This document shows positions 1 through 30,373 of a DNA stretch of 30,373 nucleotides, in pieces. This stretch comes from a virus: UHGV virus genome UHGV-0127428; one strand, 5' to 3'. The notes beneath the pieces are model-generated. The model made no database searches. It saw only the letters and a list, made by a program, of their open reading frames with translations, and was not told the origin of the DNA. Position numbers and translations under genes: made by a program. Numbering within the stretch: position 1 is the first letter of the stretch; every line of letters begins with the position of its first letter.

Positions 1-2
1 CA

Positions 3-30
3 ATAAAAAAGGCACCATTTCTGGTGCCCT
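3..30 (-). terminator. rho-independent terminator-like hairpin downstream of tail gene I
   Basis: Inverted repeat ggcacca / tggtgcc (11-17 and 22-28) with a 4-nt loop; on the minus strand the stem is followed by a T-run (complement of the A-run at 5-10). Sits about 20 nt after the stop of the minus-strand ORF ending at 50. Confidence 0.5.
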
Positions 31-49
31 TATATGGGTTATAACAATT

Positions 50-442
50 TCAACGAATACTGATGCCGGAAGCGACTTTTTTGGTCACAATCACCGTACA
101 GTCGGTGATATTACCTGCCCACTGATTGCCTTTATGGAAAACCTTAAACTCCAGAGTGACGCTTCCCCTGCCACTCGGCATATCAATAATCGCACTGTAG
201 CTACCGGGAAGACGGGCTGATAATTCATTTTCGCCTGCATCACGCCCGGCAATGCGCACCTGATACCAGCCCTCATTCAGTTTCTGGCGAAACGACGGAA
301 GCTGCGTGGCCAGCGCCCGGATGGCTTCGGCCCCCGTTTTCACACGAAGGTCGATGCGGTGGCCAAATCGTTGTAAATCCCCGTAAAGGCAGATGCGTGC
401 CATGCCCGGTGACGCCAGAGGGAGTGTGTGCGTCGCTGCCAT
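50..442 (-). CDS. I: lambda-like tail assembly protein I, N-terminal portion; C-terminus divergent and possibly truncated
   Basis: The N-terminal ~100 aa (MAATHTLPLASPGMARICLYGDLQRFG...) match my recollection of lambdoid gpI. The ORF is shorter than lambda I as I recall it and is followed immediately by a terminator rather than a J-like gene. Confidence 0.6.
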   Translation of the reverse strand: MAATHTLPLASPGMARICLYGDLQRFGHRIDLRVKTGAEAIRALATQLPSFRQKLNEGWYQVRIAGRDAGENELSARLPGSYSAIIDMPSGRGSVTLEFKVFHKGNQWAGNITDCTVIVTKKVASGISIR

Positions 443-1092
443 TTGTCGGTATACCTCTCTCGTTTGCTCAGTTGTTCAGGAATATGGTGCAACAGCTCGC
501 CGTCGCCGCAGTAAATGGCGGCATGATTCGGCACCGATGAACCAAAACAGCACAGCAGCACATCGCCCGGTTGTGCTGATGACAACGGCACCTGATACAG
601 CCCTGTGGCCTCCAGATTATCCAGATAGAGATTCTGACCGTGACGCCACCAGTCATCCCCGCGATGAAAATCCGGCATCTCAATTCCCGCCAGATGGTAA
701 GCATCCCGGAACAGCGTGTAACAGTCCGTCACCCCGTGCTCAAAGCGCCGCCCGGTGAGATGCGGCACACAGCGGAATTTATGAATCGCCCCCCGGCAGA
801 CCAGCCACCACGGCAAATCACTCTGCACCTGCAGCCGCCGGTCGGTCTCACTCAGCCAGGGCAGACCACCGGGGTGGCTGTGGACCAGCGCCACAATCTC
901 ACCCTGCATCTCTGCCCGCAGCCAGTCCTCCGGCGACATCCGGAAATACTCCTCCGGCTCACCGGAGATATTCACGCAGGGAAAATATCTTTCCCCCTCC
1001 GGTGTTCTCACCACGAAGCCGCACGACTCCGCTGGCGCACATCGCCGGGCGTGCGCCAGAATCGCTGATTCTGTCTCTGTCATGGGATTCAC
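340..1092 (-). CDS. K: lambda-like tail assembly protein K (JAMM/MPN plus NlpC/P60 domains)
   Basis: HSHPGG...SETD JAMM-type metal-binding motif and a C-terminal Cys-containing NlpC/P60-like region (TDCYTLF), typical of gpK; sits between L and I as in lambda. The true start may be the internal ATG at 1083 (MTETESAIL...). Confidence 0.8.
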   Translation of the reverse strand: MNPMTETESAILAHARRCAPAESCGFVVRTPEGERYFPCVNISGEPEEYFRMSPEDWLRAEMQGEIVALVHSHPGGLPWLSETDRRLQVQSDLPWWLVCRGAIHKFRCVPHLTGRRFEHGVTDCYTLFRDAYHLAGIEMPDFHRGDDWWRHGQNLYLDNLEATGLYQVPLSSAQPGDVLLCCFGSSVPNHAAIYCGDGELLHHIPEQLSKRERYTDKWQRRTHSLWRHRAWHASAFTGIYNDLATASTFV

Positions 1093-1727
1093 TGCGAAAG
1101 TTTGTTAATGGAAAGGAAGCCGCCAAAGTTGCCGACGTTATTGCGAAACTTACAGCCGCTCAGGCATTTGCTGCATTTATCCTTCGTGATATCGGACGTC
1201 GGCTGATCATATTCATCCGCGACCGCCGGACCGTGATAACCGCACTCATCACCGCGATAGGTCCAGGTGCAGGTGTTGGCCAGCATGATACGTCCCGGAA
1301 AAACGGCACCGTCCGTTTCCGTCGGCGTGGACAGTACAAAAGAGGCACTCACCGCGCTCAGTTCGCTGCACTGCTCGATGCGCCAGCGGCTGATCACCTC
1401 CTGCTCCGGATCGGCGTCACTGTTTCCGTTGACGAAGTTCACCGCATCCAGAAAACGGGCGTAAACCTTACGCCGGACCACCGTTCCTCCGACCAGACTC
1501 TGCAGGTCTTCCGCCATCCCGGTGACCATGCCGTGCAGGTTAGAAACCGTCAGTGTCGGACGGGCAGCACTGCCCTTGCCGTTCAGTTCAAATCCCGTCC
1601 CCTGAATGGGATACGCCTGATACTGTCGCCCCTGCCAGGTGACCGGCTCACCTTTTTCGTTCTGCTCATTACAGAAAAAGTAGCGTTCACCACCGACCTC
1701 TGTCAGATCGATTTCCCAGAGCACCAC
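1089..1727 (-). CDS. L: lambda-like minor tail protein L; canonical start codon apparently missing
   Basis: Strong gpL-like sequence (VVLWEIDLTEVGGERYFFCNEQNEKGEPVTWQGRQYQ...). The called start is a GTG. The frame stays open and gpL-like upstream (KDGIPQETHHETTRLTQSAQ) to about 1787, where AAG sits at the position expected for the ATG. Confidence 0.75.
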   Translation of the reverse strand: MVLWEIDLTEVGGERYFFCNEQNEKGEPVTWQGRQYQAYPIQGTGFELNGKGSAARPTLTVSNLHGMVTGMAEDLQSLVGGTVVRRKVYARFLDAVNFVNGNSDADPEQEVISRWRIEQCSELSAVSASFVLSTPTETDGAVFPGRIMLANTCTWTYRGDECGYHGPAVADEYDQPTSDITKDKCSKCLSGCKFRNNVGNFGGFLSINKLSQ

Positions 1728-1927
1728 CTGGGCTGACTGAGTGAGGCGTGTCGTCTCATGATGTGTTTCCTGTGGAATACCGTCCTTTTTACAAAACAGA
1801 GAAGAGCATCACCGGACGACGGGCTCATAACCCAATCCATCCGGGCGGCAGTCACCGCAGGTGTTCTTCTCTGTTTTGTGGAGAAACTAACCGACCTTGC
1901 AGGGTCGATATGATGAGGAGCAGCAAA

Positions 1928-2290
1928 ATGGCTAGCGAACGCAGTACTGATGTGCAGGCATTTATCGGGGAGCTGGACGGCGGCGTATTTGAAACCAAAA
2001 TCGGCGCAGTTCTCAGTGAAGTCGCTTCCGGTGTGATGAACACGAAAACCAAAGGTAAGGTCTCGCTCAACCTGGAAATCGAACCGTTTGATGAGAACCG
2101 AGTGAAAATCAAACACAAACTCTCATATGTTCGCCCGACTAACCGCGGGAAAATTTCCGAAGAAGACACCACCGAAACGCCGATGTATGTCAATCGCGGT
2201 GGTCGCCTGACTATTCTGCAGGAAGACCAGGGACAGTTACTGACTCTTGCCGGTGAACCTGACGGAAAACTCCGCGCAGCAGGTCGTTAA
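1928..2290 (+). CDS. yfdP: YfdP-like prophage protein (120 aa)
   Basis: ATG at 1928 preceded by gaggag; 120 aa; precedes the YfdQ/R/S/T-like genes in the same order and with the same lengths as I recall for the E. coli CPS-53 yfdPQRST cluster. Identity is from memory, not a search. Confidence 0.5.
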   Translation: MASERSTDVQAFIGELDGGVFETKIGAVLSEVASGVMNTKTKGKVSLNLEIEPFDENRVKIKHKLSYVRPTNRGKISEEDTTETPMYVNRGGRLTILQEDQGQLLTLAGEPDGKLRAAGR

Positions 2291-2355
2291 TATCGTTTTT
2301 AATTAACTGATTATTTATCTCATCACTGAATATCTTTATATAGTGAGGACTTATT

Positions 2356-3180
2356 ATGTCTCAGAACTTAGACGCAACCGCAATTAATCAAATCCATGCC
2401 CTTATTTCTGCTCAGGGTGTTAATGAAATTATCAGTAAGATTGGTGCCGATGCTGTGGCATTGCCTGAGAATTTCCGCATTCATGATCTGGAAAAATTTA
2501 ATTTAAATCGCTTCCGTTTCCGTGGTGCGCTTTCCACTGCCAGCATCGATGACTTTACCCGTTATTCTAAAGATCTTGCAGATGAAGGCACCCGCTGCTT
2601 TATCGATGCTGATAATATGCGTGCCGTCAGTGTGCTTAACCTGGGTACTATTGATGAACCAGGTCACGCAGATAACACCGCCACACTCAAACTGAAAAAG
2701 ACAGCACCGTTCTCTGCTCTGTTGTCTGTTAACGGCGAGCGTAACTCCCAGAAGTCACTAGCAGAATGGATTGAAGACTGGGCCGACTATCTTGTGGGCT
2801 TTGATGCTAATGGTGACGCTATTCAGGCAACAAAAGCGGCTGCGGCTGTCCGTAAAATCACGATTGAAGCAAACCAGACCGCTGATTTTGAAGATAATGA
2901 CTTCAGCGGCAAACGCTCCCTGATGGAGTCTGTCGAAGCGAAGACCAAAGACATTATGCCAGTGGCATTTGAATTTAAATGCGTTCCGTTTGAAGGTCTG
3001 AAAGAACGTCCGTTTAAATTACGCCTCAGTATTATCACTGGCGATCGTCCTGTACTGGTTCTGCGCATTATTCAGCTGGAGGCGGTGCAGGAAGAAATGG
3101 CTAACGAATTTCGTGATCTGCTTGTTGAGAAATTCAAGGACAGCAAAGTAGAAACCTTTATTGGTACTTTCACCGCCTGA
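2356..3180 (+). CDS. yfdQ: YfdQ-like protein (DUF2303 family, 274 aa)
   Basis: 274-aa ORF with a clean ATG start; length and operon position match YfdQ of the CPS-53 cluster. No catalytic motif recognised. Confidence 0.6.
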
Positions 3181-3307
3181 TTTCATTACTGCAAATGCCC
3201 CTGCGGGGGCATTTATGGAAACGTAATTTACTCAATAATCGCCGGATGGTGAGGGATTCTTTTTGCCAGAATTCAGCGCGGTGCAGCGCATATACGTGGA
3301 GAACAAA

Positions 3308-3844
3308 ATGTCATTTATTAAAACTTTTTCCGGGAAGCATTTTTATTATGACAGGATAAATAAAGACGACATCGATATTAACGATATCGCGGTTTCCCTT
3401 TCAAATATCTGTCGCTTTGCCGGTCATCTTTCGCACTTCTACAGCGTCGCCCAACATGCGGTTCTTTGCAGCCAGCTGGTGCCGCAGGAATTTGCTTTTG
3501 AAGCGTTAATGCATGATGCAACAGAAGCGTATTGCCAGGACATTCCCGCACCACTGAAACGCCTTCTTCCTGACTATAAACAAATGGAAGAAAAAATAGA
3601 CGCCGTAATCCGTGAGAAATACGGGTTACCCCCAGTTATGAGTACGCCCGTGAAATATGCCGATCTCATCATGCTGGCAACCGAACGCCGCGATCTCGGG
3701 CTTGATGATGGCTCTTTCTGGCCTGTACTGGAAGGTATCCCGGCAACAGAGATGTTCAACGTGATTCCACTGGCACCGGGCCATGCCTACGGGATGTTTA
3801 TGGAACGCTTTAACGAGTTATCGGAGTTACGCAAATGCGCATGA
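3308..3844 (+). CDS. yfdR: YfdR-like HD-domain phosphohydrolase (5'-deoxynucleotidase family)
   Basis: Start chosen at the ATG at 3308 (MSFIKTFSGKHFYYD...), giving 178 aa. HD signature present (ALMHDATEAY). Matches the recalled YfdR N-terminus and length. Confidence 0.7.
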   Translation: MSFIKTFSGKHFYYDRINKDDIDINDIAVSLSNICRFAGHLSHFYSVAQHAVLCSQLVPQEFAFEALMHDATEAYCQDIPAPLKRLLPDYKQMEEKIDAVIREKYGLPPVMSTPVKYADLIMLATERRDLGLDDGSFWPVLEGIPATEMFNVIPLAPGHAYGMFMERFNELSELRKCA

Positions 3845-4197
3845 ATATTTTCGAAATGGAAGGGTTTCTTCGTGGGAGATGTGTACCGCGAGATCTGAAA
3901 GTAAATGAAACAGATGCTGAATACCTGGTGCGTAAATTCGATGCGCTTGAAGCTAAATGTGCAGCACAGGAAAACAAAGTAATACCAGTGTCAACTGAAC
4001 TGCCACCAGCAAATGAAAGTGTTTTGTTATTCGATGCTAACGGAGAAGGCTGGCTAATTGGCTGGCGTTCTCTCTGGTACACCTGGGGACAAAAAGAAAC
4101 CGGAGAATGGCAGTGGACATTTCAGGTCGGGGACCTTGAAAACGTCAATATCACTCACTGGGCAGTAATGCCAAAAGCACCGGAGGCTGGAGCATAA
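3835..4197 (+). CDS. yfdS: YfdS-like protein (120 aa)
   Basis: 120-aa ORF overlapping the yfdR stop; position and length match YfdS. A paralogous N-terminal domain recurs at 25288. Confidence 0.5.
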   Translation: MRMNIFEMEGFLRGRCVPRDLKVNETDAEYLVRKFDALEAKCAAQENKVIPVSTELPPANESVLLFDANGEGWLIGWRSLWYTWGQKETGEWQWTFQVGDLENVNITHWAVMPKAPEAGA

Positions 4198-4502
4198 TGA
4201 CCACTTTTACCGACAAAGAACTGATTAAAGAAATTAAAGAGCGTATCAGCAGCCTTGACGTGCGAGACGATATTGAGCGCCGTGCTTATGAAATCGCACT
4301 CCTATCTCTGGAAGTAGAACCAGATGAACGCGAAGCTTATGAATTATTCATGGAAAAGCGTTTCGGTGACTTAGTAGATCGTCGGAGAGCAAAAAACGGC
4401 GATAACGAATACATGGCATGGGATATGACTCTCGGTTGGATCGTCTGGCAGCAACGAGCTGGTATCCATTTTTCAACAATGTCACAGCAAGAGGTGAAAT
4501 AA
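4197..4502 (+). CDS. yfdT: YfdT-like protein (101 aa)
   Basis: 101-aa ORF; ATG overlaps the stop of the previous gene; position and length match YfdT. Confidence 0.5.
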   Translation: MTTFTDKELIKEIKERISSLDVRDDIERRAYEIALLSLEVEPDEREAYELFMEKRFGDLVDRRRAKNGDNEYMAWDMTLGWIVWQQRAGIHFSTMSQQEVK

Positions 4503-4852
4503 TGGAGCCATACAGCCTCACACTCGATGAGGCCTGTCATTTTCTCAAGATATCCAGACCGACTGCCATTAACTGGATACGCACAGGGCGTCTTCAGGCA
4601 ACACGCAAAGATCCCACTAAGAATAAATCTCCTTACCTCACAACACGACAAGCCTGCATTGCGGCTCTTCAGTCTCCGCTGCATACTGTCCAGGTGAGCG
4701 CGGGTGATGGCATAACAGAGGAAAGAAAATGTCACTCTTCCGCAGAGGTGAAATATGGTACGCCAGTTTCACATTGCCGAACGGTAAAAGATTTAAACAG
4801 TCTCTTGGAACAAAGGACAAAAGGCAGGCGACAGAACTCCATGACAAGCTAA
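4502..4852 (+). CDS. xis: P22-type excisionase (Xis)
   Basis: ATG at 4502 overlaps the yfdT stop (taATGg). The 116-aa product ([38 protein letters not shown]...) resembles P22-family Xis and overlaps the int start, as is typical. Confidence 0.7.
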
Positions 4853-5892
4853 AGGCTGAAGCATGGCGGGTCAGCAAACTTGGTGAAATACCTGATATAA
4901 CGTTCGAGGAAGCGTGTGTCAGGTGGCTTGAAGAGAAAGCACATAAAAAATCACTGGACGATGACAAAAGCCGGATCGGATTCTGGCTTCAACATTTCGC
5001 AGGGATGCAACTAAGAGACATCACTGAATCAAAAATTTATTCAGCGATGCAGAAAATGACAAACCGGCGTCATGAGGAAAACTGGAAACTCAGGGCAGAA
5101 GCATGCAGAAAAAAAGGGAAACCTGTTCCAGAATACACGCCAAAACCAGCGTCCGTTGCAACGAAGGCTACGCATCTTTCATTTATAAAGGCCCTGCTAA
5201 GAGCCGCAGAGCGTGAATGGAAAATGCTTGATAAGGCACCAATTATTAAAGTGCCTCAACCGAAGAATAAACGTATCCGCTGGCTGGAGCCTCATGAAGC
5301 ACAAAGGCTGATTGATGAATGTCCGGAGCCATTAAAGTCTGTTGTTGAATTTGCACTGGCAACAGGCTTAAGACGCTCGAACATCATCAACCTTGAATGG
5401 CAACAAATAGACATGCAGCGCCGGGTGGCATGGATAAACCCGGAAGAGAGTAAATCAAACCGCGCAATTGGCGTTGCGCTGAATGATACTGCATGTCGCG
5501 TATTGAAAAAACAAATCGGGAATCATCACCGTTGGGTATTTGTTTACAAGGAAAGCTGTACCAAACCAGACGGAACGAAAGCGCCAACGGTCAGGAAGAT
5601 GCGGTATGACGCAAACACAGCCTGGAAAGCGGCGCTGAGACGAGCAGGTATTGATGATTTCAGATTTCACGACTTGAGACACACCTGGGCAAGTTGGCTG
5701 GTTCAAGCCGGAGTCCCGTTGTCAGTGTTACAGGAAATGGGAGGCTGGGAGTCTATCGAAATGGTTCGTCGATATGCTCACCTCGCACCTAATCACCTTA
5801 CCGAACACGCACGGCAAATAGACTCGATCCTGAACCCATCGGTCCCAAATTTGTCCCAGTCAAAAAATAAGGAAGGTACTAATGATGTGTAA
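4729..5892 (+). CDS. int: P22-type tyrosine integrase
   Basis: 387 aa; the N-terminus [27 protein letters not shown] matches my recollection of P22 Int. Catalytic signature present ([29 protein letters not shown]). Stop lies immediately before an att core copy. Confidence 0.9.
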
Positions 5893-5925
5893 CTTATTGA
5901 TTTAAATGGTGCCGATAATAGGAGT
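5893..5925. repeat. att core copy 1 (short): cttattgattt-aaa-tggtgccgataataggagt
   Basis: Its 19 nt tggtgccgataataggagt equal the reverse complement of the 3' end of tRNA-Thr (ACTCCTATTATCGGCACCA). Similarity to the tRNA stops after ggagt, where element B sequence begins. Same flank motif as copies at 18458 and 30324. Confidence 0.7.
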
Positions 5926-6067
5926 AAAACACTCGATTAATCTCGTGTTAATGCCATCACCTACGACCATTACTAATTGATTGAATCTTATAGAAAAATC
6001 ATCATTTTCTATGCGTCACAATCAATTTTCACATTACAAACGCTCCGACACTTTAGCCGGAGATTTT

Positions 6068-7345
6068 ATGAGATACAAGCCTAACCAATACTTAATCTGT
6101 GATTCTTACGGTAACTACTATTTAAGGATCACGCTGCCTGTGTATATGCAGCCCTTTTTTGAAGGAAAAAGGACGTTTGTCAGAAGTCTACACACAAGTA
6201 ATCTTCGTGTTGCACGTAGAAAGCGTGATCAGATTGCAGATGAATACCATTGCTTACGGGAGAGTGTTGCCCCTGTAAACAGCACAATAGAAAACACGCT
6301 GGAACTGTTACGCAGTAAGGCTAAATACGCCAAAACAGCTACCAGAGTGCAAGATACAGCGTCTTCGTGTCCGTCATTGCTTAAAATTCTTGAAATCTAC
6401 CTGACAATTAACAGCACGAAGAAGAAGCCAGCCACTTTAGCTAAGGCAAGAAAAGCGGTAGAGATGTTTCTCTCCTACCGTAAAAAGCCTGATATTGCAT
6501 TGCAAGATGTAAGCCGCACCACTGTTACAGGCTGGATTGAACACATGCAAAAAACTCTTTCACAACAATCAATTGCAAATTATATCAGTCCAATGGCCCA
6601 GCTATGGGAATTAGCTTCATCACGTTACCACGATGCGCCAGAAAGGGCGCTCTCCCCCTGGCGAGGGCATAGGCTTGATGTGGCACAAAGTAGAGAGAGC
6701 TACGAGGCATTTTCTAACAAAGAGCTATTGCAGGTGTTGCAAGTATTTTCCGGTAATTCAGCAGAAAACAAAGAAATGACGGCTTTGTGTCTTATCGGTT
6801 TATATACAGGTATGCGGATCAATGAGATAGCAAGTCTCACAATAGACGATGTGAAAGAGATCGAAGGTGTGCTGTGTTTTGAAATCACACAGGGAAAAAC
6901 GAAAGCTGCGGCACGTCTTGTGCCTGTGCATAGCCTTATCACTCCATTGGTGTTATCTCTTCGTGAAAAGCCTCACAATGGCTTTTTGTTCTATCACGCC
7001 AGCATTACAGAACGTGCTGACGGTAAACGCTCTACGTGGCATACACAACGATTTACAAGAGCTAAACGAAAGGCTTTAGGGGAAAAGGGAACAGAAAGGA
7101 AAGTGTTTCATTCTCTGAGACACGGAGTAGCACAGCTTCTTGATCGAAATCAAATTCCAGAGGACCGCATAGCTTTAATGTTGGGCCATCAGCGCGGCAA
7201 TACAGAAACATTCCGCACATATAGCAAGAATGCAGCTTCTCCAGTAGAGCTTAAAAAATATATTGAGCTTTTACGCTACCCTGAAATAGAGAAAGGCTTA
7301 TCAATCAATAAAAAATCAAATTTAAGGCGTAAAACAACGCTATAG
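6068..7345 (+). CDS. tyrosine recombinase/integrase of element B, distinct from the P22-type integrases
   Basis: Catalytic signature present: GMRINEIASL (Arg), HSLRHGVAQL (HxxR), GHQRGNTETFRTYSK (Tyr). Start chosen at the ATG at 6068 with ggag 6 nt upstream; the tool's TTG start at 5981 is less likely. Lies immediately inside the left boundary of element B. Confidence 0.75.
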   Translation: MRYKPNQYLICDSYGNYYLRITLPVYMQPFFEGKRTFVRSLHTSNLRVARRKRDQIADEYHCLRESVAPVNSTIENTLELLRSKAKYAKTATRVQDTASSCPSLLKILEIYLTINSTKKKPATLAKARKAVEMFLSYRKKPDIALQDVSRTTVTGWIEHMQKTLSQQSIANYISPMAQLWELASSRYHDAPERALSPWRGHRLDVAQSRESYEAFSNKELLQVLQVFSGNSAENKEMTALCLIGLYTGMRINEIASLTIDDVKEIEGVLCFEITQGKTKAAARLVPVHSLITPLVLSLREKPHNGFLFYHASITERADGKRSTWHTQRFTRAKRKALGEKGTERKVFHSLRHGVAQLLDRNQIPEDRIALMLGHQRGNTETFRTYSKNAASPVELKKYIELLRYPEIEKGLSINKKSNLRRKTTL

Positions 7346-7352
7346 ACGTAAT

Positions 7353-7386
7353 AAAGAGGCTTCAATATAGACTGATGCCTCTTTTA
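7353..7386. terminator. bidirectional terminator hairpin between convergent genes
   Basis: Stem agaggc / gcctct (7355-7360 and 7377-7382) with a T-run after it; lies between the end of the integrase (+) and the end of the 219-aa gene (-). Confidence 0.45.
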
Positions 7387-7425
7387 TGATTATCTCGTTA
7401 CAGAGCGTTTCATAGGCGTTTAAGG

Positions 7426-8085
7426 CTATTGTTTAAATACTGGCGTTACAACGTCTTGCCCTGGGCTTTTTGTATTTACCTGCATTTTAATCTGTCCCCC
7501 TACAGATTTATTTGGTGCTGTTTTTACCGCAATTGCGCTTGTAGTTGCTTTAGAGACAAGACGGATTTGCTCAAAATCAAGAGTAAACAATAGGCTTTCG
7601 CTTGCTTCTTCTTCATAAGACATGCCAACTAACACAACGTTGTCATAATTTTTTAACTCAGTGACAAGTAGGAAAGGTTGGCGACTGTCCATCAACTGAT
7701 TTAGGTATTCAAGCATAAGCATACGTCGATTGCCGTTAATTCCCGCATTCTTAATCATATCGGGATTGAGCTTCAATACGGTTTCAGAGATACGCCCCTG
7801 TAATGTGAACTTGTTATTCCGTATTTGAACATGATCACTAACTTCTGATCCTGATTCGACGGCATAGCTTGTAACGTCTGCATTTCGGCTAACTTTCGTC
7901 GATTCCACGCTATCAAATGATAATGCCTGGTAGTCATTGTAAGCAGCATTTGCACCACTGCCGAGGTTAGAGGTAATGATCGCAAAGCCGTTACCCCCTT
8001 TAGTTGTTCTACCGTTGCTATCGTTGCTTGTGCTGTTGATTTTCGCCTCAGTCGGGCGACCAATGGTTAACGGACCCATTGCCAT
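7426..8085 (-). CDS. hypothetical protein (219 aa), last gene of the capsid-like operon
   Basis: Good RBS (aagga) upstream of the ATG at 8085; Gly/Asn/Ser-rich N-terminus; no recognisable motif. Confidence 0.5.
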   Translation of the reverse strand: MAMGPLTIGRPTEAKINSTSNDSNGRTTKGGNGFAIITSNLGSGANAAYNDYQALSFDSVESTKVSRNADVTSYAVESGSEVSDHVQIRNNKFTLQGRISETVLKLNPDMIKNAGINGNRRMLMLEYLNQLMDSRQPFLLVTELKNYDNVVLVGMSYEEEASESLLFTLDFEQIRLVSKATTSAIAVKTAPNKSVGGQIKMQVNTKSPGQDVVTPVFKQ

Positions 8086-8132
8086 AATTTGTAATCCTTA
8101 TTTAAGGGGGCTAAACTGCCCCACAGTGATGA

Positions 8133-9974
8133 TTAATAGGTTGACCCGCCTGACATAACACCCAGCGTTAATAGCTTGCTAAACTCAGCGGAGGATGCCT
8201 TTGATTTGAAGTCGATAAATTCGCTCAATCGTCCGGTGTCTGATTCGATAGTTAGCGGCACTTCTGCATTTACTTGTAATTCTGGATTGAAGTTAATAAC
8301 AGGTGCAAAGGTGTAAGAAGGAGCCTTGAAAGCTTGTTGTGCTGCACTCTGTTTCAGATTTGCAATGTTTTGTCCTTCGAGACTGTATTGATTTACAGCC
8401 TGCGCCCCACCTACCGTTTCTTCTGGCATAAACCAGCTTTTAATAGTGTTAACCAGGGAATTGCTGTTATCTGGCTTAGTTGTTCCGGTGCCAGCGCCTT
8501 TATATTGATCAGGAGTGAGATTAGAAAGATTCTGCTTCATTCCTTCGTTAGATAGTGGCGGTGCATCCCCTAAATTCTTTTGAATAGCTGCCGTCTTCTC
8601 GTCGTTTTTCATCAGCCAGTTGATTGCTTTCATTACAGCGTTAACCAATCCGCCGATAGCCTCGCCTAATTTGGTAAACATTGGCAGCATTGCAACCATG
8701 CTCTTTTTAAACTCTTCAATCACTTTCGGATCAAGAGATTTCATAAAGCCATCAACAAAGGCGATCCCTTGTGAGTCAGAAAGCCCACTAAGTGCATTAT
8801 TCAGTTCACGGAATTTAATAACGCTTTCCTGTTGTGCCTGCGTTACCCAGCGCCCTGATTCTCGTTGTTCTCGTGCTGATTGTTCCACTTCTTTAGCGGA
8901 GCGTGTCCAGTATTTAGAGGTGAGCATCAAATCATCAGCCAGATCTTCCAGACGACTACCGATTTGTGCATCTGAATAGCCTTTAGCTACCATTCCCTGA
9001 ACTGCTTTACTAACCAGACCAGCCGGATTATCAGCAAAGTCTTTTAGATCCTTTTTAGTTAAGAATCCTTCATTCATTAAAGTATTGATGCCGCTATCGC
9101 CGCCCTTCCATTCTCCTTTACCTGTTTTTTTATCGACTACATATTCAGCCTCATCATAGCTTTTGGTTGCACGCTCACGCACATCTTTCATCTGATCGAG
9201 ATACTTACGTTTACCTTGATCCCCCATCATTGAATCAACGCCGTTTTTGTAGGCCCATTGCTCAATATTGTTCATCTGGTTAACGTCTACACCGCCCAGC
9301 TTCGCACGGCTATACAATTCTCCCAGCGTTTCAGCACTGGCAAAGCTGTTAGTAACAAATTCAGAGGCTTTGCTCATAGCCATATATGCAGCGCCAGCGC
9401 CTAAGCCACCCAGCATAACAGCCGCAGCACCGCCGCCAATACTCCCGCTACCCTTAACAGGTGCATAGGCTTTAGCGTGAGCGTTACGATTGCCATTAAT
9501 CTTACGTTGTTGCTGTTGTAGGCGTTTCATTTGGCTATTCATACGTGCCAGACTAATAGCGCCTCTTTCATATTGGAGGGCAATTTCTCTAGCCTGTGCA
9601 ATAGCTTTATATTGTTCCGCTACAGAAAGACGGTGCATTGCACTAATGCTTGATCCAACGTCTAAAAGCTTTAATTCTGCCTTCTCTTTGCGTGCTGCCA
9701 GGGCTTTTTGTTCTCTTGCAACTACACGTTGAGCGGCTAATTGTGCTTTAGCATTAGCTTTATCAGCCTGTGCTTGCTTTTTAGCAATATCGTCTACGTC
9801 TTTTTTTGCTTTAGCGGTTGATTGTTTATGTGTCTTAACACGCAATTCTATATCTTTCACAGCCGCCATTTGTTTACGAAGTTTTTCTACTTCTGCTTTT
9901 GCTTTCTCTAATGATGGTCGGTTAACTTCGAAGGTGACAACGTTCGAGAGGCGTGCCACGTTTAGCTCTAACAT
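8133..9974 (-). CDS. tape-measure-like protein (613 aa; coiled-coil N-terminus plus Gly-rich hydrophobic segment)
   Basis: N-terminal Lys/Ala/Gln/Glu-rich predicted coiled coil (KLRKQMAAVKDIELRVK...AKAQLAAQRVVAREQ) followed by GSGSIGGGAAAVMLGGLGAGAAYMA. This architecture is typical of phage tape-measure or internal virion proteins; assignment is by composition only. Confidence 0.4.
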   Translation of the reverse strand: MLELNVARLSNVVTFEVNRPSLEKAKAEVEKLRKQMAAVKDIELRVKTHKQSTAKAKKDVDDIAKKQAQADKANAKAQLAAQRVVAREQKALAARKEKAELKLLDVGSSISAMHRLSVAEQYKAIAQAREIALQYERGAISLARMNSQMKRLQQQQRKINGNRNAHAKAYAPVKGSGSIGGGAAAVMLGGLGAGAAYMAMSKASEFVTNSFASAETLGELYSRAKLGGVDVNQMNNIEQWAYKNGVDSMMGDQGKRKYLDQMKDVRERATKSYDEAEYVVDKKTGKGEWKGGDSGINTLMNEGFLTKKDLKDFADNPAGLVSKAVQGMVAKGYSDAQIGSRLEDLADDLMLTSKYWTRSAKEVEQSAREQRESGRWVTQAQQESVIKFRELNNALSGLSDSQGIAFVDGFMKSLDPKVIEEFKKSMVAMLPMFTKLGEAIGGLVNAVMKAINWLMKNDEKTAAIQKNLGDAPPLSNEGMKQNLSNLTPDQYKGAGTGTTKPDNSNSLVNTIKSWFMPEETVGGAQAVNQYSLEGQNIANLKQSAAQQAFKAPSYTFAPVINFNPELQVNAEVPLTIESDTGRLSEFIDFKSKASSAEFSKLLTLGVMSGGSTY

Positions 9975-10008
9975 GTTAATTGTTTCCCTGTATTATGATT
10001 GTTGTTTG

Positions 10009-10206
10009 TTATTGTTTTTTAGAACAATAATATTGGATTGCTTCGAAAGTGCTGCACCCAGTCTGAAAGACACGCTGGCGCACATTATTTGCATCAATTT
10101 CTAAAAGGCGGCAAAGCGCCGATGTGTTTATAACTGATTCCTCGCTAATAGCTGCCAGTTCTTTTACAGATTTAAGAATTAATGCCTGTGAATTTTCTGT
10201 ATTCAT
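10009..10206 (-). CDS. small hypothetical protein (65 aa from the ATG at 10206)
   Basis: Internal ATG with gagag RBS; the longer 91-aa frame starts in a hydrophobic, unlikely leader. Confidence 0.3.
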   Translation of the reverse strand: MNTENSQALILKSVKELAAISEESVINTSALCRLLEIDANNVRQRVFQTGCSTFEAIQYYCSKKQ

Positions 10207-10360
10207 TGGTTTTCTCTCACATATATATATTTTTATTTGGGTTTGTAGACAGTAGAAAAACAAAAAGGGCAAGAGACAGCGCATATTTTGCTTATATGAT
10301 TATCCCTTACCCTTATTGCCCCGATTATTTCCAGACGTAGGGGAACGTCTTTAACACTTT

Positions 10361-11389
10361 TTACGCTACTGTGATCTGCACAGAGAAGCCAACACCGTGG
10401 TTAACCACAAGCGAGCTATTCTCGGTCACTACGTGCACTGCGTCGCCGCGATTCGATTCGAAAGCATAGCTGTAATACTCTTTAGCGCCTTGAGACAGCA
10501 GATCGAAGGAACTGGAAGGCGCGCCATAGATAGCTTGGTAAACACCTCCACCCTTAGCGAATTTAGGCACGGCTACAGCGTCAGCGGTCATATGTGCCAG
10601 CAGCAGCGGATCAGTCACTTTGATCAGATCAATGTTAGTTCCTGGAATGGTGAAAGTAGTTACGCCAGGCAGCAGAGAACGCACATTAAACACCACGTTT
10701 GCATCGTCTACAGGGCTTGCATATTGGAACGCATTGACCATGCCAACGCTGTAACGAATAGCGTTGAATGCCGCAGGTTTACAGAACACAACAACACGCT
10801 CAATGGTTGCAGCCTGGCTTTGTGCCTTAGCAATCATATCCGTATGCATCTGATCAAATTGCTTGAATACGGTCATTGTGTTGGTGCTGGATGCGTCAAC
10901 GGTTGCAGTCATTGGAGACACACCGAACAGAGTGCTGTAATCGATCAGAACATCGTCAGTTTTCGGGGTATGTGTCTTGCCAGAGAACAGAGAAGCCGCG
11001 AGGATGCTTTCTTTAGTGCGCTGGAATGCAACATTGTGTTTAGCGATATATTCCGCATACAGATCCGGCAGTGTTTCTTCAATAGAGCTTCCGGCTTTGC
11101 GTTTGCCTTGCACGTCCTGCGGTTTGATCAGGTCTTCACGCAGGAAGTAAGGGATTTCAATCAGCCATTCTTCCCCGTTCTCACGCTTAGTAACGTTATG
11201 CTCAGAGCTAAAACGGCTTGTAGGATGGTTGAACAGAGATTCATTGCTCTCGATAAGCTGGGAAACAGCCACTTTGTGACTTTCTACAGGCACAGGATCA
11301 GTAAAATCCAGAGTAGACAGTAGGTAATTGCGTGAGTCGTTTAATTCGAACAGTGGAGCAAGATCAACCACTTCATTTCCGATAATCAT
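10361..11389 (-). CDS. candidate major capsid protein (lambda gpE-like family)
   Basis: 342 aa, similar in size to lambda E (about 341 aa). The C-terminal ...GFSVQITVA resembles the recalled lambda E C-terminus ...FVSVQLA. It is directly preceded by a small decoration-sized gene, as D precedes E in lambda. Strong RBS. Family assignment is tentative. Confidence 0.45.
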   Translation of the reverse strand: MIIGNEVVDLAPLFELNDSRNYLLSTLDFTDPVPVESHKVAVSQLIESNESLFNHPTSRFSSEHNVTKRENGEEWLIEIPYFLREDLIKPQDVQGKRKAGSSIEETLPDLYAEYIAKHNVAFQRTKESILAASLFSGKTHTPKTDDVLIDYSTLFGVSPMTATVDASSTNTMTVFKQFDQMHTDMIAKAQSQAATIERVVVFCKPAAFNAIRYSVGMVNAFQYASPVDDANVVFNVRSLLPGVTTFTIPGTNIDLIKVTDPLLLAHMTADAVAVPKFAKGGGVYQAIYGAPSSSFDLLSQGAKEYYSYAFESNRGDAVHVVTENSSLVVNHGVGFSVQITVA

Positions 11390-11405
11390 TATTATTTATT
11401 CCTTC

Positions 11406-11780
11406 TTAAGATGTGAAAACAGAGTGGAAGCCTTCAAGCTGGAAGCCTTTAGCAGCGAGAGCTGCAATAGCAGCTTCTTTTACAGCGCCTTCGGCATTCA
11501 GGGCATCAGCTTTGATGCAAACGAGTCCGGCATTAGCACGAAGCACGTTAACTGTTTTATTTGAATCAGCAGTTACGAAGTCAGACACAACGACAAGAAC
11601 ATCAGCGCCGCTAACATATTTAGCGCCGGATGAATCAATGAGGTCGCCGCACGTTACATCTTGTGCAAGTGCTGCAAATTTTTTGCTTTCTACAGCCGCG
11701 TAAGGGTCGGTTGCATAGCTCACTACGTCAGTGATGCTTTTACGATGTGGGAAAACATCGCTTAATTTTAAAATAGCCAT
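11406..11780 (-). CDS. candidate head decoration-like protein (124 aa)
   Basis: Size and position immediately upstream of the capsid-like gene; Ala/Val/Gly-rich beta-type composition; aagga RBS. No direct motif evidence. Confidence 0.35.
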   Translation of the reverse strand: MAILKLSDVFPHRKSITDVVSYATDPYAAVESKKFAALAQDVTCGDLIDSSGAKYVSGADVLVVVSDFVTADSNKTVNVLRANAGLVCIKADALNAEGAVKEAAIAALAAKGFQLEGFHSVFTS

Positions 11781-11989
11781 TATTTTTCCTTAGATTGTTT
11801 GATTTGTTGAGCTTTAGCATTAATCAAATCTTGGTGAGATGGTTTATTGCTTTCAGCCTTATAAAGACGTTCACACTGTTTCTTTAATTCTGTGGGAGTG
11901 ATGCCAAGCGCGTAGGCTGTAGCATTCAACACATCTTCAGTTAGTGTTAACTTTTCATTGCCATATTTCAGGATAATTTCTTGTTTCAT
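11780..11989 (-). CDS. small hypothetical protein (69 aa), first gene of the capsid-like operon
   Basis: ORF whose stop overlaps the start of the next gene; lysine-rich and helical in composition. Confidence 0.35.
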   Translation of the reverse strand: MKQEIILKYGNEKLTLTEDVLNATAYALGITPTELKKQCERLYKAESNKPSHQDLINAKAQQIKQSKEK

Positions 11990-12983
11990 TTATATAACGA
12001 TTCCATTATGTTGGAATTTAATAAATCCCCCAGGCTATAAGAGGTTCAATCTGACAATAGCGAGGGGGATTTATTAACGTGTCGGGCAATACACAGCGAT
12101 AAGTAAAACCTTGAGGAGGTTTTAAACGTATCTCTAAGAATGCTTATTAAACATGCTTAAAGATAGGTTTAAAGGGTGAACAGATATTCCTGAAAACATG
12201 CTCTTAGGAAAACATGCGGAATCAATCAGGAATATCTATTCGGGGCGCGGTGGCTAACCGCTATCTTTCATGGTGTGGATGCACCAGTCAGATTTTAAGG
12301 AATCACTATTCCAATCTACTCACAGATTAAATTTTTAATAATGATTAACTACACCAACAGTAATCTACCGTTTCAGAAAATCGTTTTTACAACCAAAGCT
12401 TATAGATCCGCATTCTATAAAACCCGTTTTGCTATCAATATTTCCAAAGTTTATTGCACCATTCTTAGCTAAACTCTCTCTACTTGCGGCTAACGCTATG
12501 CAGATGATAGTTTTTTGACAACAACTTAATAGATTATTCTGTTACTAACTTCTGTCATTAAATAAGAGTTTAATGATGTTAGTAAATAGTTATAAAATAT
12601 AACTATCAGTGTAAGGCTCTTTAATGTTTTCGGACAAAATAAGGAGCTTTAGGATAAGCATAGATGAAAAATAAGAGCGGGAAGGGCAAGGAGATAACAC
12701 CTACCCGCTTTTATCAAAAATTAAGCACAATGCCTAACAACATTTATCAACACAACGTAGAAACAATCAACAATCAAAGAGGGAGTTATGATTATTCTAA
12801 AACTTCTTGAGGGGATGGAAGGTAATATTTGTTAGAGGTTAATGCCATTCAACCTTTGAGGCTATCACCTTCCATATGCAGGGATTTATGACAGGAAAAG
12901 GATTAACACCAGTCAAAACCTTTTTATCTACCCCTAATATTATTATATAATGAAATCGTTATAAATGCAAATGATTTTTATTA

Positions 12984-13292
12984 TCATTTAGAGAAAATAG
13001 CACTTTTTGCTAAATCATCTACTAATTGCTGAATCTCTTCACTTGCAGCCTTTAACGTGCTGGCGGTGTCTGTGATGGTTTGAGTGCACATCTTGGCATT
13101 GTCCTCAATTAGCTCTAAATCTCTCACCAGAGAGATAAAATCGTCAAGGCTTACATTCACCTTCATTAAGCTAATAACGCATTGAGAGAGCGTGTAATCG
13201 CATAAATCTGAATAGGCTTGATTTATTCTTGTTTGTAGTGAGATAGTCAGATCTAAAAGTTGTTCCATTGCATTGCTAATATCTTCTTCCAT
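12984..13292 (-). CDS. hypothetical acidic protein (102 aa)
   Basis: aaggag RBS; start overlaps the stop of the upstream gene (taATG); no recognisable family. Confidence 0.45.
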   Translation of the reverse strand: MEEDISNAMEQLLDLTISLQTRINQAYSDLCDYTLSQCVISLMKVNVSLDDFISLVRDLELIEDNAKMCTQTITDTASTLKAASEEIQQLVDDLAKSAIFSK

Positions 13293-13495
13293 TATGCGGC
13301 TTCTCCTTGTAATGCATCATTAATCATATTCAATACGATGTTAAAAGGTGTCTTGAGCGTCAGCACTTCATCACGGTAACGCTCTAATGCTTCGTAGTCT
13401 TCTGTTTCTTTTGCCAGTCGGATTAACTCAGCATAGTTTTTTGCATCAGACAGGATCATCTGAAATAATTGTGTTTCTTGAATATAGCCAATCAT
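13292..13495 (-). CDS. hypothetical protein (67 aa from the internal ATG)
   Basis: The internal start MIGYIQETQ... has a strong aaagga RBS; the longer 81-aa frame begins in the intergenic region. Confidence 0.4.
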   Translation of the reverse strand: MIGYIQETQLFQMILSDAKNYAELIRLAKETEDYEALERYRDEVLTLKTPFNIVLNMINDALQGEAA

Positions 13496-13552
13496 TATTT
13501 TTCCTTTTTTGAATATTTTCATTGGGCGCTTATACATACGCCCATCATTTTA

Positions 13553-13933
13553 TTAGTTAGAACGTTTGTTAGAAGCTAATGTATCTTCTAAATGAGCCAT
13601 CAGATCGACTTCCGATGCACCACCTACACAATTATTGAAAGCGTTAAATCCCAAAAAATGATGATAGGAGCTAAACCCTAAAAGCTGCCAACGTTTCAGA
13701 GTGCCATCAGAAATGATAGTTTGTTTTCTTGTTCTTGGGCGAAAGTAAACGCCTGGCATTGACTGGATTATTTCTAATTCTTCATCGCTTAATTCAGGGG
13801 ATTCTGTTTCAAGAATAAAGATTATCTCTTCCCCTGGATCGTTATTGGTGTGTGTCGGTGGACGTTGTCTTTTTGAATTGAAATTACTGTTTTTTTCAAT
13901 ACGTTTTAAGTTATTACGTTTCTTTTTTCCCAT
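13553..13933 (-). CDS. hypothetical protein (126 aa) with a basic N-terminus
   Basis: Strong RBS (aagaggga); N-terminal MGKKKRNNLKRIEK...; no recognisable family. Confidence 0.45.
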   Translation of the reverse strand: MGKKKRNNLKRIEKNSNFNSKRQRPPTHTNNDPGEEIIFILETESPELSDEELEIIQSMPGVYFRPRTRKQTIISDGTLKRWQLLGFSSYHHFLGFNAFNNCVGGASEVDLMAHLEDTLASNKRSN

Positions 13934-14116
13934 TTTCCCTCTTTTTATGTGGATTATAAAAACTTAATGTCATTGTTACGATGAATATCGCCATAAATGC
14001 ATTTGCCATATGTATTGCCCGATCTGTTGTTATTGATTGTTTGTGATAAACAATTCAAAATCTTTGTTTAATTTCAAAAGACGAAATGTAGTGCTGTTAT
14101 AAGCCATTTATTCTCC

Positions 14117-14686
14117 TTAGAATGGTATTGAATCGTATATTTCACTTTTTTCTCTTAGAGATATTATCAGATCGTGAAAAGCCTGTTTCTCAAGATAGAT
14201 ATTCTTTGAATCTAATGCTCGTTTTACAAAATCTTCTGTTTCTTCGTGCGGTGGTTTCTTCTTATCAAGGGAAAGAAGCCAAGTAAAAATTTCGGGCCGC
14301 TCAGGGAACTCTGATTCCTGTATTTCTTCTTCAACGATGATTTCGGAAACATTCAATATTCCATTAGATTCGTCTTCTTTCTCAGAAGGATCAGGTAGTG
14401 ATGATTCTCCTTTTGGAATATCAAGCACTCGATAAAGGTTAGAGCTTCCTGGTCGTGCATCTTTTATAATTAATCCCATTTCGAGCAATTTCTTAACCCT
14501 TTCTTCTGCTGCTCTTGGTGTTATGCCAAAAACATCGCCTATCTTAGCGTAAGAGGGAAATGCACGATCAAACCCTCTCAAATAGCAGTAAAGGTTTTTA
14601 GCACTATCTGTAAATTTATGCCCGTTTACTTGGCTTATTTTTAGAATCCACATAGGAACTTTTACAAATTGTTCTTCATTAATCAT
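14117..14686 (-). CDS. replication initiator-like protein (winged-HTH Rep family)
   Basis: Start set at the ATG at 14686 with aaggag 8 nt upstream. N-terminal region (LYCYLRGF...AFPSYAKIGDVFGITPRAAEERVKKLLEMGLI) is typical of plasmid/phage wHTH replication initiators; acidic C-terminus. An iteron array lies 1.3 kb upstream. Confidence 0.5.
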   Translation of the reverse strand: MINEEQFVKVPMWILKISQVNGHKFTDSAKNLYCYLRGFDRAFPSYAKIGDVFGITPRAAEERVKKLLEMGLIIKDARPGSSNLYRVLDIPKGESSLPDPSEKEDESNGILNVSEIIVEEEIQESEFPERPEIFTWLLSLDKKKPPHEETEDFVKRALDSKNIYLEKQAFHDLIISLREKSEIYDSIPF

Positions 14687-14739
14687 TAAAAATCTCCTTG
14701 ATGTAATCACGCTCTACGGCGCTACTATGGTGATAAAAA

Positions 14740-14910
14740 TCACTTGCTTTTGTTTGAGAGTGTTTCAGCCTCTCTTTTCAACATATCAAGAATGTAATCT
14801 GTAACAGTGATACGTTTACTTCTGGCTTCTTTAAACAACACCTGAAATACTTCATCAGGAATATGAAAGCAAGTGCGTGGTTGTCTTTTCTTTTCTGTAG
14901 TTTCGCTCAT
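14740..14910 (-). CDS. small ribbon-helix-helix (CopG/Arc-like) regulator candidate (56 aa)
   Basis: MSETTEKKRQPRTCFHIPDEVFQVLFKEARSKRITVTDYILDMLKREAE fits an RHH pattern (beta strand then two helices); strong RBS; immediately upstream of rep. Confidence 0.4.
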   Translation of the reverse strand: MSETTEKKRQPRTCFHIPDEVFQVLFKEARSKRITVTDYILDMLKREAETLSNKSK

Positions 14911-14931
14911 AGTTTTCTCCTTCTCCTGTTA

Positions 14932-15108
14932 TTATTCTTTCTCTGCCTTACGCAGTTCATCAATAATTTTTAGTGCATCGTCAAAGCATTTTTCACGCTC
15001 TGGATAACCACAGCGTCGCGCTGTGTTCCTGTTCATCCTTACTTTAAAACGATTAATCTCACCACGTTTCCAGGCTTCAACTACATCCTGTGGAGTAAAA
15101 TATTTCAT
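14932..15108 (-). CDS. small hypothetical protein (58 aa)
   Basis: ATG with a perfect aggagg SD; first gene of the rep operon. Confidence 0.35.
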   Translation of the reverse strand: MKYFTPQDVVEAWKRGEINRFKVRMNRNTARRCGYPEREKCFDDALKIIDELRKAEKE

Positions 15109-15960
15109 TAATTAGCCTCCTTATTCTATTTGGTTAAAAGAAAAAACACCTTGCAAGCCTTGTTGGGCTTCAAAGTGCGGTGCATTGGTTTAATTACTTA
15201 GAGGATAAGAATGTTTTCTGTCCCTAATATTACTTTACCACGACTAAAAGCTTTTGTCAACCCCTAGCCATAAAAATATTGATCATTTTCAGTGTGTTAT
15301 AATTTTTCTTAGCAATTCGTGCTCTTACGAGTGCTCCTATTCTTCCTTATTCTCTAAAACGCTCTAAAACGCCCTCTGACGAGGTTTTGATAAATACAAT
15401 ACATTCCCTTATGTAGAGGCTGTTTAGCTCGCCTACGGCTTGATTTAAGCGGTAGAATCTTATTTAACCTTCAACTACTAAAACCATTCTTTCTTTTTTG
15501 TTTGTTGTTGGTTGTTGTCTGTGTCTATGTGCTAACATCGCTAACGCGTAGCACACAAGGTTATTGCACTCGTCAGAGTATTGCACAATAGATTTTCTCT
15601 TAAATAGATTGATGATCGTTAGATGGTAGTTAGTTAATTATCGTTATGCGCACAGCGCAAGACTATTTAGCCTTACGCAAGCCGTAGGCTATTTGCACAT
15701 AGTAGATTACATATTCGTTGTGAGCGGCATTAGCGAACATAGATCTACTAACTAACATCAACAAACAAAAACTATGTGTTATGACAAGCAGTCTAACGAT
15801 TAACACTCTAACTTGTGCAAGGTTCTGGCGAATGCCAATAGATTAAGGGATAGTCAAGGACTCCCCTAACGGGTATCTCTATAATTATTCTTTAAAGATA
15901 AAAGAATTTATAAAAGATAATTTAATTGTAGTTTGATAGTTGATCTAATAGGTAACAAAA

Positions 15961-16096
15961 TTCTGTAGGGGTGGCTAACAGTTTTCTGTGGGGGTGTATA
16001 ACATAATTCTGTTAGGGTTGGGGTAACAGTTTTCTGTTAGGGTGCATATTTCTTTAAAAGTTAAGGATAACAGAATTCTGTGGGGGTAGTTCACAG
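15961..16096. repeat. iteron-like direct repeats (five copies of TTCTGTnGGGG...), candidate replication origin
   Basis: Copies start at 15961, 15984, 16007, 16032 and 16076, mostly 23-25 bp apart, consensus ttctgt(a/g/t)ggg(g/t)t; set in AT-rich noncoding DNA upstream of the rep operon. Confidence 0.6.
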
Positions 16097-16480
16097 TGAC
16101 CTACCGTTACATCCATTTATCACATAACATCTGTGCAATGATCTTCTAAAAGTGTTTCTTGCTACCAAAATTAAACATCTAAAACAGGCTTAAATTCAAT
16201 GTAATTGATGATTAATCCCTGTGTAATTCCTACGTAAAAATCCAATGAAAAGTAGCTTAAAAAGTGCAATGTTAGCTTTCTTCACTTTTACATCACTTTC
16301 GCAAAGCCGCATTACACACGGCTTACAGAGCACTATCAGAAATTGTTGATTAAAAATCAATCTATTATTTGTCGAACAAGTTTCCTTTAATGCAACAAAA
16401 AATTATTTTTTCAAAATAAACACACTATTTAATAGCTTGCTAATTTTACCAAAATGTAACTACATGATTCTCATGCAAGA

Positions 16481-16586
16481 CGTGTAGTGATAAAGCAGGC
16501 TAAATCACCACACTAAAAACCTTCGAATTTCGTAGTGAAAAAAGTCCTTTACACACCTAATCAACACGATCAATAATCACTACACG
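16481..16586. promoter_or_regulatory. candidate res-like recombinase binding region (11-bp inverted repeat)
   Basis: cgtgtagtgat (16481-16491) and its reverse complement atcactacacg (16576-16586), plus repeated atcaacac / atcaccaca motifs, immediately upstream of the serine recombinase gene. Confidence 0.25.
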
Positions 16587-16612
16587 CAAATCAACACAGA
16601 AGGAAAATGAAA

Positions 16613-17164
16613 ATGGCTAATATTGGATACATTAGGGTATCGACTGTCCAACAAAACACAGACCGTCAATTAGCTGGAGTAACTCTTGATAAAGTCTTTG
16701 AAGATAAAGCGTCAGGCAAGAATACCCAGCGCCCACAGTTTGAGGCAATGATGAACTATGTGCGTGAAGGTGATGTTTTGCATGTTCACAGCATTGATCG
16801 ACTTTGCCGTAATACAGCCGACCTACTGGCAACGGTTGAGCAATTAACAGAGCGCGGCGTGTCTGTGCATTTCCATAAAGAAGACTTTAAGACAGGGAAG
16901 AACTCTCCCGCAGGGAATATGATGCTCACAGTGCTTGCAGCAGTGGCACAAATGGAACGTGAAATGATGCTTGAGCGGCAACGTGAGGGGATCGCCGCAG
17001 CTAAGGCCGCTGGACGTATAGCAAAACGTGGTAATGGAAAAGCAATTGATCGAGCGGGAATTGTTGCCGCTCTCGCGAATGGTGGATCAATTCGGAGCGT
17101 AGCAAAAGATTTCAGTGTCAGCACACAGACGGTGCAACGTATCAAGAAAGAGCAGGAAGCGTAA
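16613..17164 (+). CDS. serine recombinase (resolvase/invertase family)
   Basis: N-terminal MANIGYIRVSTVQQ with the catalytic Ser, plus a C-terminal HTH-like tail (SIRSVAKDFSVSTQTVQRI). The start could instead be the ATG at 16607. Confidence 0.8.
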   Translation: MANIGYIRVSTVQQNTDRQLAGVTLDKVFEDKASGKNTQRPQFEAMMNYVREGDVLHVHSIDRLCRNTADLLATVEQLTERGVSVHFHKEDFKTGKNSPAGNMMLTVLAAVAQMEREMMLERQREGIAAAKAAGRIAKRGNGKAIDRAGIVAALANGGSIRSVAKDFSVSTQTVQRIKKEQEA

Positions 17165-17489
17165 TGCCTCCTGATATTTGAGAATTGTCGCTGCGTGGAC
17201 CTGACGCCGCTGATCTTCGCGTTAAACATTGATCACGTTTGCGCCGATTTCAGATAAAAAGGCAGCTATTAAGCAATACGTAACTTTTACAATTAGTGAA
17301 ATTATCTAAAACACAAGTTATATAGATGAGAAAATGAAATATTATCTTGAACAAATCAAACAAAACAACACATCATCTTGTTGACACCATGCAACGTGAA
17401 TAGTAAGCTATTATATGTGAAAATTTGCACATTGCATGCAATAAAAAATAAATGATACCTTATTGTTGTTAAATCAATAGGGGGTATCT

Positions 17490-17648
17490 ATGCGCTTTAT
17501 CTTATCCATTTTAAAAACCTGCAGAACCACAATTACTTTAGCTGTAATTGTTACCATCATATACCTCATCTATTTTACCCCTCGAGATAAAATCGATTCA
17601 CTAGCGATCATCGTTCATGCAATGGCTACATTAACTAAAAAACTTTAA
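17490..17648 (+). CDS. small hydrophobic peptide (52 aa)
   Basis: Strong SD (agggggt) before the ATG; MRFILSILKTCRTTITLAVIVTIIYLIYF... is a predicted single transmembrane helix; followed by a hairpin near 17663-17700. Confidence 0.35.
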   Translation: MRFILSILKTCRTTITLAVIVTIIYLIYFTPRDKIDSLAIIVHAMATLTKKL

Positions 17649-17714
17649 TAATTTCACTATCAGGCGCATAAACACATCTTTGATCGCTGGATGTGTTATG
17701 CGCCTACTGGTGAT

Positions 17715-17867
17715 TCAATCCTTAAGCCATTTCAACTCACTAAGGAGTTTTCTTTCTTCGTTCTCTCTCTGTTTACGCTCTAGCCAGGCTTTTCCTTCTG
17801 GCGTAGACAGGAACTTACGAGCGTGAATCTTGCGGTTATTACGTTTTATAGCTGCAATGTTTTTCAT
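17715..17867 (-). CDS. small basic protein (50 aa)
   Basis: ATG with gaggc SD; MKNIAAIKRNNRKIHARKFL...; convergent with the hydrophobic peptide gene. Confidence 0.3.
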   Translation of the reverse strand: MKNIAAIKRNNRKIHARKFLSTPEGKAWLERKQRENEERKLLSELKWLKD

Positions 17868-18457
17868 CGTGTTGCCTCTGTATTCATATGAAAATTAACA
17901 AGTTACATACTACACAGGGAGACTACGCATAAAACACAATACAAGTAAAGATACATTTTCAAGACAATAGGAGCCATAAAGCGCCTTTGATGGTTATACC
18001 AAAAAATAAGCGCCGTAGGCGTATCCACTAAAAAGGGCTTTTTCACAAAAGCTATGAAGTCTTAGCAGTTCTTCTCTTATCAGGCACCCGTTGTACTCCG
18101 GTGGACGAAACCGTGCTAGAGCTTGATTCTTTCCCGATCAAGTTAGGTTTTGAAGAGGTGGGCTTTGATCCACTATTGCACTTAAAACTCTTCCCATCAT
18201 TTAGCCTGTTTATCCTCTGCAACGTCTCACGACGTGTAGCATCATTGGACACCGCGCCAGGTGTGGAACATCTTGCTAAGAGTTTTGGTAGAAGGTTTAG
18301 AGACGGTGGCACGTCTTCCAGCTTCAAAGGAACTTGTTACGAGGTTGAGCCTGGGAACTACTCGCCCATACGTGTTACACTACCAAAGCCCATAACAACG
18401 TATAGGCGTTTGTAAGTGATAACAGAAGATACAATTTCTTAGAGAAGTTAAGCTAAG

Positions 18458-18519
18458 TTATTGATTTTCTTAATGGTGCCGATAATAGGAGTCGAACCTA
18501 CGACCTTCGCATTACGAAT
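18458..18519 (-). repeat. att core copy 2 carrying a 46-nt 3' fragment of tRNA-Thr (18474-18519)
   Basis: The reverse complement of 18474-18519 equals the tRNA-Thr(CGU) sequence from the anticodon loop to the CCA end (ATTCGTAATGCGAAGGTCGTAGGTTCGACTCCTATTATCGGCACCA). Similarity to the tRNA stops at 18520, so this is a displaced partial copy, not a gene. Flank ttattgatttt matches the other two copies. Confidence 0.8.
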
Positions 18520-18624
18520 CTGTAGCACCAATCATAACTATCTGTTTTAGCAAGCATTAACCGCATTCACTAAGCTATAGTTGATGGCACAAACAGAAAG
18601 TTGATGCATGATGTTGCCATGTGT

Positions 18625-18644
18625 ATGGCACAAATACGGCACAA
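18625..18644. repeat. 20-bp direct repeat atggcacaaatacggcacaa, also at 30271-30290; candidate integrase arm-type site
   Basis: Perfect 20-bp copy just inside each end of element C; a half-copy gatggcacaaa at 18583-18593. The right-hand copy lies within the 3' end of the int coding sequence. Confidence 0.4.
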
Positions 18645-18751
18645 CAATCTTAAAACATGTAGCCACGCATCCACAGAAGAGCACAAAGCCTTGCAATCCA
18701 GTGCAAAGCTTTGTGTGTCTCAGTTTTGTCTCATAGGTAACTCTGTGTTAA

Positions 18752-19042
18752 CTACGATGCAAGAATCCATACCAATAAGCATCCGATAATTGGGAAAGAA
18801 AAATCCATCAGGCTTGCCACATCCCATGCACGCGGATCAAAACCGCCCCACCACGGCATATTCATACGCTTGCCATGCCCGAACATTTCAATCCAGCGAT
18901 ATTCTGCCTGGGTATGTTCACGCGCAATGAAGAACGTACAACCGGCTATCGCTCCGTAAGCCCAGTTTCCGGTAAAAAGGCCAATCAGTACCTGCGCAGC
19001 CACAGCACAAAGCGCATGAAGTAAGGGGCTTATATCCATCAT
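18752..19042 (-). CDS. small integral membrane protein (96 aa, about three predicted TM helices)
   Basis: Hydrophobic segments LLHALCAVAAQVLIGLF, AYGAIAGCTFFIA and FSFPIIGCLLVWILAS; divergent from the GT2 gene. Confidence 0.45.
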   Translation of the reverse strand: MMDISPLLHALCAVAAQVLIGLFTGNWAYGAIAGCTFFIAREHTQAEYRWIEMFGHGKRMNMPWWGGFDPRAWDVASLMDFSFPIIGCLLVWILAS

Positions 19043-19323
19043 AAATTCTTCGACGAAACCACAGCATAATTTCTTTTGTTATTAAATCGGAAAACATTGT
19101 AACATGCGTTACTGGATTACTTGCTTCACTGTGAATGATATACATGATAGAATCTGCAACTCAAATCATATAAAACTTAAGCCGTTCCGCGTTTTATGCC
19201 CGTTGCTTCCACGGGCTATTTTCACAAAGATCACTCACAAAAATAATTATATTCACTTTTACTCTAATAAAGAATAAAATAATCAATCGTCAATTTGTAC
19301 CATTAATTTTGTTTCAAGCCTTC

Positions 19324-19352
19324 CCCGCTTTCGCGAGAATGCGGGGTTTTTT
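19324..19352 (+). terminator. rho-independent terminator-like hairpin
   Basis: ccccgc ... gcgggg stem followed by ttttttat, in the AT-rich intergenic region between the membrane protein gene and the GT2 gene. Confidence 0.4.
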
Positions 19353-19632
19353 ATATGGACATAACTTCCCACCCACTATTTGTACACTTATAATTCAGAT
19401 TCGCTGAAAGACGTTCAGAATGTACTTTGACAGATTTAATCATGTTTCACTTATCACCAACAAAATCATCACCAAGAAAACTATTGCACACATTAACTAT
19501 ACCTCGTCGCATTGCAGCATGGTATGCAGATGACATCATTAAATGATGTTACAATGCTGAGATATAATGCTTCATGTTATGATGATAGCATTTTGAACAT
19601 TCATAAACACTACTAATATTAGAGGCTACGAT

Positions 19633-20937
19633 ATGAGAAATGATATTACTGCCACGTCTGAAAATATAGTGGATTTTTTTAAACAGACATCATTAAATGA
19701 CTACATAAAAAAAGCATGGCTATACAATGAAAATTGCTTCGTTGTTGATTTTGAATATAAGAGCGTGAAATTTGCTCTGGATTTCTCATATGATCAAACA
19801 ATCGATAAACAAAATTTAAATGTTGATTTCGTACTAAGAAGCAATCCGTTTAACTTCACAATTGCGAAGGGGAAAAATAAAGAACGTATATCATCAGAGG
19901 CAAATCTTACATCTGCATTGGCTTCTTCCCTTCTAAAAATAACAAGTGTAATTAACATCATTAACTCTTGTCGCCCTATTGATGTTAGTGTAGTTATACC
20001 TGTACATAACCGCGAAAAACTTATTCTTGAATGTATTAACTCACTTAATAACCAAACAATTAACAAGGATCGTTTTGAGGTTGTTTTCATCGATGATTGC
20101 TCAAGTGACAAAAGCATTGCCGCTATAGAATATAATATATCACCAGATATTAATTACAGAATTATCCGCCGCGAAGTTGGTTCTGGCAACGCTTCAACTC
20201 CACGCAATGAGGGTATAAAATCAGCAAAAGGTCGTTATATTTTTTTCATGGATTCTGATGATTATATTGACGAAACTCTTCTTGAGAGAGGGATGCAAAT
20301 TGCTGATAAAAATAACAGTGATGTTGTTTACTTCAAAATTGCATCAGATGGAAGTCGTGAGGTGCCGATCCGTCCATACAAAGTAAAAATTGTAGATAAA
20401 GCCGATATAACCAAGCACCATCTATTGCGGTCATTAACTATATTCAAATTCTTCAGAAGAAACATGCTTAAAGAGCATAACATACTCTTTAATCCTGCTA
20501 TCACTGTAGCTGAAGATAAAATATTCATGGTTCACGTTTTGTCTGTGGCCAAGAATATATCCATTCTTGCCGACAAAGATTATTATCACATAACACTTCA
20601 TGATGGAAGTCATTTATCACGACAAAAATTCCCTCTTGAGGATAGGCATTTCATTCTCAACTCGATCATTAACACTATTTACTTTTGCGAAAAAACGGAT
20701 GAAGAAAAGGCCAAGCTTTACAATGCGTGGCTGGTGATATGCCTTGAAATGATGGAAAAGGTATGTGGTAAAGCAGGTGGCAACGAGCAAAAGAAACGGA
20801 TGTTCTTTAACATGCTTTCAACAGCTTTCAATATCCGCTCAGATTTAGTAAATCAGGATATGATTTATCCCCCTCAGCGTAAGTTCATCAAACCTTTTTT
20901 ACAAAATAATTATGAAGGTTTTATAGCTGAAATTTAA
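19633..20937 (+). CDS. family-2 glycosyltransferase (GT2) with an N-terminal extension of unknown function
   Basis: GT2 core VSVVIPVHNREKLILECINSLNNQ...FEVVFIDDCSSD...YIFFMDSDDYID with a DxD motif, preceded by about 115 aa of unknown sequence; no obvious TM segment; very AT-rich codon usage. Confidence 0.75.
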   Translation: MRNDITATSENIVDFFKQTSLNDYIKKAWLYNENCFVVDFEYKSVKFALDFSYDQTIDKQNLNVDFVLRSNPFNFTIAKGKNKERISSEANLTSALASSLLKITSVINIINSCRPIDVSVVIPVHNREKLILECINSLNNQTINKDRFEVVFIDDCSSDKSIAAIEYNISPDINYRIIRREVGSGNASTPRNEGIKSAKGRYIFFMDSDDYIDETLLERGMQIADKNNSDVVYFKIASDGSREVPIRPYKVKIVDKADITKHHLLRSLTIFKFFRRNMLKEHNILFNPAITVAEDKIFMVHVLSVAKNISILADKDYYHITLHDGSHLSRQKFPLEDRHFILNSIINTIYFCEKTDEEKAKLYNAWLVICLEMMEKVCGKAGGNEQKKRMFFNMLSTAFNIRSDLVNQDMIYPPQRKFIKPFLQNNYEGFIAEI

Positions 20938-20943
20938 AACATT

Positions 20944-20962
20944 GCCCAGCATGTAGCTGGGC
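20944..20962. terminator. hairpin between convergent GT2 and tailspike genes
   Basis: gcccagc atgta gctgggc perfect 7-bp stem; lacks a strong T-run. Confidence 0.3.
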
Positions 20963-20983
20963 ATACATTAAAAGTATCACATG

Positions 20984-23377
20984 TCAACCATTTGGTATTG
21001 ACTTTAATAATCTTTCCAGATAATTAATCCTTGATGTGATATTAGCAATATTCTGCTCATGGTTATGATATAGTGCGCTCATTGCCAGAAACATTAACTC
21101 GTCATAGCGCACTGATAATTTCCTTCCTGATTCTACAAGTAACCTTATTTCACCCGTTTCATACTCTTCTTCCTCTGTGATTTCATCATGCTGGCCCGAT
21201 TCTTCATCAATCAAAATTTTTCTGGTTACATTTCTTGTTGCATAGACTTTCTCGTACTCGTCATCCCACTCTTCATAGCAAAGAACTCCATAAGAAAATG
21301 CATCAAGCCCTTCAGATTCAAAGATGGATTGTATATCTTGCGCAATTACACCGATATGCTCACGCGCTGATAAGCCTTTTTCTTTTACAGCATCCTTCAT
21401 TCTGAATTTTTTTATCAGCGGGTAAATAGCCATTCCAACCCGTAGTTCTGCATCAGATAATGAAGTTTCATCCTGCTTGTAATTTCTGTCGCTGGTTACG
21501 ATGGGACTATTATTGATATACAGGTTTCTGACAGTATTCGACTGTGTACCAATATCATAAAGATTTGAACCTGATGGTCGAAAATGACCTAATTCTGTTA
21601 ATACCCATCTGTCACGCAAGCCGTCACTCTCTCCCATGGTTCCAAAGTAGAAAGCAACCGGGATATTGTCTCCGGAAGGATTACCTCTTGTGACGCATTT
21701 AATGCGTGCGCATTGCACAGCCTTACTACCTGTATCACCAGCCCATACATGAGTACCCAATACATCCCCTGTCTGCAGAGCTCCAAAATTATCAGTTGAT
21801 ACAACACCAGAGCGAGACTTATACATTATTGCTCTTGGTCCTTCTGCGGTGTCTGACTGATGCCGGGAAACCCATGAGTTGCTCATCCCTTCCGTGCCGT
21901 TTGAAGCTAACTGCATTCCACCAGTAATTCCGCCATCAAGAAACAATATAGGGTTATCCCGGTTAGTTTGAATACCCTTTCTTGTTGGCCAAACTGTCCA
22001 GTGAAAAGTATCATTGTACTCCCTTACTCCATATTTGAACTCCGGGGAGCCAGAACTATGAAGACCAGTATTACTGGATACAGAACGGCTTGCTTTGCTT
22101 TGCACTACCGAACCAGACCTGCCTATATCAAACAGATATACATTTTTCCCGTTCTCAGCAACTCCTTTATATGTGCATATCCCCAGCGTTAAAACATACC
22201 CACTCTCCGTTCTAATTACTGTTAGGGACTCAGGCTCTTTATAAACAGGAGTTCCTGTACTGTCAGATTTTGCTTCATCATCACCAACAGTTGAAATATC
22301 TACTCGCTCAATAAACCTGCCTGTTAAGTCAAATACGTAAATATAATTAGTCATGCCAACATACGTATGTGACTCAAGTATGTAAATGTATGCCCCATCG
22401 CAAGCAATTGATTGGGTAAATGCTTCTTGTGATGGTTTTTGATAGCTAAACTCAACTAAATAATCATCACTATAATCAGTTTTATGAGCTCTGTTATTCC
22501 ACATGCTGACTATGTCGAAAACACGAACCGTGCAGGTAATTCCATCCGATGAAATTTTCTTGGCAAGTAGATAGTTTTCACAACTTGATACAGTTGGAGT
22601 AGAGCTTGCGCTCATTCCATCATAGGGGAACAACTTCCAGGTGATAAAACCTTCAGATACTCCGTTGGTTGTCCCTGTGTAACTCAATATATTTTCCATC
22701 GAAATACATTGATTGGCGGCATCGGTTCCATAAGGCTTCGATGTCCACAGCACGACAGTACCATCAGGATTATGATGCAATCCAAGCCCCTGATGCCCAA
22801 GTTCAGTAGAACGGGTTCTGTCGTATCTTCCTAGTTCACCAGAATTCGTCACGTCAAAGGCATTAATGCAATAACCGTATGCTGTGGTAGATGATAAAGT
22901 AAAAATCTTGTCGTTAATTTCATCATAACAACACCCCTGAATGACCGCATATAACCCCCCCGCACCTTCAGTTCTGCGCAACGTGTGTCTGGTGTTATAT
23001 ACTTTTGGCATTCCGGAAAATATCAATGGCTCTCTTTTATCTCTTAATTTAAGATCACCAATCGCAATTCGTTTACTGCCATCACGAATAAAAGAACCAT
23101 TTATATAGCTATTTTCAATAAAACTTTTAGTAACAAAAAATGCTCTTCCACTTAAATCAATAACCCTATTTTTTATATCCATTTCCAACGCGACAAATGC
23201 TTCAGTATCATCGCTAATCCCATCCCCCTTAGCTCCAAAATAAAGAGGAGACATATTTAGCATATCATTTGATAATACTTTTTGTTTAAACTGATCCGGG
23301 TCATACTTCAGCACATTAGGAAAATAGAACTGCTGCGCACCGTACGCATCATAAACAGCCATAGAATGGCCTTGCAC
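20984..23377 (-). CDS. tailspike/tail-fibre protein, 5'-truncated: end of a P22-type head-binding domain, beta-helix domain, C-terminal intramolecular chaperone (S74-like) domain
   Basis: N-terminus [29 protein letters not shown] matches the end of the P22 tailspike head-binding domain, then a pectate-lyase-like motif [14 protein letters not shown]. The C-terminal region (SDAELRV...[10 protein letters not shown]...) matches the S74 chaperone pattern. P22-like sequence continues upstream of the GTG start to a stop at 23429-23431. Confidence 0.65.
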
Positions 23378-23460
23378 AGTTACGAATTTGGCAATCTGTC
23401 CGTTATATACCGGGTATCGTTGAATTCGTTAAACAGCAAGAGCAGTTATTCTGCGGAGCA

Positions 23461-24318
23461 TTGACTGAACAGACGGTGACATGGGCTAAGGAAAGCCAGT
23501 TTGCAATTCAGTATTTCCAGAAAAATGATTACCTGGCTAAAACAGCACTGGCAAATCCAACCAGCGCACAGAACGCCATCATCAATGTTGCGGCGATCGG
23601 TATCACCTTAAACCCGGCTAGCAAACTGGCTTATCTGGTTCCGCGCGACGGCATGGTGTGCCTTGATATCAGTTATATGGGATTGCTCCATATTGCAATG
23701 GAGTCTGGTGTTATCTCATGGGGTCAGGCAAAACTTGTTCATGCTAACGATACCTATGAGTCAAACGGGCTTGATAAAGCACCAACCCATAAATACAACG
23801 CCTTCGGTGATCGTGGTGATATTGTTGGCGTTTACTGCACAGTTAAGACGCCAGCAGGTGATTATCTAACGGAAGAGATGAGTCTGGCTGAAATTGAGGC
23901 TGTAAGGAAAACAAGCAAGGCAGCATTCAGCGATAAAGGACCATGGGTAAATCACTGGAATGAGATGGCGCGAAAGACGGTCGTAAAGCGTGCAAGCAAG
24001 TATTGGCCTAAGGCATCACGTCTTGATAGTGCTATTCACGTACTAAACGAAGAAGAAGGTGTGTGGACTGAACCAGTTATGCCGCACAAATCAGAGGAAG
24101 ATATCCGCGAAGATGAACGGAAACGACAGCAGGAAATTATGGAAAAAGCACAACTTCTTTGTGATGAAATGGCTCAGGCTGAAAACATGGATGATTTGAA
24201 GCGATATTTTGCAGAAGCATATCGCCTGACATCTGGAATGAAATTGCAGCAGAACGTACAAGCCATTTACATAGAATGCAAAGCGAAACTGGAGGTTGCC
24301 AGTGAGCAAACTGTATGA
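23461..24318 (+). CDS. recT: RecT-family single-strand annealing recombinase
   Basis: GPWVNHWNEMARKTVVKRASKYWP resembles the conserved RecT motif (GPWVTHWEEMAKKTAIRRLFKYLP in Rac RecT as recalled). TTG start with ggag 7 nt upstream. Confidence 0.75.
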   Translation: MTEQTVTWAKESQFAIQYFQKNDYLAKTALANPTSAQNAIINVAAIGITLNPASKLAYLVPRDGMVCLDISYMGLLHIAMESGVISWGQAKLVHANDTYESNGLDKAPTHKYNAFGDRGDIVGVYCTVKTPAGDYLTEEMSLAEIEAVRKTSKAAFSDKGPWVNHWNEMARKTVVKRASKYWPKASRLDSAIHVLNEEEGVWTEPVMPHKSEEDIREDERKRQQEIMEKAQLLCDEMAQAENMDDLKRYFAEAYRLTSGMKLQQNVQAIYIECKAKLEVASEQTV

Positions 24319-24784
24319 AATTGCCAATGAATACGCAAAATTGATGGATTCAGATTTAGAACCAGAGATGATTGCTGACACAATAGAAGGCATGGAAGGA
24401 GAATTTACCGATAAAATAGAGCAACTTCTTTCCGTCATTAAAAATGAATCTGGTTATGCTGAACGCCTCAAGGAAGAGGCAAAGTCACTGAATGAGCGAG
24501 CCGCAGTAATTCAAAATAAGATTGACAGCATCAAATCATATATAGCGTCATCGCTTGAAATGGTTGGCAAGAAAAATATTCGAGCAGGTATTCACCAGGT
24601 AACAATCCGCAAACCGTCAGAAATTGTAGAAATCATCGACTCAAGCGCCCTTCCTCCTGAATACGTTGAGTTCGAAACGACAATTAAAGCCGACAAACTG
24701 GCAATCAAACACCAACTAAAAGAAGGAATAAATATCCCCGGTGCTCAACTCAAAGTTGGGAAACCTTCACTTCTTATCAAATAA
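24302..24784 (+). CDS. Gp157-like protein (siphovirus Gp157 family), commonly next to phage recombinases
   Basis: About 160 aa, helical, immediately downstream of recT; GTG at 24302 with a ggagg SD. Family assignment is from memory of the general pattern. Confidence 0.45.
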   Translation: MSKLYEIANEYAKLMDSDLEPEMIADTIEGMEGEFTDKIEQLLSVIKNESGYAERLKEEAKSLNERAAVIQNKIDSIKSYIASSLEMVGKKNIRAGIHQVTIRKPSEIVEIIDSSALPPEYVEFETTIKADKLAIKHQLKEGINIPGAQLKVGKPSLLIK

Positions 24785-24795
24785 CGGTATCGCCT

Positions 24796-25110
24796 ATGAA
24801 AAAGACTCCATGGGAGAAATGGGAAGTCGATTTCTTGCGCGAAGTAGCGGCGACAATGCCAGTTGAAGTTATCGCTGAAAAACTGGAAAGGACTGAAAAA
24901 GCAGTTATGGCGAAAGCAACAAGGATTGGCGCTGACATTGTTAGCCGACTTCGTGGAAGACGCTGGACAAGAGCTGAAGTATCACTTTTCGGTAAGTTCT
25001 CCGCAGAAGAAATAGCAATTGCAACCTGCCGCTCAATTTATTCAGTAAGAGCTATGCGATACAAGCTAAAAAAACTTGATGAAGAAAGAGCAGGCATACG
25101 AATAAATTAA
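24796..25110 (+). CDS. hypothetical protein with an internal tandem duplication of a ~40-aa W-containing helical motif
   Basis: Two similar halves ([32 protein letters not shown]... and [31 protein letters not shown]...), suggesting a duplicated HTH-like unit. Confidence 0.45.
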
Positions 25111-25126
25111 CAAAGAGGAATTTACC

Positions 25127-25291
25127 ATGAGAGGACTTGCATACAATCCCGGCATTCTTCCGGCAGAAATGATTATTCGCCAACGCGTAAAGCCAATGCC
25201 ATCGAGAGAGGAATTGCTTAAAAGAAATTCTTTTCCATCAGTGAATCAAAACAAATATCTGAATGCGATGTGGCGGAGTGGGAAGAAATGA
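25127..25291 (+). CDS. small hypothetical ORF (54 aa)
   Basis: ATG with aagagga SD; stop overlaps the start of the next gene (ATGA); no homology recognised. Confidence 0.25.
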
Positions 25292-25830
25292 AACAAATGT
25301 CACTAATTGAGATGGATGGTTTTCTGAAAGGTAAATGCATCCCACGAGATTTAAAGGTTAACGAAACAAACGCTGAATATCTGGTGCGTAAATTTGCTGA
25401 AGCGGAGGCCAAGATTTCAGCTCTGTCCGAGGACCAACAGAAAGCGATTGAGTCAATTAAGCAGGCTGATGCAGCTGTTAAGTTGGCACACGAGAAGTTT
25501 TCGGCGCTGGCGGCGGAGAATGCGGGGCTGAAACACGCAATGGCCGTAACTCTTGAGCATGTGTCGGTCACGGATGCAGGGCAGGCCGGAGTTGCTGCAA
25601 TGATTATCAACGATGCCCTGCACCACAGCGAAAACCCAGCCACCGATGCTTTCATGGCTGAAGTACGGGCCAGCGAACTTGATAGCTTGGCTGGCTTGGC
25701 TGAAACAATGTTGGTCAAATTCTCCAATCAGCAGTGCTCATCTGATATGCATGAGGTTGTTGGCTGGAAGATGGTTCTCCAGCAGGCCAATAATCGCGCC
25801 GCCCAGCTTCGCAAAGGAGGCAACCAGTGA
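25288..25830 (+). CDS. protein with a YfdS-like N-terminal domain and a divergent Ala-rich C-terminus
   Basis: [36 protein letters not shown] parallels [35 protein letters not shown] of the yfdS-like gene at 3835; the rest is unrelated. Confidence 0.5.
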
Positions 25831-26513
25831 GCGAAATTAATTACCAGGCACTGCGTGAGGCGGCGGAACGTGCAATTCCAGCAATGGAACGCCTGTTAAT
25901 GTTGCCAGCTGATGATGATTTGTTAAGTGAACAGGAACTTAAAGATTATGGTGTGGATATTGATGCGCTCAACGCCTTCAAATTTCTGGACGGACCAGAA
26001 ACCGTGCTGGCACTACTGGATGAACTGGAAAGAAACCAGCAATACATCAAAAGCCGTGATCATGAGAACGAGGATATTGCGCTAACGGTAGGGAAGCTGC
26101 GCGTTGAGCTGGAAGGCAAAGACAGCAAAATAGCCAATCTTACCGCCGAACGCGATGCTCTTCGTGAAGGTGAGATGGGCGACGCTAGGCATAGCAACAC
26201 ACGGGCCGCAGCTGATATCTACTTCCAACTGGTCGAGGAGTGCGAAATTCCTGCTGGCGGATCTCTGGTCGAGTACGTTGACGATATGCGCGAGAAGCTG
26301 GAAGCCGCAGAGAAGCGCATTGCAGAGTTAGAAAGTGGTTCTCAGGCACAAAAGTTAGTTGAAGCAATCATTGTTGCGATAGAAAACGAACAGGAAAGGC
26401 TTTTTGATGAAGATTACCTAATGGATTCGAAAGAATGCATTGACGTAATTCGTGAAGAAGTAAAGCGATGGAATGATTCCCGTGCCGCTGGCATTCGCAT
26501 CAAAGGAGAGTGA
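25827..26513 (+). CDS. Ea22-like coiled-coil early protein candidate
   Basis: GTG start with aaggagg SD overlapping the upstream stop; acidic, predicted coiled-coil protein in the early-left operon. Confidence 0.35.
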   Translation: MSEINYQALREAAERAIPAMERLLMLPADDDLLSEQELKDYGVDIDALNAFKFLDGPETVLALLDELERNQQYIKSRDHENEDIALTVGKLRVELEGKDSKIANLTAERDALREGEMGDARHSNTRAAADIYFQLVEECEIPAGGSLVEYVDDMREKLEAAEKRIAELESGSQAQKLVEAIIVAIENEQERLFDEDYLMDSKECIDVIREEVKRWNDSRAAGIRIKGE

Positions 26514-26514
26514 G

Positions 26515-27270
26515 ATGATTCACTATCACGGTGGGCCTATTACTCCGGATACGTGCGCCATGAGAGCATGGAAAGGGCGACATGCGTTTATCAGTTTTGC
26601 GCATTCAGGCCAGATCAATCTCGCGGCTGAATACTGTCAGTCGTTCGCGCTGGACAACGGTGCATTCACCGCCTGGAAAGCAGCTGGCAAAAACAAAATC
26701 GACTGGAGCGATTACTACGAGTTTGTTGCTCGCTGGAAGAATCACCCAGGATTCGATTTTGCCATTATCCCGGATGTTATTGATGGCGGAGAGGAGAAAA
26801 ATGATGCGCTTCTGAATGAGTGGCCTCACGGAAAACTAGCTGGCGTTCCAGTGTGGCACATGAATGAAAGTGACGAGCGATTTATTCATTTGTGCAATCA
26901 GTTTCCGCGAGTGGCTATCGGTAGTTGTGGCGACTATGACGTAAAGCGCCCAACTCTTGCGGTAGCCAGAATGAAAGACCTGATTCGTCACATTGTTGAT
27001 GAGTATGGTCAGCCGGTTACGAAACTACATGGATTGCGCATGTTAAATCCGCAGATATTCACAAAATTACCCTTAGCCAGCGCAGATAGTACGAACGTCG
27101 CTCGAAACATCGGTATTGATAAAACCTGGTCTGGGGCTTATGCACCTGCAAGTAAAGAGACACGCGCAGCATTAATGGTAGAACGGATTGAGGCACACAA
27201 TAGCCCTGGTTCTCTTGCGTATTGTGAACAACGCGACCGCTTTGAAATGCAATTGCAACTAGCAGTTTAA
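26515..27270 (+). CDS. TGT-superfamily (DpdA-like DNA/tRNA-guanine transglycosylase-like) protein candidate
   Basis: Start at the ATG at 26515 with aaaggagag SD. The spacing H-x6-P (HGLRMLNP) ... D (ASADS) ... ARN-x-G (NVARNIG) parallels the TGT segment HLFGVGRP...DMFDCV...PTRNARNG as I recall it; FALDNGAF resembles the DSGGFQ substrate motif. No zinc-binding CxCxxC motif. Confidence 0.4.
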   Translation: MIHYHGGPITPDTCAMRAWKGRHAFISFAHSGQINLAAEYCQSFALDNGAFTAWKAAGKNKIDWSDYYEFVARWKNHPGFDFAIIPDVIDGGEEKNDALLNEWPHGKLAGVPVWHMNESDERFIHLCNQFPRVAIGSCGDYDVKRPTLAVARMKDLIRHIVDEYGQPVTKLHGLRMLNPQIFTKLPLASADSTNVARNIGIDKTWSGAYAPASKETRAALMVERIEAHNSPGSLAYCEQRDRFEMQLQLAV

Positions 27271-27280
27271 GGACTAACAA

Positions 27281-28132
27281 ATGACCACTATTACCAAAGA
27301 ACGTATTGAATTGTTCATTAAAAATCCGCTTGAAAACGGGCTTACTCGTGGCGAACAAATGGAACTGGCACGAATTGCACTGGCATCACTGGGAGCCGAG
27401 CCTGTTCTGTATCAGTCCTGCACTCGCCCCACCTGGAATAGCGGTGTTCCGTGGACGGAATGGAAAGAACGAAGTCGTGAGTGCTACGAAGACGATTTGC
27501 GCTTTACAGACACGCCTGACCATGCCGGTTGGATATACAAATGTCGAAAACTATATACCACTCCGCCAGCGCCGATAGCGTTAGAGGCCATTGAAAACGC
27601 AATTGAATACATCCGCAGTATCGCTTTTCACATCGATGAAGACGATTACCACGGCAAACATATTGCGTATTTCATGCAGCAAGCATTGGCCTGGCTGGAA
27701 GGGCATTCATGCAGCGACGACAGACAGGGCAAAGCCGAGAATCAACCAGTACGCGGCAACCAGGCTGCCGAATCCAATCGCGGTAATGAGTGGACTGGCA
27801 ATCCTGATATTGATAACGCCATCATCATGCTCGACCGCATAGATACGCTGGAAAATTGCGATGATGACCGTATTGAAGCTGTTAAGGCTGTTTTGCGTAG
27901 ACTGGCTGGCAACTATCCGGTAACTCCGGATGGTTGGATAAGCTGTAGTGATCGAATGCCGGAAGACACCAAAATGTTACTGGCATTTAGTCAAGGTGAA
28001 ATCGTGGCCGTATATTGGAACTGGGTTGTAAATCCAATTGATTACAAAAAATATAGAGCTTTCACGTATTTATCAGGAAATATCTTGGATGACGTAACTC
28101 ACTGGATACCGCTACCAGAGCCTCCACTTTGA
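27281..28132 (+). CDS. DUF551-domain protein
   Basis: The C-terminal ...VTHWIPLPEPPL matches the W-x-PLPEPP ending typical of DUF551 prophage proteins. Confidence 0.55.
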   Translation: MTTITKERIELFIKNPLENGLTRGEQMELARIALASLGAEPVLYQSCTRPTWNSGVPWTEWKERSRECYEDDLRFTDTPDHAGWIYKCRKLYTTPPAPIALEAIENAIEYIRSIAFHIDEDDYHGKHIAYFMQQALAWLEGHSCSDDRQGKAENQPVRGNQAAESNRGNEWTGNPDIDNAIIMLDRIDTLENCDDDRIEAVKAVLRRLAGNYPVTPDGWISCSDRMPEDTKMLLAFSQGEIVAVYWNWVVNPIDYKKYRAFTYLSGNILDDVTHWIPLPEPPL

Positions 28133-28228
28133 AAGCGAAGCTTATACATATCTTTTACATCAGCAATCTATTGTTAATCTCCAATCAATGTTACGTTGTC
28201 ATCTCACTCATGCTTTGGAGGTAGTGAT

Positions 28229-28408
28229 ATGTCTTGTCCAAAATGCGGTTCTGGAAATATTGCAAAAGAAAAAACAATGCGTGGATGGTCTGGTGATTAT
28301 GTGTGCTGCGATTGCGGATACAACGACTCTAAAGACGCATTTGGAGAGCGTGGTAAAAACGAGTTTGTCAAAATTAATAAAGAACGCGAAGGCAACGAAA
28401 AAAGCTAA
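28229..28408 (+). CDS. small zinc-ribbon protein (59 aa)
   Basis: MSCPKCGSG...CCDCGYND carries two CxxC pairs; ggagg SD 7 nt upstream of the ATG. Confidence 0.4.
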   Translation: MSCPKCGSGNIAKEKTMRGWSGDYVCCDCGYNDSKDAFGERGKNEFVKINKEREGNEKS

Positions 28409-28469
28409 TTTATTTATTCATATATGAAAACAATGTAACCAATATTCGATTTGAAGAACTGAAAGAACA

Positions 28470-28497
28470 CCAAGCCGCCTGATGGCGGTTTTTTATT
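28470..28497 (+). terminator. rho-independent terminator-like hairpin
   Basis: gccgcc tgat ggcggt stem followed by tttttatt. Confidence 0.45.
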
Positions 28498-28508
28498 GGA
28501 GACAAGAA

Positions 28509-28853
28509 ATGTCAGATTTGGCTATGAAGGTTTTGAAATGGCAATCGACTGGCGATGTCGGCATCAGTAGCGCAACTCTTGCCTCAATCGCATGTGGCCT
28601 GAAAAAGAATATCTATGGTCATCACTTCGGCGCTCCACATGATGCAGCCGATTTCCGGCGATGCGTTGCACTTGTTGAGCAGATTCCAGAAATCAGAGAT
28701 TCATTCGACAAGGTTGCAAAGCGCGTTCCGGCATTCAAAGGCATCCTCAACGAATGGGATTCGCTCGTTGCTCTGTTGAAGTCTGAAATGAAGATACACG
28801 AAAACAAAGCACCAGAGACTTACAGAAGAATTAGCGAGCTACGCAAGGACTAA
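28509..28853 (+). CDS. hypothetical protein (114 aa)
   Basis: ATG with ggag SD just after the terminator; the tool's longer alternative start lies inside the hairpin. Confidence 0.45.
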   Translation: MSDLAMKVLKWQSTGDVGISSATLASIACGLKKNIYGHHFGAPHDAADFRRCVALVEQIPEIRDSFDKVAKRVPAFKGILNEWDSLVALLKSEMKIHENKAPETYRRISELRKD

Positions 28854-28925
28854 CGCCTCACACTCGATGAGGCCTGTTCATTTCTCAAGATATCCAGACC
28901 TACCGCAATAATACCAACTCAATAA
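28854..28925 (+). pseudogene. remnant of the 5' end of a P22-type xis (no start codon)
   Basis: 28856-28903 is near-identical to 4516-4563 of the element A xis (cctcacactcgatgaggcctgt...ctcaagatatccagacc). It encodes [18 protein letters not shown] then diverges to a stop at 28923-28925. Confidence 0.55.
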
Positions 28926-28938
28926 ATGGAGATTCCAA

Positions 28939-29286
28939 GTGGAAGAAGAAATCTTCACTCGTGAAGAGGCAGCATCGTATCTGAAGGTAGACAAAGGCAC
29001 TATCACGCAGTGGATACGAAGTGGACGACTTCAGGCCGCAAAGATAAATCCAGATAAACCTAAAAGTCCATATCGCATTTGCAAGTCAGACTGCATTGCG
29101 GCGCTTAAGTCTGTGAGACACAATAGCGCGGTGAATGCGGTTGATGTGCAGGAGGTTAAAGCATGTCAATCAAACTACGCGGTGGCACGTGGCACTGTGA
29201 TTTCGTCGCGCCAGATGGATCAAGAGTTAGACGCTCTCTTGAAACATCGGACAAAAGGCAAGCGCAAGAACTTCACGATCGTCTGA
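28939..29286 (+). CDS. xis: excisionase (Xis), divergent paralogue of the element A Xis
   Basis: GTG start; TITQWIRSGRLQAAKINPDKPKSPY...CIAALKS parallels [25 protein letters not shown]...CIAALQS; overlaps the int start. Confidence 0.6.
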   Translation: MEEEIFTREEAASYLKVDKGTITQWIRSGRLQAAKINPDKPKSPYRICKSDCIAALKSVRHNSAVNAVDVQEVKACQSNYAVARGTVISSRQMDQELDALLKHRTKGKRKNFTIV

Positions 29287-30323
29287 AAGCAGAAGCGTGG
29301 AGAGTAAAAAATCTCGGGGAATCACCGAAAAAGCTATTCAAGGAAGCCTGCATACGGTGGCTGCGTGAGAAATCGGATAAGAAGTCCATTGATGATGACA
29401 AGAGCATTATATCGTTCTGGATGTTGCACTTCAGAGAAACCATTCTCTCTGACATAACAACAGAAAAAATAATGGAGGCGGTAGACGGGATGGAAAACCG
29501 CCGCCATCGCCTGAACTGGGAGATGAGCCGGGACAGGTGTTTGCGGCTTGGCAATCCAGTGCCGGAGTATAAACCAAAGCTGGCAAGTAAAGGAACGAAG
29601 ACGCGGCATCTGGCAATACTTCGCGCTATTCTCAATATGGCTGTTGAATGGGGATGGCTTGACAGGGCGCCCAAAATATCAACACCACGCGTTAAGAATG
29701 GACGAATCAGATGGCTTACAGAGGAGGAGTCGAAGCGCCTGTTTGCAGAAATTGCTCCTCATTTCTTCCCTGTGGTCATGTTTGCAATCACGACAGGCCT
29801 TCGCCGTTCCAACGTTACAGACCTTGAGTGGTCACAGGTCGATCTGGATAAGAAAATGGCATGGATGCACCCTGATGAAACAAAAGCTGGCAATGCGATC
29901 GGAGTTCCTCTTAACGAAACCGCATGCCAGATATTAAGAAAACAGCAGGGGCTCCATAAGAGATGGGTATTTGTCCACACCAAACCTGCCTACCGAAGCG
30001 ACGGAACAAAAACAGCAGCGGTAAGGAAGATGAGAACCGACAGCAACAAGGCATGGAAGGGAGCGTTAAAGCGGGCAGGCATTAGCAACTTCCGCTTCCA
30101 TGACCTGAGGCATACCTGGGCAAGCTGGCTGGTTCAGTCCGGTGTCTCTCTTCTTGCACTTAAAGAGATGGGAGGATGGGAAACTCTCGAAATGGTTCAA
30201 AGATACGCCCACCTTTCAGCCGGGCATCTCACCGAGCACGCGAGCAAAATCGATGCGATTATAAGTCGCAATGGCACAAATACGGCACAAGAGGAGAACG
30301 TAGTTTACTTAAATGTGAGGTAA
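29163..30323 (+). CDS. int: P22-family tyrosine integrase, second copy (diverged paralogue of the 4729-5892 integrase)
   Basis: 386 aa; [29 protein letters not shown]; stop lies 14 nt before the tRNA 3' end. Confidence 0.9.
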   Translation: MSIKLRGGTWHCDFVAPDGSRVRRSLETSDKRQAQELHDRLKAEAWRVKNLGESPKKLFKEACIRWLREKSDKKSIDDDKSIISFWMLHFRETILSDITTEKIMEAVDGMENRRHRLNWEMSRDRCLRLGNPVPEYKPKLASKGTKTRHLAILRAILNMAVEWGWLDRAPKISTPRVKNGRIRWLTEEESKRLFAEIAPHFFPVVMFAITTGLRRSNVTDLEWSQVDLDKKMAWMHPDETKAGNAIGVPLNETACQILRKQQGLHKRWVFVHTKPAYRSDGTKTAAVRKMRTDSNKAWKGALKRAGISNFRFHDLRHTWASWLVQSGVSLLALKEMGGWETLEMVQRYAHLSAGHLTEHASKIDAIISRNGTNTAQEENVVYLNVR

Positions 30324-30337
30324 CTTATTGATTTTAA

Positions 30338-30373
30338 TGGTGCCGATAATAGGAGTCGAACCTACGACCTTCG
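30338..30373 (-). tRNA. thrW: 3' portion of tRNA-Thr (thrW-type), cut by the window edge; att core copy 3
   Basis: The reverse complement of 30338-30373 equals the 3' 36 nt of tRNA-Thr(CGU) including the CCA end; preceded by the cttattgatttt flank. Whether the full gene continues beyond the window cannot be seen. Confidence 0.6.

What the first reader, a model, noticed from the sequence alone, without database searches (positions are those of the whole stretch)
1..1927. Element A tail module is a decayed stub: L lacks its start codon and I is short and followed by a terminator
The gpL reading frame is open and L-like for about 20 codons upstream of the called GTG, but the position aligned with the lambda start Met is AAG (around 1785-1787), with a TGA a few codons further up and no SD. 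Gene I diverges from lambdoid I after about 100 aa and is followed by a terminator instead of J. The tail genes abut the early-left operon with only about 140 bp between them, implying a large internal deletion.
Basis: partly seen in the sequence, partly recalled or inferred. Interest (0 to 1): 0.35.

Follow-up and report, generated by a model that had tools for sequence, protein, structure and literature searches.

The report
Decayed lambdoid prophage tail-gene stub
Bases 1-1927 are the dead remnant of a lambda-like prophage's tail genes, left by two large deletions; this is ordinary, except that one deletion joint lies at a short TACC motif where many independent deletions in related prophages also begin.

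Summary
On the minus strand lie a terminator (8-31), an in-frame I'-'J fusion (50-442), K (340-1092) and L without its first three codons and Shine-Dalgarno sequence (1089-1779).

Two corrections are needed:
- I stops resembling I at residue 78, not about 100.
- The "divergent tail" is the last 52 codons of J, so the terminator is J's own.

Against the intact phage Ayreon (96-98% identical), two deletions made the stub. One removed 3,811 bp, from I codon 79 to near the end of J. The other removed about 25.2 kb, from L codon 3 through head, lysis, replication and immunity genes to a point 150 bp upstream of yfdP. PGAP already marks these genes as partial in three identical complete genomes. As posed, the finding is an ordinary cryptic-prophage remnant.

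One side result is less ordinary. The L/early-left joint (TA, 1778-1779) sits in a TACC motif in the terminator stem of a lost STnc100-like sRNA. At least six different deletions start at that same T. Every other TACC in the neighbouring 225 nt is also a deletion endpoint, three of the four with two or more different partners. Four control positions gave none. The mechanism is unresolved.

The parts
8..31 (-). Intrinsic terminator downstream of J (AAGGGCACCAGAAATGGTGCCTTT + T-run)
   Evidence: 10-bp stem followed by a T-run. Homologous to the terminator annotated after J in phage Ayreon at 18454-18494.
50..210 (-). 'J: last 52 codons plus stop of the tail-tip protein J
   Evidence: Window 1-210 matches Ayreon 18492-18283 (98.1%) and the J end in L005 (99.0%). 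Pfam Ig_GpJ_C, profile positions 76-134 of 135. PGAP: 'phage tail tip domain-containing protein, missing N-terminus'.
209..210 (.). I'|'J deletion joint (AA microhomology); 3,811 bp of Ayreon (14472-18282) are missing
   Evidence: The BLAST pieces overlap at 209-210. Flanks of both partners are printed.
209..442 (-). I': first 78 codons of tail assembly protein I, fused in frame to 'J (ORF 50-442, 130 aa)
   Evidence: 86% identity to lambda I residues 1-78. Pfam Lambda_tail_I, profile 2-63 of 83. PGAP: 'tail assembly protein, missing C-terminus'.
340..1092 (-). K (JAB/MPN + NlpC/P60 tail-tip assembly protein), intact ORF
   Evidence: 95% identity to lambda K. Pfam Prok-JAB and NLPC_P60. PGAP WP_072778576.1.
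1089..1779 (-). L lacking codons 1-3 and its Shine-Dalgarno sequence
   Evidence: 93% identity to lambda L residues 4-232. Pfam Phage_tail_L, full profile 1-206. DNA identity to the intact L of L005 and Ayreon stops at 1779.
1778..1779 (.). L'|early-left deletion joint (TA microhomology, inside a TACC motif); about 25.2 kb of phage genome are missing
   Evidence: Window 209-1779 matches Ayreon 14471-12901, and window 1778-4321 matches Ayreon 32448-29904. Intact flanks of both partners are shown.
1778..1927 (+). Leftover leader of the early-left operon: the last 5 nt of the 3' arm of an STnc100-like sRNA terminator plus its T-run (1778-1790), then a conserved long hairpin (1791-1879)
   Evidence: SfV 3801-4016 matches Rfam RF02076 at 39.5 bits, E 8.6e-7, below the gathering score of 47. 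The RNA fold shows the terminator. Hairpin 1791-1879: inverted repeat, DNA fold z = -4.4, conserved in 53 sequence variants.
1928..5892 (+). Retained early-left block: yfdP, yfdQ, yfdR, yfdS-like, yfdT, xis, int
   Evidence: PGAP annotation of the identical NZ_CP101263. 98.8% identical to phage SfV through base 5925.
5900..5925 (+). att core (3' end of tRNA-Thr thrW) closing Element A
   Evidence: Identity to the thrW-adjacent copy in NZ_CP101263 ends at 5925.

Best explanation
Bases 1-1927 are the non-functional tail-gene remnant of a defective lambdoid prophage (Element A, 1-5925). Its structural genes were mEp460/Ayreon-like. Its early-left genes and integrase were SfV-like, and it integrated at a thrW-type att site.

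Two illegitimate, microhomology-level deletions produced the stub:
1. One fused codon 78 of I in frame to the last 52 codons of J. About 3.8 kb were lost, with an AA overlap at the joint.
2. The other joined L, three codons into the gene, to a point 150 bp upstream of yfdP. About 25.2 kb were lost, with a TA overlap. It removed M through A, cos, the lysis genes, Q, the nin and replication genes, cro/cI, PL and an STnc100-like sRNA.

The late promoter, the L start signals and most of J are gone. L-K-I'J is therefore inferred to be an untranscribed relic that is still eroding in sister strains.

Shown: the joints, the homologies and the sizes by proxy. Inferred: the order of events and the lack of expression.
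For: - ORFs and translation.
- The identical locus in three complete genomes is already annotated with partial I and J.
- Intact L start in relatives.
- Lambda comparison and the coordinate map on Ayreon.
- Pfam split of the 130-aa ORF into an I domain and a J C-terminal domain.
- No sigma-70-like promoter in 1-2400.
- SfV and Kati show what lies left of base 1778 in intact phages.
- Further erosion in relatives.
Against: - K is intact and L has its complete Pfam domain, so very weak expression cannot be excluded. One route would be the ATT at 1778, which is preceded by AAGGA.
- The deletion sizes rest on a proxy phage, not the true ancestor.
- The sequence to the left of this particular window was not seen. 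Lom and an stf fragment are inferred from genomes identical over 1-5925.
Confidence: 0.92

Rival explanations
1. This L family naturally starts at the GTG (1727) or the ATT (1778), and this I is a natural short variant. Nothing is truncated.
For: PGAP calls a 229-aa L from the ATT and does not flag it as a pseudogene. An SD-like AAGGA lies 4 nt upstream of that ATT.
Against: - All intact relatives carry GGAGG-N5-ATG-CAG-GAT upstream of the Ile codon, and the window's DNA diverges exactly there.
- Upstream DNA is the antisense of the SfV early-left leader.
- The I tail is 98-99% identical to the end of J.
Confidence: 0.02
2. The stub is a retained, domesticated module (a K/L-based function, or part of a satellite-like element) rather than debris.
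For: The K and L ORFs are free of frameshifts. The same stub persists in several lineages.
Against: - No promoter was found, and the L start is lost.
- M, H, most of J and all head genes are absent.
- Sister strains have deleted a further 325 bp of L or the whole early-left side.
- Near-100% identity among carriers indicates recency, not selection.
Confidence: 0.04
3. The recurrent joint at 1778 is only shared ancestry plus ascertainment bias, not a hot spot.
For: The scan pattern (not-G followed by TACCG...) can only find joints at that exact base. Several carriers are closely related.
Against: - Three types (window, L003, L004) were found without that bias.
- Four control positions scanned in the same way gave only SNPs.
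- An unbiased protein search found seven more joints. Five of them lie at the other three TACC sites in 225 nt.
- The left partners are different genes: nin region, holin, three positions in L, Q, a DUF1133 gene, capsid, methylase and a LexA-DBD gene.
Confidence: 0.15

Closest known systems
Escherichia phages Ayreon (MF807953) and mEp460 (JQ182728), intact lambdoid siphoviruses
   Same: L-K-I is 96.7-97.8% identical, the J end 98%, and the yfdP-proximal early-left block 95.8-98.2%. Gene order is the same.
   Different: They are complete 44.5-44.7 kb genomes. The window lacks 25.2 kb plus 3.8 kb of that. Its integrase and xis are SfV-type rather than Ayreon-type: the match to Ayreon stops at window 4321, while the match to SfV runs to 5925.
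CPS-53 / KplE1 cryptic prophage of E. coli K-12
   Same: The same early-left module, yfdP-yfdT, is 96.6% identical over window 1909-4555. It is likewise a decayed prophage that has lost its immunity region.
   Different: It sits at argW with intS at the far end. It has no L-K-I remnant. Its joint lies 19 nt upstream of the yfdP ATG, not at 1778.
Bacteriophage lambda L-K-I-J tail-tip module
   Same: L is 93% identical, K 95%, and I residues 1-78 86%. Gene order and overlaps are the same.
   Different: In lambda, L has its ATG and Shine-Dalgarno sequence, I is 223 aa, and J is 1,132 aa. Here only 52 J codons remain, from a different J allele that is 39% identical to lambda's J C-terminus.
Short-homology illegitimate recombination, and sequence-selective junction resolvases such as RusA (cuts 5' of CC; PMC1636454)
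   Same: The joints have 0-6 nt of microhomology. The recurrent ones read TA|CC. Related intact phages carry rusA.
   Different: No enzyme has been tied to these joints. The RusA link is a lead from the literature, not a test. Only 3 of 9 left partners have CC in register.

Membership tests
Lambda gpL (Pfam PF05100 Phage_tail_L) | Full-length L domain | tested here: met
   Profile 1-206 of 206, E 1.8e-99. 93% identity to lambda L residues 4-232.
Lambda gpL (Pfam PF05100 Phage_tail_L) | Native translation start (SD + ATG-Gln-Asp) as in intact phages | tested here: not met
   DNA identity to intact L ends at 1779. The first three codons and the GGAGG are replaced by unrelated DNA.
Lambda gpK (JAB + NlpC/P60) | Both catalytic domains in one uninterrupted ORF | tested here: met
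   Prok-JAB at aa 7-101 and NLPC_P60 at aa 114-227. 95% identity to lambda K.
Lambda gpI (PF06805 Lambda_tail_I) | Full-length I (about 200-223 aa, with the hydrophobic and C-terminal part) | tested here: not met
   Only residues 1-78 match, covering profile positions 2-63 of 83. The remainder is J sequence.
Lambda gpJ tail tip protein | An ORF of about 1,130-1,165 aa | tested here: not met
   Only the last 52 codons remain, matching Ig_GpJ_C profile positions 76-134 of 135.
Intact (inducible) lambdoid prophage | Immunity, replication, lysis, packaging, head and tail-shaft genes present | tested here: not met
   The window passes directly from L to the yfdP leader. Ayreon 1-12900 and 32449-44708 are absent.
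Intact (inducible) lambdoid prophage | Integrase, excisionase and att core | tested here: met
   int at 4729-5892, xis upstream of it, and the att core at 5900-5925.
Rfam RF02076 STnc100 sRNA | A match to the covariance model | tested here: not met
   The sRNA body is deleted from the window. Only its last 16 nt or so (1778-1793) remain. In SfV the match is 39.5 bits, below the gathering score of 47.

The most novel reading that the evidence does not exclude
The L/early-left joint marks a sequence-specific deletion hot spot. In SfV/mEp460-like prophages, large deletions repeatedly begin at the TA of a (G/A)TACC motif and join to unrelated sites with 0-6 nt of microhomology.
- At least six different deletions start at the T equivalent to window 1778. 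They range from about 1.5 kb (PL, cI and cro only) to about 25.5 kb.
- All four TACC sites in the adjacent 225 nt are used, three of them with two or more different partners.
- Two unrelated joints in the same island also read TA|CC or TA|ACC.
- Re-use of the site after the terminator hairpin has been lost argues that the motif matters, not the hairpin.

This would imply a motif-directed nick or break, or a motif-selective joining enzyme. Candidates are a RusA-type resolvase that cuts 5' of CC, or a recombinase that needs 2-3 nt of homology next to its cut. Such a process would repeatedly lock these prophages into the chromosome.
Probability: 0.45. Interest if true: 0.5.

Novelty: already known. 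Interest (0 to 1): 0.25.

Why it matters
As posed, the finding matters little. It is one more cryptic-prophage remnant. Its practical value is in annotation:
- The 130-aa "I" is an I'-'J fusion.
- L has no native start.
- PGAP's ATT-initiated L is probably not a real gene.

The side result could matter more. If deletions that disarm lambdoid prophages start preferentially at a defined short motif, then prophage domestication is partly mechanistically directed rather than random. That would be directly testable with lysogens of culturable phages such as Ayreon or mEp460.

Tried and rejected
- **IS-mediated deletion.** None of the 19 genomes that span the joint has an IS there. The right block has no terminal inverted repeat or second copy of its end. 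Scans found no IS-bearing allele.
- **Integrase acting at a secondary att site.** The att core (ATTTAAATGGTGCCGATAATAGGAGT, crossover in the T-loop) does not resemble the hot sites. The partners are not att sites.
- **Serine recombinase with a TA central dinucleotide.** L004 and L018 lack TA in one partner, and the GG-TA-CC polarity is opposite to gix/hix (reasoning).
- **KpnI/Acc65I-type cleavage of GGTACC.** The cut geometry does not give G|TACC, and sites 3888 and 3982 are not GGTACC.
- **Chi.** GCTGGTAC matches Chi at 6 of 8 positions, but its orientation is wrong to protect the retained side.
- **Replication stalling at the hairpin alone.** Sites 3888 and 3982 lie outside the stem. The site is also re-used after the hairpin's 5' arm is gone (window type to L004 type; L014 versus L009).
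- **Wasted scan.** One control scan was mis-specified (D includes the native G). It returned intact loci, which were then used as an unbiased sample.
- **No hits.** Both GTDB genome scans found nothing.
- **Literature.** A search found no precedent for a TACC-type hot spot.

Full report
**What is in the sequence**

On the minus strand of 1-1927 lie four features:
- an intrinsic terminator at 8-31, with a 10-bp stem and a T-run;
- a 130-aa ORF at 50-442;
- a 250-aa ORF at 340-1092;
- an L-like frame ending at 1089. It is open up to a TGA at 1809-1811, and its first canonical start is the GTG at 1727.

On the plus strand from 1928 run yfdP, yfdQ, yfdR, a yfdS-like gene, yfdT, xis and int (4729-5892).

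The first 5,925 bases are 100% identical to a locus in three complete E. coli genomes, for example NZ_CP101263. There PGAP already labels window 209-403 as "tail assembly protein, missing C-terminus". It labels window 50-211 as [quoted passage not shown]. It calls L from an ATT at 1778. In those genomes lom and an N-terminal stf fragment lie immediately to the left.

Lambda L aligns to the window frame from residue 4 to residue 232 at 93% identity. Intact close relatives read GGAGG-N5-ATG CAG GAT ATT on the coding strand (prophage L005, 98.7% identical over 209-1779; phage Ayreon, 97.8%). The window is identical to them up to base 1779 and unrelated beyond it.

The AAG at 1785-1787 is indeed the codon in register with lambda's Met, and the TGA is real. 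However, the residues K-K-D-G are not decayed L. They are the antisense strand of DNA that lies upstream of yfdP in the intact phages SfV and Kati.

So exactly three codons and the Shine-Dalgarno sequence were lost, and the Pfam L domain is complete. By chance an AAGGA lies 4 nt before the ATT that PGAP uses. I regard that start as unproven.

**Check of the claims about I and J**

The 130-aa ORF matches lambda I over residues 1-78 at 86% identity, and then stops matching. Residues 79-130 are the C-terminal 52 residues of J. The supporting evidence:
- Window 1-210 is 99.0% identical to the end of J plus the J-lom spacer in L005, and 98.1% identical to Ayreon 18492-18283.
- Pfam finds Lambda_tail_I at aa 14-78 and Ig_GpJ_C at aa 75-129.
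- The fusion is in frame and uses J's own stop.
- The terminator at 8-31 corresponds to the one annotated after J in Ayreon.

The statement "followed by a terminator instead of J" therefore needs correcting. J has been deleted internally. It has not been displaced to the left of the window.

**Size and content of the deletions**

Phage Ayreon (44,708 bp) was used as a proxy. It carries both blocks at 96-98% identity.
- The I-J deletion removes Ayreon 14472-18282, which is 3,811 bp, with an AA overlap at window 209-210.
- The second deletion removes Ayreon 32449-44708 plus 1-12900, which is 25,160 bp, with a TA overlap at window 1778-1779.

The second deletion took out the following:
- the PL region, cI and cro;
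- the replication and nin genes, and Q;
- the lysis genes and terminase;
- the head genes, and tail genes Z through M.

The ancestor was mosaic. Beyond window 4321 the match is to SfV (98.8% identical through 5925), not to Ayreon. No promoter-like site was found in 1-2400.

The stub is still eroding in sister strains:
- NZ_AP025220 has lost a further 325 bp of L (window 1453-1777).
- NZ_CP180604 has replaced everything to the right of 1779 with an autotransporter fragment. That fusion happens to give L an ATG.

The feature is ordinary.

**Context**

The att core (the 3' end of thrW) occurs three times, at 5900-5925, 18467-18492 and 30331-30356. ARAGORN finds no tRNA gene in the window. Element A is therefore the first of three elements integrated in tandem.

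K-12's CPS-53 shares the yfdP-yfdT block at 96.6% identity, but its own deletion joint lies 19 nt upstream of yfdP.

**The unexpected part: a recurrent joint**

In intact phages the sequence around the joint reads GGCGGTACCAG-N19-CTGG|TACCGTCCTTTTT. This is the terminator hairpin of an STnc100-like sRNA. SfV 3801-4016 matches RF02076 at 39.5 bits with E 8.6e-7, below the gathering score.

The retained right-hand block begins at the same T (window 1778) in the window and in these other joints:
- NZ_AP025220: L cut at window 1452.
- NZ_CP029108 and 12 similar genomes: a different chromosomal site, a different L allele, L cut near window 1560.
- Viral and metagenome contigs: joined to a nin-region gene (L009, L015), a holin gene (L010, L013), and a site just past cro (L014).

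NZ_CP180604 keeps the left side up to the same TA.

Where the intact left partner is known, its own sequence continues as follows:

| Joint | Left partner continues | Shared with TACCG... |
|---|---|---|
| window | TATCC | TA |
| L014 | TATCC | TA |
| L010 | TACAG | TAC |
| L003 | TACTG | TAC (or GTAC) |
| L009 | TACCA | TACC |

Four control scans built the same way at offsets +13, +30, +79 and +150 found only SNPs, and no joints. Among 120 unselected viral loci that carry the region, the only one lacking the hairpin is an L003-type joint.

**An unbiased test of the hot spot**

I searched the spurious minus-strand ORF that spans SfV 3854-4078 against 5.8 billion proteins. Chimeric products reveal joints wherever they fall in that stretch. 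DNA for seven of them was retrieved:

| Joint position in SfV | Right-hand sequence | Left partner(s) and microhomology |
|---|---|---|
| 3886-3888 | GGA|TACCC | Q gene (TA); DUF1133 gene (GATACC) |
| 3982 | TTG|TACCC | capsid gene; methylase gene (TACCC) |
| 3969-3973 | CGGTA|CC | LexA-DBD gene (CGGTA) |
| 3938 | CGG|CACCAC | tail fibre assembly gene (CA) |
| 3935 | not at a TACC | a small internal deletion |

TACC occurs only four times in those 225 nt, at 3888, 3972, 3982 and 4001, and every occurrence is used.

Two further joints in the same island were found without any selection:
- xis|autotransporter in NZ_AP025220 reads GGCATA|CCCCCC.
- L|autotransporter in NZ_CP180604 reads GGAATA|ACC, and the intact partner reads CTGGTA|ACC.

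Joints that do not fit the pattern also exist: I'|'J, primase|stf, L018, L169 and L170.

**What the hot spot might be**

The pattern has four features:
- a fixed TA at a TACC motif;
- variable partners;
- 0-6 nt of microhomology;
- re-use of the site after the hairpin's 5' arm has gone.

This argues for a motif-directed nick, break or joining step, rather than hairpin-induced slippage alone. I could not identify the agent.

IS elements, integrase secondary sites, serine recombinases, KpnI-type cleavage and Chi were each considered and do not fit. RusA-type resolvases, which related phages encode, prefer to cut 5' of CC at a crossover (PMC1636454). That is a lead from the literature and was not tested here. 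A literature search found no precedent.

**Also seen**

A conserved 89-nt hairpin at window 1791-1879 lies between the joint and yfdP. Its DNA fold has z = -4.4. It has a 25-bp stem in RNAalifold over 53 sequence variants. The only changes that preserve pairing are one-sided, G-U to A-U or G-C. It is not in Rfam.

**Verdict**

The break in I is at residue 78, and J's end is present.
- The feature is a known kind of thing and is already annotated as partial genes.
- Interest is low for the finding as posed. It is raised somewhat by the recurrent TA|CC joint, which deserves a proper census.

Noticed in passing
window 1778-1781 (TACC); SfV locus L007 3888, 3972, 3982, 4001: Independent prophage deletions repeatedly start at the TA of a (G/A)TACC motif. 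At least 6 different partners join at the T equivalent to window 1778. All four TACC sites in the adjacent 225 nt are used. Four control positions gave none. The mechanism is unknown.
   Followed up: yes
window 1791-1879 (+): A conserved long hairpin (25-bp stem, 89 nt) lies between the deletion joint and yfdP. Its G-U pairs make sense only on the plus strand. It has no Rfam match, and only one-sided pair-preserving changes appear among 53 variants.
   Followed up: partly
L007 (SfV) 3801-4016; deleted from the window except for about the last 16 nt (1778-1793): Intact relatives carry an STnc100/PasD-family sRNA between PL and yfdP (39.5 bits, below the gathering score of 47). The window's large deletion ends inside that sRNA's terminator stem.
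   Followed up: partly
window 5900-5925, 18467-18492, 30331-30356: There are three copies of the thrW-derived att core and no tRNA gene in the window. Three elements are therefore integrated in tandem: Element A, a second element at 5926 to about 18492 with capsid, baseplate and recombinase genes, and a third. No complete E. coli genome in the collection carries the whole arrangement.
   Followed up: partly
window 1776-1778 (-); L002 9782-9784: PGAP starts L at an ATT codon in NZ_CP101263, giving 229 aa. In NZ_CP180604 the fusion to an autotransporter fragment creates an ATG by chance (MVIPQE...). Both are probably annotation artefacts of a truncated gene.
   Followed up: partly
window 1893|3197 equivalent (SfV 4113-4116|5420) in L009, L014-L016, L163, L165, L167: Many related loci lack yfdP and yfdQ, all with the same joint just after the long hairpin and after the yfdQ terminator. 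This looks like a common mosaic allele rather than repeated deletion.
   Followed up: no
L003 (NZ_CP029108) 4282-6181: The related stub at the prfC/yjjG site carries a SLATT-domain gene next to a reverse-transcriptase gene (a retron- or DRT-like defence pair) beside its tail-fibre region.
   Followed up: no

Follow-up and report, generated by a model that had tools for sequence, protein, structure and literature searches.

Gene content of the locus

The DNA analysed here, referred to as the window, is a viral genome of 30,373 nucleotides (UHGV-0127428), in which positions 1928-4502 hold five intact open reading frames (ORFs), all on the plus strand of the ORF map and arranged in the order yfdP-yfdQ-yfdR-yfdS-yfdT (Table 1). 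The start of yfdR was taken as the ATG at 3308, the listed ORF opening at a TTG at 3263. Every product equals its counterpart in the CPS-53 prophage of Escherichia coli K-12 in length, and protein identity over the full length is 95-99%. This identity, together with the RefSeq names attached to a 100%-identical stretch in NZ_CP101263 (yfdP, yfdQ, yfdR as 5'-deoxynucleotidase, 'phage protein'/YfdS family, and yfdT), identifies all five products as orthologues of the K-12 proteins. A sequence-only reading of the window had recognized the CPS-53 yfdP-yfdT block from gene order and length and had proposed a similarity search against K-12, and the match of all five genes bears it out.

Table 1. Coordinates and characteristics of the block, its flanking features, and related genes of element C
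Feature	Coordinates	Strand	Characteristics
Lambda-type minor tail protein L gene	1089..1778	-	Pfam Phage_tail_L E=1e-99; RefSeq CDS 11362-12051 in L001
Conserved yfdP leader	1778..1927	+	Long hairpin (arms 1791-1815, 1855-1879); GAGGAG ribosome-binding site
yfdP	1928..2290	+	120 aa; 98% to K-12; phrog_204 E=1e-49; PF27127 precomputed on homologues (newer Pfam)
yfdQ	2356..3180	+	274 aa; DUF2303 (PF10065) E=2e-92; 99% to K-12
yfdR	3308..3844	+	178 aa; HD-domain; 98% to K-12; phrog_318 E=3e-110
yfdS	3835..4197	+	120 aa; N-domain of about 45 aa (shuffled) and C-terminal DUF551; 95% to K-12
yfdT	4197..4502	+	101 aa; 96% to K-12; phrog_660 E=7e-31
P22/SfV-type excisionase (xis)	4502..4852	+	HTH_17; 87% to P22 Xis; called excisionase in SfV and SfIV
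P22/SfV-type tyrosine integrase (int)	4729..5892	+	Phage_integrase E=3e-48; 90% to P22 Int
att core, copy of the thrW 3' end	5907..5925	+	Exact 19-mer; borders next tandem element
Element C gene with YfdS N-domain at its N-terminus	25288..25830 (ORF from 25270)	+	Shares phrog_614, phrog_583
Element C gene with YfdT-like N-terminus and C-terminal DUF551 like YfdS	27281..28132	+	DUF551 E=1e-18, 68.4 bits

Stop and start codons, read directly from the sequence, overlap at the yfdR/yfdS, yfdS/yfdT, yfdT/xis, and xis/int boundaries, the start of yfdT overlapping the stop of yfdS and its stop overlapping the start of xis. The att 19-mer that follows int occurs three times in the window (5907, 18474, and 30338), where chance alone would give 0.01 copies, is identical to the tRNA-Thr end in record L001, and at 30338 runs on into thrW itself, while ARAGORN detected no whole tRNA within the window. 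The locus is, with near certainty, the yfdP-yfdT module of an SfV/SfIV-type lambdoid temperate phage, that is, the promoter-distal accessory part of its early-left operon, translationally chained into xis-int, and it survives here inside a decayed, deletion-remnant prophage at thrW.

Features of the individual gene products

YfdQ matches PF10065 with 309.7 bits (gathering cut-off 26.6) over profile positions 2-269 of 269, so the DUF2303 assignment made at first reading holds over the full domain. A homologue has been solved under the title 'YfdQ Protein' (PDB 9o7m), recognized by sequence match at E=1e-44 and represented by 36 chains in one entry. A search of the structures solved to April 2026 gave no relative of its fold, and a literature search found no mention of the entry. 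YfdP, which has a conserved C-terminal tail, gave no match in the PDB when its profile was used.

The assignment of YfdR, which differs from the K-12 protein at four residues, to the HD superfamily is likewise sound. In the comparison with the HD protein Atu1052 (2gz4; E=3e-14), its metal-binding motifs VAQH, MHDA, and YAD align with VAQH, LHDA, and KAD, placing the H, HD, and D positions in register, and the phrog_318 match is strong, while the Pfam HD/YfbR-like match is weak. YfdR shares with YfbR, an HD-fold metal phosphohydrolase, the H...HD...D motif, but it narrowly misses the Pfam YfbR-like cut-off (PF12917, 24.9 versus 25.9 bits) and falls far below the NCBIfam equivalog cut-off (NF003009, 20.5 versus 122), and it is a distant relative of YfbR rather than an orthologue. 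The NCBIfam search yielded nothing useful for the block.

One explanation of the block takes this enzyme as its selected component: YfdR would act as a deoxyribonucleoside monophosphate (dNMP) phosphatase that reshapes precursor pools during phage growth, its binding to DnaA being incidental. The intact HD motif positions, the family names in PHROG and RefSeq (deoxyribonucleoside 5' monophosphate phosphatase and 5'-deoxynucleotidase, respectively), and the presence of a YfdR-like gene after yfdQ in 59 of 80 species-level loci are consistent with it, and a K-12 study describes YfdR as a deoxynucleoside 5'-monophosphate phosphatase (PMC4776307). That study reports for YfdR a nucleotide affinity much lower than that of YfbR, in addition to DnaA binding, and the substrates are dNMPs rather than dNTPs, while the obligate YfdP-YfdQ pair and the 21 loci with no detected YfdR are left unexplained. 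This explanation is accordingly rather unlikely, and of the initial suggestion that the HD enzyme alters dNTP pools, the fold stands, whereas the pool effect is speculative, given a dNMP substrate, an affinity far below that of YfbR, and DnaA as the demonstrated partner.

The C-terminus of YfdS passes the DUF551 cut-off marginally (PF04448, 22.2 bits against 22), and its N-domain is common to phrog_614 and phrog_14548. Neither the leader nor the block has a match in Rfam.

Relationship to CPS-53, SfV, SfIV, and P22

DNA identity over positions 1778-5900 of the window (4.1 kb) is 99.3% with Shigella phage SfIV and 98.8% with SfV. The two phages have in common with the window the leader, the five genes (orfs 30-34 in SfIV and orfs 28-32 in SfV), xis, int, and integration at thrW; the use of thrW by both phages belongs to their published arrangement (PMC3851460). 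In contrast to SfV and SfIV, the window lacks the cI/promoter region and all DNA further upstream, their place being taken by lambda-type tail genes in the opposite orientation. The gtr genes found beyond attP in SfV and SfIV are absent here because the other side is occupied by another tandem element.

CPS-53 (KpLE1) contains the same five genes in the same order, strand, and lengths, and K-12 DNA is colinear with the window from about 1907 to about 4560, beginning 20 nt ahead of yfdP and ending 58 nt inside xis. The flanks differ. On the upstream side, the yfdO spacer and its SrsR boxes in CPS-53 contrast with an SfV-type leader joined to tail gene L in the window; on the downstream side, CPS-53 continues into the ypdJ remnant, TorI, and argW/IntS, and the window into an intact P22-type xis-int pair with a thrW att. 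The absence of argW, IntS, and TorI from the window is a difference of context only and not a property of the genes. Since ypdJ of K-12 retains, in frame, the first 19 or so codons of the same SfV-type xis, the argW/TorI context of CPS-53 is a derived form of the SfV-type arrangement.

The sequence-only reading had also noted a P22-type xis-int and a thrW-type att in place of the expected argW context. The percent identities of Xis and Int to P22 and the copy of the thrW 3' end located 3' of int confirm the pairing itself, and P22 uses the same thrW target. The accompanying view of this pairing as an unusual re-attachment does not stand; the thrW/P22-type attachment was considered as a novel recombinant and rejected, the identical arrangement being present in SfV and SfIV at 98.8-99.3% over 4.1 kb. 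The block is already known, being named in K-12 and described in SfV and SfIV in exactly such a context; it is also common, so that its discovery value is small.

The yfd block fills the same accessory slot just upstream of xis as the 'ea' region of P22 and the exo-xis region of lambda (Ea22 and others). P22 has eaC, eaG, eaA, further ea genes, abc, and erf where the window has yfdP-yfdT; the ea genes have no sequence similarity to the yfd core, whereas Ea22-type proteins have DUF551 and shuffled N-domains in common with the yfd block (PMC10834534). The block lies downstream of cI, in the same orientation, in SfV, SfIV, and PhiR47_1, where xis-int or Ea22 comes next.

SfV and SfIV are without recognizable Rec genes between cI and xis, and the cluster is typical of phages with 'no Rec module', such as LLS and ST64B (PMC12315714). 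Combined with the fixed pairing of yfdP and yfdQ described below and the 36 copies of a YfdQ homologue in PDB 9o7m, this is compatible with an unrecognized DNA-repair or recombination function of YfdP-YfdQ, with YfdQ as a large oligomer, that would replace the Rec module. Such a replacement is, in our assessment, improbable.

Conserved core and shuffled genes

A synteny survey of relatives, as proposed at the outset, found a near-constant P-Q pair with a usual R and variable S and T. Of the 80 species-level loci, 79 have a YfdP-like gene immediately ahead of yfdQ, and 2-5 have YfdS or YfdT domains. Of 53 prophage loci from E. coli that encode an identical YfdQ, all have YfdR, 31 a full-length YfdS, and 18 a full-length YfdT, the break points falling at about residues 41-55 of YfdS and about residue 42 of YfdT. 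What had been taken for a five-gene block is in fact a conserved yfdP-yfdQ core, usually accompanied by yfdR, to which yfdS and yfdT are added as variable mosaic genes.

This modularity is also visible inside the window, as had been suggested from an N-terminal YfdS-like domain recurring in element C near 25288. BLASTP matched YfdS residues 2-45 to the N-terminus of that protein (52% over 67 aa, E=2e-21). The second protein of element C in Table 1 shares phrog_660, 3323, 5117, and 60 with the N-terminus of YfdT, its pairwise BLAST matches being weak (E=0.12 for the N-terminus against YfdT and 0.015 for DUF551 against YfdS).

Accessory regions in the early operons of temperate phages often carry anti-defence or exclusion genes, and the mosaic, fast-shuffling character of YfdS and YfdT would suit an anti-defence or superinfection-exclusion cassette. 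That possibility is very remote, as none of the five Yfd proteins matched any PADLOC component model at E<=0.01, a search for supporting literature found none, and the conserved core of P, Q, and R is not hypervariable.

The upstream junction, the leader, and expression

The 5' end of tail gene L forms a deletion junction with the yfdP leader, and it is from position 1778 onward that the window is homologous to SfV/SfIV and to most other genomes. The leader contains a 25-nt inverted repeat with 84% complementarity, folds as RNA at -62.4 kcal/mol (z=-5.1), and has a G.U pair (1806/1864) in place of which variant loci carry A-U or G-C. In SfV, a near-consensus promoter (TTGACA-16-CATAAT, L003 6121-6148) and cI both lie upstream of the junction point, and both are missing here upstream of 1778. 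A simple scan with a crude consensus found no plus-strand sigma-70-like site in 1600-6000. The phage promoter/repressor region is thus deleted in the window, which leaves this copy of the block without its phage promoter; owing to this deletion, the genes, although intact, are probably poorly transcribed and expressed here.

The dN/dS values are 0.05-0.14 across the five yfd genes, all of which are under purifying selection, also in remnants, and 3709 of the 5426 complete E. coli genomes (about two thirds) contain the block. The intactness, the selection in remnants, and this prevalence might indicate that the block is kept because the lysogen, rather than the phage, profits from it, through stress tolerance or lysogenic conversion. 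Tolerance of H2O2 falls when CPS-53, yfdQ, or yfdS is deleted (Wang 2010, cited by PMC4776307), and the yfdO/yfdP spacer is the target to which the K-12 regulator SrsR binds most strongly (PMC9181523). However, the SrsR boxes, which regulate the block in K-12, belong to an upstream sequence that is specific to K-12 and missing from the window, as homology opens 20 nt before the ATG, and none was found near yfdP here; moreover, the genes are 99% identical in the viable phages SfV and SfIV, so repeated supply by phages can explain their conservation, and they sit in an early-left operon that is under repression, which speaks against their expression in the lysogen. A primary benefit to the lysogen is therefore doubtful, with only a small probability.

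Proposed function of the module

The explanation that we favour overall, and with good confidence, is a phage early-left module, probably poorly transcribed here, that most likely damps host replication. Considered separately as the natural role of the module, host-replication shut-off is the leading candidate and is advanced tentatively, at somewhat less than an even chance; it is attributed to the present genes because the K-12 experiments used proteins 95-99% identical to theirs. In those experiments, YfdR bound DnaA in a Phe46-dependent manner, and multicopy yfdQ and yfdR together with yfdS or yfdT inhibited initiation at oriC, yfdP being dispensable (PMC4776307). The initiation phenotype was seen only on overexpression; a yfdQRST deletion left initiation unchanged, and an artefact is a possibility that the authors themselves concede (PMC4776307).

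In the proposed mechanism, the module would damp replication of the host chromosome after induction or infection. YfdR, as an HD-fold dNMP phosphatase, would bind domain I of DnaA at Phe46 and compete there with DiaA and DnaB, and YfdQ plus either YfdS or YfdT would be required for the block of oriC initiation in vivo. YfdP and YfdQ constitute an evolutionarily fixed pair to which YfdR is usually attached, and YfdS and YfdT would serve as interchangeable mosaic adaptors.

The statement that the four genes other than yfdR have no known function is therefore partly outdated: yfdQ and yfdS or yfdT are needed for the oriC block, and deleting yfdQ or yfdS makes cells sensitive to stress (PMC4776307). 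In biochemical terms, YfdP and YfdQ are still the unexplained members of a very common phage module. Because YfdP, the tightest partner of YfdQ, is not needed for the replication phenotype, the conserved pair may do something else. The pairing in 79 of 80 loci, the 36-copy homologue in the PDB, and a fold without relatives among structures to April 2026 would fit a large protein assembly of temperate phages that, for example, sequesters or remodels a host replication or repair factor, with YfdR, YfdS, and YfdT as add-ons and the leader hairpin as its regulatory switch, a proposal that we consider conceivable but unlikely.

Identity and organization of the yfd block

The sequence-only reading had proposed that five genes upstream of xis-int correspond, in order and length, to the yfdP-yfdT block of CPS-53, a cryptic prophage of E. 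coli K-12, and this interpretation is supported, with corrections. All five genes are present at 1928-4502, and their proteins are equal in length to the counterparts in K-12 MG1655 CPS-53, with identities of 98% (YfdP), 99% (YfdQ), 98% (YfdR), 95% (YfdS), and 96% (YfdT). In Pfam searches, the third gene (yfdR) gave a YfbR-like/HD match below threshold, and a marginal DUF551 match lies at the C-terminus of the fourth (yfdS). By megablast, the stretch of the block is present in 3709 of 5426 complete E. coli genomes, and in 1939 of the 5426 at least 80% of the query is covered at a single place; NZ_CP101263 is 100% identical to it, the RefSeq names there being yfdP, yfdQ, yfdR (5'-deoxynucleotidase), "phage protein"/YfdS family, and yfdT. 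Between the window and K-12 copies, dN/dS is 0.05-0.14 in each of the five genes, and yfdP-yfdT are real genes under purifying selection. The genes of the module are closely linked: the ORF map shows a 10-nt overlap between yfdR and yfdS, one base is common to yfdS and yfdT and likewise to yfdT and xis, and xis overlaps int, as in P22.

Coordinates of the block genes, xis, int, and the three tandem elements in the window
Feature	Coordinates	Strand	Description
yfdP	1928-2290	+	120 aa (ORF map)
yfdQ	2356-3180	+	274 aa; Pfam DUF2303, E=2e-92
yfdR	3308-3844	+	178 aa counted from ATG; listed ORF begins with TTG at 3263
yfdS	3835-4197	+	120 aa
yfdT	4197-4502	+	101 aa
Excisionase (xis)	4502-4852	+	HTH_17
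Tyrosine integrase (int)	4729-5892	+	Downstream of block
Element A	to 5925		Contains yfd block
Element B	5926-18492		Between thrW 3' end copies
Element C	18493-30356		Last, ends at thrW

Core and variable genes

Two surveys show that the block consists of a core and variable parts. The first covered 80 prophage loci from IMG/VR in which YfdQ is identical, and 53 of these had enough downstream DNA to be scored. YfdP-like sequence (52 full length, 1 partial) and full YfdR occurred in 53/53, YfdS was complete in 31, reduced to its N-terminus in 10, and missing from 12, and YfdT was complete in 18, partial in 12, and missing from 23; break points cluster at approximately residues 41-55 of YfdS and residue 42 of YfdT. 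The same Xis lies downstream in 15 of these 53 loci and the same Int in 14. The second survey comprised 80 species-representative genomes (Enterobacterales, Marinobacter, Photobacterium, Hahella, and others) with YfdQ identities of 41-99%. In 79 of them YfdQ is immediately preceded by a YfdP-like gene, and the one other locus is cut at its end; a YfdR-like gene lies downstream in 59, and YfdS or YfdT domains were found in only 2-5.

The modularity previously read from a YfdS-like N-terminal domain in element C was borne out (25288-25830, E=2e-21). It can be extended by the element C protein encoded at 27281-28132, in which a YfdT-like N-terminus, recognized from PHROG profiles in common (by itself, pairwise BLAST gives weak evidence), is joined to a DUF551 domain.

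Origin of the genomic context

Attachment of the block to a P22-type xis-int and thrW is not unusual: the Shigella serotype-converting phages SfIV and SfV already have this arrangement. Window 1778-5900 is 99.3% identical to SfIV and 98.8% to SfV, and both share the order cI, at least one short ORF, yfdP-like, yfdQ, yfdR, yfdS, yfdT, xis, int, attP, and gtr. SfIV integrates at thrW, and its orfs 30-34 form a cluster of unknown function common to SfV at >98% identity (PMC3851460). The block, a very common phage module, is already known, as is the context in which it lies here.

DNA homologous to K-12 starts some 20 nt ahead of the yfdP ATG, at window ~1907, and stops approximately 58 nt inside xis, at ~4560. 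The pseudogene-like K-12 ypdJ (12095-12235 of the K-12 record) carries the first ~19 xis codons in frame, aligned with window 4502-4560 and with ATA in place of the ATG start, and the remnant is of the P22/SfV type. By these in-frame codons, the argW/TorI context of K-12 is the derived one; the remnant lies at the joint where recombination supplied the TorI end of CPS-53.

Integration at thrW and decay of element A

Int and Xis are 90% and 87% identical to those of P22, and the 19-mer TGGTGCCGATAATAGGAGT follows int. Exact copies of this 19-mer, which is the thrW 3' end, lie at 5907-5925, 18474-18492, and 30338-30356, the last continuing into thrW itself at the window end, and the window is therefore composed of three tandem elements at thrW. 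The same int adjoins tRNA-Thr and proA in NZ_CP101263. The full three-element array was found in 0 of the 5426 complete E. coli genomes.

Element A is what a deletion has left of a prophage: nothing remains of the DNA that separated tail gene L from the yfdP leader (the conserved stretch 1778-1927 before the yfdP ATG). Upstream of the block, the opposite strand carries tail genes of lambda type: L (Phage_tail_L, E=1e-99), K, and a fragment of I. The L/leader junction is at 1777/1778; homology to phages and nearly all other genomes begins at 1778, and of 5426 complete genomes only 3 contain the exact junction sequence. In several others, an annotated tail L of a diverged allele also meets the leader at this boundary, so the deletion may predate the present tail sequence. 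A minus-strand ORF resembling tail assembly protein I (50-442) looks truncated or fused, and its counterparts in NZ_CP101263 are RefSeq partial pseudogenes (tail assembly protein, tail tip fragments), in agreement with heavy decay of element A.

Leader and expression

Directly after the cI terminator of SfV, approximately 1 kb upstream of yfdP, lies a near-consensus sigma-70 sequence (TTGACA-16-CATAAT, 6121-6148, without annotation in the SfV record), a candidate early-left promoter for orf33 and the yfd block. Both this promoter and cI are deleted in the window, where a simple scan of 1600-6000 gave no plus-strand promoter. K-12 yfdP is driven by SrsR boxes (PMC9181523), which are situated in K-12-specific DNA and were not found near yfdP in the window. 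The 150-nt leader that remains forms a long hairpin when folded (25-nt arms 1791-1815 and 1855-1879, fold z=-5.1); the hairpin region, 1787-1883, is conserved and is absent from K-12, and its sole G.U pair (1806/1864) becomes A-U or G-C in variant loci. It had no Rfam match, and it may serve in RNase III cleavage, as a terminator, or in the control of translation.

Functional interpretation

The sole experiments on function are those in the literature on the K-12 proteins. In vivo, initiation at oriC is inhibited when yfdQ and yfdR are present in multicopy together with yfdS or yfdT; an excess of YfdQRST in extracts has this effect in vitro, and yfdP is dispensable for the inhibition (PMC4776307). 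The leading reading, held tentatively and at somewhat less than even odds, is that the yfd block is a phage early accessory module which would restrain host replication initiation. The authors of that study allow that the oriC effect could be an overexpression artefact, and deletion of these K-12 genes had no effect in normal growth (PMC4776307); stress tolerance of the lysogen is a rival role.

YfdR is an enzyme of the HD fold: the H, HD, and D positions align with those of the HD protein 2gz4. A role in dNMP pools is a rival to restraint of replication. The K-12 study reports a nucleotide affinity much below that of YfbR (PMC4776307), and YfdR fell below the YfbR equivalog cut-off in an NCBIfam profile search. 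The trio of yfdP, yfdQ, and the HD gene is a common component of early-left operons, also in phages that lack a Rec module, and a hidden recombination role is disfavoured by the same study because ArgO145 has both the trio and a Rec module (Genome Research, PMC12315714). DNA repair and anti-defence are further rivals to replication restraint.

The structure of a YfdQ homologue (E=1e-44) is available as PDB 9o7m, "YfdQ Protein", in which 36 chains share a single sequence; a literature search found no paper describing it. Because the chain given as the example is C, A and B may be another molecule, distinct from the YfdQ chains.

Other content of elements B and C

Element C carries a second lambdoid early-left operon (23461-30323), different in make-up from that of element A, in the order RecT, Gp157, YfdS-N-like, Ead/Ea22, a 265-aa ORF with no Pfam domain, YfdT-N-like+DUF551, small ORFs, xis (HTH_17), and an integrase with 56% identity to the one in element A. 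In element B (5981-18492), a 454-aa integrase (DUF6538, SAM-like, and catalytic domains) adjoins the att copy. The matching element in other genomes has genes annotated as major capsid protein, baseplate protein, and recombinase, and its neighbour in some of them is the vat autotransporter gene.

Follow-up and report, generated by a model that had tools for sequence, protein, structure and literature searches.

The window analysed here, a 30,373-nt stretch of the virus genome UHGV-0127428, carries three integrase genes and three copies of the 3' end of a single tRNA gene, thrW, and thus raises the question of whether it is one mobile element, a product of assembly or several elements that entered the same site in turn. 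thrW is a recognised integration hot spot and is listed as one of the tRNA genes most often used in E. coli. We conclude that the window is very probably a stack of three independent integrative elements (A, B and C, from left to right), built by successive site-specific recombination at the 3' end of thrW, with a different tyrosine integrase for each. An earlier note had likewise proposed three integrase-bearing elements in tandem at thrW, and this is borne out when the window is set beside the attP sites of phages and the complete genomes of E. coli. The repeats, the limits of the elements, their separateness and the families of their integrases are shown directly, whereas we infer from the sequence where each crossover probably lay, in which order the elements may have arrived and which of them could still excise.

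Three copies of the thrW 3' end

The 19-mer TGGTGCCGATAATAGGAGT, the reverse complement of the thrW 3' end, has three exact matches in the window, starting at 5907, 18474 and 30338 and all on the plus strand, with no further match in the window at up to two mismatches (shuffles expect 0). When aligned with the reverse complement of thrW taken from locus L001, exact identity extends over 19 nt in copy 1, 46 nt in copy 2 and 36 nt in copy 3, where it stops at the window edge with all 36 visible nt matching, the same extents that the earlier note had given. The 14-16 nt to the left of copies 1, 2 and 3 are also similar (CTTATTGATTTAAA, GTTATTGATTTTCTTA and CTTATTGATTTTAA respectively) and so, together with the exact 19-mer matches, confirm its coordinates for the three cores (5893-5925, 18458-18519 and 30324-30373). 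ARAGORN found no tRNA in the whole window, because the window takes in no more than 36 nt of the minus-strand thrW. An exact repeat of 38 nt or more is common to copies 2 and 3, whilst the repeat shared at the A-B junction is 21 nt only.

Copy 2 (18474-18519, plus strand), a pseudo-tRNA fragment, holds the full 46-nt thrW block (46 of 46 nt) and is identical to the 46-base attP core published for phages SfI, SfII, SfV, SfX and P22 (PMC3636060). Copy 3 (30338-30373, minus strand) belongs to the thrW gene itself, of which the window edge leaves the final 36 nt, and agrees with this block at 36 of 36 visible positions; the 19 nt of copy 1 fall short of it. The 23-bp core annotated in GenBank for P22 attP (P22 21300-21322) maps to block positions 17-39, and copy 1 retains only 3 of these 23 bp, which argues that it is a B junction and not a P22-type site. 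Copy 1 (5893-5925, plus strand) joins a 14-nt P22-type spacer (5893-5906) to the terminal 19 nt of thrW (5907-5925); its sequence matches SfV attP exactly through block position 19, where B sequence takes over, and on this alignment it reads as the int-side stump of A's attL fused to the tRNA-distal junction of B. Copy 2 likewise reads as a composite, its first 19-21 nt forming B's tRNA-proximal junction and the whole block serving A's attL as its displaced core and C's attR as its core. The earlier picture of one att site shared in three copies needs correction here: the three copies are not equivalent sites.

Elements A and C

Element A (1-5906) runs off the left edge of the window. Its minus-strand tail genes, an I'-'J fusion (50-442; Pfam Lambda_tail_I and Ig_GpJ_C), K (340-1092; Prok-JAB and NLPC_P60) and L (1089-1727; Phage_tail_L), directly abut plus-strand early-left genes that extend from 1748 to xis and int and have Pfam matches to DUF2303, YfbR-like, DUF551 and HTH_17. 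Separate stretches of A's DNA match phages Kati, mEp460, SfV and SfIV at 95-99% identity. A's tail genes are lambda-like rather than P22-like, and A itself is a deletion remnant of a lambdoid prophage, not a full prophage. A plus-strand HTH_17 xis-like ORF (4418-4852) is followed by int A (4729-5892, plus strand), which encodes a full-length P22/SfV-type tyrosine integrase of 387 aa, 90% identical to P22 Int across all 387 aa without gaps; the int region is about 99% identical in DNA to that of SfV/SfIV. The match of SfV to the window falls into two parts (1778...5925 and ...18519), and A's int, spacer and 19 nt of thrW, when joined to the other 27 nt of copy 2, make up one continuous SfV attP. 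A's P' arm and far end lie outside the window.

Element C (18520-30337; 11.8 kb) begins with a P' arm (18520-18610) identical to mEp213 attP and ends with a 14-nt spacer (30324-30337), and the two ends are contiguous in mEp213 attP. Between them Pfam identified a GT2 glycosyltransferase (19633-20937, plus strand), an N-terminally truncated tailspike (20984-23377, minus strand), recT (23461-24318) and genes for gp157, Ead/Ea22 and DUF551, followed by an HTH_17 xis-like ORF (28939-29286) and int C (29163-30323, plus strand). The tailspike starts directly against recT and aligns with no more of the head-binding profile than positions 86-113, and the mosaic DNA of the element matches phages Gally, mEp213 and HK542; C is a deletion remnant of a P22-like prophage and not a full one. 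Int C, a P22-family integrase of the mEp213/HK542 type (386 aa), is 54% identical to P22 Int and 56% identical to Int A. P22-type integrases beside copies 1 and 3 had been proposed from the letters alone, and the identities to P22 Int bear this out; both genes stop 14 nt before the tRNA end (at 5892 and 30323). The xis-like ORFs overlap the starts of both int genes.

Element B: boundaries and distribution

Element B (5926-18473) is an intact, 12.5-kb integrative element of phage-satellite-like type. It is present with the same ends in E. coli Z0117EC0054, at 99.7% identity, between 20-nt direct repeats and adjoining an intact thrW, and was also found in GENOMIC23-002 and STK78-E; B-like DNA occurs in 762 of 5426 complete E. 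coli genomes. The direct repeats at its ends measure 21 nt in the window and 20 nt in L001. Its left neighbour differs between loci, being the vat island in L001, an A-type int in L005 and the window, and a fossil of a C-type int in L006, whilst its right neighbour is an intact thrW or a P22-like prophage. B thus has its own recombinase, direct repeats at both ends and the same boundaries in unrelated contexts, as expected of an independent element. The shorter crossover region that the earlier note had suggested for B gains support from the same boundaries and the 20-nt repeat found beside intact thrW in other complete genomes. The exact attP junction predicted for an excised circle of B was not found in IMG/VR or JGI metagenome contigs, an absence that does not amount to an inability to excise.

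The left arm of B (5928-5977, plus strand) has a palindrome at 5928-5949 (AACACnnGATnnATCnnGTGTT), imperfect but conserved, followed by a gapped thrW relic. The tRNA 9-mer CCTACGACC, previously noticed within B at 5960-5968, occurs in the window at 5960, 18497 and 30361 only, and the copy at 5960 proves to be part of a longer relic (5959-5977) of thrW block positions 23-46. This relic aligns with a score of 24, which 0.14% of shuffles and none of 777 real windows attained. Within the arm CTACGACC is invariant in all four B left arms aligned, including that of the divergent variant L017, whose left arm has 64% DNA identity (blastn) and which keeps a fuller relic, CTACGACCTTCGCA. The right arm (17717-18473, plus strand), which ends in the P22-spacer-like GTTATTGATTTTCTTA, is 98-99% conserved among B variants that are otherwise mosaic and range in size from 12.0 to 13.8 kb.

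Element B: gene content

int B (6068-7345, plus strand) sits at the tRNA-distal end and reads inward, and encodes a tyrosine recombinase with Pfam DUF6538, SAM-like and catalytic domains that is only 22% identical to Int C over the catalytic domain. The three integrases are accordingly distinct, identity to the P22 type being 90% for A, 54% for C and about 22% for B. Next to int B lies a minus-strand block of virion-protein homologues (7426-11780), comprising a tube-initiator/Dit-like protein (7426-8085; Pfam Dit_like), a 613-aa tape-measure-like protein (8133-9974; PHROG tape measure), a small ORF (10009-10284), a major capsid protein (10361-11389; Pfam Phage_cap_E) and a 124-aa ORF (11406-11780). 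The block matches PDB chains of phage phi92 (gp135, 5e-54; gp134, 1e-20; gp124, 4e-9), and its gene order is that of Phapecoctavirus phiWec188, with identities of 47% for the Dit-like protein, 26% for the tape measure and 25% for the major capsid protein. A replication/regulation region (14117-16092) holds a minus-strand gene for a Rep-like winged-helix protein with PHROG replication-initiator matches (14117-14710), two small ORFs (14740-15108) and five iteron-like repeats of about 23 nt, TAACAGnnTTCTGTnGGGGT, in tandem and direct arrangement (15950-16092). A serine recombinase of the resolvase/invertase type (16607-17164, plus strand; Pfam Resolvase, 1e-38) belongs to the variable part of B, being present in some variants and missing from L005, L010 and L013.

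Only Int, the tape-measure-like protein and the capsid protein exceed 220 aa. No B ORF matched a portal, terminase or protease in Pfam or PHROG, and of the full head module of a cf-PICI (small terminase, portal, protease, capsid and head-tail connectors) B has the capsid protein only. Searches of Pfam and PHROG for AlpA, primase-Rep and Sid/Psu/Delta likewise returned no matches in B, so that it lacks the markers of PICI and P4-like satellites and shows only the Rep-like winged-helix protein and iterons. By its gene content B is probably an undescribed phage satellite. Its constant size speaks indirectly for a satellite, as do its phi92-like homologues of capsid, tape-measure and tube-initiator proteins.

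We tentatively raise a broader possibility, towards which we lean less than half-way: that the B family may be undescribed Escherichia satellites, or else assembly-poisoning defence islands, directed against large phi92/phAPEC8-like lytic myoviruses (Stephanstirmvirinae). Such elements would bring a capsid protein, a tape measure and a tube initiator of their own and take the portal, terminase and the rest from the helper, and their insertion 19 nt into thrW would cut the P22-type core and lock any older P22-type prophage in place, although the arm keeps the central CTACGAC of this core.

Order of events and alternative histories

An element that integrates into a tRNA gene carries in its attP the tRNA 3' segment that lies between the CCA end and the point at which that element crosses over, and integration restores a working tRNA and displaces the earlier 3' fragment outward. 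The P22-family integrases of A and C would use the 46-nt block, as suggested by the contiguity of their arms in phage attP sites (mEp213 for C, SfV for A), whilst the B integrase would recombine within the last 19-21 nt of thrW. With so short a crossover against the 46-nt P22-type block, B would split A's attL and now lie inside it, leaving the int-side stump 12.5 kb from the rest of the site; A should therefore not excise until B leaves. Excision of B would restore A's attL exactly, and C could still recombine copy 2 with copy 3. The most likely order appears to be A, then B, then C, each entering an intact tRNA gene.

The earlier note had B inserting between two P22-type prophages. This describes a possible history but not the sole one, and the flanking elements are remnants, A being lambda-like in its tail genes. 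In such a history A and C would have stood in tandem first with the 46-nt core between them, and B would then have entered this internal pseudo-tRNA fragment through its first 19-21 nt. We regard it as a serious but less favoured alternative. The fragment holds the whole of B's identity block with 27 nt to its right, and the outcome is exactly the sequence observed; A-B-C and A-C-B would give the same final sequence, so that by structure the two are indistinguishable. Stacks of mixed order do exist, since the B-family element of L017 adjoins another element at a 19-nt boundary and not the tRNA body. Against this, an A-type int followed by 19 nt, B and an intact thrW occurs as a natural intermediate, B adjoins intact tRNA or a later P22-type prophage in all examined cases with one other element, and none of the examined cases has B on a fragment whilst an intact thrW is available.

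Whether A-B-C or A-C-B, the stack reading presupposes that the array is real and that its parts are separate. That the assembly wrongly joined separate loci at the repeated tRNA segment is very improbable: the exact repeat shared by copies 2 and 3 could invite such a chimera, and the whole array was found in none of 5426 complete E. coli genomes, the best single place covering 51% of a 25-kb query (window 5374-30373), but the A-B junction type is present in six complete E. coli genomes and the B-C junction type in seven, with one more at 80% coverage, each full length at 96-100% identity in several finished chromosomes. Moreover, the 21 nt shared at the A-B junction are too short to mislead an assembler, and all three elements target the single thrW locus and so must be neighbours anyway. 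That the whole 30 kb forms one mobile unit with internal att-like repeats is less credible still; its three parts are adjacent and all phage-derived, but B is found without A or C, A-B and B-C pairs are found separately in other genomes, A-type and C-type attP are contiguous in free phage genomes, and the three integrases are unrelated or divergent. The separate occurrence of the parts and the distinct integrases refute this reading in substance.

Significance

The stack is a textbook result of repeated integration at a tRNA hot spot and by itself adds little, although it offers a clean natural example of one tRNA gene with two crossover segments and of prophage locking, in which an inner island should block the excision of an older prophage until the island leaves. 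The larger potential value lies with element B, as roughly one complete E. coli genome in seven has B-like DNA, in some cases beside the vat toxin island of ExPEC/APEC strains, and three virion proteins of lytic phi92-like phages have homologues in B. Were B a satellite or an anti-phage decoy, it would represent a PLE-like system in E. coli against phage types now in therapy, and would matter for phage-therapy host range and gene transfer.

Comparison with known systems

B resembles cf-PICI, PICI, P4 and PLE in its small, constant size (12.0-13.8 kb) and own integrase, and in having a Rep-like gene with iterons, a mosaic interior between conserved ends and some virion genes; the structural homologues suggest a large lytic myovirus, a parallel to PLE with ICP1. 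It differs in that AlpA, primase-Rep, Sid/Psu/Delta, small terminase, portal and protease were undetected, and its virion gene set of capsid, tape measure and tube initiator fits no described satellite family.

P22 and the Shigella phages SfI, SfII, SfV and SfX, which integrate at thrW, share with the window the 46-base core seen in copy 2 and a spacer of 14 nt that separates the stop codon of int from the end of the tRNA, as at int A. Here, however, the SfV-type attL is split after block position 19 by a 12.5-kb foreign element, and the SfV-type element, A, is a deleted lambdoid remnant. The cryptic prophage CP4-6 with the pseudo-tRNA ptwF in E. coli K-12 occupies the same thrW locus and has the same displaced thrW fragment as its outer boundary; the attP of mEp213/HK542 is annotated 'type CP4-6', C's arms being equal to that of mEp213, and in K-12 ptwF and STK78-E the thrW fragment has on its left the fossil 3' end of a C-type int. 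CP4-6 differs in its own integrase, IntF, whose similarity to Int B is confined to the catalytic domain (24% identity), and in an identity block of at least 49 nt.

Tandem genomic islands and prophages at tRNA and tmRNA genes have reportedly been described by Williams in 2002-2003 and in the Islander/TIGER surveys, and the APEC VAT-PAI is said, in work by Parreira and Gyles from 2003, to adjoin thrW; in the vat-island strains compared here B lies between the vat module and thrW. As in such arrays, successive integrations here would have regenerated the tRNA and left nested 3' fragments. The window differs from them in nothing of principle, but it combines two crossover segments of one tRNA in a single stack.

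Three copies of the thrW 3′ end and the elements that they bound

The 19-mer TGGTGCCGATAATAGGAGT occurs in the window at 5907, 18474 and 30338 (copies 1, 2 and 3), with no further match at up to two mismatches and 0 expected by chance, and is the reverse complement of the 3′ end of the tRNA-Thr gene thrW, CCA included, as read from a complete E. coli genome. Exact identity to thrW extends for 19 nt in copy 1, 46 nt in copy 2 and 36 nt in copy 3, there reaching the window edge. ARAGORN reported no tRNA in the window because thrW, encoded on the minus strand, continues beyond the right edge, and no known RNA family was found in the window at gathering score. Two integrase genes stop 14 nt before copies 1 and 3. 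The earlier note's description of the repeat copies and integrase ends was correct on every point that could be checked by the 19-mer search, thrW identity and ORFs, and its claim of three integrase-bearing elements (A, B and C) sharing a tRNA-Thr site is real and correct in its core reading, the elements being separable by their integrases, by attP comparison and by other genomes. Three refinements are to be added to this reading, namely two crossover segments, a split attL of A and the remnant state of both P22-type elements.

Element A (1-5906) is a lambdoid prophage remnant with an SfV/SfIV-type int region. Its integrase, Int A, is 90% identical to P22 Int across all 387 residues, and the DNA of A is ~99% identical to two Shigella phages, SfV and SfIV, in their int region. 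In SfV the int stop codon runs without interruption into a 14-nt spacer and the 46-nt block (the 46-nt thrW 3′ segment); the SfV-type attP string in the window breaks off after block position 19 and continues from 18493, and because of this interruption SfV matches 1778...18519 as two pieces. A is a deletion remnant: its minus strand carries lambda-type tail genes at 50-1727 (L, K and an I'-'J fusion), and plus-strand early-left genes adjoin them from 1748. Within 50-1748, a 130-aa ORF begins as lambda tail protein I (its N-terminus) and finishes with the C-terminal end of J, and it is the start of tail gene L that directly abuts the opposite-strand early-left genes.

Element C (18520-30337) is an 11.8-kb remnant whose integrase, Int C, shows 54% identity to P22 Int and 56% to Int A. 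In the mEp213 attP the far arm is identical to 18520-18610, the stretch that follows copy 2 on its right, and the near arm matches the int side of C, so both ends of C derive from one attP. The C tailspike has lost the first ~85 residues of its head-binding domain and the start of the gene abuts recT; within 20984-23461, the ORF begins with GTG inside the head-binding domain, of which only profile positions 86-113 are left. C has lost everything between recT and the tailspike, and a Pfam search of the element found no immunity, replication, lysis or head genes. At its attR end (18752-20937), where P22 has gtrABC, C encodes a family-2 glycosyltransferase (434 aa; low GC, 34%) together with a 96-aa ORF, probably surface-modifying cargo retained by the remnant. 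Some phage or IS-related segment of C must be widely repeated, since matches to part of the element (within 18493-30373) occur in almost all complete E. coli genomes (median of 4 places per genome) and at 635 plasmid places.

Element B occurs independently of A and C

Element B (5926-18473) encodes its own tyrosine recombinase, Int B, with 22% identity to Int C and 24% to K-12 IntF, confined to the catalytic domain, which excludes an IntF/CP4-6-type integrase. A decayed P22-type int in the right arm of B was sought by tblastn and none was found, only ~20 nt beside the tRNA block resembling a P22-type spacer. B at 99.7% identity directly adjoins an intact thrW in E. coli Z0117EC0054, as does the same B in an APEC O2:K1:H7 strain; in both it is positioned between the vat toxin module and thrW, and in Z0117EC0054 it has ATGGTGCCGATAATAGGAGT on either side. 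It follows an A-type int in GENOMIC23-002, and in STK78-E it follows a C-type int fossil and is flanked towards the tRNA by a complete P22-like prophage. The A-B junction type was found in six complete E. coli genomes and the B-C junction type in seven, plus one at 80% coverage. Since B occurs in other contexts and both junction types are found elsewhere, the array is neither a single element nor an assembly artefact, the two outcomes for which the earlier note had proposed alignment to complete genomes: B was found alone and the junction types separately. All three elements together were found in none of the complete genomes of the collection.

B-like DNA was detected in 762 of 5426 complete E. 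coli genomes. A scan of genome contigs for relatives outside Escherichia gave Escherichia loci plus a single contig from a MAG labelled Bacillota (98% identity in the major capsid protein). IMG/VR matches to B were almost all provirus calls from isolate genomes, and the predicted attP junction of a B circle (…GATTTTCTTAATGGTGCCGATAATAGGAGTAAAACACTCG…) had 0 matches in viral contigs and 0 in metagenome contigs. On a metagenome contig with a divergent B variant (L017, 1500-1545), the tRNA-side 19-mer is followed by AAAACGCAGC… instead of the tRNA body, which indicates a second element with a 19-nt boundary stacked there. In K-12 (ptwF region; L008 3200-3340, minus strand) and STK78-E (L006 7500-7600) the same ~75-nt fossil, consisting of a C-type (P22-family) int 3′ end and spacer, lies left of a thrW fragment; it looks like an old base layer at E. 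coli thrW, under CP4-6 in K-12 and under B in STK78-E.

Attachment arms, crossover segments and order of integration

The recurrence in B of a 9-mer from the tRNA, reported in the earlier note, was borne out: CCTACGACC at 5960 is part of a gapped thrW relic (ACCTACGAC, a 5-nt gap, CATTACTAAT) covering block positions 23-46, whose end coincides exactly with the end of the 46-nt block. The alignment score of the relic was reached by 0.14% of shuffles and 0/777 real windows, and these scores, together with conservation of the left arm, rule out a chance origin. The L017 variant (64% DNA identity in the left arm by blastn; Int 55% identical) carries a fuller relic, CTACGACCTTCGCA, and CTACGACC is invariant across four aligned B left arms. 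A conserved imperfect palindrome (AACACnnGATnnATCnnGTGTT, 5928-5949), also present in the L017 left arm, is found between the 19-nt block and the relic; it sits 2 nt inside the left end of B, upstream of int B, and may be a site for a dimeric regulator or directionality factor. The other arm of B ends GTTATTGATTTTCTTA and resembles a P22-type spacer. The attP of B looks like a P22-type attP with a ~34-nt insert, though the integrase is unrelated. Arm-type repeats for Int B were represented in the reconstructed attP only by weak candidates, e.g. GCGTTTGTAA, inverted, at -68 and +127.

SfI, SfII, SfV, SfX and P22 share the 46-base block as their published attP core (PMC3636060), and the core annotated in the P22 GenBank record (21300-21322) corresponds to block positions 17-39, with CTACGAC central. 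The identity block of B is only 19-21 nt, which would place its strand exchange 3′ (in the tRNA sense) of the P22-type core. Copy 1, holding 3 of the 23 annotated core positions, would then provide no usable P22-type site. The int-side arm of A, 12.5 kb from its core, would leave A locked in until B excises, and excision of B would exactly rebuild the A attL. Copy 2 would serve at once as the tRNA-side junction of B, the displaced core of the A attL and the core of the C attR, and C would retain its two sites, xis and int.

The earlier note had B entering, by a shorter crossover, between two P22-type prophages. The shorter crossover holds (19-21 nt vs the 46-nt block). Placement between two prophages is one of two possible courses, and both prophages are remnants. 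The order is not readable from sequence, as the product of A, B and C integrating in turn, each into the intact tRNA, is identical to that of A, C and then B. In the latter order B would have entered the 46-nt fragment between A and C, which yields what is observed. The intact tRNA is the canonical target, and an A-type int, 19 nt, B and thrW are found in nature in that arrangement. For these reasons we lean towards A-B-C and regard A-C-B as a somewhat less probable course.

Gene content and possible nature of element B

Besides the integrase, B encodes small regulators, a Rep-like winged-helix protein, a variable serine recombinase and a structural block of a capsid protein, a 613-aa tape-measure-like protein and a 219-aa tube-initiator (Dit-like) protein. 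Five iteron-like ~23-nt repeats (TAACAGnnTTCTGTnGGGGT, 15950-16092), in a 1.5-kb stretch free of annotated genes, form a candidate replication origin; the Rep-like gene is 1.2 kb away. Upstream of the structural operon is a ~1-kb AT-rich stretch (11990-12983; 34% GC) with no convincing ORFs and no Rfam match, kept in close B variants and only ~340 nt long in the STK78-E variant. ORF, Pfam and PHROG searches found no portal, terminase or protease in B, which has no room for them.

Variants of B keep gene order down to identities of 59% (capsid), 34% (tape measure) and 34-55% (integrase), and across the family the ends are 97-99% conserved and the interior is mosaic. In the GENOMIC23-002 variant (L005 24568-26199), Int, tube initiator and tape measure are 95-99% identical to those of the window and the capsid gene and a neighbouring 124-aa gene have no detectable similarity, indicating a module swap. 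Repeat-to-repeat length in eight copies was 12,032-13,816 bp. The kept gene order, conserved ends with mosaic interior and narrow length range point to a maintained family rather than a decaying prophage, and to an element that is functional and subject to a packaging-type limit on its size.

The most probable identity of B is that of a phage satellite, so far undescribed, with phi92-like lytic myoviruses as its hosts; the main alternative is a defence island that poisons phage assembly. PADLOC matched no defence genes in B. No published description of B was found in the literature. The structural proteins match chains of phage phi92 (capsid gp124, 4e-9; tape measure gp134, 1e-20; tube initiator gp135, 5e-54) and are collinear with their homologues in the Phapecoctavirus phiWec188, at 25%, 26% and 47% identity respectively; a tblastn search of 50,697 phage records with the capsid and tape-measure-like proteins found nothing closer, all matches being below 60% identity. 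thrW is a known tRNA integration hot spot and the stack itself a further instance of stacking at such a site; the part of the finding worth pursuing is element B.

Follow-up and report, generated by a model that had tools for sequence, protein, structure and literature searches.

The window analysed here, a 30,373-nucleotide stretch of the virus genome UHGV-0127428, raises the question of what kind of element lies between two copies of an attachment core derived from thrW: the relic of a phage, a small phage in its own right, a defence locus, or a satellite that exploits another phage. The interval concerned, 5926-18457 (12,532 bp; hereafter element B), has a GC content of 40.0%, compared with 49.7% and 43.1% in the flanking pieces and approximately 39% in the phages proposed below as helpers. 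The final 19 nt of the attL core correspond to the 3' end of the tRNA-Thr gene thrW on the minus strand, and a third copy of the core lies in the thrW copy at the right end of the window, where 30334-30373 is identical to 18470-18509. An earlier, sequence-only reading had described a compact, AT-rich integrative element between att cores of 33-35 nt. The repeat itself stands, but with a common core of 20 nt; the longer version is specific to the present window, and the attL and attR of a related locus (L001) share only approximately 20-21 nt in an alignment. In other E. coli genomes 5926-18457 is found as a single block (97-100% coverage, 97-99.7% identity) with differing neighbours, thrW lying immediately to its right and the vat island to its left. 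Because the whole block recurs in this way, the ends of the element are taken to be real. The description of it as compact and integrative is borne out. Of 5,426 complete E. coli genomes, 762 carry the family; among the copies listed, those with the best coverage have intact genes. Further members occur in Klebsiella variicola and Dryocola.

Features of element B and its borders (positions in the window; "helper" refers to the proposed helper phages)
Feature	Position	Strand	Size	Remarks
attL core ATGGTGCCGATAATAGGAGT	5906-5925		20 nt	repeated directly at 18473-18492 and in the thrW copy, 30337-30356
Tyrosine integrase	6068-7345	+	425 aa	from the ATG of RefSeq annotations; longest ORF starts at 5981
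Tail tube-initiator/baseplate protein	7426-8085	-	219 aa	Pfam Dit_like 1.2e-27
Tape measure protein	8133-9974	-	613 aa	helper's 662 aa; phrog_16051 9e-32
65-aa ORF	10009-10206	-	65 aa	conserved and annotated in related elements
Major capsid protein	10361-11389	-	342 aa	Pfam Phage_cap_E 3.4e-18
124-aa protein	11406-11780	-	124 aa	directly upstream of the capsid gene; position matches helper gp115
69-aa ORF	11780-11989	-	69 aa	heads the structural operon; conserved across all related loci
Three small genes downstream of rep	12984-13933	-	126, 67, 102 aa	Shine-Dalgarno sequences; conserved in related loci
Replication initiator Rep	14117-14686	-	189 aa	N-terminal winged-helix DNA-binding domain (1-105) and short C-terminal part
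Two rep-operon leader genes	14740-15108	-	58 aa, 56 aa	strong Shine-Dalgarno sequences
Five iterons, consensus TAACAnnnTTCTGTnGGGGT	15953-16097			spacing 23-25 and 44 nt; intergenic region, 35% GC
Small serine recombinase, resolvase/invertase type	16607-17164	+	185 aa	Pfam Resolvase 1.1e-38, phrog_125 2e-62
Copy of helper terminal-repeat/unique junction	17172-17245	+		predicted cut after 17224
Two small conserved ORFs, right arm	17490-17867	+ and -	52 aa (+), 50 aa (-)	annotated in related elements
attR core	18473-18492			inside displaced thrW 3' fragment starting at 18474

Element B is a member of a known, putative family of E. coli satellites, which Barth, Dunham and Seed (2023; PMC10448857, Fig. 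8 and Table S6) predicted by bioinformatics as putative parasites of virulent phages of the phAPEC8/phi92 type, with the same gene set of integrase, baseplate, tape measure, capsid, decoration, RepA_N-type Rep and resolvase. Positions 5905-6090 of the window agree with the left ends whose sequences Table S6 gives, the att_WT of that table matches except for bases in the flank to the left of the core, and two of its genomes, HF572917.2 (L009) and CP023349.1 (H25), were recovered among the matches to the element. The former has the same architecture as element B, and in the latter 80% of the 12.5 kb was matched at 95.5%, in keeping with a family defined by at least 10 kb of BLASTn homology. The other defining traits are likewise present: a Rep without a nuclease domain match, whose N-terminal domain resembles a domain of a coliphage RepA_N-T5orf172 protein; a tyrosine integrase adjoining attL, with insertion beside a tRNA gene (thrW); and decoration (putatively the 124-aa ORF), capsid, tape measure and baseplate component genes without terminase, protease, head-tail adaptors, alpA or Pri-Rep. 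Of the suggestion that this might be a new class of satellite, the satellite part is supported by the links to Stephanstirmvirinae phages set out below, and the novelty is not, near-identical elements having been published in 2023. Relative to the main text, Fig. [quoted passage not shown] 8 legend), iteron sequences for each Rep allele, and the probable nature of the baseplate protein as a tube initiator of the phi92 gp135 type; the main text contains neither "pac site" nor "terminal repeat" nor "iteron". A literature search found no later paper testing the family experimentally.

The virion-protein genes provide the first link to particular phages. Capsid, tape measure and tube initiator all have their best phage matches in Stephanstirmvirinae, and the structural genes of the element are a subset of the helper module in which the helper gene order is kept. 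The two ORFs previously called capsid-E-like and tape-measure-like indeed matched virion-protein families in profile searches. The capsid protein is 25% identical to that of phAPEC8 over its full length and matches the PDB chain Phi92_gp124 at 4e-9, while the tape measure shares 24-31% identity and a conserved N-terminus, MLE(L/I)N..SNVVTF, with Stephanstirmvirinae tape measure proteins. The 219-aa protein is probably homologous to gp103 of phAPEC8 and to the tube initiator gp135 of phi92, judging from 51% identity to Phapecoctavirus proteins and matches to the PDB chain Phi92_gp135 (5e-54) and to the "tube initiator" chains 9cuy and 7yfz. The 124-aa protein is a putative head decoration protein: its position and the label Dec given to its family in PMC10448857 fit the earlier "decoration-like" label, but there is no Pfam or PHROG family match, the AlphaFold model has a pLDDT of 50, and the hhalign probability against phAPEC8 gp115 is 2%. 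The 65-aa ORF occupies the place of the helper's 72-aa gp105, just upstream of the helper tape measure gene, with no similarity between the two, and the 69-aa ORF has no Pfam or PHROG family match.

As had been noted for most of these functions from the sequence, no ORF of at least 50 aa matched a portal, terminase, protease, sheath, tube or lysis family (Pfam, PHROG, NCBIfam), and the ORFs of element B include no fibre or partition genes and no baseplate genes beyond the tube initiator. These absences argue against an autonomous mini-phage or phage-plasmid that replicates and forms particles without a helper, even though the element supplies a replicon, a capsid protein and some tail proteins itself. 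Moreover, 877 of the 878 matching places in E. coli are chromosomal, which together with the lack of partition genes speaks against the phage-plasmid-like alternative raised earlier; helper-free propagation is therefore very improbable.

A subset of a helper-type structural module, in helper order, would also be seen if the element were what decay had left of a temperate phage related to the phAPEC8/phi92 type, fixed at thrW and immobile. Consistent with this, the attP junction predicted for an excised circle was not found in JGI metagenomes (a weak negative), satellite contigs of approximately 12 kb in public assemblies proved to be integrated copies broken at repeats, and some copies carry IS insertions. 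However, hundreds of E. coli genomes, as well as other genera, carry the same compact arrangement of 12-13 kb with its ORFs intact, and it occupies at least two integration sites. Across satellites the Rep/iterons, capsid allele, junction copy and small recombinase are shuffled as modules, not eroded; the phage matches include no temperate Stephanstirmvirinae; and phage nucleases carrying near-identical copies of Rep domains (see below) imply a conflict that is still going on. We consider such a remnant distinctly unlikely. A known complete phage as the source was rejected, as no near-identical contiguous phage DNA exists among 50,697 phage records, in which only segments of 355 bp and approximately 80 bp match. 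The IMG/VR matches to the element derive from isolate genomes, not virus particles.

The genes for integration and replication agree with what had been read from the sequence, namely an integrase of its own, a Rep/iteron replicon and a serine recombinase. The integrase matches Pfam Phage_integrase (2.8e-17), DUF6538 (3.9e-9) and Phage_int_SAM_5 as well as the integrase family phrog_1 (8e-33), its counterpart in L001 is annotated as a tyrosine-type recombinase, and its similarity to the neighbouring P22-type integrase, to which it had been called unrelated, is only local (27% over 89 aa). At the position of the small serine recombinase, the Klebsiella and Dryocola relatives encode a small tyrosine recombinase. 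Rep matches the replication initiator family phrog_270 (1.5e-8) and, in Pfam, HTH_36 and HTH_24, with no RepA_N at E <= 0.1; the RepA_N assignment in PMC10448857 was made by HHsearch. The iteron region is a probable origin of replication, and iteron sequence varies with the Rep allele in the loci compared (L008/L009 and L011). A sigma-70-like promoter at 15260-15232 (TTGACA-17-TAAAGT with a TG extension) is the best promoter match of the element. The 56-aa leader ORF, labelled "RHH" in the sequence-only reading, has no family match, and this label is not confirmed; the 126-, 67- and 102-aa ORFs and the two right-arm ORFs are likewise without Pfam or PHROG matches.

A second link to the same phages is provided by Rep. 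Over its residues 1-105 it shares 99% identity with domain 1 of gp053 of phage Mt1B1_P17, and the corresponding DNA match covers 355 bp at 99.2% identity. In its C-terminal part, gp053 matches MUG113 and T5orf172, with scores that fall under the Pfam curated cut-offs, and phage proteins annotated as homing endonucleases. Domain 1 of the nuclease of phage inny is 93% identical to a different satellite Rep allele, and the conserved domain 2 of the phage nucleases shares 89% identity with P0073, the Rep allele found most often in the satellites and carried by elements of the family of element B. By analogy, gp053 may be an Odn-like anti-satellite nuclease, with activity presumed. Phage nucleases built from near-identical copies of a satellite Rep domain suggest ongoing conflict between phage and satellite.

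The investment of phages in a dedicated counter-nuclease would also be understandable if the element were mainly an anti-phage defence island, in which the divergent capsid, tape measure and tube initiator poison phage assembly, as diverged homologues of helper parts could do by acting as dominant-negative subunits, and transfer of the element itself is minor or absent. The satellite PLE blocks production of phage ICP1 and provides defence (PMC8263062). An integrase with att sites and a replicon, on the other hand, are the needs of a transmissible element, not of a pure defence locus, and PADLOC defence models gave no match to the 126-aa and 102-aa proteins, the two ORFs of element B that were scanned. 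A transmissible element is also better suited by the helper-type genome-end junction, which is present in every copy examined and in two helper-specific versions, and we thus regard a primarily defensive role as unlikely. Defence and parasitism can coexist.

This junction copy, the third link, is 81-87% identical to approximately 65 Phapecoctavirus genomes. In Schickermooser the match lies at 277-350, and the terminal repeat ends at TCGCGTTA^AGCAC; the repeat measured 329 bp here and is given as 328 bp by Korf et al. 2019 (PMC6563267). The match spans the physical genome end in Schickermooser and likewise in phi92, for which positions 1-343 are annotated as the left repeat. Exactly one copy, in the same orientation, is present in 16/16 E. 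coli satellite loci examined. Since other satellites carry a phi92-type version at the same place in lieu of the Phapecoctavirus-type one, the sequence is a likely candidate for the recognition and cleavage (packaging) site of the helper terminase, although it could instead be a regulatory site.

Taken together, these sequence links to Stephanstirmvirinae phages strongly support the satellite reading, and we consider it probable that element B is an integrated satellite exploiting these virulent myoviruses through the whole life cycle proposed here. The helpers would be virulent 150-kb phages, presumably of the genus Phapecoctavirus (phAPEC8, Mt1B1_P17, Schickermooser) for element B and Justusliebigvirus (phi92, inny, muut) for its sister elements; the earlier proposal of lambdoid or P22-like helpers with mitomycin C induction is thus probably wrong. 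The element would occupy the 3' end of thrW by means of its own tyrosine integrase, activity of which is predicted from the observed gene and att sites, excise upon helper infection, and replicate from the iteron origin by its own Rep, as the anatomy and the co-variation of Rep and iterons suggest. Gene presence and absence and homology to the helper module point to mixed particles, to which the element would contribute capsid, probable decoration, tape measure and tail tube initiator, and the helper portal, protease/scaffold, neck, sheath, tube, baseplate and fibres. The assumed fit of the capsid with the helper portal and scaffold has the 25% identity of the two capsid proteins counting against it. 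Helper terminase would then cut the 12.5-kb DNA at the junction copy and package it, and the serine recombinase might, more speculatively, resolve multimers or recircularise the DNA. In response, the phage may attack with its Odn-like nuclease, in which copies of the satellite Rep DNA-binding domain are joined to a T5orf172 nuclease domain and which would presumably cut the satellite origin, by analogy with the action of ICP1 Odn on PLE.

VAT-PAI, reportedly described by Parreira and Gyles in 2003, is a pathogenicity island next to thrW in avian and extraintestinal pathogenic E. coli. In APEC/ExPEC genomes the satellite sits between thrW and the vat toxin gene and has probably been counted as part of the island, but, having att sites of its own, it forms a distinct module, and no vat adjoins it in the present window. 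Among satellites, PLE is likewise a satellite of a virulent myovirus, ICP1, with a modular Rep/origin, and the phage's T5orf172 nuclease Odn carries a copy of the satellite Rep DNA-binding domain, as in the coliphages (Barth et al. 2021, eLife; PMC8263062). The identity between these domains is 89-100% for the coliphage nucleases and satellites versus 42% for Odn and PLE1 RepA (PMC8263062), and the coliphage nucleases, unlike Odn, contain two satellite-type Rep domains each. Beyond the general type of initiator, no genes shared by PLE and element B were found here; the resemblance lies in how Rep, origin and Odn-type nuclease work, and PLE is taken as an analogue. To our knowledge, no capsid protein, tape measure or tube initiator of its own has been described for PLE.

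The conclusion that element B is neither P4-like nor of the PICI type is upheld, as none of their marker families were matched. For their tails the cfPICIs rely on helper phages, which are temperate. Like element B, in which the decoration protein is a probable one, they encode their own major capsid protein and a decoration protein and do not merely redirect the helper capsid, but their terminase, prohead protease, portal, head-tail adaptors, alpA and Pri-Rep are missing from element B, an absence also noted for the family in PMC10448857. Conversely, element B has genes for tail-lumen proteins, whereas the cfPICI signature genes listed in PMC10448857 include none. P4-like satellites are likewise small (approximately 12 kb) and integrated, with their own integrase and replicon and a myovirus helper, presumed in the case of element B, for virions; no ORF of element B matched the P4-type primase/helicase, Sid/Psu or Delta/Ogr activator families. 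P4 itself lacks a capsid gene, and the helper sequence that it copies is the cos site, whereas in element B the copied sequence is a terminal-repeat junction.

The window holds three elements in tandem at E. coli thrW, and their coordinates are collected in the table below. The whole of element B, the putative phage satellite, recurs in other genomes at 97-99.7% identity, where it directly adjoins thrW and has the vat island as its other neighbour; because the entire interval is found among different neighbours, its ends are real. The repeats of an att core that the sequence-only reading had placed around this element are present. Its estimate of 33-35 nt does not stand, since the strict core is about 20 nt and the extra bases are peculiar to this tandem array. 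Rfam and tRNA scans of the window returned no match. Elements A and C share patches that are 70-89% identical (e.g., 3853-3943 vs. 25309-25399 and 4515-4569 vs. 28855-28909) and both carry a P22-type integrase; the satellite thus sits between two related P22-like elements at a single tRNA site. Of these, element C is what remains of a P22-like prophage and has an internal deletion.

Features of the three tandem elements at thrW (window coordinates)
Feature	Position	Strand	Details
att core	5906-5925; 18473-18492; window right end, start of thrW itself	minus	from the 3' end of tRNA-Thr
Element A	left of 5892		P22-type integrase at its end (4729-5892)
Element B	5926-18457		12,532 bp, 40.0% GC
Element C	18520-30333		P22-type integrase at its end, adjoining thrW
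Element C, family-2 glycosyltransferase	19633-20937
Element C, tailspike-like protein	20984-23377	minus	797 aa, truncated; last part of head-binding domain and S74 chaperone domain kept
Element C, further genes			RecT, Ead/Ea22, DUF551

Element B falls within a known, bioinformatically predicted family, since the left-end sequences in Table S6 of Barth, Dunham and Seed (PMC10448857) match window 5905-6090 and two of the genomes listed there were among the matches found here. The 224 putative satellites of that study encode an integrase together with decoration, capsid, tape measure and baseplate proteins, and some also encode a resolvase; O104:H4 outbreak strains are listed there as carriers. 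The feature is therefore real and its earlier reading as a satellite is well supported; the suggestion of a new class was anticipated by this 2023 description, so the novelty of the element itself is low. No later experimental study of the family was found in a literature search. The family is present in 762 of 5,426 complete E. coli genomes (about 1 in 7), ExPEC and APEC strains among them, and has relatives in Klebsiella variicola and Dryocola. In the K. variicola locus L033, only a 42-aa ORF follows the tape measure gene (13763-13891), with no called Dit-like gene, and the neighbourhood contains an HNH protein and a type I restriction-modification system. On L011, an ENA metagenome scaffold, the satellite (6166-19637) is flanked at its integrase end by xdhC and a truncated LysR gene and at the opposite end by thrW/proA, a layout suggesting that the chromosome was rearranged between satellites occupying the two known integration sites.

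ORFs were called and searched against Pfam, PHROG and NCBIfam. Pfam and PHROG agree with the gene set read from the sequence, giving a tyrosine integrase and a winged-helix replication initiator, and element B also has matches to a small serine recombinase (1e-38), a Phage_cap_E capsid (3e-18), a tape measure (9e-32) and a Dit-like protein (1e-27). The five iterons are confirmed by a repeat search. No element B ORF matches portal, terminase, protease, sheath, tube or lysis families. NCBIfam provided no name for any structural protein, and a PADLOC scan of two element B ORFs (126 aa and 102 aa) and of ORFs from the flanking elements detected no defence model. Two of the labels proposed for small ORFs were not confirmed: family searches do not return RHH for the 56-aa ORF, and the decoration-like label of the 124-aa ORF (11406-11780, minus strand) gained no support from BLAST (no match to phAPEC8 gp115), hhalign against the same protein (probability 2%) or PDB profile search (nothing relevant). 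Its AlphaFold2 model, built from a 14-sequence alignment, has a pLDDT of 50 and is too poor for a fold search. Both this protein and gp115 (annotated head decoration; 8105-8503 of L005, the phAPEC8 region) have a C-terminal VFTS after a similar AAL-containing stretch; overall, the two are not significantly similar. The 65-aa ORF does not resemble helper gp105. Within the family, alleles of the capsid and 124-aa proteins have diverged deeply: the window and L009 (HF572917.2) share 17% and 27% identity, respectively. Upstream of the structural operon lies 1 kb of 34% GC (window 11990-12983) whose length is conserved in related elements and in which no ORF of at least 50 aa and no Rfam match were found; a helper-responsive control region may sit here. 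A sigma-70 promoter scan returned 17 sites vs. 33 expected from shuffled controls, i.e., fewer than the controls, and was used solely for one strong site upstream of the rep operon.

Matches between element B and the 50,697 phage records compared are limited to two short segments, both of which lead to one phage subfamily. The best phage matches of the structural proteins lie in the Stephanstirmvirinae (capsid, 25% over its full length; tape measure, 24-31%; 219-aa protein, 51%), for which a GC content of about 39% is reported, in line with the 40% of element B. Searches against solved structures pair the capsid protein with Phi92_gp124, and the 219-aa protein with Phi92_gp135 (5e-54) as well as with proteins that carry the name tube initiator. 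In phAPEC8 the genes run terminase, portal, gp116, decoration, capsid, neck, sheath, tube, chaperones, tape measure (662 aa), gp103, and the satellite order is a subset of this: [124 aa]-capsid-[65 aa]-tape measure (613 aa)-gp103 homologue. The N-terminal 22 residues of the tape measure (window 9909-9974, minus strand; MLELNVARLSNVVTFEVNRPSL in the satellite vs. MLEINASKISNVVTFKVDKNSL in the helper) are conserved far above the rest (24%), which hints at a common helper-encoded binding partner.

A copy of a helper genome end is found just past the recombinase stop codon, where window 17172-17245 is an 81-87% match to about 65 Phapecoctavirus genomes. The two ends of the Schickermooser record repeat each other over 329 bp (328 bp according to Korf et al., PMC6563267), and the copy matches positions 277-350 of that record, thus straddling the junction between repeat and unique sequence. 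The right physical end of Schickermooser aligns with window 17224|17225, and WPEC1 has the same arrangement. In some sister satellites (e.g., L010) the module has been replaced, and the replacement starts within five bases of the equivalent point; it includes a segment 95.7% identical to phi92 318-363, the annotated left terminal repeat of phi92 being 1-343. The phi92-type version of the junction lies at L010 7770-7824. All four sequences compared share TGATATTTG-N36/37-TCGCGTTA^AGCAC, with the boundaries of both phage repeats at the same base. Exactly one junction copy, in the same orientation, is present in 16 of the 16 E. coli satellite loci examined. In locus L024 (4142-4196) it is a hybrid, with a phi92-type left half and with a right half, and sequence beyond the predicted cut, of the Phapecoctavirus-satellite type, suggesting recombination within the site. 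The Phapecoctavirus-type junction occurs in 257 and the phi92-type in 428 of the 5,426 complete genomes.

The simplest reading of these sequences is that the junction copy would be a terminase recognition and cleavage site; it could instead be a regulatory site. A terminase site would account for the packaging of an element that has no terminase genes of its own. The main text of PMC10448857 contains none of the terms "pac site", "terminal repeat" and "iteron". In phi92-type satellites, the place of the serine recombinase is taken by a module (L010 6769-8261) encoding a 183-aa protein with no Pfam match.

What looked like an inversion in L010 is this same replacement, in which unrelated DNA stands in place of the recombinase module. 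The recombinase is not flanked by convincing inverted repeats and no invertible segment was found, and in the K. variicola and Dryocola relatives a small tyrosine recombinase occupies the same position. A generic role (e.g., multimer resolution or recircularisation) is therefore favoured over a specific inversion switch. The attP junction of an excised circle had no match in JGI metagenomes (two patterns). A 12,139-bp Logan contig (L030), considered as free or packaged satellite DNA, proved to be an integrated copy broken at thrW and the att repeats, and the IMG/VR matches bear IMG isolate-genome identifiers and thus appear to be regions of isolate genomes rather than viromes.

At the DNA level, codons 1-105 of rep share 99.2% identity with the start of Phapecoctavirus Mt1B1_P17 gp053, which consists of two winged-helix domains followed by a region matching MUG113/T5orf172; similarity to phage proteins annotated as homing endonucleases is seen in this region too. 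The Phapecoctavirus isolates phAPEC8, ESCO13 and Schickermooser lack the matching nuclease. In the phi92-type phage inny, the first domain is 93% identical over 140 residues to the Rep allele P0028. The iterons vary with the Rep allele: TAACAnnnTTCTGTnGGGGT for that of the window (iterons at 15953-16097), ACCTAGGAAATGAGTTCCTA for P0073 (L009) and GTAACGAnnnGTTACA for P0028 (L011). The second domain of the nuclease is conserved in all three phages compared and, according to the legend of Fig. 8 in PMC10448857, has no detectable homology to the cognate satellites. We found it to be 89% identical over 93 residues to the group of P0073, the most abundant Rep allele, which is itself found in elements of the satellite family. 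Judged from this similarity, the second domain appears to target a different, common replicon, in which case the nucleases would be bispecific, the conserved domain acting against the commonest satellite replicon and the swappable domain against rarer ones. Among the 16 loci, a small sample that is not independent, the Phapecoctavirus-type junction accompanies every Mt1B1_P17-type allele (6 of 6) and the phi92-type junction the single inny-type allele (1 of 1), and P0073 is found with both (3 and 3).

Taken together, we put forward, as a joint reading with an even chance of being correct, that a single helper-junction copy (TGATATTTG-N36/37-TCGCGTTA^A), in interchangeable Phapecoctavirus and phi92 versions, is cut by the helper terminase; that unit-length DNA enters small capsids built by the satellite and receives tails with a satellite-made tape measure and tube initiator; and that helpers respond with bispecific Odn-like nucleases. 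If true, virulent coliphages would here have their first satellite system with packaging signal, replicon specificity and counter-defence each readable from sequence. There has been discussion of using phAPEC8- and phi92-type phages in phage therapy; their success on any one strain could be decided by hijacking or blocking by a resident satellite, in combination with phage nucleases that overcome particular satellite replicons. Three modest, testable additions are made here: the junction copy, the match of the second domain and the table of iterons and Rep alleles. The first and the third provide concrete sequences for experimental work on the family.

To our knowledge, no other satellite family encodes both a tape measure and a tube initiator; possible roles include forming a tail lumen or ejection complex specific to the satellite and disturbing the assembly of helper tails. 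The parallel with Odn has already been published for E. coli satellites (PMC10448857): gp053 is built like ICP1 Odn, a nuclease that bears a copied DNA-binding domain from PLE RepA and cleaves the origin of PLE (PMC8263062).

What the first reader, a model, noticed from the sequence alone, without database searches (positions are those of the whole stretch)
7426..11989. Capsid-like module without packaging machinery
A six-gene minus-strand operon encodes a 342-aa protein with a lambda-E-like C-terminus, preceded by a decoration-sized protein and followed by a 613-aa coiled-coil/Gly-rich protein and a 219-aa protein. No gene here is large enough or carries a Walker A motif for a terminase, and no portal-sized ORF exists. 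If these are real virion proteins, the element must borrow portal, terminase and tail from a helper, which would be a distinctive parasitic strategy. The alternative is that this is a non-viral compartment or something else built on a capsid-like fold.
Basis: inference. Interest (0 to 1): 0.7.

Follow-up and report, generated by a model that had tools for sequence, protein, structure and literature searches.

The report
Satellite of virulent coliphages, own capsid
The six genes belong to a 12.5-kb integrated E. coli element that makes its own capsid shell, capsid cement and two tail-core proteins, has no portal, terminase or other tail genes, and most likely parasitizes large virulent phAPEC8-like phages, a combination not described before.

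Summary
Window 7426-11989 (minus strand) holds six tightly spaced genes:
- a 69-aa protein;
- a 124-aa protein predicted to have a lambda-gpD-like decoration fold;
- a 342-aa HK97-fold major capsid protein (MCP) of the lambda-E family;
- a 65-aa protein;
- a 613-aa tape measure protein (TMP);
- a 219-aa tail-tube initiator.

No portal, protease, terminase, sheath or tube gene is present.

The operon lies in a 12.55-kb island (about 5926-18473). The island is bounded by copies of the thrW tRNA 3' end and carries its own integrase, a Rep-like protein and an iteron array.

Three lines tie it to virulent 150-kb Phapecoctavirus myoviruses:
- The best phage homologues of the MCP, TMP and tube initiator are all in that group, in the same gene order.
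- An 83-bp island segment matches the phages' right terminal-repeat boundary, where three phage records end.
- Phage Mt1B1_P17 carries a nuclease-domain protein whose first 105 residues are 99% identical to the island's Rep.

Related islands occur in about 12% of complete E. coli genomes and in other Enterobacterales. Their structural genes are under purifying selection.

Best reading: a new phage-satellite family that combines self-made capsids with PLE-like chimeric tails. All evidence is computational; mobilization is untested.

The parts
5907..5925 (.). Left island boundary: 19-bp copy of the thrW (tRNA-Thr) 3' end, TGGTGCCGATAATAGGAGT
   Evidence: Three exact copies lie in the window, at 5907, 18474 and 30338; 0.01 are expected by chance. 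The sequence is identical to the tRNA-Thr 3' end in L001.
6068..7345 (+). Tyrosine integrase (425 aa; the mechanical ORF starts at TTG 5981)
   Evidence: Pfam Phage_integrase, SAM-like and DUF6538 domains; phrog_1; RefSeq annotation in L001.
7426..8085 (-). Tail-tube initiator (Dit-like baseplate protein), 219 aa
   Evidence: Pfam Dit_like, E 1e-27. 51% identical to Mt1B1_P17 gp134, E 2e-72. Matches PDB Phi92_gp135 (E 5e-54) and the phiTE 'tube initiator'. Absent from the Klebsiella and Serratia relatives.
8133..9974 (-). Tape measure protein, 613 aa
   Evidence: phrog_16051, E 9e-32. Aligns with the phage TMP gp135 at both conserved termini, 24% identity. Matches PDB Phi92_gp134, E 1e-20. It is 49 aa shorter than the phage TMP.
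10009..10206 (-). Conserved small ORF (65 aa) between the MCP and TMP genes; function unknown
   Evidence: A 62-67-aa gene sits at this position in the E. coli, Klebsiella and Serratia islands. No detectable similarity to phage gp136.
10361..11389 (-). Major capsid protein, HK97 fold, lambda-E family, 342 aa
   Evidence: PF03864, E 3e-18. Profile hits solved capsids including Phi92_gp124, E 7.6e-18. 25% identical over full length to Mt1B1_P17 gp145. AF2 model pLDDT 74; top Foldseek hits are phage MCPs, E 3e-17, TM 0.65.
11406..11780 (-). gpD-like capsid decoration (cement) protein, 124 aa
11780..11989 (-). First gene of the operon, 69 aa; function unknown (possibly a small scaffold or a regulator)
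   Evidence: A gene of this size is conserved at this position in all relatives, but the sequence is poorly conserved. No family hit.
12018..12077 (.). 21-bp inverted repeat just upstream of the structural operon; candidate operator or terminator
   Evidence: 90% complementary arms separated by 18 nt. No function tested.
13553..13933 (-). Conserved core gene of unknown function, 126 aa
   Evidence: Aligns with homologues in the O26 E. coli and Klebsiella islands. No Pfam, PHROG or PADLOC hit.
14117..14686 (-). Rep-like winged-helix protein (HTH_36, replication initiator O-like), 189 aa from the ATG
   Evidence: phrog_270 and other replication-initiator families; Pfam HTH_36, below its cut-off. 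The first 105 residues are 99% identical to phage Mt1B1_P17 gp053.
15950..16092 (.). Iteron array: five copies of a 20-23-bp unit, TAACAnnnTTCTGTnGGGGT; candidate replication origin
   Evidence: the repeat finder families D1 and D2, and TRF score 132. Conserved in related islands.
16607..17164 (+). Serine recombinase / DNA invertase, 185 aa; accessory
   Evidence: Pfam Resolvase, E 1e-38; phrog_125. Missing from the O26 island. No hix/gix-like site was found.
17168..17250 (+). Mimic of the Phapecoctavirus right terminal-repeat boundary; candidate packaging or cleavage signal. The phage end aligns to 17223/17224, within TTCGCGTTA|A.
   Evidence: About 81% identical to a non-coding sequence in 62 Phapecoctavirus records. 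It straddles the end of the 328/329-bp terminal repeat in WPEC4, Schickermooser and Mt1B1_P17. Invariant blocks are shared between divergent islands and phages.
18474..18519 (.). Right island boundary: 46-bp partial thrW copy, shared with the neighbouring P22-like prophage remnant
   Evidence: In strains without that prophage the island abuts the intact tRNA-Thr.

Best explanation
Window 7426-11989 is the virion-protein operon of a 12.55-kb integrative phage satellite (about 5926-18473) sitting at thrW.

Proposed cycle:
1. The island stays integrated through its tyrosine integrase.
2. When a virulent phAPEC8-like myovirus (Phapecoctavirus, about 150 kb) infects the cell, the island excises.
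3. It replicates from its iteron origin using its own Rep-like initiator.
4. It expresses the six-gene operon.
5. Its own MCP and gpD-like cement protein build capsids, presumably small ones sized for 12.5 kb, on the helper's portal, protease/scaffold and terminase.
6. Its own tape measure and tube initiator replace the helper's in otherwise helper-made contractile tails. This would be a chimeric tail about 7 nm shorter, because the TMP is 49 aa shorter.
7. The helper's terminase recognizes or cuts the island at an 83-bp copy of the phage's terminal-repeat boundary.

Shown by computation: gene identities, island boundaries, the family's spread and purifying selection, and the sequence ties to Phapecoctavirus.

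Inferred: induction, small capsid size, chimeric particles, packaging at the 83-bp site, and transfer.
For: Gene identities:
- MCP.
- Decoration fold.
- TMP.
- Tube initiator.

Helper link:
- The best phage homologues of all three larger virion proteins are in Phapecoctavirus and its close relatives. The order Dec-MCP ... small ORF-TMP-tube initiator matches Mt1B1_P17 gp146-gp145 ... gp136-gp135-gp134, with the neck, sheath, tube and chaperone genes missing.
- Window 17168-17250 is about 81% identical to a non-coding sequence in 62 Phapecoctavirus records. Schickermooser has a reported 328-bp terminal repeat (PMC6563267). The island segment straddles the right end of that repeat in three independent records. 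The boxes TGATATTTG.G, TTCGCGTTAA.CA and ACGT.TGCGCC are invariant across divergent islands and phages.
- Mt1B1_P17 gp053 carries 104 of 105 identical residues of the island's Rep N-terminus (355 bp at 99% DNA identity). These are fused to a second HTH and a C-terminal endonuclease domain (phrog_681, E 2e-18; MUG113/T5orf172). Only 6 phage records hold at least 80% of this protein. This shows recent DNA exchange in a shared cell. It also parallels ICP1's anti-satellite nuclease Odn (PMC8263062).

Satellite hallmarks:
- att copies, an integrase, a Rep-like protein plus iterons, and no portal or terminase.
- The same compact layout is found in Klebsiella and Serratia islands. MCP homologues occur in seven genera. 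631 of 5426 complete E. coli genomes match the TMP-MCP region.
- dN/dS is 0.10-0.17.

Precedent: PLEs of Vibrio cholerae encode their own TMP and baseplate hub and make chimeric, shorter tails (PMC12987554).
Against: - There is no experimental or sequence evidence of excision, packaging or transfer. The predicted attP junction is absent from the viral and metagenome collections. All metagenome contigs inspected that carry the island's 83-bp site are chromosomal.
- The IMG/VR hits are mostly prophage predictions from isolate genomes (IDs of two are metagenome-derived), on 19-76 kb contigs rather than ~12.5-kb free elements.
- Only one terminal-repeat boundary is mimicked; no convincing copy of the left boundary exists.
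- The 83-bp site is missing from many family members, including the O26, Klebsiella and Serratia islands. It therefore cannot be the family's universal packaging signal.
- The MCP is only 25% identical to the helper's. Co-assembly with the helper portal and scaffold is therefore assumed, not shown.
- The nuclease assignment of gp053's C-terminal domain is below Pfam's cut-offs and rests mainly on a PHROG family.
Confidence: 0.68

Rival explanations
1. The island is a defence element. Its divergent capsid, tape measure and tube-initiator proteins act as dominant-negative decoys that poison assembly of infecting phAPEC8-like phages. This protects the population without the island itself being packaged.
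For: - Satellites and islands commonly interfere with helper assembly; examples are the Tai systems (PMC11364771) and PLE Rta.
- The proteins are homologous enough to the phage's to co-assemble, at 24-51% identity.
- There is no evidence of free or packaged island DNA.
- The phage-encoded chimeric nuclease fits any harmful island.
Against: - A pure decoy does not need a full-length capsid protein plus a matching cement protein under strong purifying selection across genera.
- It also would not need a copy of the phage's genome-end sequence.
- No known defence family was detected.
- Interference and transfer are not mutually exclusive.
Confidence: 0.14
2. The element is a real satellite, but its natural helper is a different phage, possibly an unsequenced temperate one. 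The Phapecoctavirus similarities would then reflect only common ancestry and occasional recombination.
For: - MCP and TMP identity to Phapecoctavirus is low, at 24-31%.
- The Klebsiella island shares no DNA with any phage record.
- The O104:H4 variant carries an alternative MCP (20% identity) with no phage match at all.
- The tube-initiator gene is accessory.
Against: - For this E. coli allele, three independent links point to the same genus: best protein homologues with synteny, the terminal-repeat boundary mimic found in 62 records, and 99%-identical DNA shared with Mt1B1_P17.
- No other phage group in the 50,697-record collection gives closer hits.
Confidence: 0.1
3. The operon is a decaying remnant of a prophage related to phAPEC8-like phages. 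It has no current function and was left behind by deletions.
For: - The window is a tandem array of prophage remnants at thrW.
- K-12's CP4-6 cryptic prophage occupies this same site (established knowledge).
Against: - The same compact 11-12.5-kb gene set recurs in E. coli, Klebsiella and Serratia with intact ORFs and its own integrase and att sites.
- dN/dS is 0.10-0.17.
- About 12% of complete E. coli genomes carry it, some in up to 3 copies.
- phAPEC8-like phages are virulent and no temperate relative is known.
- Random decay would not remove portal, terminase, sheath and tube in every lineage while keeping the same five or six genes.
Confidence: 0.05
4. The MCP-like protein forms a non-viral compartment (encapsulin-like) unrelated to phage particles.
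For: HK97-fold proteins also build encapsulins, and encapsulins do appear far down the Foldseek list (ranks 34, 44 and 50; TM about 0.42).
Against: - The nearest sequences and structures are phage capsid proteins of the phi92, phiTE and Sf14 lineage.
- The adjacent genes are a decoration protein, a tape measure and a tube initiator.
- There is no cargo enzyme.
- The operon sits in an integrative island with phage-derived cis sequence.
Confidence: 0.02

Closest known systems
[quoted passage not shown]
   Same: - Both are integrated islands of about 12-18 kb that exploit a virulent myovirus of more than 100 kb.
- Both encode their own tape measure protein and a baseplate-core protein at 19-51% identity to the helper's. 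In PLE this yields chimeric, shorter tails (PMC12987554).
- Both have their own replication initiator with an iteron-type origin.
- In both systems the helper phage carries a chimeric nuclease that has captured the satellite initiator's DNA-binding domain. In ICP1 this is Odn, with a T5orf172 domain (PMC8263062). Here it is Mt1B1_P17 gp053.
   Different: - There is no sequence relationship.
- This island uses a tyrosine integrase at a tRNA gene.
- It encodes its own capsid protein and decoration protein, rather than an external scaffold (TcaP) that reshapes the helper's coat protein.
- No tail assembly chaperone was recognized.
- All functional claims here are untested.
Capsid-forming PICIs (cf-PICIs) of Enterobacterales and other bacteria
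   Same: - Both are integrative satellites that encode their own HK97-fold capsid protein instead of remodelling the helper's.
[quoted passage not shown]
   Different: - cf-PICIs are described as carrying a complete head and packaging module and taking only tails from temperate helpers (established knowledge, Alqurainy et al. 2023; not re-read here).
- This island has none of portal, protease, connectors or terminase.
- Its links are to virulent phages.
P4-like satellites of P2-type phages
   Same: Both are E. coli integrative satellites of about 11.6-12.5 kb at a tRNA gene. Each has its own replication functions and carries a copy of the helper's packaging site.
   Different: - P4 has no capsid or tail gene. 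It resizes the P2 capsid with Sid/Psu and uses a primase-helicase.
- None of these were detected here.
Phapecoctavirus (phAPEC8-like) structural module, e.g. Mt1B1_P17 gp134-gp146 and phi92 gp124/gp134/gp135
   Same: The island's capsid protein, tape measure and tube initiator are homologues of these phage proteins, and its decoration-fold gene occupies the position of the phage's head decoration gene gp146. All four are in the same order.
   Different: - The island keeps only these four plus two small genes.
- It lacks about 8 kb of neck, sheath, tube and chaperone genes that lie between them in the phage, and all packaging genes.
- Identities are 24-51%.

Membership tests
Lambda-E / HK97-fold major capsid proteins (Pfam PF03864) | Full-length match above the family's curated score | tested here: met
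   66.2 bits against a cut-off of 22.9; residues 19-341 against profile positions 14-329. All 50 listed homologues except two truncated partial sequences carry PF03864.
Lambda-E / HK97-fold major capsid proteins (Pfam PF03864) | HK97 fold | tested here: met
   AF2 model pLDDT 74. Top Foldseek PDB hits are the MCPs of phiTE, Bas63, ICP1, Sf14 and lambda (E down to 3e-17, TM 0.55-0.67). The sequence profile hits solved capsids at E 7e-18.
Lambda-E / HK97-fold major capsid proteins (Pfam PF03864) | Assembles into an icosahedral shell | not testable with these tools
   Needs expression and electron microscopy.
gpD-like trimeric capsid decoration/cement proteins | gpD-like fold | tested here: met
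gpD-like trimeric capsid decoration/cement proteins | Sequence membership in a curated decoration family | tested here: not met
   No Pfam or PHROG hit. There is no BLAST similarity to phage gp146; only the C-terminal '..AAL...VFTS' tail aligns.
Tail tape measure proteins | Homology to a tape measure protein seen in a solved tail or baseplate | tested here: met
   phrog_16051, E 9e-32. Phi92_gp134, E 1e-20. Aligns to Mt1B1_P17 gp135 at both conserved termini.
Tail-tube initiator / Dit-like proteins (PF21821) | Match above the curated score and homology to solved tube initiators | tested here: met
   97 bits against a cut-off of 24.2. Phi92_gp135, E 5e-54; phiTE tube initiator, E 5e-10.
Phage satellites (general) | Integrative element with its own recombinase and att repeats | tested here: met
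Phage satellites (general) | Own replication module | tested here: inconclusive
   A Rep-like HTH_36 protein matches replication-initiator PHROGs, and there are five iterons. Origin activity was not tested.
Phage satellites (general) | Incomplete virion and packaging gene set | tested here: met
   No portal, protease, terminase, sheath or tube genes.
Phage satellites (general) | Cis-acting packaging signal shared with the helper | tested here: inconclusive
   An 83-bp match straddles the phage's right terminal-repeat end. The left end is not mimicked. The site is absent from some relatives.
Phage satellites (general) | Helper-dependent induction, packaging and transfer | not testable with these tools
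   No free or circular form was found in public assemblies.
cf-PICI | Own portal, prohead protease, head-tail connectors and terminase subunit(s) alongside the MCP | tested here: not met
   Only the MCP and a decoration protein are present. Pfam and PHROG scans of all island ORFs find none of the others.
PLE | Sequence relationship to PLE genes (serine integrase, RepA_N initiator, TcaP and others) | tested here: not met
   The integrase is a tyrosine recombinase and the initiator is of HTH_36 type. No direct comparison with PLE proteins was run.
PLE | Satellite-encoded TMP and baseplate-core protein (a functional trait) | tested here: met
   compared with PMC12987554.
P4-like satellites / classical Gram-negative PICIs | Sid/Psu/Delta and alpha primase (P4); AlpA, Pri-Rep and packaging-redirection genes (PICI) | tested here: not met
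   No such Pfam or PHROG hits in any island ORF.
Encapsulins | Closest structural and sequence relatives are encapsulin shells, with an adjacent cargo enzyme | tested here: not met
   Encapsulins rank 34th or lower, with TM about 0.42. The neighbouring genes are tail genes.

The most novel reading that the evidence does not exclude
This is an E. coli counterpart of the Vibrio PLE-ICP1 system, but with a new assembly strategy. An abundant satellite family of Enterobacterales parasitizes virulent phAPEC8-like myoviruses, which are widely isolated and studied as candidates for phage therapy. It builds small capsids from its own capsid and cement proteins on the helper's portal, fits helper tails with its own tape measure and tube initiator, and is packaged through a mimic of the phage's terminal-repeat end. 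Some helper phages fight back with an Odn-like nuclease that has captured the satellite Rep's DNA-binding domain.
Probability: 0.45. Interest if true: 0.88.

Novelty: new variant of a known kind. Interest (0 to 1): 0.78.

Why it matters
All well-studied E. coli satellites (P4, PICIs, cf-PICIs) exploit temperate phages. A satellite of virulent 150-kb myoviruses, present in about one in eight complete E. coli genomes (including O104:H4, O26:H11, ST131 and APEC strains), would matter in three ways.

- It would be an unrecognized factor in phage host range and in the outcome of phage therapy.
- It would show a new intermediate strategy between stealing the whole capsid and making the whole capsid: own shell and cement, borrowed portal and motor.
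- It would extend chimeric tail building beyond Vibrio.

The phage-borne chimeric nuclease would be a second, independent case of a phage arming itself with a satellite's own DNA-binding domain. That would make the arms race testable in a genetically tractable host.

Tried and rejected
- Predicted attP junction: an exact-pattern scan of viral contigs and metagenome contigs found nothing.
- Metagenome contigs with the island's 83-bp site: of the 12 hits, four were compared with the window and show integrated, chromosomal context; the other eight lie on 18-159 kb contigs.
- IMG/VR loci with the MCP: mostly prophage calls from isolate genomes (two have metagenome-derived IDs), all on 19-76 kb contigs, so they do not show encapsidation.
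- A mimic of the phage's left terminal-repeat boundary: none found. The only weak candidate, 16368-16392, has 8 of 25 mismatches.
- Rfam scan of the island at E <= 1: no RNA family.
- PADLOC: no defence family.
- hix/gix-like invertase sites: none.
- Promoter and terminator scans: no more sites than in shuffled sequence.
- DNA of the Klebsiella island against phages: no match.
- The alternative MCP of the O104:H4 variant against phages: no match.
- Pairwise tests that found nothing: 124-aa protein against phage gp146, 65-aa protein against gp136, and 69-aa protein against the probable scaffold gp147.
- Whether E. coli Mt1B1, the host of phage Mt1B1_P17, carries the island: could not be determined from the listed hits.
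- Ten literature searches found no description of this element.
- The 308-aa plus-strand ORF at 10397-11323 is antisense to the MCP gene and was treated as a mechanical artefact.

Full report
**1. The observation**

- 219 aa at 7426-8085
- 613 aa at 8133-9974
- 91 aa at 10009-10284 by the longest start (RefSeq and the homologues support 10009-10206, 65 aa)
- 342 aa at 10361-11389
- 124 aa at 11406-11780
- 69 aa at 11780-11989

The spacing is that of one operon. The 342-aa protein matches Pfam Phage_cap_E over its whole length (E 3.4e-18). Across the surrounding island no ORF matches a portal, protease, terminase, sheath or tube family. The only Walker-A-like string is a chance match inside the capsid protein.

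**2. What the six genes are**

*Capsid protein (342 aa).*
- A profile of the protein and 25 homologues hits solved capsid proteins, including Phi92_gp124 (E 7.6e-18).
- Its AlphaFold model (pLDDT 74) has phage HK97-fold capsid proteins as top Foldseek matches: phiTE, Bas63, ICP1, Sf14 and lambda gpE (E down to 3e-17, TM about 0.65).

*Decoration protein (124 aa).*
- It has no sequence family.
- BFVD agrees weakly.

*Tape measure protein (613 aa).*
- It matches phrog_16051 (E 9e-32) and Phi92_gp134 (E 1e-20).
- It aligns with the phage protein at both conserved termini.

*Tail-tube initiator (219 aa).*
- It matches Pfam Dit_like (E 1e-27), Phi92_gp135 (E 5e-54) and the phiTE 'tube initiator'.

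*The two small proteins (69 and 65 aa).* Both are conserved in position across all relatives but have no assignable function.

The operon is therefore a head-shell pair plus a tail-core pair, not a capsid module alone.

**3. The unit is a 12.55-kb island**

- Exact copies of the thrW 3' end lie at 5907-5925, at 18474-18519, and at 30338 where the real tRNA begins.
- In strains without the neighbouring P22-like remnant, the same island directly abuts tRNA-Thr.
- Between the repeats lie, in order:
  - a tyrosine integrase (6068-7345);
  - the structural operon;
  - about 1 kb of non-coding DNA containing a 21-bp inverted repeat;
  - small conserved genes of unknown function;
  - a Rep-like winged-helix protein (14117-14686) that matches replication-initiator PHROGs;
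  - five iterons at 15950-16092;
  - an accessory DNA invertase (16607-17164).
- No known defence system or RNA family was detected.

**4. A conserved, selected family**

- MCP homologues at 38-99% identity are chromosomal in E. coli, Cronobacter, Klebsiella, Citrobacter, Enterobacter, Dryocola and Serratia.
- Klebsiella and Serratia islands of about 11-12 kb keep the order small gene, about 120 aa, MCP, about 63 aa, TMP, integrase. They lack the tube-initiator gene.
- 631 of 5426 complete E. coli genomes match the TMP-MCP region and 679 match the replication module, with up to three copies per genome.
- Between the window and the O26:H11 allele, dN/dS is 0.12 (MCP), 0.17 (Dec), 0.16 (TMP) and 0.10 (tube initiator). 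The integrases of these two alleles are 98% identical, so modules are exchanged.
- The O104:H4 island has the same TMP (98% amino-acid identity; ~97% at the DNA level) but a 20%-identical alternative MCP.

**5. Links to one phage group**

*(a) Protein homology and gene order.* The best phage homologues of the MCP (25%), TMP (24-31%) and tube initiator (51%) are all in Phapecoctavirus and its close relatives. These are virulent myoviruses of about 150 kb. The island's gene order matches Mt1B1_P17 gp146 (decoration), gp145 (MCP), then gp136, gp135 (TMP) and gp134. The neck, sheath, tube and chaperone genes between them are missing.

*(b) A copy of the phage genome end.*
- Window 17168-17250 is about 81% identical to a non-coding sequence in 62 Phapecoctavirus records.
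- Schickermooser has a reported 328-bp terminal repeat (PMC6563267).
- The WPEC4 and Schickermooser records start and end with the same 328/329 bp. The Mt1B1_P17 record begins exactly at the aligned position.
- The island segment straddles the right end of that repeat (...TTCGCGTTA|A).
- Three sequence boxes are invariant between phages and even a divergent island allele.
- I read this as a mimic of the terminase recognition or cutting site. That reading is inference.

*(c) A shared Rep domain.*
- 355 bp of the island's Rep gene are 99% identical to the start of Mt1B1_P17 gp053.
- gp053 has 104 of 105 residues of the Rep N-terminal domain, a second HTH_36 domain, and a C-terminal endonuclease domain. 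The endonuclease call rests on phrog_681 (E 2e-18), with Pfam MUG113/T5orf172 below cut-off.
- Only six phage records hold most of this protein.
- This shows recent DNA exchange between island and phage. It has the architecture of ICP1's Odn, an origin-directed anti-satellite nuclease (PMC8263062).

**6. Mechanism proposed**

The island is a satellite. On infection by a phAPEC8-like phage it would:
1. excise;
2. replicate from the iterons;
3. express the operon;
4. build capsids from its own MCP and cement protein on the helper's portal (gp149), protease (gp148) and probable scaffold (gp147);
5. supply its own tape measure and tube initiator to helper tails;
6. be packaged by the helper terminase through the 83-bp site.

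The TMP is 49 aa shorter than the phage's, which predicts a tail about 7 nm shorter. The closest precedent is PLE. PLE's own TMP and baseplate hub are incorporated into chimeric tails about 10 nm shorter, and its TMP is needed for efficient transfer (PMC12987554). Every step from induction onward is inference.

**7. What weighs against it**

- No excised, circular or particle-derived form was found in public assemblies.
- Only one terminal-repeat boundary is mimicked.
- The 83-bp site is absent from many relatives.
- The Klebsiella island shares no DNA with known phages.
- MCP identity to the helper is low.

Rivals, with my confidence in each:
- assembly-poisoning defence island, 0.14;
- satellite of another helper, 0.10;
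- prophage remnant, 0.05;
- non-viral compartment, 0.02.

**8. Comparison and novelty**

The island works like a PLE (virulent myovirus helper, own TMP, phage counter-nuclease) and like a cf-PICI (own capsid protein). It fails the membership tests of both, and those of P4 and classical PICIs:
- It has no portal, protease, connector or terminase genes.
- It has no PLE-type genes.
- It has no Sid, Psu or primase.

Ten literature searches found no description of it. I classify it as a new variant of a known kind: a new satellite family with a new division of labour between satellite and helper.

Noticed in passing
L003 3723-4709 (phage Mt1B1_P17 gp053, NC_052662.1 20722-21708); window 14373-14727: A virulent phage encodes a chimeric protein. 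Its N-terminal 105 aa are 99% identical to the island's Rep-like DNA-binding domain. These are followed by a second HTH_36 domain and a GIY-YIG-type (MUG113/T5orf172, phrog_681) endonuclease domain. The layout is the same as ICP1's anti-satellite nuclease Odn. Only 6 of 50,697 phage records hold most of it.
   Followed up: partly
window 1-5906, 5907-18519 and 18520-30373: Three elements sit in tandem at thrW, separated by copies of the tRNA 3' end. On the left is a prophage remnant with lambda-like tail genes K and L (GC 56%), early genes and an integrase (4729-5892). In the middle is the island. On the right is a P22-like remnant with a GT2 glycosyltransferase, a tailspike carrying a truncated head-binding domain (20984-23377), RecT, gp157, an excisionase and an integrase (29163-30323).
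   Followed up: partly
L012 11226-12257 (E. coli O104:H4 FDAARGOS_349): A sister island has a 98% identical (amino-acid) tape measure protein. Its capsid-gene slot, however, holds a 343-aa protein only 20% identical to this MCP, with no match in any phage record. This suggests cassette exchange of the head module.
   Followed up: partly
window 6068-7345 compared with 7426-11989, against L011: The integrase is 98% identical between two island alleles whose structural proteins are only 61-72% identical. This indicates modular recombination, or faster evolution of the virion genes.
   Followed up: partly
window 12018-12077: A 21-bp inverted repeat (90% complementary, 18-nt spacer) lies 30-90 bp upstream of the first gene of the structural operon, within a 1-kb AT-rich non-coding stretch. 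It is a possible operator or terminator controlling helper-dependent expression.
   Followed up: no
window 16607-17164 and 17168-17250: A serine DNA invertase gene ends 4 bp before the terminal-repeat mimic. Two divergent invertase alleles both keep the mimic next to them. No hix/gix-like site or obvious invertible segment was found.
   Followed up: partly
window 13553-13933; L011 13131-13541; L007 7872-8282: A 126-136-aa protein with a conserved C-terminal motif (GVYF.PR.RK...LGF..Y) is a core gene of the island family in E. coli and Klebsiella. It has no hit in any library searched.
   Followed up: no
window 11406-11780 C-terminus; L002 14856-15254: The island's decoration protein and the phage's head decoration protein gp146 share no detectable similarity except their last about 25 residues. 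Both contain 'AA.AAL' and end in 'VFTS'.
   Followed up: no

What the first reader, a model, noticed from the sequence alone, without database searches (positions are those of the whole stretch)
12984..13933. Three ORFans co-transcribed downstream of the Rep gene
The 126-, 67- and 102-aa proteins are translationally coupled (overlapping stop/start, strong SDs), AT-rich, and match no family I recognise. Accessory slots like this in mobile elements often hold anti-defence, helper-interference or regulatory functions.
Basis: inference. Interest (0 to 1): 0.5.

Follow-up and report, generated by a model that had tools for sequence, protein, structure and literature searches.

The report
Conserved gene trio of a phage satellite
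Three small genes of unknown function are real and turn out to be a fixed core part of a 12.5-kb mobile element of E. coli and relatives, one I found no description of and which appears to parasitise large virulent phAPEC8-like phages, so they are probably part of how the element exploits its helper phage rather than optional cargo.

Summary
The three ORFs exist on the minus strand: orfA 13933-13553 (126 aa), orfB 13495-13292 (67 aa) and orfC 13292-12984 (102 aa). They lie downstream of an HTH_36 Rep gene in 36.7% GC DNA. Only orfB and orfC overlap (TAATG). A 57-nt spacer with a hairpin separates orfA from orfB.

All three are genuine genes. The ordered trio is kept in E. coli, Kluyvera, Citrobacter and Enterobacter elements. 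Pooled dN/dS is 0.15 for orfA, 0.15 for orfB and 0.61 for orfC.

No Pfam, NCBIfam, PADLOC, PDB-sequence or phage-genome match explains them. A usable orfA model (pLDDT 75) has no fold match.

They are not an accessory slot. The Rep, capsid, tape-measure and integrase modules are swapped between relatives, but the trio stays.

The element lies between att repeats (about 5926-18471). It carries homologues of the phAPEC8 capsid, tape-measure and post-tape-measure proteins. One Phapecoctavirus carries a chimeric protein with the element's Rep DNA-binding domain (99% identical) fused to a GIY-YIG-type domain, as in ICP1 Odn versus PLE.

Best reading (about 0.4): a core helper-takeover module. orfB and orfC would form an acidic, fast-evolving protein-binding pair, and orfA a basic-tailed partner. 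The main rival is a late-gene switch. Function is inferred, not shown.

The parts
13553..13933 (-). orfA, 126 aa: basic N-terminal tail, then a conserved alpha/beta core with the motif SPxL[ST]xxE...VY[FY]KPRxRK...WQxLGF
   Evidence: ORF and SD site. Family alignment with R67 invariant. 28 relatives among 1.84e9 representatives, from E. coli, Klebsiella and Serratia. AF2 model pLDDT 75.5, with the core at 82-94. No fold match. Pooled dN/dS 0.15.
13523..13544 (-). Hairpin UGGGCG-N10-CGCCCA in the 57-nt orfA-orfB spacer
   Evidence: Read from the sequence; kept in W, L002 and L005. Absent where orfA and orfB overlap. Function unknown.
13292..13495 (-). orfB, 67 aa, acidic (pI 4.3), probably helical; F11 and P50 invariant across genera
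   Evidence: Pooled dN/dS 0.15. Two allele types in E. coli co-vary with the N-terminus of orfC.
12984..13292 (-). orfC, 102 aa, very acidic (pI 4.05, net charge about -11); start overlaps the orfB stop (TAATG)
   Evidence: 136 clusters at 90% identity, almost all E. coli. Pooled dN/dS 0.61, the highest in the element. Variable residues lie at 1-18 and 55-83.
14117..14686 (-). Rep-like initiator (189 aa from the ATG with an AAGGAG SD site; the mechanical ORF is 197 aa from a GTG at 14710)
   Evidence: HTH_36 at E 7e-4 and phrog_270 'replication initiation protein' at 1.5e-8. Start choice. N-terminal 113 aa 99% identical to a Phapecoctavirus protein.
14740..15108 (-). Two small upstream genes of the same strand (58 aa and 56 aa) that open the early gene block
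   Evidence: Conserved in relatives. Promoter-like TTGACA-17-TAAAGT at 15260..15232.
15953..16097 (.). Five iterons of about 23 nt (TAACAnnnTTCTGTnGGGGT), the probable origin of replication
   Evidence: the repeat finder family D1, spacings 23, 23, 25 and 44.
11990..12983 (-). 994-nt non-coding leader between orfC and the structural genes
   Evidence: No annotated gene, no Rfam match, no phage match. A 654-1006-nt gap is present in all relatives measured. Promoter-like TTTGCA-18-TATAAT at 12971..12942.
12178..12241 (-). Leader hairpin: 16-bp stem with conserved loop motifs GAUUCC and CCUAAGAG
   Evidence: Four stem sequence types with compensatory changes at the same distance from the p69 gene.
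12018..12077 (-). Stem-loop (21-nt arms) just upstream of the first structural gene; in relatives it is a classical intrinsic terminator
   Evidence: Conserved in position but not in sequence in L002, L005, L007, L009, L012 and L015.
7426..11989 (-). Structural gene block: p69, p124 (in the position of a decoration protein), major capsid protein (10361-11389), p65, tape-measure-like protein of 613 aa (8133-9974), and a Dit-like protein of 219 aa (7426-8085)
   Evidence: PF03864 at 3e-18. phrog_16051 and phrog_817. PF21821 Dit_like on relatives. Homology to phAPEC8 gp152, gp162 and gp163 at 25%, 24% and 51% identity.
6068..7345 (+). Tyrosine integrase (RefSeq start)
5905..5925 (.). Left att repeat (21 nt, matching the 3' part of tRNA-Thr thrW)
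   Evidence: Match to the tRNA-Thr locus of L001.
18472..18519 (.). Right att repeat (fragment of the tRNA-Thr 3' end). A third copy lies at 30334-30373.

Best explanation
orfA, orfB and orfC are a fixed core module of a 12.5-kb integrative, satellite-like element inserted at thrW. The element appears to exploit phAPEC8-like (Stephanstirmvirinae) virulent myoviruses.

The trio sits at the end of the early (replication) gene block. I propose that it acts on factors outside the element, meaning helper-phage or host proteins, to take over or interfere with the helper.

Proposed roles:
- orfB and orfC are made together by translational coupling. I infer that they form an acidic, helical, protein-binding pair.
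- orfC's surface changes quickly, as expected for a protein locked in an arms race with a phage target.
- orfA is a strongly conserved small protein with a basic N-terminal tail and a fold with no detectable relative. It is the likely nucleic-acid- or machinery-binding partner.

Shown: the genes are real, they are core, they have no detectable relative in any phage genome searched, and they are independent of the other modules. The link between the element and phAPEC8-like phages is also shown.

Inferred: complex formation, the target, and the effect on the helper.
For: - Real, constrained genes. The ORFs stay open across genera. Pooled dN/dS is 0.15 (orfA), 0.15 (orfB) and 0.61 (orfC), against 0.06-0.21 for the structural genes and integrase.
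- Core and syntenic in every relative, while Rep, head, tail and integrase modules are exchanged.
- No co-variation with other modules. Nearly identical orfA, orfB and orfC occur with two capsid types that tblastn cannot connect (L019 and L030 against the window). They also occur with Rep alleles of 52-99% identity. This points to a partner outside the element.
- orfB and orfC are acidic (pI 4.0-4.7, net charge down to -17), overlap at stop/start, and orfB type tracks the orfC N-terminus in 16 of 16 loci.
- orfC has 136 clusters at 90% identity within Escherichia. Its variation is concentrated in two segments with dN/dS 0.83, against 0.27 elsewhere.
- No homologue in 50,697 phage genomes, in P4, or in 47 kb of phAPEC8 and Mt1B1_P17.
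- Satellite context. att repeats flank the element and it has iterons plus a Rep gene. Its MCP, TMP and Dit-like proteins are homologous to phAPEC8 gp152, gp162 and gp163. A Phapecoctavirus protein fuses the element's Rep DNA-binding domain (99% identity) to a MUG113/GIY-YIG-type domain. This mirrors ICP1 Odn against PLE (PMC8263062).
Against: - There is no direct evidence of expression, of an OrfB-OrfC complex, or of any target.
- Acidic composition and raised dN/dS also fit relaxed constraint.
- The post-hoc split of orfC into variable and conserved segments inflates the contrast. Pairwise dN/dS among recombining alleles is crude.
- The co-variation of orfB with the orfC N-terminus may be simple linkage, because the two are adjacent.
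- The position immediately upstream of a structured leader and terminator fits a regulator equally well.
- Satellite behaviour of the element (induction, packaging, transfer) is itself inferred.
Confidence: 0.4

Rival explanations
1. Late-gene switch. One or more of the three proteins, most plausibly basic-tailed orfA, activates or antiterminates transcription across the 0.65-1 kb leader and its terminator. This would turn on the capsid and tail gene block, much as lambda Q acts on pR'-tR'.
For: - The trio holds the last genes of the early block, directly upstream of a promoter-like site, a long non-coding leader and a terminator. The terminator is conserved in position in seven variants despite different sequences.
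- The leader holds a hairpin whose stem changes by compensatory substitutions while its loop motifs stay fixed.
- orfB, orfC and the leader travel together at 88-98% identity among E. coli variants that differ in orfA and in the head module.
- orfA has a conserved basic N-terminus and a KPRxRK segment.
- A universal need to control late genes would explain core status.
Against: - No match to any regulator family: no Q, N, Ogr/Delta, Mor/C or RinA-type hits in Pfam.
- orfB and orfC are strongly acidic, which is unusual for nucleic-acid binders.
- orfA alleles only 66% identical occur with the same hairpin type and a 92.5% identical leader. The orfC mid-region variants also do not track hairpin type.
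- The terminator may simply insulate a helper-activated late promoter.
Confidence: 0.25
2. Morphogenetic helpers. orfB and/or orfC are small scaffolding or size-determining proteins for the element's own capsid protein, comparable to SaPI CpmB or the phi29 scaffold.
For: - The element encodes a capsid protein only 25% identical to the helper's, and nothing in it is recognisable as a scaffold, protease or portal.
- orfB (67-78 aa) and orfC (about 100 aa) are small and acidic and look helical, as many scaffolds are (the comparison with known scaffolds rests on my own knowledge).
Against: - Near-identical orfB and orfC (97-100% and 87-91%) occur with two capsid and decoration types that share no detectable similarity. 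A scaffold should co-evolve with its capsid protein.
- The trio is separated from the structural genes by about 1 kb and a terminator.
- The small p69 gene directly upstream of the capsid genes does change with the capsid type and is a better scaffold candidate.
Confidence: 0.12
3. Packaging specificity. The trio redirects the helper's terminase to the element's DNA, acting like a small terminase or an Rpp-type adaptor, and the packaging site lies in the adjacent non-coding region.
For: - The element has no recognisable terminase gene, yet must be packaged if it is a satellite.
- The trio sits where packaging genes often sit, between the replication and head genes, next to a long conserved non-coding stretch.
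- orfA has a basic tail.
Against: - No terminase or Rpp-like match by sequence or fold.
- The leader shows no similarity to any phage genome.
- No evidence about how phAPEC8-like phages package DNA was obtained here.
Confidence: 0.1
4. Accessory cargo: anti-defence proteins such as DNA mimics that protect the element or its helper from host immunity.
For: - Small size, strong negative charge and fast evolution of orfC resemble known DNA-mimic inhibitors (the resemblance rests on my own knowledge).
- AT-rich DNA.
Against: - The trio is invariant in presence and order across at least four genera, while true cargo positions vary.
- orfA and orfB are under firm purifying selection.
- No match in Pfam, PHROG (annotated families) or PADLOC.
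Confidence: 0.08

Closest known systems
PLE of Vibrio cholerae (satellite of the virulent myovirus ICP1)
   Same: - A small integrative island with a Rep-plus-iteron replicon.
- It appears tied to a large virulent myovirus.
- The phage side carries a chimeric protein that joins the island's Rep DNA-binding domain to a GIY-YIG-superfamily domain, as ICP1 Odn does (PMC8263062).
- Most early genes are family-specific small ORFans.
   Different: - This element has a tyrosine integrase.
- It encodes its own homologues of the helper capsid, tape-measure and post-tape-measure proteins.
- No PLE protein sequence was available to compare, so there is no evidence of common descent.
- Parasitism has not been demonstrated.
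SaPIbov5-type cos SaPIs with Ccm (PMC8569155)
   Same: A satellite that carries a diverged homologue of its helper's major capsid protein.
   Different: - Different host phylum, and the helper is a temperate siphovirus.
- SaPIs carry no tape-measure or Dit-like genes.
- Nothing comparable to the trio was detected: Pfam gave no hits.
Satellite P4 early and late small proteins (Eps, Orf88, Orf106, Orf151, Delta, Psu, Sid)
   Same: Small helper-directed proteins encoded next to the replication gene of an enterobacterial satellite. This is the closest analogy for what the trio may do.
   Different: Profile HMMs of orfA, orfB and orfC find nothing among all P4 reading frames (best E 1.6). The helper type is also different (P2-like temperate phages).
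Capsid-forming PICIs (cf-PICIs)
   Same: Enterobacterial islands that encode their own capsid protein.
   Different: By my own knowledge, cf-PICIs carry a full head module (HK97-type capsid, protease, portal, connectors, small terminase) and no tail genes. This element has only a gpE-type capsid protein and a protein in the position of a decoration protein (not tested), plus tail-related genes.
Lambda Q with pR'-tR' (late antitermination)
   Same: Position only: the last early genes sit directly upstream of a promoter-like site, a leader and a terminator that precede the structural genes.
   Different: No sequence or fold similarity to Q or N, and the proteins are much smaller.

Membership tests
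P4-like satellite proteins (Eps, Delta/Ogr, Psu, Sid and others) | Detectable sequence similarity to the P4 proteins or their Pfam families | tested here: not met
   hmmsearch with the orfA, orfB and orfC profiles against all P4 reading frames of at least 40 aa gave a best E of 1.6. No Ogr_Delta or Psu hits in Pfam.
Capsid-forming PICI | A complete head module: HK97-type capsid, protease, portal, head-tail connectors and small terminase | tested here: not met
   Every ORF of the element is accounted for, and none matches a portal, protease, connector or terminase.
PLE-like satellite of a virulent phage (works like, not descent) | Structural or regulatory links to a virulent helper, and a helper-encoded counter-measure aimed at the satellite replicon | tested here: met
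   MCP, TMP and Dit-like homology to phAPEC8. Mt1B1_P17 carries a 328-aa protein that joins the Rep HTH (99% identity) to a MUG113 domain at 21.2 bits, just under the 22.3-bit cut-off. Precedent: PMC8263062.
PLE-like satellite of a virulent phage (works like, not descent) | Excision, replication and packaging triggered by helper infection, with loss of helper progeny | not testable with these tools
   Needs infection experiments.
Type II toxin-antitoxin pair (orfB/orfC) | A known toxin or antitoxin domain, usually an acidic antitoxin with a basic toxin | tested here: not met
   No Pfam, NCBIfam or PADLOC hit. Both proteins are acidic.
Small terminase / Rpp-type packaging adaptor | Sequence or fold similarity to terminase small subunits or Rpp | tested here: not met
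   No Pfam or PHROG terminase hit. The orfA model has no PDB or viral fold match. orfB and orfC folds were not modelled.
Lambda N/Q-type antiterminator | Similarity to the N or Q families, and a cognate cis site conserved with the protein | tested here: inconclusive
   No family hit. A leader hairpin and a terminator exist, but orfA alleles do not track hairpin type.
Capsid scaffolding / size-determination protein | Co-evolution with the cognate capsid protein, and a location in the head gene block | tested here: not met
   The same orfB and orfC occur with two unrelated capsid types. They are separated from the head genes by about 1 kb and a terminator.
DNA-mimic / anti-defence proteins (Ocr, ArdA, Arn-like) | Small, highly acidic protein; a match to a known family; a position in variable cargo | tested here: inconclusive
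   The acidity criterion is met by orfC (pI 4.05). There is no family match, and the position is core rather than variable.

The most novel reading that the evidence does not exclude
The trio is the helper-takeover core of a previously undescribed family of satellites of Enterobacterales. These would parasitise virulent Stephanstirmvirinae (phAPEC8-like) phages, a group used in phage therapy. In this reading orfA founds a new fold. OrfB-OrfC is a rapidly evolving inhibitor pair aimed at a phage protein, for example the Odn-like nuclease or a late-gene or assembly factor. Together with the covarying leader RNA, they would decide whether the helper or the satellite is produced.
Probability: 0.3. 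Interest if true: 0.8.

Novelty: new variant of a known kind. Interest (0 to 1): 0.6.

Why it matters
If the reading is right, about 5% of complete E. coli genomes (285 of 5426) carry a PLE-like parasite of phAPEC8-type virulent phages, as do Kluyvera, Citrobacter and Enterobacter.

This would be a second, experimentally tractable model of a satellite of a lytic phage, in the best-studied bacterium. It would come with an evident phage counter-weapon (a Rep-domain/GIY-YIG chimera) and a set of invariant small proteins, the trio, that are the obvious candidates for the takeover mechanism.

It would also bear on host range and resistance in phage therapy with Stephanstirmvirinae.

Taken alone, the trio gives three new small-protein families. 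One has a confident core model and no known fold.

Tried and rejected
Searches that found nothing useful:
- Pfam, NCBIfam, PADLOC and PHROG scans of the three proteins, with Pfam and PHROG also run on their family members. These gave only noise or families of unknown function.
- PDB sequence search: nothing.
- tblastn of orfA and orfC against 50,697 phage genomes, and profile search against P4 and 47 kb of Phapecoctavirus DNA: nothing.
- Rfam on the element and blastn of the leader against phages: nothing.
- Seven literature searches aimed at the element, by helper genus, satellite terms, thrW and protein accessions: no description of it.

Modelling:
- AF2 of orfA with close homologues only was unusable (pLDDT 49).
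orfB and orfC were therefore not modelled.

Blocked or failed requests:
- Alignment-based locus searches failed for lack of a conserved stretch. A hand-made degenerate DNA pattern was used instead.

Ideas considered and rejected:
- orfA type co-varying with capsid type looked plausible from the first ten loci. L019 and L030 refuted it.
- A late-promoter motif shared with phAPEC8 was looked for and not found.
- The legacy names 'transporter' and 'ABC transporter ATPase' have no support.
Full report
**What is at the coordinates**

The three ORFs lie on the minus strand:
- orfA, 13933-13553, 126 aa
- orfB, 13495-13292, 67 aa
- orfC, 13292-12984, 102 aa

RefSeq annotates the same three CDS in an E. 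coli chromosome that is 100% identical over this stretch.

The mechanical ORF list gives 81 aa for orfB. That upstream extension is broken in relatives, whereas the MI... start behind an AAGGA Shine-Dalgarno (SD) site is conserved.

SD sites are good for all three (GAGGG, AAGGA, AAGGAG). orfB and orfC overlap by one base (TAATG). orfA and orfB do not overlap: a 57-nt spacer between them holds a small GC-rich hairpin at 13544-13523. In relatives from other genera all three junctions overlap.

GC is 36.7%.

The upstream gene is a Rep-type initiator. It matches HTH_36 and PHROG 'replication initiation' families. Its real start is probably the ATG at 14686. Five iterons of about 23 nt lie at 15953-16097.

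Co-transcription with Rep could not be tested. No terminator-like site separates the two, but a perfect TATAAT lies just upstream of orfA.

**Are they genes?**

Yes. Homologues of all three were found, almost all in Escherichia. There are 50 clusters for orfA, 28 for orfB and 136 for orfC at 90% identity.

The ORFs remain open in variants whose synonymous sites are saturated.

Pooled Nei-Gojobori dN/dS among E. coli alleles:

| Gene | dN/dS |
|---|---|
| orfA | 0.15 |
| orfB | 0.15 |
| orfC | 0.61 |
| Capsid (MCP) | 0.15 |
| Tape measure (TMP) | 0.19 |
| Dit-like | 0.06 |
| Integrase | 0.18 |

orfC variation is concentrated in residues 1-18 and 55-83. Those segments give 0.83 against 0.27 for the rest. 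This split was chosen after seeing the variability, so it overstates the contrast.

**What the proteins look like**

No significant match was found for any of the three in Pfam, NCBIfam, PADLOC or PDB sequences. Scanning diverse family members gave only scattered coiled-coil noise.

The old database names 'transporter' (orfC) and 'ABC transporter ATPase' (orfB) have no support.

orfA:
- A full HMMER profile search over 1.84 billion representatives found only 28 relatives, including proteins from Klebsiella and Serratia.
- They share the motif SPxL[ST]xxE...VY[FY]KPRxRK...WQxLGF, and one arginine is invariant.
- Ten of 24 family members match phrog_5488, a family of unknown function.
- AlphaFold2 with close homologues failed (pLDDT 49). 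With the diverse alignment it gave pLDDT 75.5, with residues 31-100 at 82-94.
- The model is a strand, helix, strand, then three helices, behind a low-confidence basic tail.

orfB and orfC:
- Both are acidic: pI 4.2-5.6 for orfB and 4.05-4.5 for orfC, with net charge down to -17.
- From their sequences they look helical.
- orfB type and the first 17 residues of orfC change together in all 16 loci examined. This fits a physical interaction, but it may be plain linkage because the two are adjacent.

**The surroundings change the picture**

The trio belongs to a 12.5-kb element bounded by direct repeats of the 3' end of tRNA-Thr (thrW) at 5905-5925 and 18472-18519. A third copy lies at the window end. 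DNA on both sides is P22-like prophage (tailspike, RecT, Ead/Ea22, integrases).

Gene order in the element:
1. Integrase
2. Dit-like protein
3. Tape-measure-like protein of 613 aa
4. p65
5. gpE-type capsid protein
6. p124
7. p69
8. About 1 kb with no gene
9. orfC, orfB, orfA
10. Rep
11. Two small genes
12. Iterons
13. A serine recombinase

The 1.1-kb block is present in 285 of 5426 complete E. coli genomes.

Related loci were fetched in three ways: by exact-protein look-up, by a degenerate DNA pattern against one genome per species, and from IMG/VR. They come from E. coli, Kluyvera, Citrobacter, Enterobacter and Salmonella arizonae, where only a fragment was found. The trio is always in the same place and order.

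Everything around the trio is exchangeable:
- Rep may be an HTH_36 protein of 52-99% identity or a 495-aa DEAD-type protein.
- There are at least two head modules that tblastn cannot connect.
- The tape measure may be only 26% identical.
- The integrase may be different, or absent in two contigs of 13.8 and 13.6 kb. Those contigs close into circles, because the tape-measure ORF is continuous across their ends.

Nearly identical trios occur with either head type (L019, L030). The trio is therefore a core module, not an accessory slot. It is also not matched to the element's own capsid, replication or tail genes.

**Which phage?**

The capsid protein's nearest phage relatives are Phapecoctavirus and other Stephanstirmvirinae, at 25% identity over the full length.

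Against the phAPEC8 structural region:
- The Dit-like protein is 51% identical to gp163 (E 2e-64).
- The tape measure is 24% identical to gp162 (E 3e-21).
- The orders 'small protein, capsid' and 'small protein, tape measure, gp163-like' mirror the phage.

Independently, phage Mt1B1_P17 of the same genus shares 355 bp at 99.2% identity with the 5' part of the Rep gene. The phage gene encodes a 328-aa protein. It has that HTH_36 domain, a second HTH_36, and a C-terminal MUG113 domain of the GIY-YIG superfamily. The MUG113 hit is E 4e-4 at 21.2 bits, just under the 22.3-bit cut-off.

This is the architecture of ICP1 Odn. Odn copies the DNA-binding domain of PLE RepA, joins it to a T5orf172/GIY-YIG nuclease, and cuts the satellite's origin (PMC8263062).

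Together these results make it likely that the element is a parasite of phAPEC8-like virulent phages. Seven literature searches aimed at the element found no description of it. The library does not hold all journals.

**What the trio most likely does**

The following points favour a module that acts on helper or host factors:
- It is core.
- It has no detectable homologue in any phage genome searched, in P4, or in the phAPEC8 and Mt1B1_P17 stretches examined.
- It does not co-vary with the element's other modules.
- It contains a translationally coupled acidic pair, one member of which evolves fastest in the whole element.

I put this at about 0.4.

The main rival (about 0.25) is a late-gene switch:
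- The trio holds the last early genes.
- It is followed by a promoter-like site (12971-12942).
- Next comes a 0.65-1 kb leader present in all relatives.
- Next comes a hairpin (12241-12178) whose 16-17-bp stem exists in four sequence versions with compensatory changes, while the loop motifs GAUUCC and CCUAAGAG stay fixed.
- Last comes a stem-loop (12077-12018). In relatives this is a textbook intrinsic terminator at the same distance from the first structural gene.

Against the switch: orfA alleles do not track hairpin type, and acidic proteins are poor candidates for nucleic-acid binding.

Other readings are less likely:
- A scaffold role is weakened because there is no co-variation with capsid type, and p69 is a better-placed candidate.
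- A packaging role has no positive evidence.
- Cargo or anti-defence conflicts with core conservation.

**Limits**

- There are no expression data and no interaction data.
- There is no model for orfB or orfC.
- dN/dS comes from pairwise counts on recombining alleles.
- The helper assignment rests on homology and on one chimeric phage gene.
- Contexts of the Klebsiella and Serratia orfA relatives could not be retrieved.

Noticed in passing
L017 2328-3314 (phage Mt1B1_P17, MT496970.1 20722-21708); window 14373-14727: A Phapecoctavirus carries a 328-aa protein whose first 113 residues are 99% identical to the element's Rep DNA-binding domain. It continues with a second HTH_36 and a MUG113 (GIY-YIG-type) domain. 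This is the same design as ICP1 Odn, the nuclease that cuts the PLE origin. A related phage, BI-EHEC, has a 94.7% match.
   Followed up: partly
window 7426-11389; L018 (phAPEC8) 19572-29126: The element's capsid, tape-measure and Dit-like proteins are homologues of phAPEC8 gp152, gp162 and gp163 (25%, 24% and 51% identity), in mirrored local order. I found no description in the literature of a satellite that carries both head and tail homologues of a virulent myovirus.
   Followed up: partly
window 12178-12241 (minus strand): A leader hairpin has a 16-17-bp stem in four different sequence versions across relatives, changed in a compensatory way. The loop motifs GAUUCC and CCUAAGAG are fixed, and an Enterobacter relative has the same loop motif. 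UAAGAG is complementary to CUCUUA in the loop of the downstream stem-loop (12043-12038). This looks like a structured regulatory RNA or a specificity determinant. It has no Rfam match.
   Followed up: partly
window 12018-12077; L002, L005, L007, L009, L012, L015 at the same relative position: An intrinsic terminator lies 30-60 nt upstream of the first structural gene. It is conserved in position in seven variants but has different stem sequences.
   Followed up: partly
window 15953-16097: Five iterons of about 23 nt (TAACAnnnTTCTGTnGGGGT), the probable origin. This would be the expected target of the phage's chimeric protein.
   Followed up: no
window 5905-5925, 18472-18519, 30334-30373: There are three copies of the thrW att core. 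The element therefore sits in a tandem array, between P22-like prophage DNA on both sides, with integrases at 4729-5892 and 29163-30323, a tailspike at 20984-23377, and RecT, Ead/Ea22 and a glycosyltransferase.
   Followed up: partly
L007 and L008 (whole contigs, 13,786 and 13,624 bp): These are integrase-less relatives that close into circles: the tape-measure ORF is continuous across the contig ends. They have a 495-aa replication protein of the size of the DEAD-helicase-type Rep of L009 (itself not scanned) and an Imm_superinfect gene. They may be plasmid-like or episomal forms of the family.
   Followed up: partly
L002, L019, L027, L030 against window 10361-11989: At least two head modules (p69, decoration-like protein, capsid) with no detectable similarity are exchanged between otherwise near-identical elements. 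The window element is a mosaic of L002-like and L010/L015-like parts.
   Followed up: partly
L015 (JAEWTL010000083.1, 'Bacillota bacterium' MAG): A contig binned as Bacillota carries an element 95-100% identical in protein sequence to the E. coli one. This is most likely a binning error or contamination.
   Followed up: no
window 16607-17164: A serine recombinase/resolvase gene lies on the opposite strand inside the element, between the iterons and the right att. It was 99-100% identical in the four IMG/VR relatives where it was found, and it got no hit in the other ten loci compared.
   Followed up: no

What the first reader, a model, noticed from the sequence alone, without database searches (positions are those of the whole stretch)
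15110..16110. Iteron array and structured AT-rich noncoding region, likely origin of element B
Five direct repeats of about 22 bp (ttctgtNggggt..., 15961-16096) lie in about 1.5 kb of noncoding DNA upstream of the RHH-Rep operon, with a possible one-mismatch DnaA-box-like tttatcaca near 16117. This implies autonomous, plasmid-like replication after excision. The same region has a tandem ctctaaaacgc duplication (about 15349-15371).
Basis: seen in the sequence. Interest (0 to 1): 0.5.

Follow-up and report, generated by a model that had tools for sequence, protein, structure and literature searches.

The report
Iteron origin of a coliphage satellite
Five 23-bp repeats beside the most AT-rich stretch of the window are very probably the replication origin of a 12.6-kb E. 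coli island. Related islands swap the repeat type and the DNA-binding domain of a winged-helix protein together, and four lytic coliphages carry nucleases armed with near-identical copies of those domains.

Summary
Five same-strand ~23-bp repeats lie at 15953-16097, where chance predicts 0.6 matches in the whole window. They abut the most AT-rich 70 bp of the window, inside 1,498 bp with no convincing ORF.

The origin reading is well supported, though only indirectly. The neighbouring 189-aa protein has a variable winged-helix N-domain, an acidic disordered linker and a C-terminal tip like that of SSB (…IPF). In 73 distinct related loci, five N-domain types pair with five repeat types; the dominant type matches in 67 of 73. 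The pairing holds whatever the C-domain or flanking module.

Four virulent Stephanstirmvirinae coliphages encode chimeras of these N-domains (91-100% identical) fused to a GIY-YIG/T5orf172-like endonuclease. This is the logic of ICP1 Odn against the PLE RepA/ori.

The "DnaA box" does not stand up. "Autonomous plasmid-like replication" has no support: no plasmid forms were found, and no helicase, primase or loader gene was recognised. Helper-phage-dependent satellite replication is more likely.

The "structured" 15420-15878 module is real as inverted repeats. Its nature, RNA or DNA, is unresolved.

The parts
14117..14686 (-). Rep-like protein of 189 aa. It has an N-terminal winged helix (residues ~10-90, type N1), a disordered acidic linker (93-127), a three-helix C-domain (130-180) and the C-terminal tip ...YDSIPF.
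   Evidence: Family hits: phrog_270 'replication initiation protein' at 1.5e-8, O-like phrogs and HTH_36 below cut-off. The AF2 model has pLDDT 64.6. RefSeq gives the 189-aa start.
14740..14910 (-). A 56-aa ORF, the second gene of the operon. It is 98-100% conserved in many relatives and 43-44% in others.
   Evidence: tblastn. No significant family or PDB hit, so the RHH fold is unverified.
14932..15108 (-). A 58-aa ORF, the first gene of the operon. It was used as the anchor for all related loci.
15232..15260 (-). Sigma-70-like promoter for the 58aa-56aa-Rep operon: TTGACA, 17-nt spacer, TAAAGT, with a TG extension.
   Evidence: 10 of 12 consensus positions. This is a consensus match only.
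15352..15371 (+). Tandem CTCTAAAACG x2, inside a block (14679/14912-15452) that is 75-83% conserved in the diverged relatives compared.
   Evidence: The function was not tested; it may be an operator.
15420..15878 (.). Module rich in inverted repeats, mosaic between relatives. It ends in a hairpin followed by a T-rich run.
   Evidence: Inverted repeats I1, I3, I4, I6, I19. z = -3.3 and -3.5. The alignments show swapped sub-modules. Covariation is inconclusive. No Rfam hit.
15860..15952 (.). AT-rich stretch and candidate DNA-unwinding element. It is up to 85.7% AT, the highest in the window.
   Evidence: An equivalent AT-rich stretch precedes the repeat array in nearly all the relatives printed.
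15953..16097 (+). Five type-I1 iterons, TAACAGwwTTCTGTnGGGGT. Each is a ~12-bp near-palindrome (ACAGAATTCTGT) followed by a G-run.
   Evidence: They are cognate to Rep N-domain type N1 in 23 of 24 distinct N1 loci.
16087..16124 (+). Conserved tail TAGTTCACAGTGACCTAC CGTTACATCCA TTTATCACA. It holds single copies of the type-I4 and type-I5 repeats and the DnaA-box-like motif.
   Evidence: The DnaA-box reading is not supported.
16213..16409 (.). Conserved block (73-93% identity in relatives) with an inverted pair of CCCTGTGTAAT at 16217 and 16311, and an IHF-consensus match at 16355-16367.
   Evidence: Function unknown.
16482..16513 (.). A 32-bp near-palindrome, GTGTAGTGATAAAGCA|GGCTAAATCACCACAC, ~95 bp upstream of the recombinase start. 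It is a candidate recombinase-binding or resolution site.
   Evidence: There is no second copy in the element.
16607..17164 (+). Small serine recombinase of 185 aa (resolvase/invertase type).
   Evidence: Pfam Resolvase at 1.1e-38 and phrog_125 'DNA invertase' at 2.3e-62. It is absent or replaced in some relatives that keep the origin region.

Best explanation
The AT-rich stretch plus the five-iteron array (about 15860-16100) is the replication origin of element B. Element B is a 12.6-kb island integrated at thrW (window ~5905-18519) and is most likely a satellite of large virulent Stephanstirmvirinae coliphages.

Proposed mechanism, inferred except where noted:
1. The 189-aa protein encoded 1.3 kb away binds each iteron through its N-terminal winged helix, probably as a dimer on the ~12-bp palindrome.
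2. The array of bound proteins opens the adjacent AT-rich DNA.
3. The acidic linker and the SSB-like C-terminal tip (…D/S-I/L-P-F) recruit replisome proteins of the host or helper that normally dock on the SSB tail, such as PriA, primase or the chi subunit.

Specificity sits in an exchangeable cassette made of the N-domain and its iterons. At least five such cassettes circulate in E. coli.

Shown here: the repeats exist; the AT-rich DNA adjoins them; the N-domain and iteron types co-vary; phages carry copies of the N-domains fused to an endonuclease.

Inferred: the protein binds the repeats, the DNA melts, replisome proteins are recruited, and replication depends on a helper.
For: 1. The repeats are far beyond chance and are phased at ~2 helical turns.

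2. The AT-richest DNA in the window abuts them. Nearly all the relatives examined share one architecture: structured module, AT-rich stretch, iterons, conserved tail.

3. The protein is modular, with 5 N-domain types and 5 C-domain types in mosaic combinations. The iteron type follows the N-domain. Across 73 distinct loci the dominant motif is cognate in 67, and a cognate array of at least 2 copies is present in 68. It does not follow the C-domain: C4 occurs with I1, I3 and I4. It does not follow the flank either: L013 carries N1 and I1 iterons next to the other, GC-rich module.

4. The protein's only family hits with an assigned function are phage replication initiators. Its distant homologues keep the winged helix, the acidic linker and the …[ILV]PF tip. 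The SSB tail is DFDDDIPF; its IPF is essential and docks ExoI, DnaG and PriA (PMC10143822).

5. Phages Mt1B1_P17, BI-EHEC, muut and inny encode chimeras of N1 (99% and 93% identity), N3 (100%) or N5 (91%), plus N2 (86-93% identity), plus an endonuclease domain. That domain hits phrog_681 at ~2e-18 and MUG113 at the Pfam cut-off, and has T5-type GIY-YIG relatives. This mirrors ICP1 Odn, which copies the PLE RepA_N domain and cuts the PLE ori at its iterons (PMC8263062).

6. The island's capsid protein has phage relatives only among the head proteins of Stephanstirmvirinae and other large lytic phages such as Pseudomonas Pakpunavirus-type phages.
Against: - There is no experimental binding or replication data.
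- Neither the strict DnaA box nor a conserved one is present.
- No helicase, primase or loader was recognised in the island.
- The protein matches no curated initiator family above threshold. HTH_36 scores 19.8 bits against a cut-off of 25, and RepA_N, Rep_3 and Phage_rep_O give no Pfam hit.
- Foldseek gives only generic winged-helix matches, all with E >= 0.09.
- The iterons lie 0.85 kb from the operon start, not next to or inside the gene.
- The co-variation counts are not phylogenetically independent. Three loci carry only a non-cognate array (L034; L086; L080, where only one cognate copy is left) and three show no array, one of them (L040) rearranged.
- The phage nuclease shows that the N-domain's DNA target matters, not that the target is an origin.
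Confidence: 0.7

Rival explanations
1. The repeats are an operator or enhancer-like array for a transcription factor, which is how RefSeq labels the protein ('transcriptional regulator', 'LexA family'). In this reading they control island gene expression, not replication.
For: The RefSeq product names are. The best Foldseek and PDB matches are repressor winged helices: the LexA N-domain, MarR, ArsR and ST1889. The N-domain/repeat co-variation and the phage chimeras would fit any specific DNA-binding pair.
Against: The array lies ~700 bp from the operon's promoter-like site and ~450 bp from the one before the recombinase gene. It is preceded by the AT-richest DNA of the window. There is no LexA-type S24 domain. 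All PHROG hits with an assigned function are replication initiators. The conserved SSB-like tip has no obvious role in a repressor.
Confidence: 0.12
2. The repeats are a packaging recognition site (pac). A small-terminase-like winged-helix protein binds them and directs helper terminase to the island DNA.
For: Some satellites do encode their own small terminase subunits (knowledge from the field, not tested here), and pac sites can be repeat arrays. The island makes its own capsid protein. A phage nuclease aimed at a pac site would also be effective.
Against: The protein has no terminase-small-subunit hit in Pfam, PHROGs or NCBIfam, and its hits are to initiators. The tip resembles the SSB tail, which is a replisome docking motif. 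The AT-rich flank is typical of origins.
Confidence: 0.07
3. The repeats are a centromere-like partition site bound by an adaptor of the TubR/ParB type.
For: A weak profile hit to TubR (6tey, E = 0.019). Partition centromeres are often arrays of direct repeats.
Against: No ParA, TubZ or ParM-like motor gene was recognised among the island genes scanned (some small ORFs were not scanned). No plasmid form of the element is known. The hit is not significant.
Confidence: 0.04
4. This addition does not exclude the origin reading. The inverted-repeat module 15420-15878 would be transcribed rightwards as a ~450-nt structured RNA that runs into the origin. It could act as a primer, as a transcriptional activator of the origin, or as a copy-number regulator.
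For: Folding z-scores of -3.3 and -3.5. Local hairpins are kept with both-side changes between module variants, for example GTGCTA/TAGCAC against GCGTTA/TAACGC (9 such pairs). In the long-range helix, several one-sided changes are G-U compatible on the + strand only. In relatives, a hairpin plus T-run ends the module just before the AT-rich stretch.
Against: The covariation term is unfavourable (+2.24 kcal/mol), only 5 sequences were compared, and as many changes break pairs as keep them. The two strands fold equally well. No Rfam family matches. The promoter scan found no + strand promoter in that region. The arms could equally be protein sites in duplex DNA, or single-stranded DNA hairpins.
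Confidence: 0.25

Closest known systems
PLE RepA / ori replicon of Vibrio cholerae satellites, and the ICP1 origin-directed nuclease Odn (PMC8263062)
   Same: An initiator whose N-terminal DNA-binding domain co-varies with semi-palindromic iterons in a noncoding region, while the C-terminal part is shared and reshuffled. The element is an integrated satellite of a virulent phage. The phage carries a chimeric protein made of a copy of the initiator's DNA-binding domain fused to a T5orf172/GIY-YIG-type nuclease.
   Different: - The protein is not a RepA_N member by Pfam. RepA_N structures appear only as non-significant Foldseek matches.
- There are five or more specificity types rather than two.
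- The phage chimeras carry two DNA-binding domains in tandem and are 91-100% identical to the island domains, against 42% for Odn.
- The protein ends in an SSB-like tip.
- The host is E. coli and the phages are Stephanstirmvirinae.
- Nothing has been tested experimentally.
Iteron-type theta origins of plasmids (pSC101, P1, F, R6K, RK2)
   Same: Phased ~22-bp direct repeats next to an AT-rich stretch, with the cognate binding-protein gene nearby.
   Different: - There is no usable DnaA box.
- The protein is a single winged helix of 189 aa and does not match Rep_3 or any other curated plasmid-initiator family in Pfam.
- No Rep-type-specific iteron copy is seen in the operon's promoter region: the 9-mer GTTTTCTGT at 15213 is also present in a relative of another N-type.
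- No plasmid form is known.
Lambda O / ori-lambda
   Same: An N-terminal winged helix of the O-like kind (PHROG O-like families, E from 2.7e-5 to 2.3e-4). Specificity is modular between relatives. AT-rich DNA lies beside the iterons.
   Different: The iterons lie outside the gene. No P-like loader gene follows it. Pfam Phage_rep_O is not matched.
SSB C-terminal tail (DFDDDIPF) as a docking peptide (PMC10143822)
   Same: An acidic disordered segment ending in D/S-I/L-P-F. Variants end in EDFDIPF or EEDDFDIPF.
   Different: Here the tail sits on a sequence-specific duplex-DNA binder, not on an OB-fold protein that binds single-stranded DNA. Its binding partners are unknown.

Membership tests
Iteron-type theta replication origin | Three or more direct repeats of ~17-23 bp in helical phase | tested here: met
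   Five copies with spacing 23, 23, 25 and 44 nt. Chance gives 0.61 matches per 30 kb.
Iteron-type theta replication origin | AT-rich unwinding region adjacent to the iterons | tested here: met
   15860-15972 reaches 85.7% AT, the highest in the window. The feature is present in nearly all the relatives printed. This tests composition only; melting was not tested.
Iteron-type theta replication origin | DnaA box(es) | tested here: not met
   There is no site within 1 mismatch of TTATCCACA in 15109-16606. TTTATCACA varies or is deleted in relatives.
Iteron-type theta replication origin | Cognate initiator that binds the iterons | tested here: inconclusive
   The evidence is indirect only. N-domain type and iteron type match in 67 of 73 loci. 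Binding itself cannot be tested here.
Iteron-type theta replication origin | Initiator belongs to a recognised initiator family (Rep_3, RepA_N, Phage_rep_O and others) | tested here: not met
   Pfam gives only HTH_36 (19.8 bits, cut-off 25) and HTH_24 below cut-off. NCBIfam gives nothing. PHROG initiator families match at 1.5e-8 to 6.5e-3.
Iteron-type theta replication origin | Supports autonomous replication | not testable with these tools
   PLSDB has no small plasmid with this protein. The circularity of contigs the length of one element could not be checked.
PLE-type modular satellite replicon | The DNA-binding domain co-varies with the ori while the C-terminal domain assorts independently | tested here: met
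PLE-type modular satellite replicon | Semi-palindromic iterons | tested here: met
   Read directly from the sequences:
- I1: ACAGAATTCTGT plus a G-run.
- I2: GGAAATCATTTCC.
- I3: TATCAnnnTTGATA.
- I4: TCACAGTGA.
- I5: TGTAACGAATCGTTACA.
PLE-type modular satellite replicon | The helper phage encodes a chimeric nuclease carrying the initiator's DNA-binding domain | tested here: met
   Four phages carry such a gene. Their N-domains are 91-100% identical to island types, and the C-domain matches phrog_681 'endonuclease' at ~2e-18. Cleavage was not tested.
PLE-type modular satellite replicon | RepA_N-family initiator | tested here: not met
   No Pfam RepA_N hit. Foldseek hits to 4pql, 4pt7 and 5kbj have E > 0.09.
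PLE-type modular satellite replicon | Replication is triggered by and dependent on the helper phage | not testable with these tools
   This is inferred from the lack of recognisable helicase or primase genes in the island.
Invertible DNA switch (Hin/Gin type) | A segment flanked by inverted repeats and found in both orientations | tested here: not met
   A serine invertase-like gene is present. All related loci compared are collinear across 15109-16606. In 283 genome records every listed match across 11700-13300 is a single collinear piece.
Known structured RNA family | Match to an Rfam covariance model | tested here: not met
   There are no hits at gathering score, and only chance-level hits at E <= 5.

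The most novel reading that the evidence does not exclude
Element B belongs to an undescribed, widespread family of E. coli satellites of large virulent Stephanstirmvirinae phages. The noncoding region occurs in 747 of 5,426 complete genomes. Three features would make the family notable:
- Its replicon is an exchangeable cassette of N-domain plus iterons, with at least five specificities.
- Its initiator carries a mimic of the SSB C-terminal tail to capture replisome proteins.
- The phages fight back with Odn-like nucleases that carry two stolen initiator domains at once.

This would be the second known case of origin-directed nucleases, and one in a tractable host.
Probability: 0.5. Interest if true: 0.8.

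Novelty: new variant of a known kind. Interest (0 to 1): 0.6.

Why it matters
If correct, this fixes the origin and the specificity determinant of a common but unannotated E. coli island. It explains a 1.5-kb 'empty' region present in about one complete E. coli genome in seven.

It also extends the PLE/ICP1 arms race, in which a phage nuclease uses the satellite initiator's own DNA-binding domain to cut the satellite origin, from Vibrio to E. coli and to coliphages of the phAPEC8 and phi92 subfamily (Stephanstirmvirinae).

The SSB-tail-like tip gives a directly testable idea for how a minimal initiator with no helicase gene recruits a replisome.

Tried and rejected
- Rfam at gathering score and at E <= 5, and a tRNA scan: nothing.
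- Strict DnaA-box scan: none in the region. The IHF consensus matches only at 16355 and at the att sites.
- Invertible-segment idea for the serine recombinase: no inversions among the related loci, nor in the listed matches from 283 genome records for the other noncoding gap. There is no second copy of the recombinase-proximal palindrome.
- Fold of the protein: only generic winged-helix matches, so it cannot separate initiator from repressor.
- Search for plasmid forms in PLSDB and for relatives in one genome per species (2 loci). The family looks confined to Escherichia, and no autonomous form was found.
- Covariation test of the structured module: inconclusive.
- Attempt to see circular forms in metagenome contigs the length of one element: only partial contigs are held, so this was not testable.
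- Literature searches for an E. coli counterpart: none found in the searchable library. This does not prove it is unpublished.
- RHH assignment of the 56-aa ORF: no support.

Full report
**The observation**

The stretch 15109-16606 (1,498 bp) lies between a minus-strand operon and a plus-strand serine recombinase gene. The operon holds a 58-aa ORF (14932-15108), a 56-aa ORF (14740-14910) and a 189-aa protein (14117-14686). The recombinase gene is at 16607-17164. The stretch holds only three ATG ORFs of 31-38 aa. It carries no annotation in the RefSeq hits listed.

The repeat array is real. There are five direct copies, starting at 15953, 15976, 15999, 16024 and 16068, and TRF reports periods of 23 and 48. 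The core TTCTGTNGGGKT matches five times on one strand within 136 bp. Shuffles give 0.61 matches for the whole 30-kb window.

The tandem CTCTAAAACG x2 at 15352-15371 is also real. The AT-richest 70 bp of the entire window (85.7% AT) is 15860-15972, touching the first repeat.

**Where the window comes from**

The window is E. coli chromosome. Element B (about 5905-18519) is 99.8% identical to an island next to tRNA-Thr (thrW) in strain Z0117EC0054. The window holds three integrative elements in tandem:
- the end of a prophage, with its integrase at 4729-5892;
- element B;
- a P22-like remnant, with its integrase at 29163-30323.

The same att-like sequence occurs at 5890, 18454 and 30321.

Element B encodes:
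- a tyrosine integrase;
- a 219-aa protein resembling a tail fibre or baseplate protein;
- a 613-aa protein whose PHROG family is labelled tape measure;
- a gpE-type major capsid protein;
- several small ORFs;
- the operon and the recombinase described above.

No helicase, primase or loader was recognised.

**The noncoding region is a family trait**

Sequence similar to 15109-16606 occurs in 747 of 5,426 complete E. coli genomes, at 60-99% identity. Comparison with diverged relatives (L002-L006) shows a mosaic:
- 14679/14912-15452 is conserved in all of them.
- 15420-15937 is one of at least two alternative modules.
- The repeat zone is variable.
- 16062/16213-16409 is conserved again.

**The protein is modular**

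Alignment of homologues shows a variable N-terminal winged helix of ~100 aa, an acidic linker, and C-terminal domains that recombine freely with the N-domains. Clustering gave five N-types and five C-types in the first 23 loci.

The AlphaFold model (pLDDT 64.6) agrees with this layout. The winged helix spans residues 10-90, a disordered segment spans 93-127, a three-helix domain spans 130-180 and the tip is disordered.

PHROG hits are to replication initiators: phrog_270 at 1.5e-8, several 'O-like' families, and two families of unknown function. Pfam gives only sub-threshold HTH_36 and HTH_24, and NCBIfam gives nothing. PDB sequence and fold searches return generic winged helices such as LexA-N, MarR and ArsR. 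They also return staphylococcal RepA_N initiators, without significance. Homology alone therefore does not settle whether this is an initiator or a regulator.

The family is small, with only 50 clusters at E <= 1e-3 among 1.84 billion representatives.

**Iterons follow the N-domain**

Each N-type has its own repeat at the same place, after an AT-rich stretch and before a conserved tail:

| N-type | Repeat |
|---|---|
| N1 | TAACAGwwTTCTGTnGGGGT |
| N2 | GGAAnTCATTTCCTAGGT |
| N3 | TATCAnnnTTGATAGGGGTA |
| N4 | TAGCTCACAGTGACCTACCCCC |
| N5 | (A)TCGTTACnnCC with inverted TGTAAC |

All five are a 9-17-bp palindrome plus a short asymmetric tail.

Adding 80 metagenome loci gave 73 distinct loci. 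The dominant motif is the cognate one in 67 of them, and a cognate array of at least two copies is present in 68.

The pairing holds across other differences between loci. C-type 4 occurs with I1, I3 and I4. L013 has N1 and I1 iterons beside the other, GC-rich left module.

There are caveats. The loci are related to one another, so the counts are not independent. L034 (N4 with an I3 array) and L086 (a 93% N1 variant with an I4 array) carry only non-cognate arrays, and in L080 (N4) only one I4 copy is left beside four I2 copies. Some loci keep extra, 'fossil' arrays of other types. A sixth repeat type appears in L051 and L096.

**An SSB-like tip**

Almost all complete variants end in …YDSIPF, …YDSLPF or …EDFDIPF. 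About 20 of 45 distant homologues have entirely different middles yet also end in an acidic run followed by [ILVE]PF.

The E. coli SSB tail is DFDDDIPF. Its IPF is essential and is the docking peptide for ExoI, DnaG, PriA and other partners (PMC10143822). From this I infer that the iteron-bound protein presents SSB-like tails to recruit replisome proteins. This step is an inference, not a result.

**Phage counter-weapon**

The first similarity search found 355 bp of a virulent phage, Mt1B1_P17, that is 99.2% identical to the 5' end of the gene. The phage gene (328 aa) reads N1 domain, then an N2-type domain, then an endonuclease domain. That last domain hits phrog_681 at 1.6e-18 and Pfam MUG113 at the cut-off.

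Three more Stephanstirmvirinae phages have the syntenic gene with a different first domain:

| Phage | First domain | Identity |
|---|---|---|
| BI-EHEC | N1 | 93% |
| muut | N3 | 100% over 110 aa |
| inny | N5 | 91% |

All four phage proteins carry N2 as the second domain, at 86-93% identity. The nuclease domain's other relatives, at 35-46% identity, are putative homing or GIY-YIG endonucleases of phages such as T5-like phages.

This is the design of ICP1 Odn, which has an N-terminus copied from the PLE RepA_N domain and a T5orf172 nuclease domain, and which cuts the PLE origin only if the iterons are present. In PLE, too, the RepA_N domain co-varies with the ori while the C-terminus is shared (PMC8263062).

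The island's capsid protein has phage relatives only among the head proteins of Stephanstirmvirinae and other large lytic phages such as Pseudomonas Pakpunavirus-type phages, at 25% identity. Together these results point to element B being a satellite of these phages. They also show that the N-domain's DNA target is vital to the island.

**What does not hold**

- The 'DnaA box'. No site within one mismatch of TTATCCACA exists in the region. The TTTATCACA motif varies or is lost in relatives.
- 'Autonomous plasmid-like' replication. In PLSDB the protein occurs only inside a 166-kb plasmid and inside a chromosome filed as a plasmid, plus weak partial matches in two 120-kb Klebsiella plasmids.
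- An invertible switch. The recombinase gene is missing from some relatives that keep the origin region, and no inversion was seen. A 32-bp near-palindrome at 16482-16513 may be the recombinase's own site.

**The 'structured' module**

The stretch 15420-15850 folds better than shuffles on both strands, with z = -3.3 and -3.5. Its sub-modules are swapped between relatives. Some hairpins keep pairing through changes on both sides. However, the covariation term is unfavourable, only five sequences could be compared, and the strand is undecided. No Rfam family matches. It may be a transcript running into the origin, single-stranded DNA hairpins, or protein sites. I leave it open.

**Verdict**

The iteron array and its AT-rich flank are most likely the origin of a phage satellite. 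It would be read by a modular winged-helix initiator, and replication would probably depend on a helper phage rather than being plasmid-like. My confidence is about 0.7. The main rival is a purely regulatory binding array.

I found no paper describing this E. coli system in the searchable library.

Noticed in passing
L025:1828-2814 (Mt1B1_P17 QNJ49226), L026:1501-2499 (muut_154), L027:1510-2613 (inny_184), L028 (BI-EHEC, unannotated): Four virulent Stephanstirmvirinae coliphages carry a syntenic chimeric gene. It has two initiator-type winged helices (N1, N3 or N5, then N2; 86-100% identical to island domains) fused to a T5orf172/GIY-YIG-like endonuclease. It looks like an Odn-type anti-satellite nuclease with dual specificity.
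   Followed up: yes
window 14117-14140 (C-terminal codons of the 189-aa protein); homologues P0130-P0164: The protein and its distant homologues end in an acidic run plus [ILV]PF (YDSIPF, EDFDIPF). This resembles the SSB C-terminal docking peptide DFDDDIPF.
   Followed up: partly
window 16087-16124; L006:4210-4720; L015-L019: The conserved tail after the array holds single copies of the other repeat types (I4, I5). Some relatives carry whole extra arrays of non-cognate types. This suggests that iteron types arose by amplifying neighbouring pieces of one sequence, and by recombination between islands.
   Followed up: partly
L051, L052, L096 (metagenome loci): A sixth repeat type, GTCATCGTGACCGACCCCCC, occurs in these loci. 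L051 has two units of AT-rich stretch plus iterons in tandem (I2 x2, then the new type x2).
   Followed up: no
L034, L086: Two loci break the rule. One has an N4 protein with an I3 array, and the other a 93% N1 variant with an I4 array. They may be recent recombinants or dead replicons.
   Followed up: no
window 11990-12983: This is a second long noncoding gap (~1 kb) in element B. It is flanked by a 17-nt inverted repeat (11993-12009 and 12947-12963, 94% complementary), and it holds a 21-nt hairpin at 12018-12077. Every listed match from the 283 E. coli genome records is a single collinear piece, so no inversion was seen.
   Followed up: partly
window 16482-16513: A 32-bp near-palindrome lies ~95 bp upstream of the serine recombinase start, with related half-sites at 16531 and 16577-16586. 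It is a possible resolution or autoregulatory site.
   Followed up: partly
window 10361-11389: The island's gpE-type capsid protein has phage relatives only among major head proteins of Stephanstirmvirinae and other large lytic phages such as Pseudomonas Pakpunavirus-type phages (25% identity over the full length). These are the same phages that carry the chimeric nuclease.
   Followed up: partly
window 5890-5902, 18454-18466, 30321-30333: The same att-like sequence (AATCAATAAGTTA or AATCAATAACTTA) marks the junctions of three integrative elements stacked at thrW. Each element has its own tyrosine integrase.
   Followed up: partly
L049, L051, L052, L076, L086, L097 (metagenome contigs of 12.5-13.5 kb): Several metagenome contigs have exactly the length of one island, for example 12,600 bp at 83.7x in a food metagenome. 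L049 starts 30 bp outside the attR boundary. They could be excised or packaged forms, or assembly breaks at att repeats.
   Followed up: partly
window 16217-16227, 16311-16321, 17909-17919; L005, L006: The motif CCCTGTGTAAT recurs in both orientations in the conserved block right of the iterons, where chance predicts 0.32 per window. It occurs four times in relatives that lack the recombinase. What binds it is unknown.
   Followed up: no

What the first reader, a model, noticed from the sequence alone, without database searches (positions are those of the whole stretch)
16481..17164. Serine recombinase with upstream inverted repeats in an element that also has a tyrosine integrase
Having both recombinase classes suggests separate roles: integration/excision by the tyrosine enzyme, and multimer resolution or inversion by the serine enzyme. 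The 11-bp inverted repeat cgtgtagtgat / atcactacacg (16481-16491, 16576-16586) just upstream is a plausible res site.
Basis: partly seen in the sequence, partly recalled or inferred. Interest (0 to 1): 0.4.

Follow-up and report, generated by a model that had tools for sequence, protein, structure and literature searches.

The report
Resolvase gene with its res-like site
A small phage-like island in an E. coli chromosome carries an intact resolvase-type serine recombinase whose binding sites and promoter sit just upstream of the gene. This is an ordinary "untangle my own DNA circles" module, placed in an island family I found no description of.

Summary
The 11-bp inverted repeat is exact at 16481-16491 / 16576-16586. 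The gene, 16613-17164, encodes an intact 183-aa small serine recombinase. A tyrosine integrase lies in the same 12.5-kb island, which is bounded by thrW att cores at 5905-5925 and 18472-18492.

The repeat is not a unit in itself. Its arms are two of six TGTAGTGAT-like half-sites (16483-16598), arranged as three dimer-sized subsites around the gene's own promoter.

Homologues keep the same geometry but carry a different 9-mer. The 9-mer tracks the recognition helix of the C-terminal HTH, not the catalytic domain. The window protein is itself a natural domain-swap that shows this.

I found no second site cluster in the window and no inverted arrangement in about 18 related copies, so inversion is not supported.

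Best reading: an autoregulated res/resolvase module that resolves multimers of the excised island, which has an iteron-type origin. Relatives sit on 2-6-kb plasmids, other islands and a P22-like phage. The function is inferred and was not tested.

It is a new member of a known kind, of modest interest. The host island family seems undescribed and may be the more interesting object.

The parts
16483..16512 (.). Subsite A, the candidate crossover site. TGTAGTGAT (16483-16491) and its inverted partner ATCACCACA (16504-16512) are separated by a 12-bp spacer, AAAGCAGGCTAA. The centre lies between 16497 and 16498.
   Evidence: The same 9+12+9 geometry and a tAAGCAnGCTAt-like spacer occur in homologues of other specificity classes. 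It is the subsite farthest from the gene, like site I of Tn3 res. That it is the crossover site is inferred, not shown.
16531..16568 (.). Subsite B. A weaker half-site CGTAGTGAA (16531-16539, 7/9) pairs with an inverted half-site ATCAACACG (16560-16568, 7/9). The -35 hexamer lies between them.
   Evidence: Homologues have a strong forward half-site at the same position (about -83 from the ATG) and a reverse one at about -54.
16576..16598 (.). Subsite C. Two half-sites in direct repeat: ATCACTACA (16576-16584) and ATCAACACA (16590-16598), 14 bp start to start. They overlap the -10 hexamer, the predicted transcription start and the 5' UTR.
   Evidence: The same positions (-38 and -24) hold in L005, L016, L017, L041, L040 and L062. 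In the STRTV(M/Q)N class the last pair is inverted instead.
16548..16577 (+). Predicted sigma-70 promoter of the recombinase gene, embedded in the site: TTTACA, 18-nt spacer, AATAAT.
   Evidence: 10 of 12 matches, tied for best in 15000-18600. The homologue L005 has TTTACA-17-TATAAT at the same place. The TTG of the -35 is conserved across specificity classes.
16613..17164 (+). Small serine recombinase gene, 183 aa, with an N-terminal catalytic domain and a C-terminal HTH. The RBS GAAGGA is at 16599-16604.
   Evidence: PF00239 at 1.1e-38, HTH_23. Tn3 and gamma-delta resolvase at about 1e-27, Gin at 7e-25. R8, S10, D67, R68 and R71 equivalents are present in the alignment. The 98%-identity cluster has 401 member sequences.
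17153..17173 (.). GC-rich hairpin spanning the stop codon; a possible terminator.
   Evidence: the scan scored it on the - strand. Weak evidence.
15953..16097 (.). Context: five iterons of about 23 bp (TAACAGnnTTCTGTnGGGGT), the probable replication origin of the island.
   Evidence: An O-like initiator gene lies at 14117-14710. The iteron block differs between related islands while its flanks are conserved.
5981..7345 (+). Context: tyrosine integrase of the same island. The likely start is 6068, giving 425 aa as annotated in EC195.
5905..5925 (+). Context: left thrW att core of the island.
18472..18492 (+). Context: right thrW att core of the island. A third copy at 30336-30356 closes the next element.

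Best explanation
Window 16483-17164 is a self-contained res/resolvase module.

Shown by sequence comparison:
- Six TGTAGTGAT-like half-sites form three dimer-sized subsites. A is an inverted pair with a 12-bp spacer. B is an inverted pair with a 20-bp spacer. C is a direct pair.
- These are the cognate binding sites of the C-terminal HTH of the recombinase encoded immediately downstream.
- The gene's promoter lies inside subsites B and C.

Inferred:
- Recombinase dimers fill the three subsites. This represses the gene's own promoter.
- When two copies of the site lie in direct repeat on one supercoiled circle, the two sites synapse and strands are exchanged at the centre of subsite A (16497/16498) through the Ser-10 nucleophile. 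The multimer is split into monomers.
- Such a substrate would be a dimer or higher multimer of the excised island replicating from its iteron origin.
- The tyrosine integrase at the other end of the island handles integration and excision at thrW.
- In the integrated single-copy state the module only autoregulates.
For: 1. Protein. It is an intact small serine recombinase with the catalytic residues aligned to Tn3 and gamma-delta resolvase.

2. Site clustering. Four strict half-sites lie within 116 nt just upstream of the gene. This was reached in 1 of 2000 shuffles, and no other cluster exists in 30 kb.

3. Conserved geometry. Half-sites sit at about -132(+), -111(-), -83(+), -54(-), -38(-) and -24(-) from the ATG in homologues that share little other upstream sequence.

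4. The 9-mer tracks the recognition helix.
- STQTVQRIK goes with TGTAGTGAT (window, L005, L016, L017).
- STNTISRIK and STNTVSRIK go with TGT(A/T)GCGAT (L041, L063, L064).
- SLNTVYR goes with TGTATCGAT (L040, L062).
- STRTVQNIK goes with TGTAGTAAT (L039).
- STRTVMNIK goes with TGTTG(T/C)AAT (L008, L012-L015).

5. Natural domain swap. The window protein's catalytic domain is 91% identical to the STRTVMNIK class. Its C-terminal domain is 89% identical to the L005 class. Its site carries the L005-class motif.

6. Helical phasing. The A-to-B spacing is 48-49 or 58-60 bp in different homologues, a difference of one helical turn.

7. Promoter. It is embedded in the site, as expected for an autoregulated resolvase gene (own knowledge of Tn3/gamma-delta).

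8. Module boundaries. Homology between distant elements starts exactly at the outer edge of subsite A (16479/16481) and ends at the stop codon.

9. Context fits circular replicons.
- The island has iterons and an O-like initiator.
- Relatives are on circular plasmids of 1.95-5.8 kb, in one of which the recombinase is the only annotated gene.
- Others are in other integrative islands and in a P22-like phage next to its tyrosine integrase.

10. Conserved placement. Islands of the same family at three different att sites (thrW, rluB/yciQ, tRNA-Gly) keep the module at the same end, opposite the integrase.

11. Sequence conservation. The site is invariant apart from one base in 7 E. coli copies.
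Against: - No experiment. Binding, recombination and directionality are all inferred.
- Some thrW islands lack the module. L002 has an unrelated 183-aa gene in the slot, L004 has a divergent allele, and L003 is IS-disrupted. It is therefore dispensable for island persistence.
- The R-interface residues that hold the Tn3 synaptosome together (R2, R32, K54, E56; PMC9943657) are A, K, Y and R here (alignment). Any synaptic complex must differ in detail.
- Subsite A spans 30 bp. I recall Tn3/gamma-delta site I as 28 bp, but I did not check that figure here.
- Two of the six half-sites are weak (7/9). A loose motif scan was not significant.
- Nothing shows that the island excises and replicates as a circle.
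- An element packaged from concatemers would not obviously benefit from resolving them.
Confidence: 0.6

Rival explanations
1. Hitch-hiking accessory module. The res/recombinase cassette is functional in itself. It sits in a variable cargo slot near the att end, acquired from small plasmids, and does nothing for the island's life cycle.
For: - The slot 16357/16388 to 17129/17265 is variable among thrW islands. It can hold another allele, an unrelated gene, or an IS-split copy.
- The nearly identical cassette (94-97% over 16212-17181/17265) sits in islands whose remaining sequence gave no megablast match, implying recent exchange.
- The closest other contexts are tiny plasmids.
Against: - The cassette occupies the same position, opposite the integrase and next to the origin, in family members with three different integrases and att sites.
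- It is intact with an invariant site in the copies examined.
- A resolution function is exactly what a small iteron replicon needs.
Confidence: 0.15
2. Monomer recovery after transfer. A 12.5-kb island packaged by headful into a roughly 40-kb helper capsid would arrive as a linear concatemer of about three copies. Recombination between two res copies would cut out a circular monomer without RecA. The tyrosine integrase then inserts it.
For: - The island is 12,546 bp between att cores, about one third of a lambdoid or P22-like genome.
- No portal or terminase gene was recognised among the island ORFs scanned.
- Lambdoid and P22-like prophage remnants share the same att site and sit on both sides.
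- A homologue lies in a P22-like phage.
Against: - Tn3-type resolvases need supercoiled substrates with sites in cis (own knowledge; topology discussed in PMC9943657). Linear injected DNA is a poor substrate.
- There is no evidence of packaging or of a helper.
- This is entirely speculative.
Confidence: 0.1
3. Regulator only. The protein acts mainly as a DNA-binding repressor at its own promoter, or at other promoters, and no longer recombines.
For: Half-sites cover the -35/-10 spacer, the -10 hexamer and the 5' UTR.
Against: - All catalytic residues aligned to resolvases are retained.
- Subsite A lies 36 bp or more upstream of the -35 hexamer and has no obvious regulatory purpose. Even so, its geometry and spacer are the most conserved part across classes.
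- No further site clusters occur in the window.
Confidence: 0.07
4. DNA invertase. The enzyme flips a neighbouring segment, such as a promoter switch, in the manner of Hin, Gin or Pin.
For: - The best PHROG family is labelled 'DNA invertase'.
- Gin scores almost as well as Tn3 resolvase.
Against: - No second site or site cluster in inverted orientation exists anywhere in the 30-kb window.
- All related copies examined are colinear, with no flipped segment.
- Accessory half-sites next to the gene are a resolvase trait.
- No tail-fibre or surface gene is adjacent.
Confidence: 0.03

Closest known systems
Tn3 / gamma-delta resolvase with its three-subsite res
   Same: - A protein of about 183 aa with the same two-domain layout, and the best solved-structure matches (about 1e-27).
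- Site immediately upstream of the gene.
- Three dimer-sized subsites, with the most symmetric one farthest from the gene.
- Half-sites begin with TGT.
- Different spacer lengths in each subsite.
- Gene promoter inside the site (res anatomy from PMC9943657 and own knowledge).
   Different: - No Tn3-family transposase or terminal repeats; the host is an integrative phage-like island.
- A five-residue gap relative to Tn3 resolvase near residues 21-25.
- R-interface residues R2/R32/K54/E56 are A/K/Y/R here.
- Subsite C is a direct, not an inverted, pair in this allele.
- Subsite A spans 30 bp.
Sin / beta-type resolvases of Gram-positive plasmids
   Same: - Plasmid-type multimer resolution role.
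- An accessory subsite whose half-sites are in direct repeat (PMC9943657), as in subsite C here.
   Different: - Weaker sequence match (Sin 1e-18).
- Sin res has two subsites plus an HU/IHF site. Here there are six half-sites, and I did not look for a host-factor site.
Plasmid-borne resolvases of Gram-negative plasmids, such as RP4/RK2 ParA and R46 Per (own knowledge, not tested here)
   Same: A resolvase with an adjacent multi-subsite res, used for multimer resolution of a circular replicon rather than for transposition. The closest relatives found here are on plasmids of 2-6 kb.
   Different: I made no sequence comparison with these proteins. No plasmid record outside this uncharacterised family exceeded 60% identity.
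Hin / Gin / Cin / Pin DNA invertases
   Same: Same protein superfamily and size. Gin matches at 7e-25. The PHROG label is 'DNA invertase'.
   Different: There is no pair of inverted crossover sites, no invertible segment and no orientation polymorphism. Phage Pin-like invertases are only about 35% identical.
P1 Cre/lox (functional analogue; own knowledge)
   Same: A temperate element that carries a dedicated site-specific recombinase to resolve multimers, or cyclise, its circular form.
   Different: Cre is a tyrosine recombinase with a simple 34-bp site and no topological filter.

Membership tests
Small serine recombinases (resolvase/invertase superfamily) | N-terminal catalytic domain with the serine nucleophile and conserved Arg/Asp residues | tested here: met
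   PF00239 at 1.1e-38 over residues 6-137. R8, S10, D36, R45, D67, R68 and R71 equivalents are identical in the alignment to Tn3 and gamma-delta resolvase.
Small serine recombinases (resolvase/invertase superfamily) | C-terminal helix-turn-helix DNA-binding domain; total length about 180-200 aa | tested here: met
   HTH_23 and HTH_Tnp_ISL3 hits at residues 146-182. The alignment to resolvase runs to the C-terminus. Length 183 aa.
Resolvase with multi-subsite res (Tn3/gamma-delta type) | Cluster of three dimer-binding subsites (six half-sites) immediately upstream of the recombinase gene | tested here: met
   Six half-sites at 16483-16598. The same positions recur in 12 or more homologous loci of five or more specificity classes. 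The cluster was reached in 1 of 2000 shuffles. This is sequence-level evidence only.
Resolvase with multi-subsite res (Tn3/gamma-delta type) | The half-sites are the cognate binding sites of this protein's HTH | tested here: met
   The motif co-varies with the recognition helix and follows the C-terminal domain in a natural chimera. Physical binding was not tested.
Resolvase with multi-subsite res (Tn3/gamma-delta type) | All three subsites are inverted repeats | tested here: not met
   Subsite C is a direct pair in this allele and its class. The STRTV(M/Q)N class has three inverted pairs.
Resolvase with multi-subsite res (Tn3/gamma-delta type) | Part of a Tn3-family transposon (adjacent tnpA, terminal inverted repeats) | tested here: not met
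   No transposase is recognised among the island's ORFs. The module sits in an att-bounded island.
Resolvase with multi-subsite res (Tn3/gamma-delta type) | R-interface residues R2, R32, K54, E56 that build the synaptosome (PMC9943657) | tested here: not met
   The aligned residues are A, K, Y and R (alignment).
Resolvase with multi-subsite res (Tn3/gamma-delta type) | Resolution-only activity on directly repeated sites in supercoiled DNA | not testable with these tools
   Needs an in vivo or in vitro recombination assay.
Sin/beta-type resolvase | res made of a crossover site, one direct-repeat accessory site and a host bending-protein site | tested here: inconclusive
   A direct-repeat subsite exists (C), but there are three subsites. 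I did not search for a host-factor site. Sin scores lower than Tn3 resolvase.
DNA invertases (Hin/Gin/Cin/Pin) | Two crossover sites in inverted orientation flanking a segment next to the gene | tested here: not met
   There is no second site or cluster in 30 kb. No suitable long-range inverted repeat around the gene was found.
DNA invertases (Hin/Gin/Cin/Pin) | Both orientations of the segment seen among related genomes | tested here: not met
   The top E. coli hits are single colinear pieces. Seven annotated loci and 11 IMG/VR loci are colinear with the window.
DNA invertases (Hin/Gin/Cin/Pin) | Fis-dependent enhancer within or near the gene | not tested
   I made no reliable in-silico test.
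Large serine integrases | Length over 400 aa, with Recombinase and zinc-ribbon domains | tested here: not met
   183 aa. Only weak partial N-terminal matches to XisF and Ccr models, far below their cut-offs.

The most novel reading that the evidence does not exclude
The res/resolvase module may be a standard organ of an undescribed family of about 12.5-kb integrative phage-like islands. These carry a tyrosine integrase, capsid-E-like, tape-measure-like and Dit-like genes, an O-like or helicase replication protein, an iteron origin and a serine resolvase.

The module would let these islands live a double life. They could persist as a plasmid-like circle, or recover circular monomers from the roughly three-copy concatemers that a 40-kb helper capsid would deliver. 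The modular HTH-plus-site swaps would then define private recombination specificities that keep co-resident islands and small plasmids from fusing.
Probability: 0.15. Interest if true: 0.6.

Novelty: new member of a known kind. Interest (0 to 1): 0.3.

Why it matters
In itself this is a textbook-type res/resolvase module, so the main value is a correct annotation. RefSeq calls the gene only 'recombinase family protein', and the site is unannotated.

Two by-products are useful.
- The family offers a set of natural specificity variants. There are at least five helix/9-mer pairs with identical site geometry, plus a natural catalytic-domain/HTH chimera. That is ready material for a serine-recombinase recognition code or for orthogonal recombinase tools.
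- The module marks a phage-like island family. Sequence from its origin/recombinase region (16100-17400) matches about 13% of complete E. coli genomes. The family occupies three att sites and appears to combine integrative and plasmid-like replication features. I found no description of it.

Tried and rejected
- Invertible segment. I searched 14500-21500 for long-range inverted repeats and the whole window for further copies of the motif. Nothing usable turned up. Related genomes were checked for flipped pieces and none was found.
- Loose half-site scan (up to 2 mismatches). The cluster was not significant: 36 of 200 shuffles reached it. I replaced it with a strict scan.
- Known RNA families in 11500-19700 and in four small replicons carrying homologues: no hits. 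There is thus no ColE1-type RNA I/II to classify the small plasmids.
- Defence-system link. PADLOC gave nothing meaningful for the recombinase or its neighbours. However, some homologues do sit beside Kiwa or type I R-M genes.
- Resolvase versus invertase by sequence score. This is inconclusive: Tn3 100 bits, Gin 91 bits. No NCBIfam subfamily reaches its cut-off. I did not build a formal phylogeny with characterised references.
- Similarity between the island's non-coding DNA and the small plasmids that carry homologues: none beyond the res-plus-gene module.
- Literature. Searches for a thrW satellite or island of this type, and for resolvases in phage satellites, found nothing specific.
- IMG/VR hits are mostly prophage calls from isolate genomes. 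They say nothing about packaging.

Full report
**1. What is at the coordinates**

In 5000 dinucleotide-preserving shuffles of the 137 nt upstream of the gene, an exact inverted repeat of 11 nt or more appeared once.

The ORF 16607-17164 matches the Resolvase catalytic domain (PF00239, 1.1e-38) and a C-terminal HTH. The real start is almost certainly ATG 16613. GAAGGA lies 8 nt upstream of it, homologues begin MANIGY or MSNIGY, and RefSeq copies are 552 bp.

The best solved-structure matches are Tn3 and gamma-delta resolvase (about 1e-27). Gin invertase (7e-25) and Sin (1e-18) follow. The catalytic Arg-8, Ser-10, Asp-67, Arg-68 and Arg-71 equivalents are all present.

**2. The surrounding element**

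The window is E. coli chromosome at the thrW attachment site. The 21-nt att core AATGGTGCCGATAATAGGAGT occurs three times, at 5905-5925, 18472-18492 and 30336-30356. Three elements therefore lie in tandem.

- A lambdoid prophage remnant ends with an SfV/SfIV-like tyrosine integrase at 4729-5892.
- A 12.5-kb island occupies 5926-18471.
- A P22-like remnant follows, with a family-2 glycosyltransferase and a tailspike.

The island stands alone at thrW in strain EC195. Its content, in order:

| Feature | Coordinates | Evidence |
|---|---|---|
| Tyrosine integrase | 5981/6068-7345 | |
| Dit-like gene | 7426-8085 | |
| Tape-measure-like gene | 8133-9974 | |
| Capsid-E-like gene | 10361-11389 | |
| O-like replication initiator | 14117-14710 | |
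| ORF-poor AT-rich stretch with five 23-bp iterons | about 15100-16600; iterons at 15953-16097 | |
| Serine recombinase | 16613-17164 | |

**3. Anatomy of the upstream region**

The 11-bp repeat is part of a larger array. TGTAGTGAT-like 9-mers lie at these positions:

| Half-site | Coordinates | Orientation | Quality |
|---|---|---|---|
| A-left | 16483-16491 | forward | strict |
| A-right | 16504-16512 | reverse | strict |
| B-left | 16531-16539 | forward | 7/9 |
| B-right | 16560-16568 | reverse | 7/9 |
| C1 | 16576-16584 | reverse | strict |
| C2 | 16590-16598 | reverse | strict (8/9) |

Allowing at most one mismatch, four copies fall within 116 nt. Only 1 of 2000 block shuffles of the whole window reached such a cluster, and no other cluster of three or more exists in the 30 kb. 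A looser scan was not significant.

The six half-sites group as three dimer-sized subsites. A is an inverted pair with a 12-bp spacer. B is an inverted pair with a 20-bp spacer. C is a direct pair, 14 bp start to start.

A sigma-70-like promoter, tied for the best match in 15000-18600, is TTTACA (16548) - 18 nt - AATAAT (ending 16577). It lies inside B and C. Bound protein would therefore cover the -35/-10 spacer, the -10 hexamer and the 5' UTR.

**4. Evidence that these are the recombinase's own sites**

Upstream regions of homologues from plasmids, islands and a phage share little sequence with the window. Yet they carry half-sites at the same distances from the ATG: about -132(+), -111(-), -83(+), -54(-), -38(-) and -24(-). 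The 9-mer differs between groups and follows the recognition helix of the HTH:

| Recognition helix | 9-mer | Loci |
|---|---|---|
| STQTVQRIK | TGTAGTGAT | window, L005, L016, L017 |
| STNTISRIK / STNTVSRIK | TGT(A/T)GCGAT | L041, L063, L064 |
| SLNTVYR | TGTATCGAT | L040, L062 |
| STRTVQNIK | TGTAGTAAT | L039 |
| STRTVMNIK | TGTTG(T/C)AAT | L008, L012-L015 |

Only the outer TGT/ACA of the half-sites, parts of the subsite-A spacer (tAAGCAnGCTAt) and the TTG of the -35 are conserved across all groups.

The window protein is a natural chimera. Residues 1-128 are 91% identical to the STRTVMNIK group, while its C-terminal part is only 49-58% identical to that group. Residues 129-183 are 89% identical to the L005 protein, whose catalytic domain is only 62% identical. 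DNA similarity shows the same mosaic. The site upstream carries the L005-type motif, so the motif follows the DNA-binding domain and not the catalytic domain.

Two further details fit a functional nucleoprotein complex.
- The distance from A to B is either 48-49 or 58-60 bp in different homologues. The difference is one helical turn.
- Similarity between distant elements begins exactly at the outer edge of subsite A (16479/16481) and ends at the stop codon.

Among seven E. coli copies the whole site is invariant except for G16586, which is A elsewhere.

**5. Resolution or inversion**

Inversion needs a partner site in inverted orientation. None exists in the window. The top E. coli matches, seven annotated loci and eleven IMG/VR loci are all colinear with the window.

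Several accessory half-sites next to the gene, wrapped around its promoter, are the layout of res sites. Tn3 res has three subsites with different spacers. Sin res has an accessory site whose half-sites are in direct repeat (PMC9943657). The arrangement here combines features of both.

Sequence similarity alone cannot decide, and I built no formal tree. Differences from Tn3 are as follows.
- No transposase is present.
- The protein has a five-residue gap relative to Tn3 resolvase near residues 21-25.
- The R-interface residues R2/R32/K54/E56 are A/K/Y/R here (PMC9943657).
- Subsite A spans 30 bp.

**6. Where relatives live**

- Relatives 64-71% identical sit on circular plasmids of 1.95-5.8 kb. 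In one 1952-bp plasmid the recombinase is the only annotated gene. They also sit on roughly 4.7-kb circular contigs from Salmonella.
- Others sit in integrative islands: beside Kiwa in an element with a large serine integrase, in another pao/thrW island, beside a type I R-M system, and in a VapE-type island.
- One lies in a P22-like phage contig directly after its tyrosine integrase.
- Islands of the same family as the window's occupy two further sites, between rluB and yciQ and at a tRNA-Gly gene. They have different integrases but keep the recombinase at the same end.
- One copy has landed on an IncF plasmid.

Part of the query 16100-17400 is found in 720 of 5426 complete E. coli genomes, and 221 hold at least 80% of it.

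The slot is variable. Some thrW islands carry a divergent allele with different upstream repeats (L004), an unrelated 183-aa gene (L002), or an IS-split copy (L003).

**7. Most likely mechanism**

Shown, by sequence comparison only: an intact catalytic serine recombinase, and a cognate six-half-site array with an embedded promoter.

Inferred: the protein fills the array and represses its own promoter. When the excised island replicates from its iteron origin and forms dimers or higher multimers, two directly repeated arrays synapse. Strands are exchanged at the centre of subsite A (16497/16498), returning monomers. The tyrosine integrase handles thrW integration and excision.

Rival readings are listed separately with their odds. 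They are a hitch-hiking cassette, recovery of monomers from packaged concatemers, a pure repressor, and an invertase.

**8. Verdict**

This is a new member of a known kind, of modest interest in itself.

The modular helix/9-mer pairs, and the apparently undescribed island family that hosts the module, are the more interesting leads. Literature searches found nothing specific on either.

Noticed in passing
window 5905-5925, 18472-18492, 30336-30356: There are three identical thrW att cores, so the window holds a tandem array of three elements. These are a lambdoid remnant with an SfV-like integrase (4729-5892), the 12.5-kb island, and an 11.8-kb P22-like remnant. The last carries a GT2 gene (19633-20937), a tailspike (20984-23377) and an unscanned 386-aa ORF at its far end (29163-30323), which may be another integrase.
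   Followed up: partly
window 15953-16097: Five iterons of about 23 bp (TAACAGnnTTCTGTnGGGGT) lie in a 1.5-kb ORF-poor AT-rich stretch, downstream of an O-like initiator gene (14117-14710). This is the probable island origin. The iteron block differs between related islands, while 16083-16387 beside it is conserved, even in islands without the recombinase.
   Followed up: partly
window 5926-18471; L001, L049, L050: This is a phage-like island family of about 12.5 kb. It carries a tyrosine integrase, Dit-like, tape-measure-like and capsid-E-like genes, a replication gene and an origin. No portal or terminase was recognised. It is found at thrW, between rluB and yciQ, and at a tRNA-Gly gene. Sequence from its origin/recombinase region matches 720 of 5426 complete E. 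coli genomes. I found no paper describing it; it may be an unclassified satellite.
   Followed up: partly
L039 (NZ_AP027492.1, 1952 bp); also NZ_CP130129.1 (2000 bp) and NZ_CP116175.1 (1985 bp): These are circular plasmids of about 2 kb. In the one I opened (L039) the only annotated gene is a 69%-identical recombinase with its own three-subsite array. There is no recognisable replication gene and no ColE1-type RNA, so how they replicate is unclear.
   Followed up: partly
window 16613-17164 versus P0006-P0008 and P0030: The recombinase is a natural chimera. Its catalytic domain is 91% identical to one lineage, and its HTH domain is 89% identical to another. The upstream site matches the HTH donor.
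   Followed up: yes
window 16357/16388 to 17129/17265; L002, L003, L004: This is a variable slot near the att end of thrW islands. It can hold this recombinase, a divergent allele with different upstream repeats (L004), an unrelated 183-aa gene on the other strand whose product has a hydrophobic N-terminus suggesting export (L002), or an ISVsa5-split copy (L003).
   Followed up: partly
L038 (NZ_CP126938.1, IncF plasmid pEND_Eco 19019-1, 31-45 kb): An IS3-riddled copy of the island, with a 100%-identical recombinase, sits on a conjugative IncF plasmid next to sopAB.
   Followed up: no
L062 (Logan ERR15285207 contig, 36.9 kb): A P22-like phage contig carries a homologue with a TGTATCGAT-type array. 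The gene lies between its tyrosine integrase and the terminase genes. The pairing of the two recombinase classes is therefore not peculiar to the island.
   Followed up: no
window 17490-17648 (+) and 17715-17867 (-): Two small ORFs (52 and 50 aa) between the recombinase and the att core are annotated as hypothetical proteins in RefSeq islands. They are retained in the islands I opened, including L002, which lacks the recombinase. They match no family.
   Followed up: no
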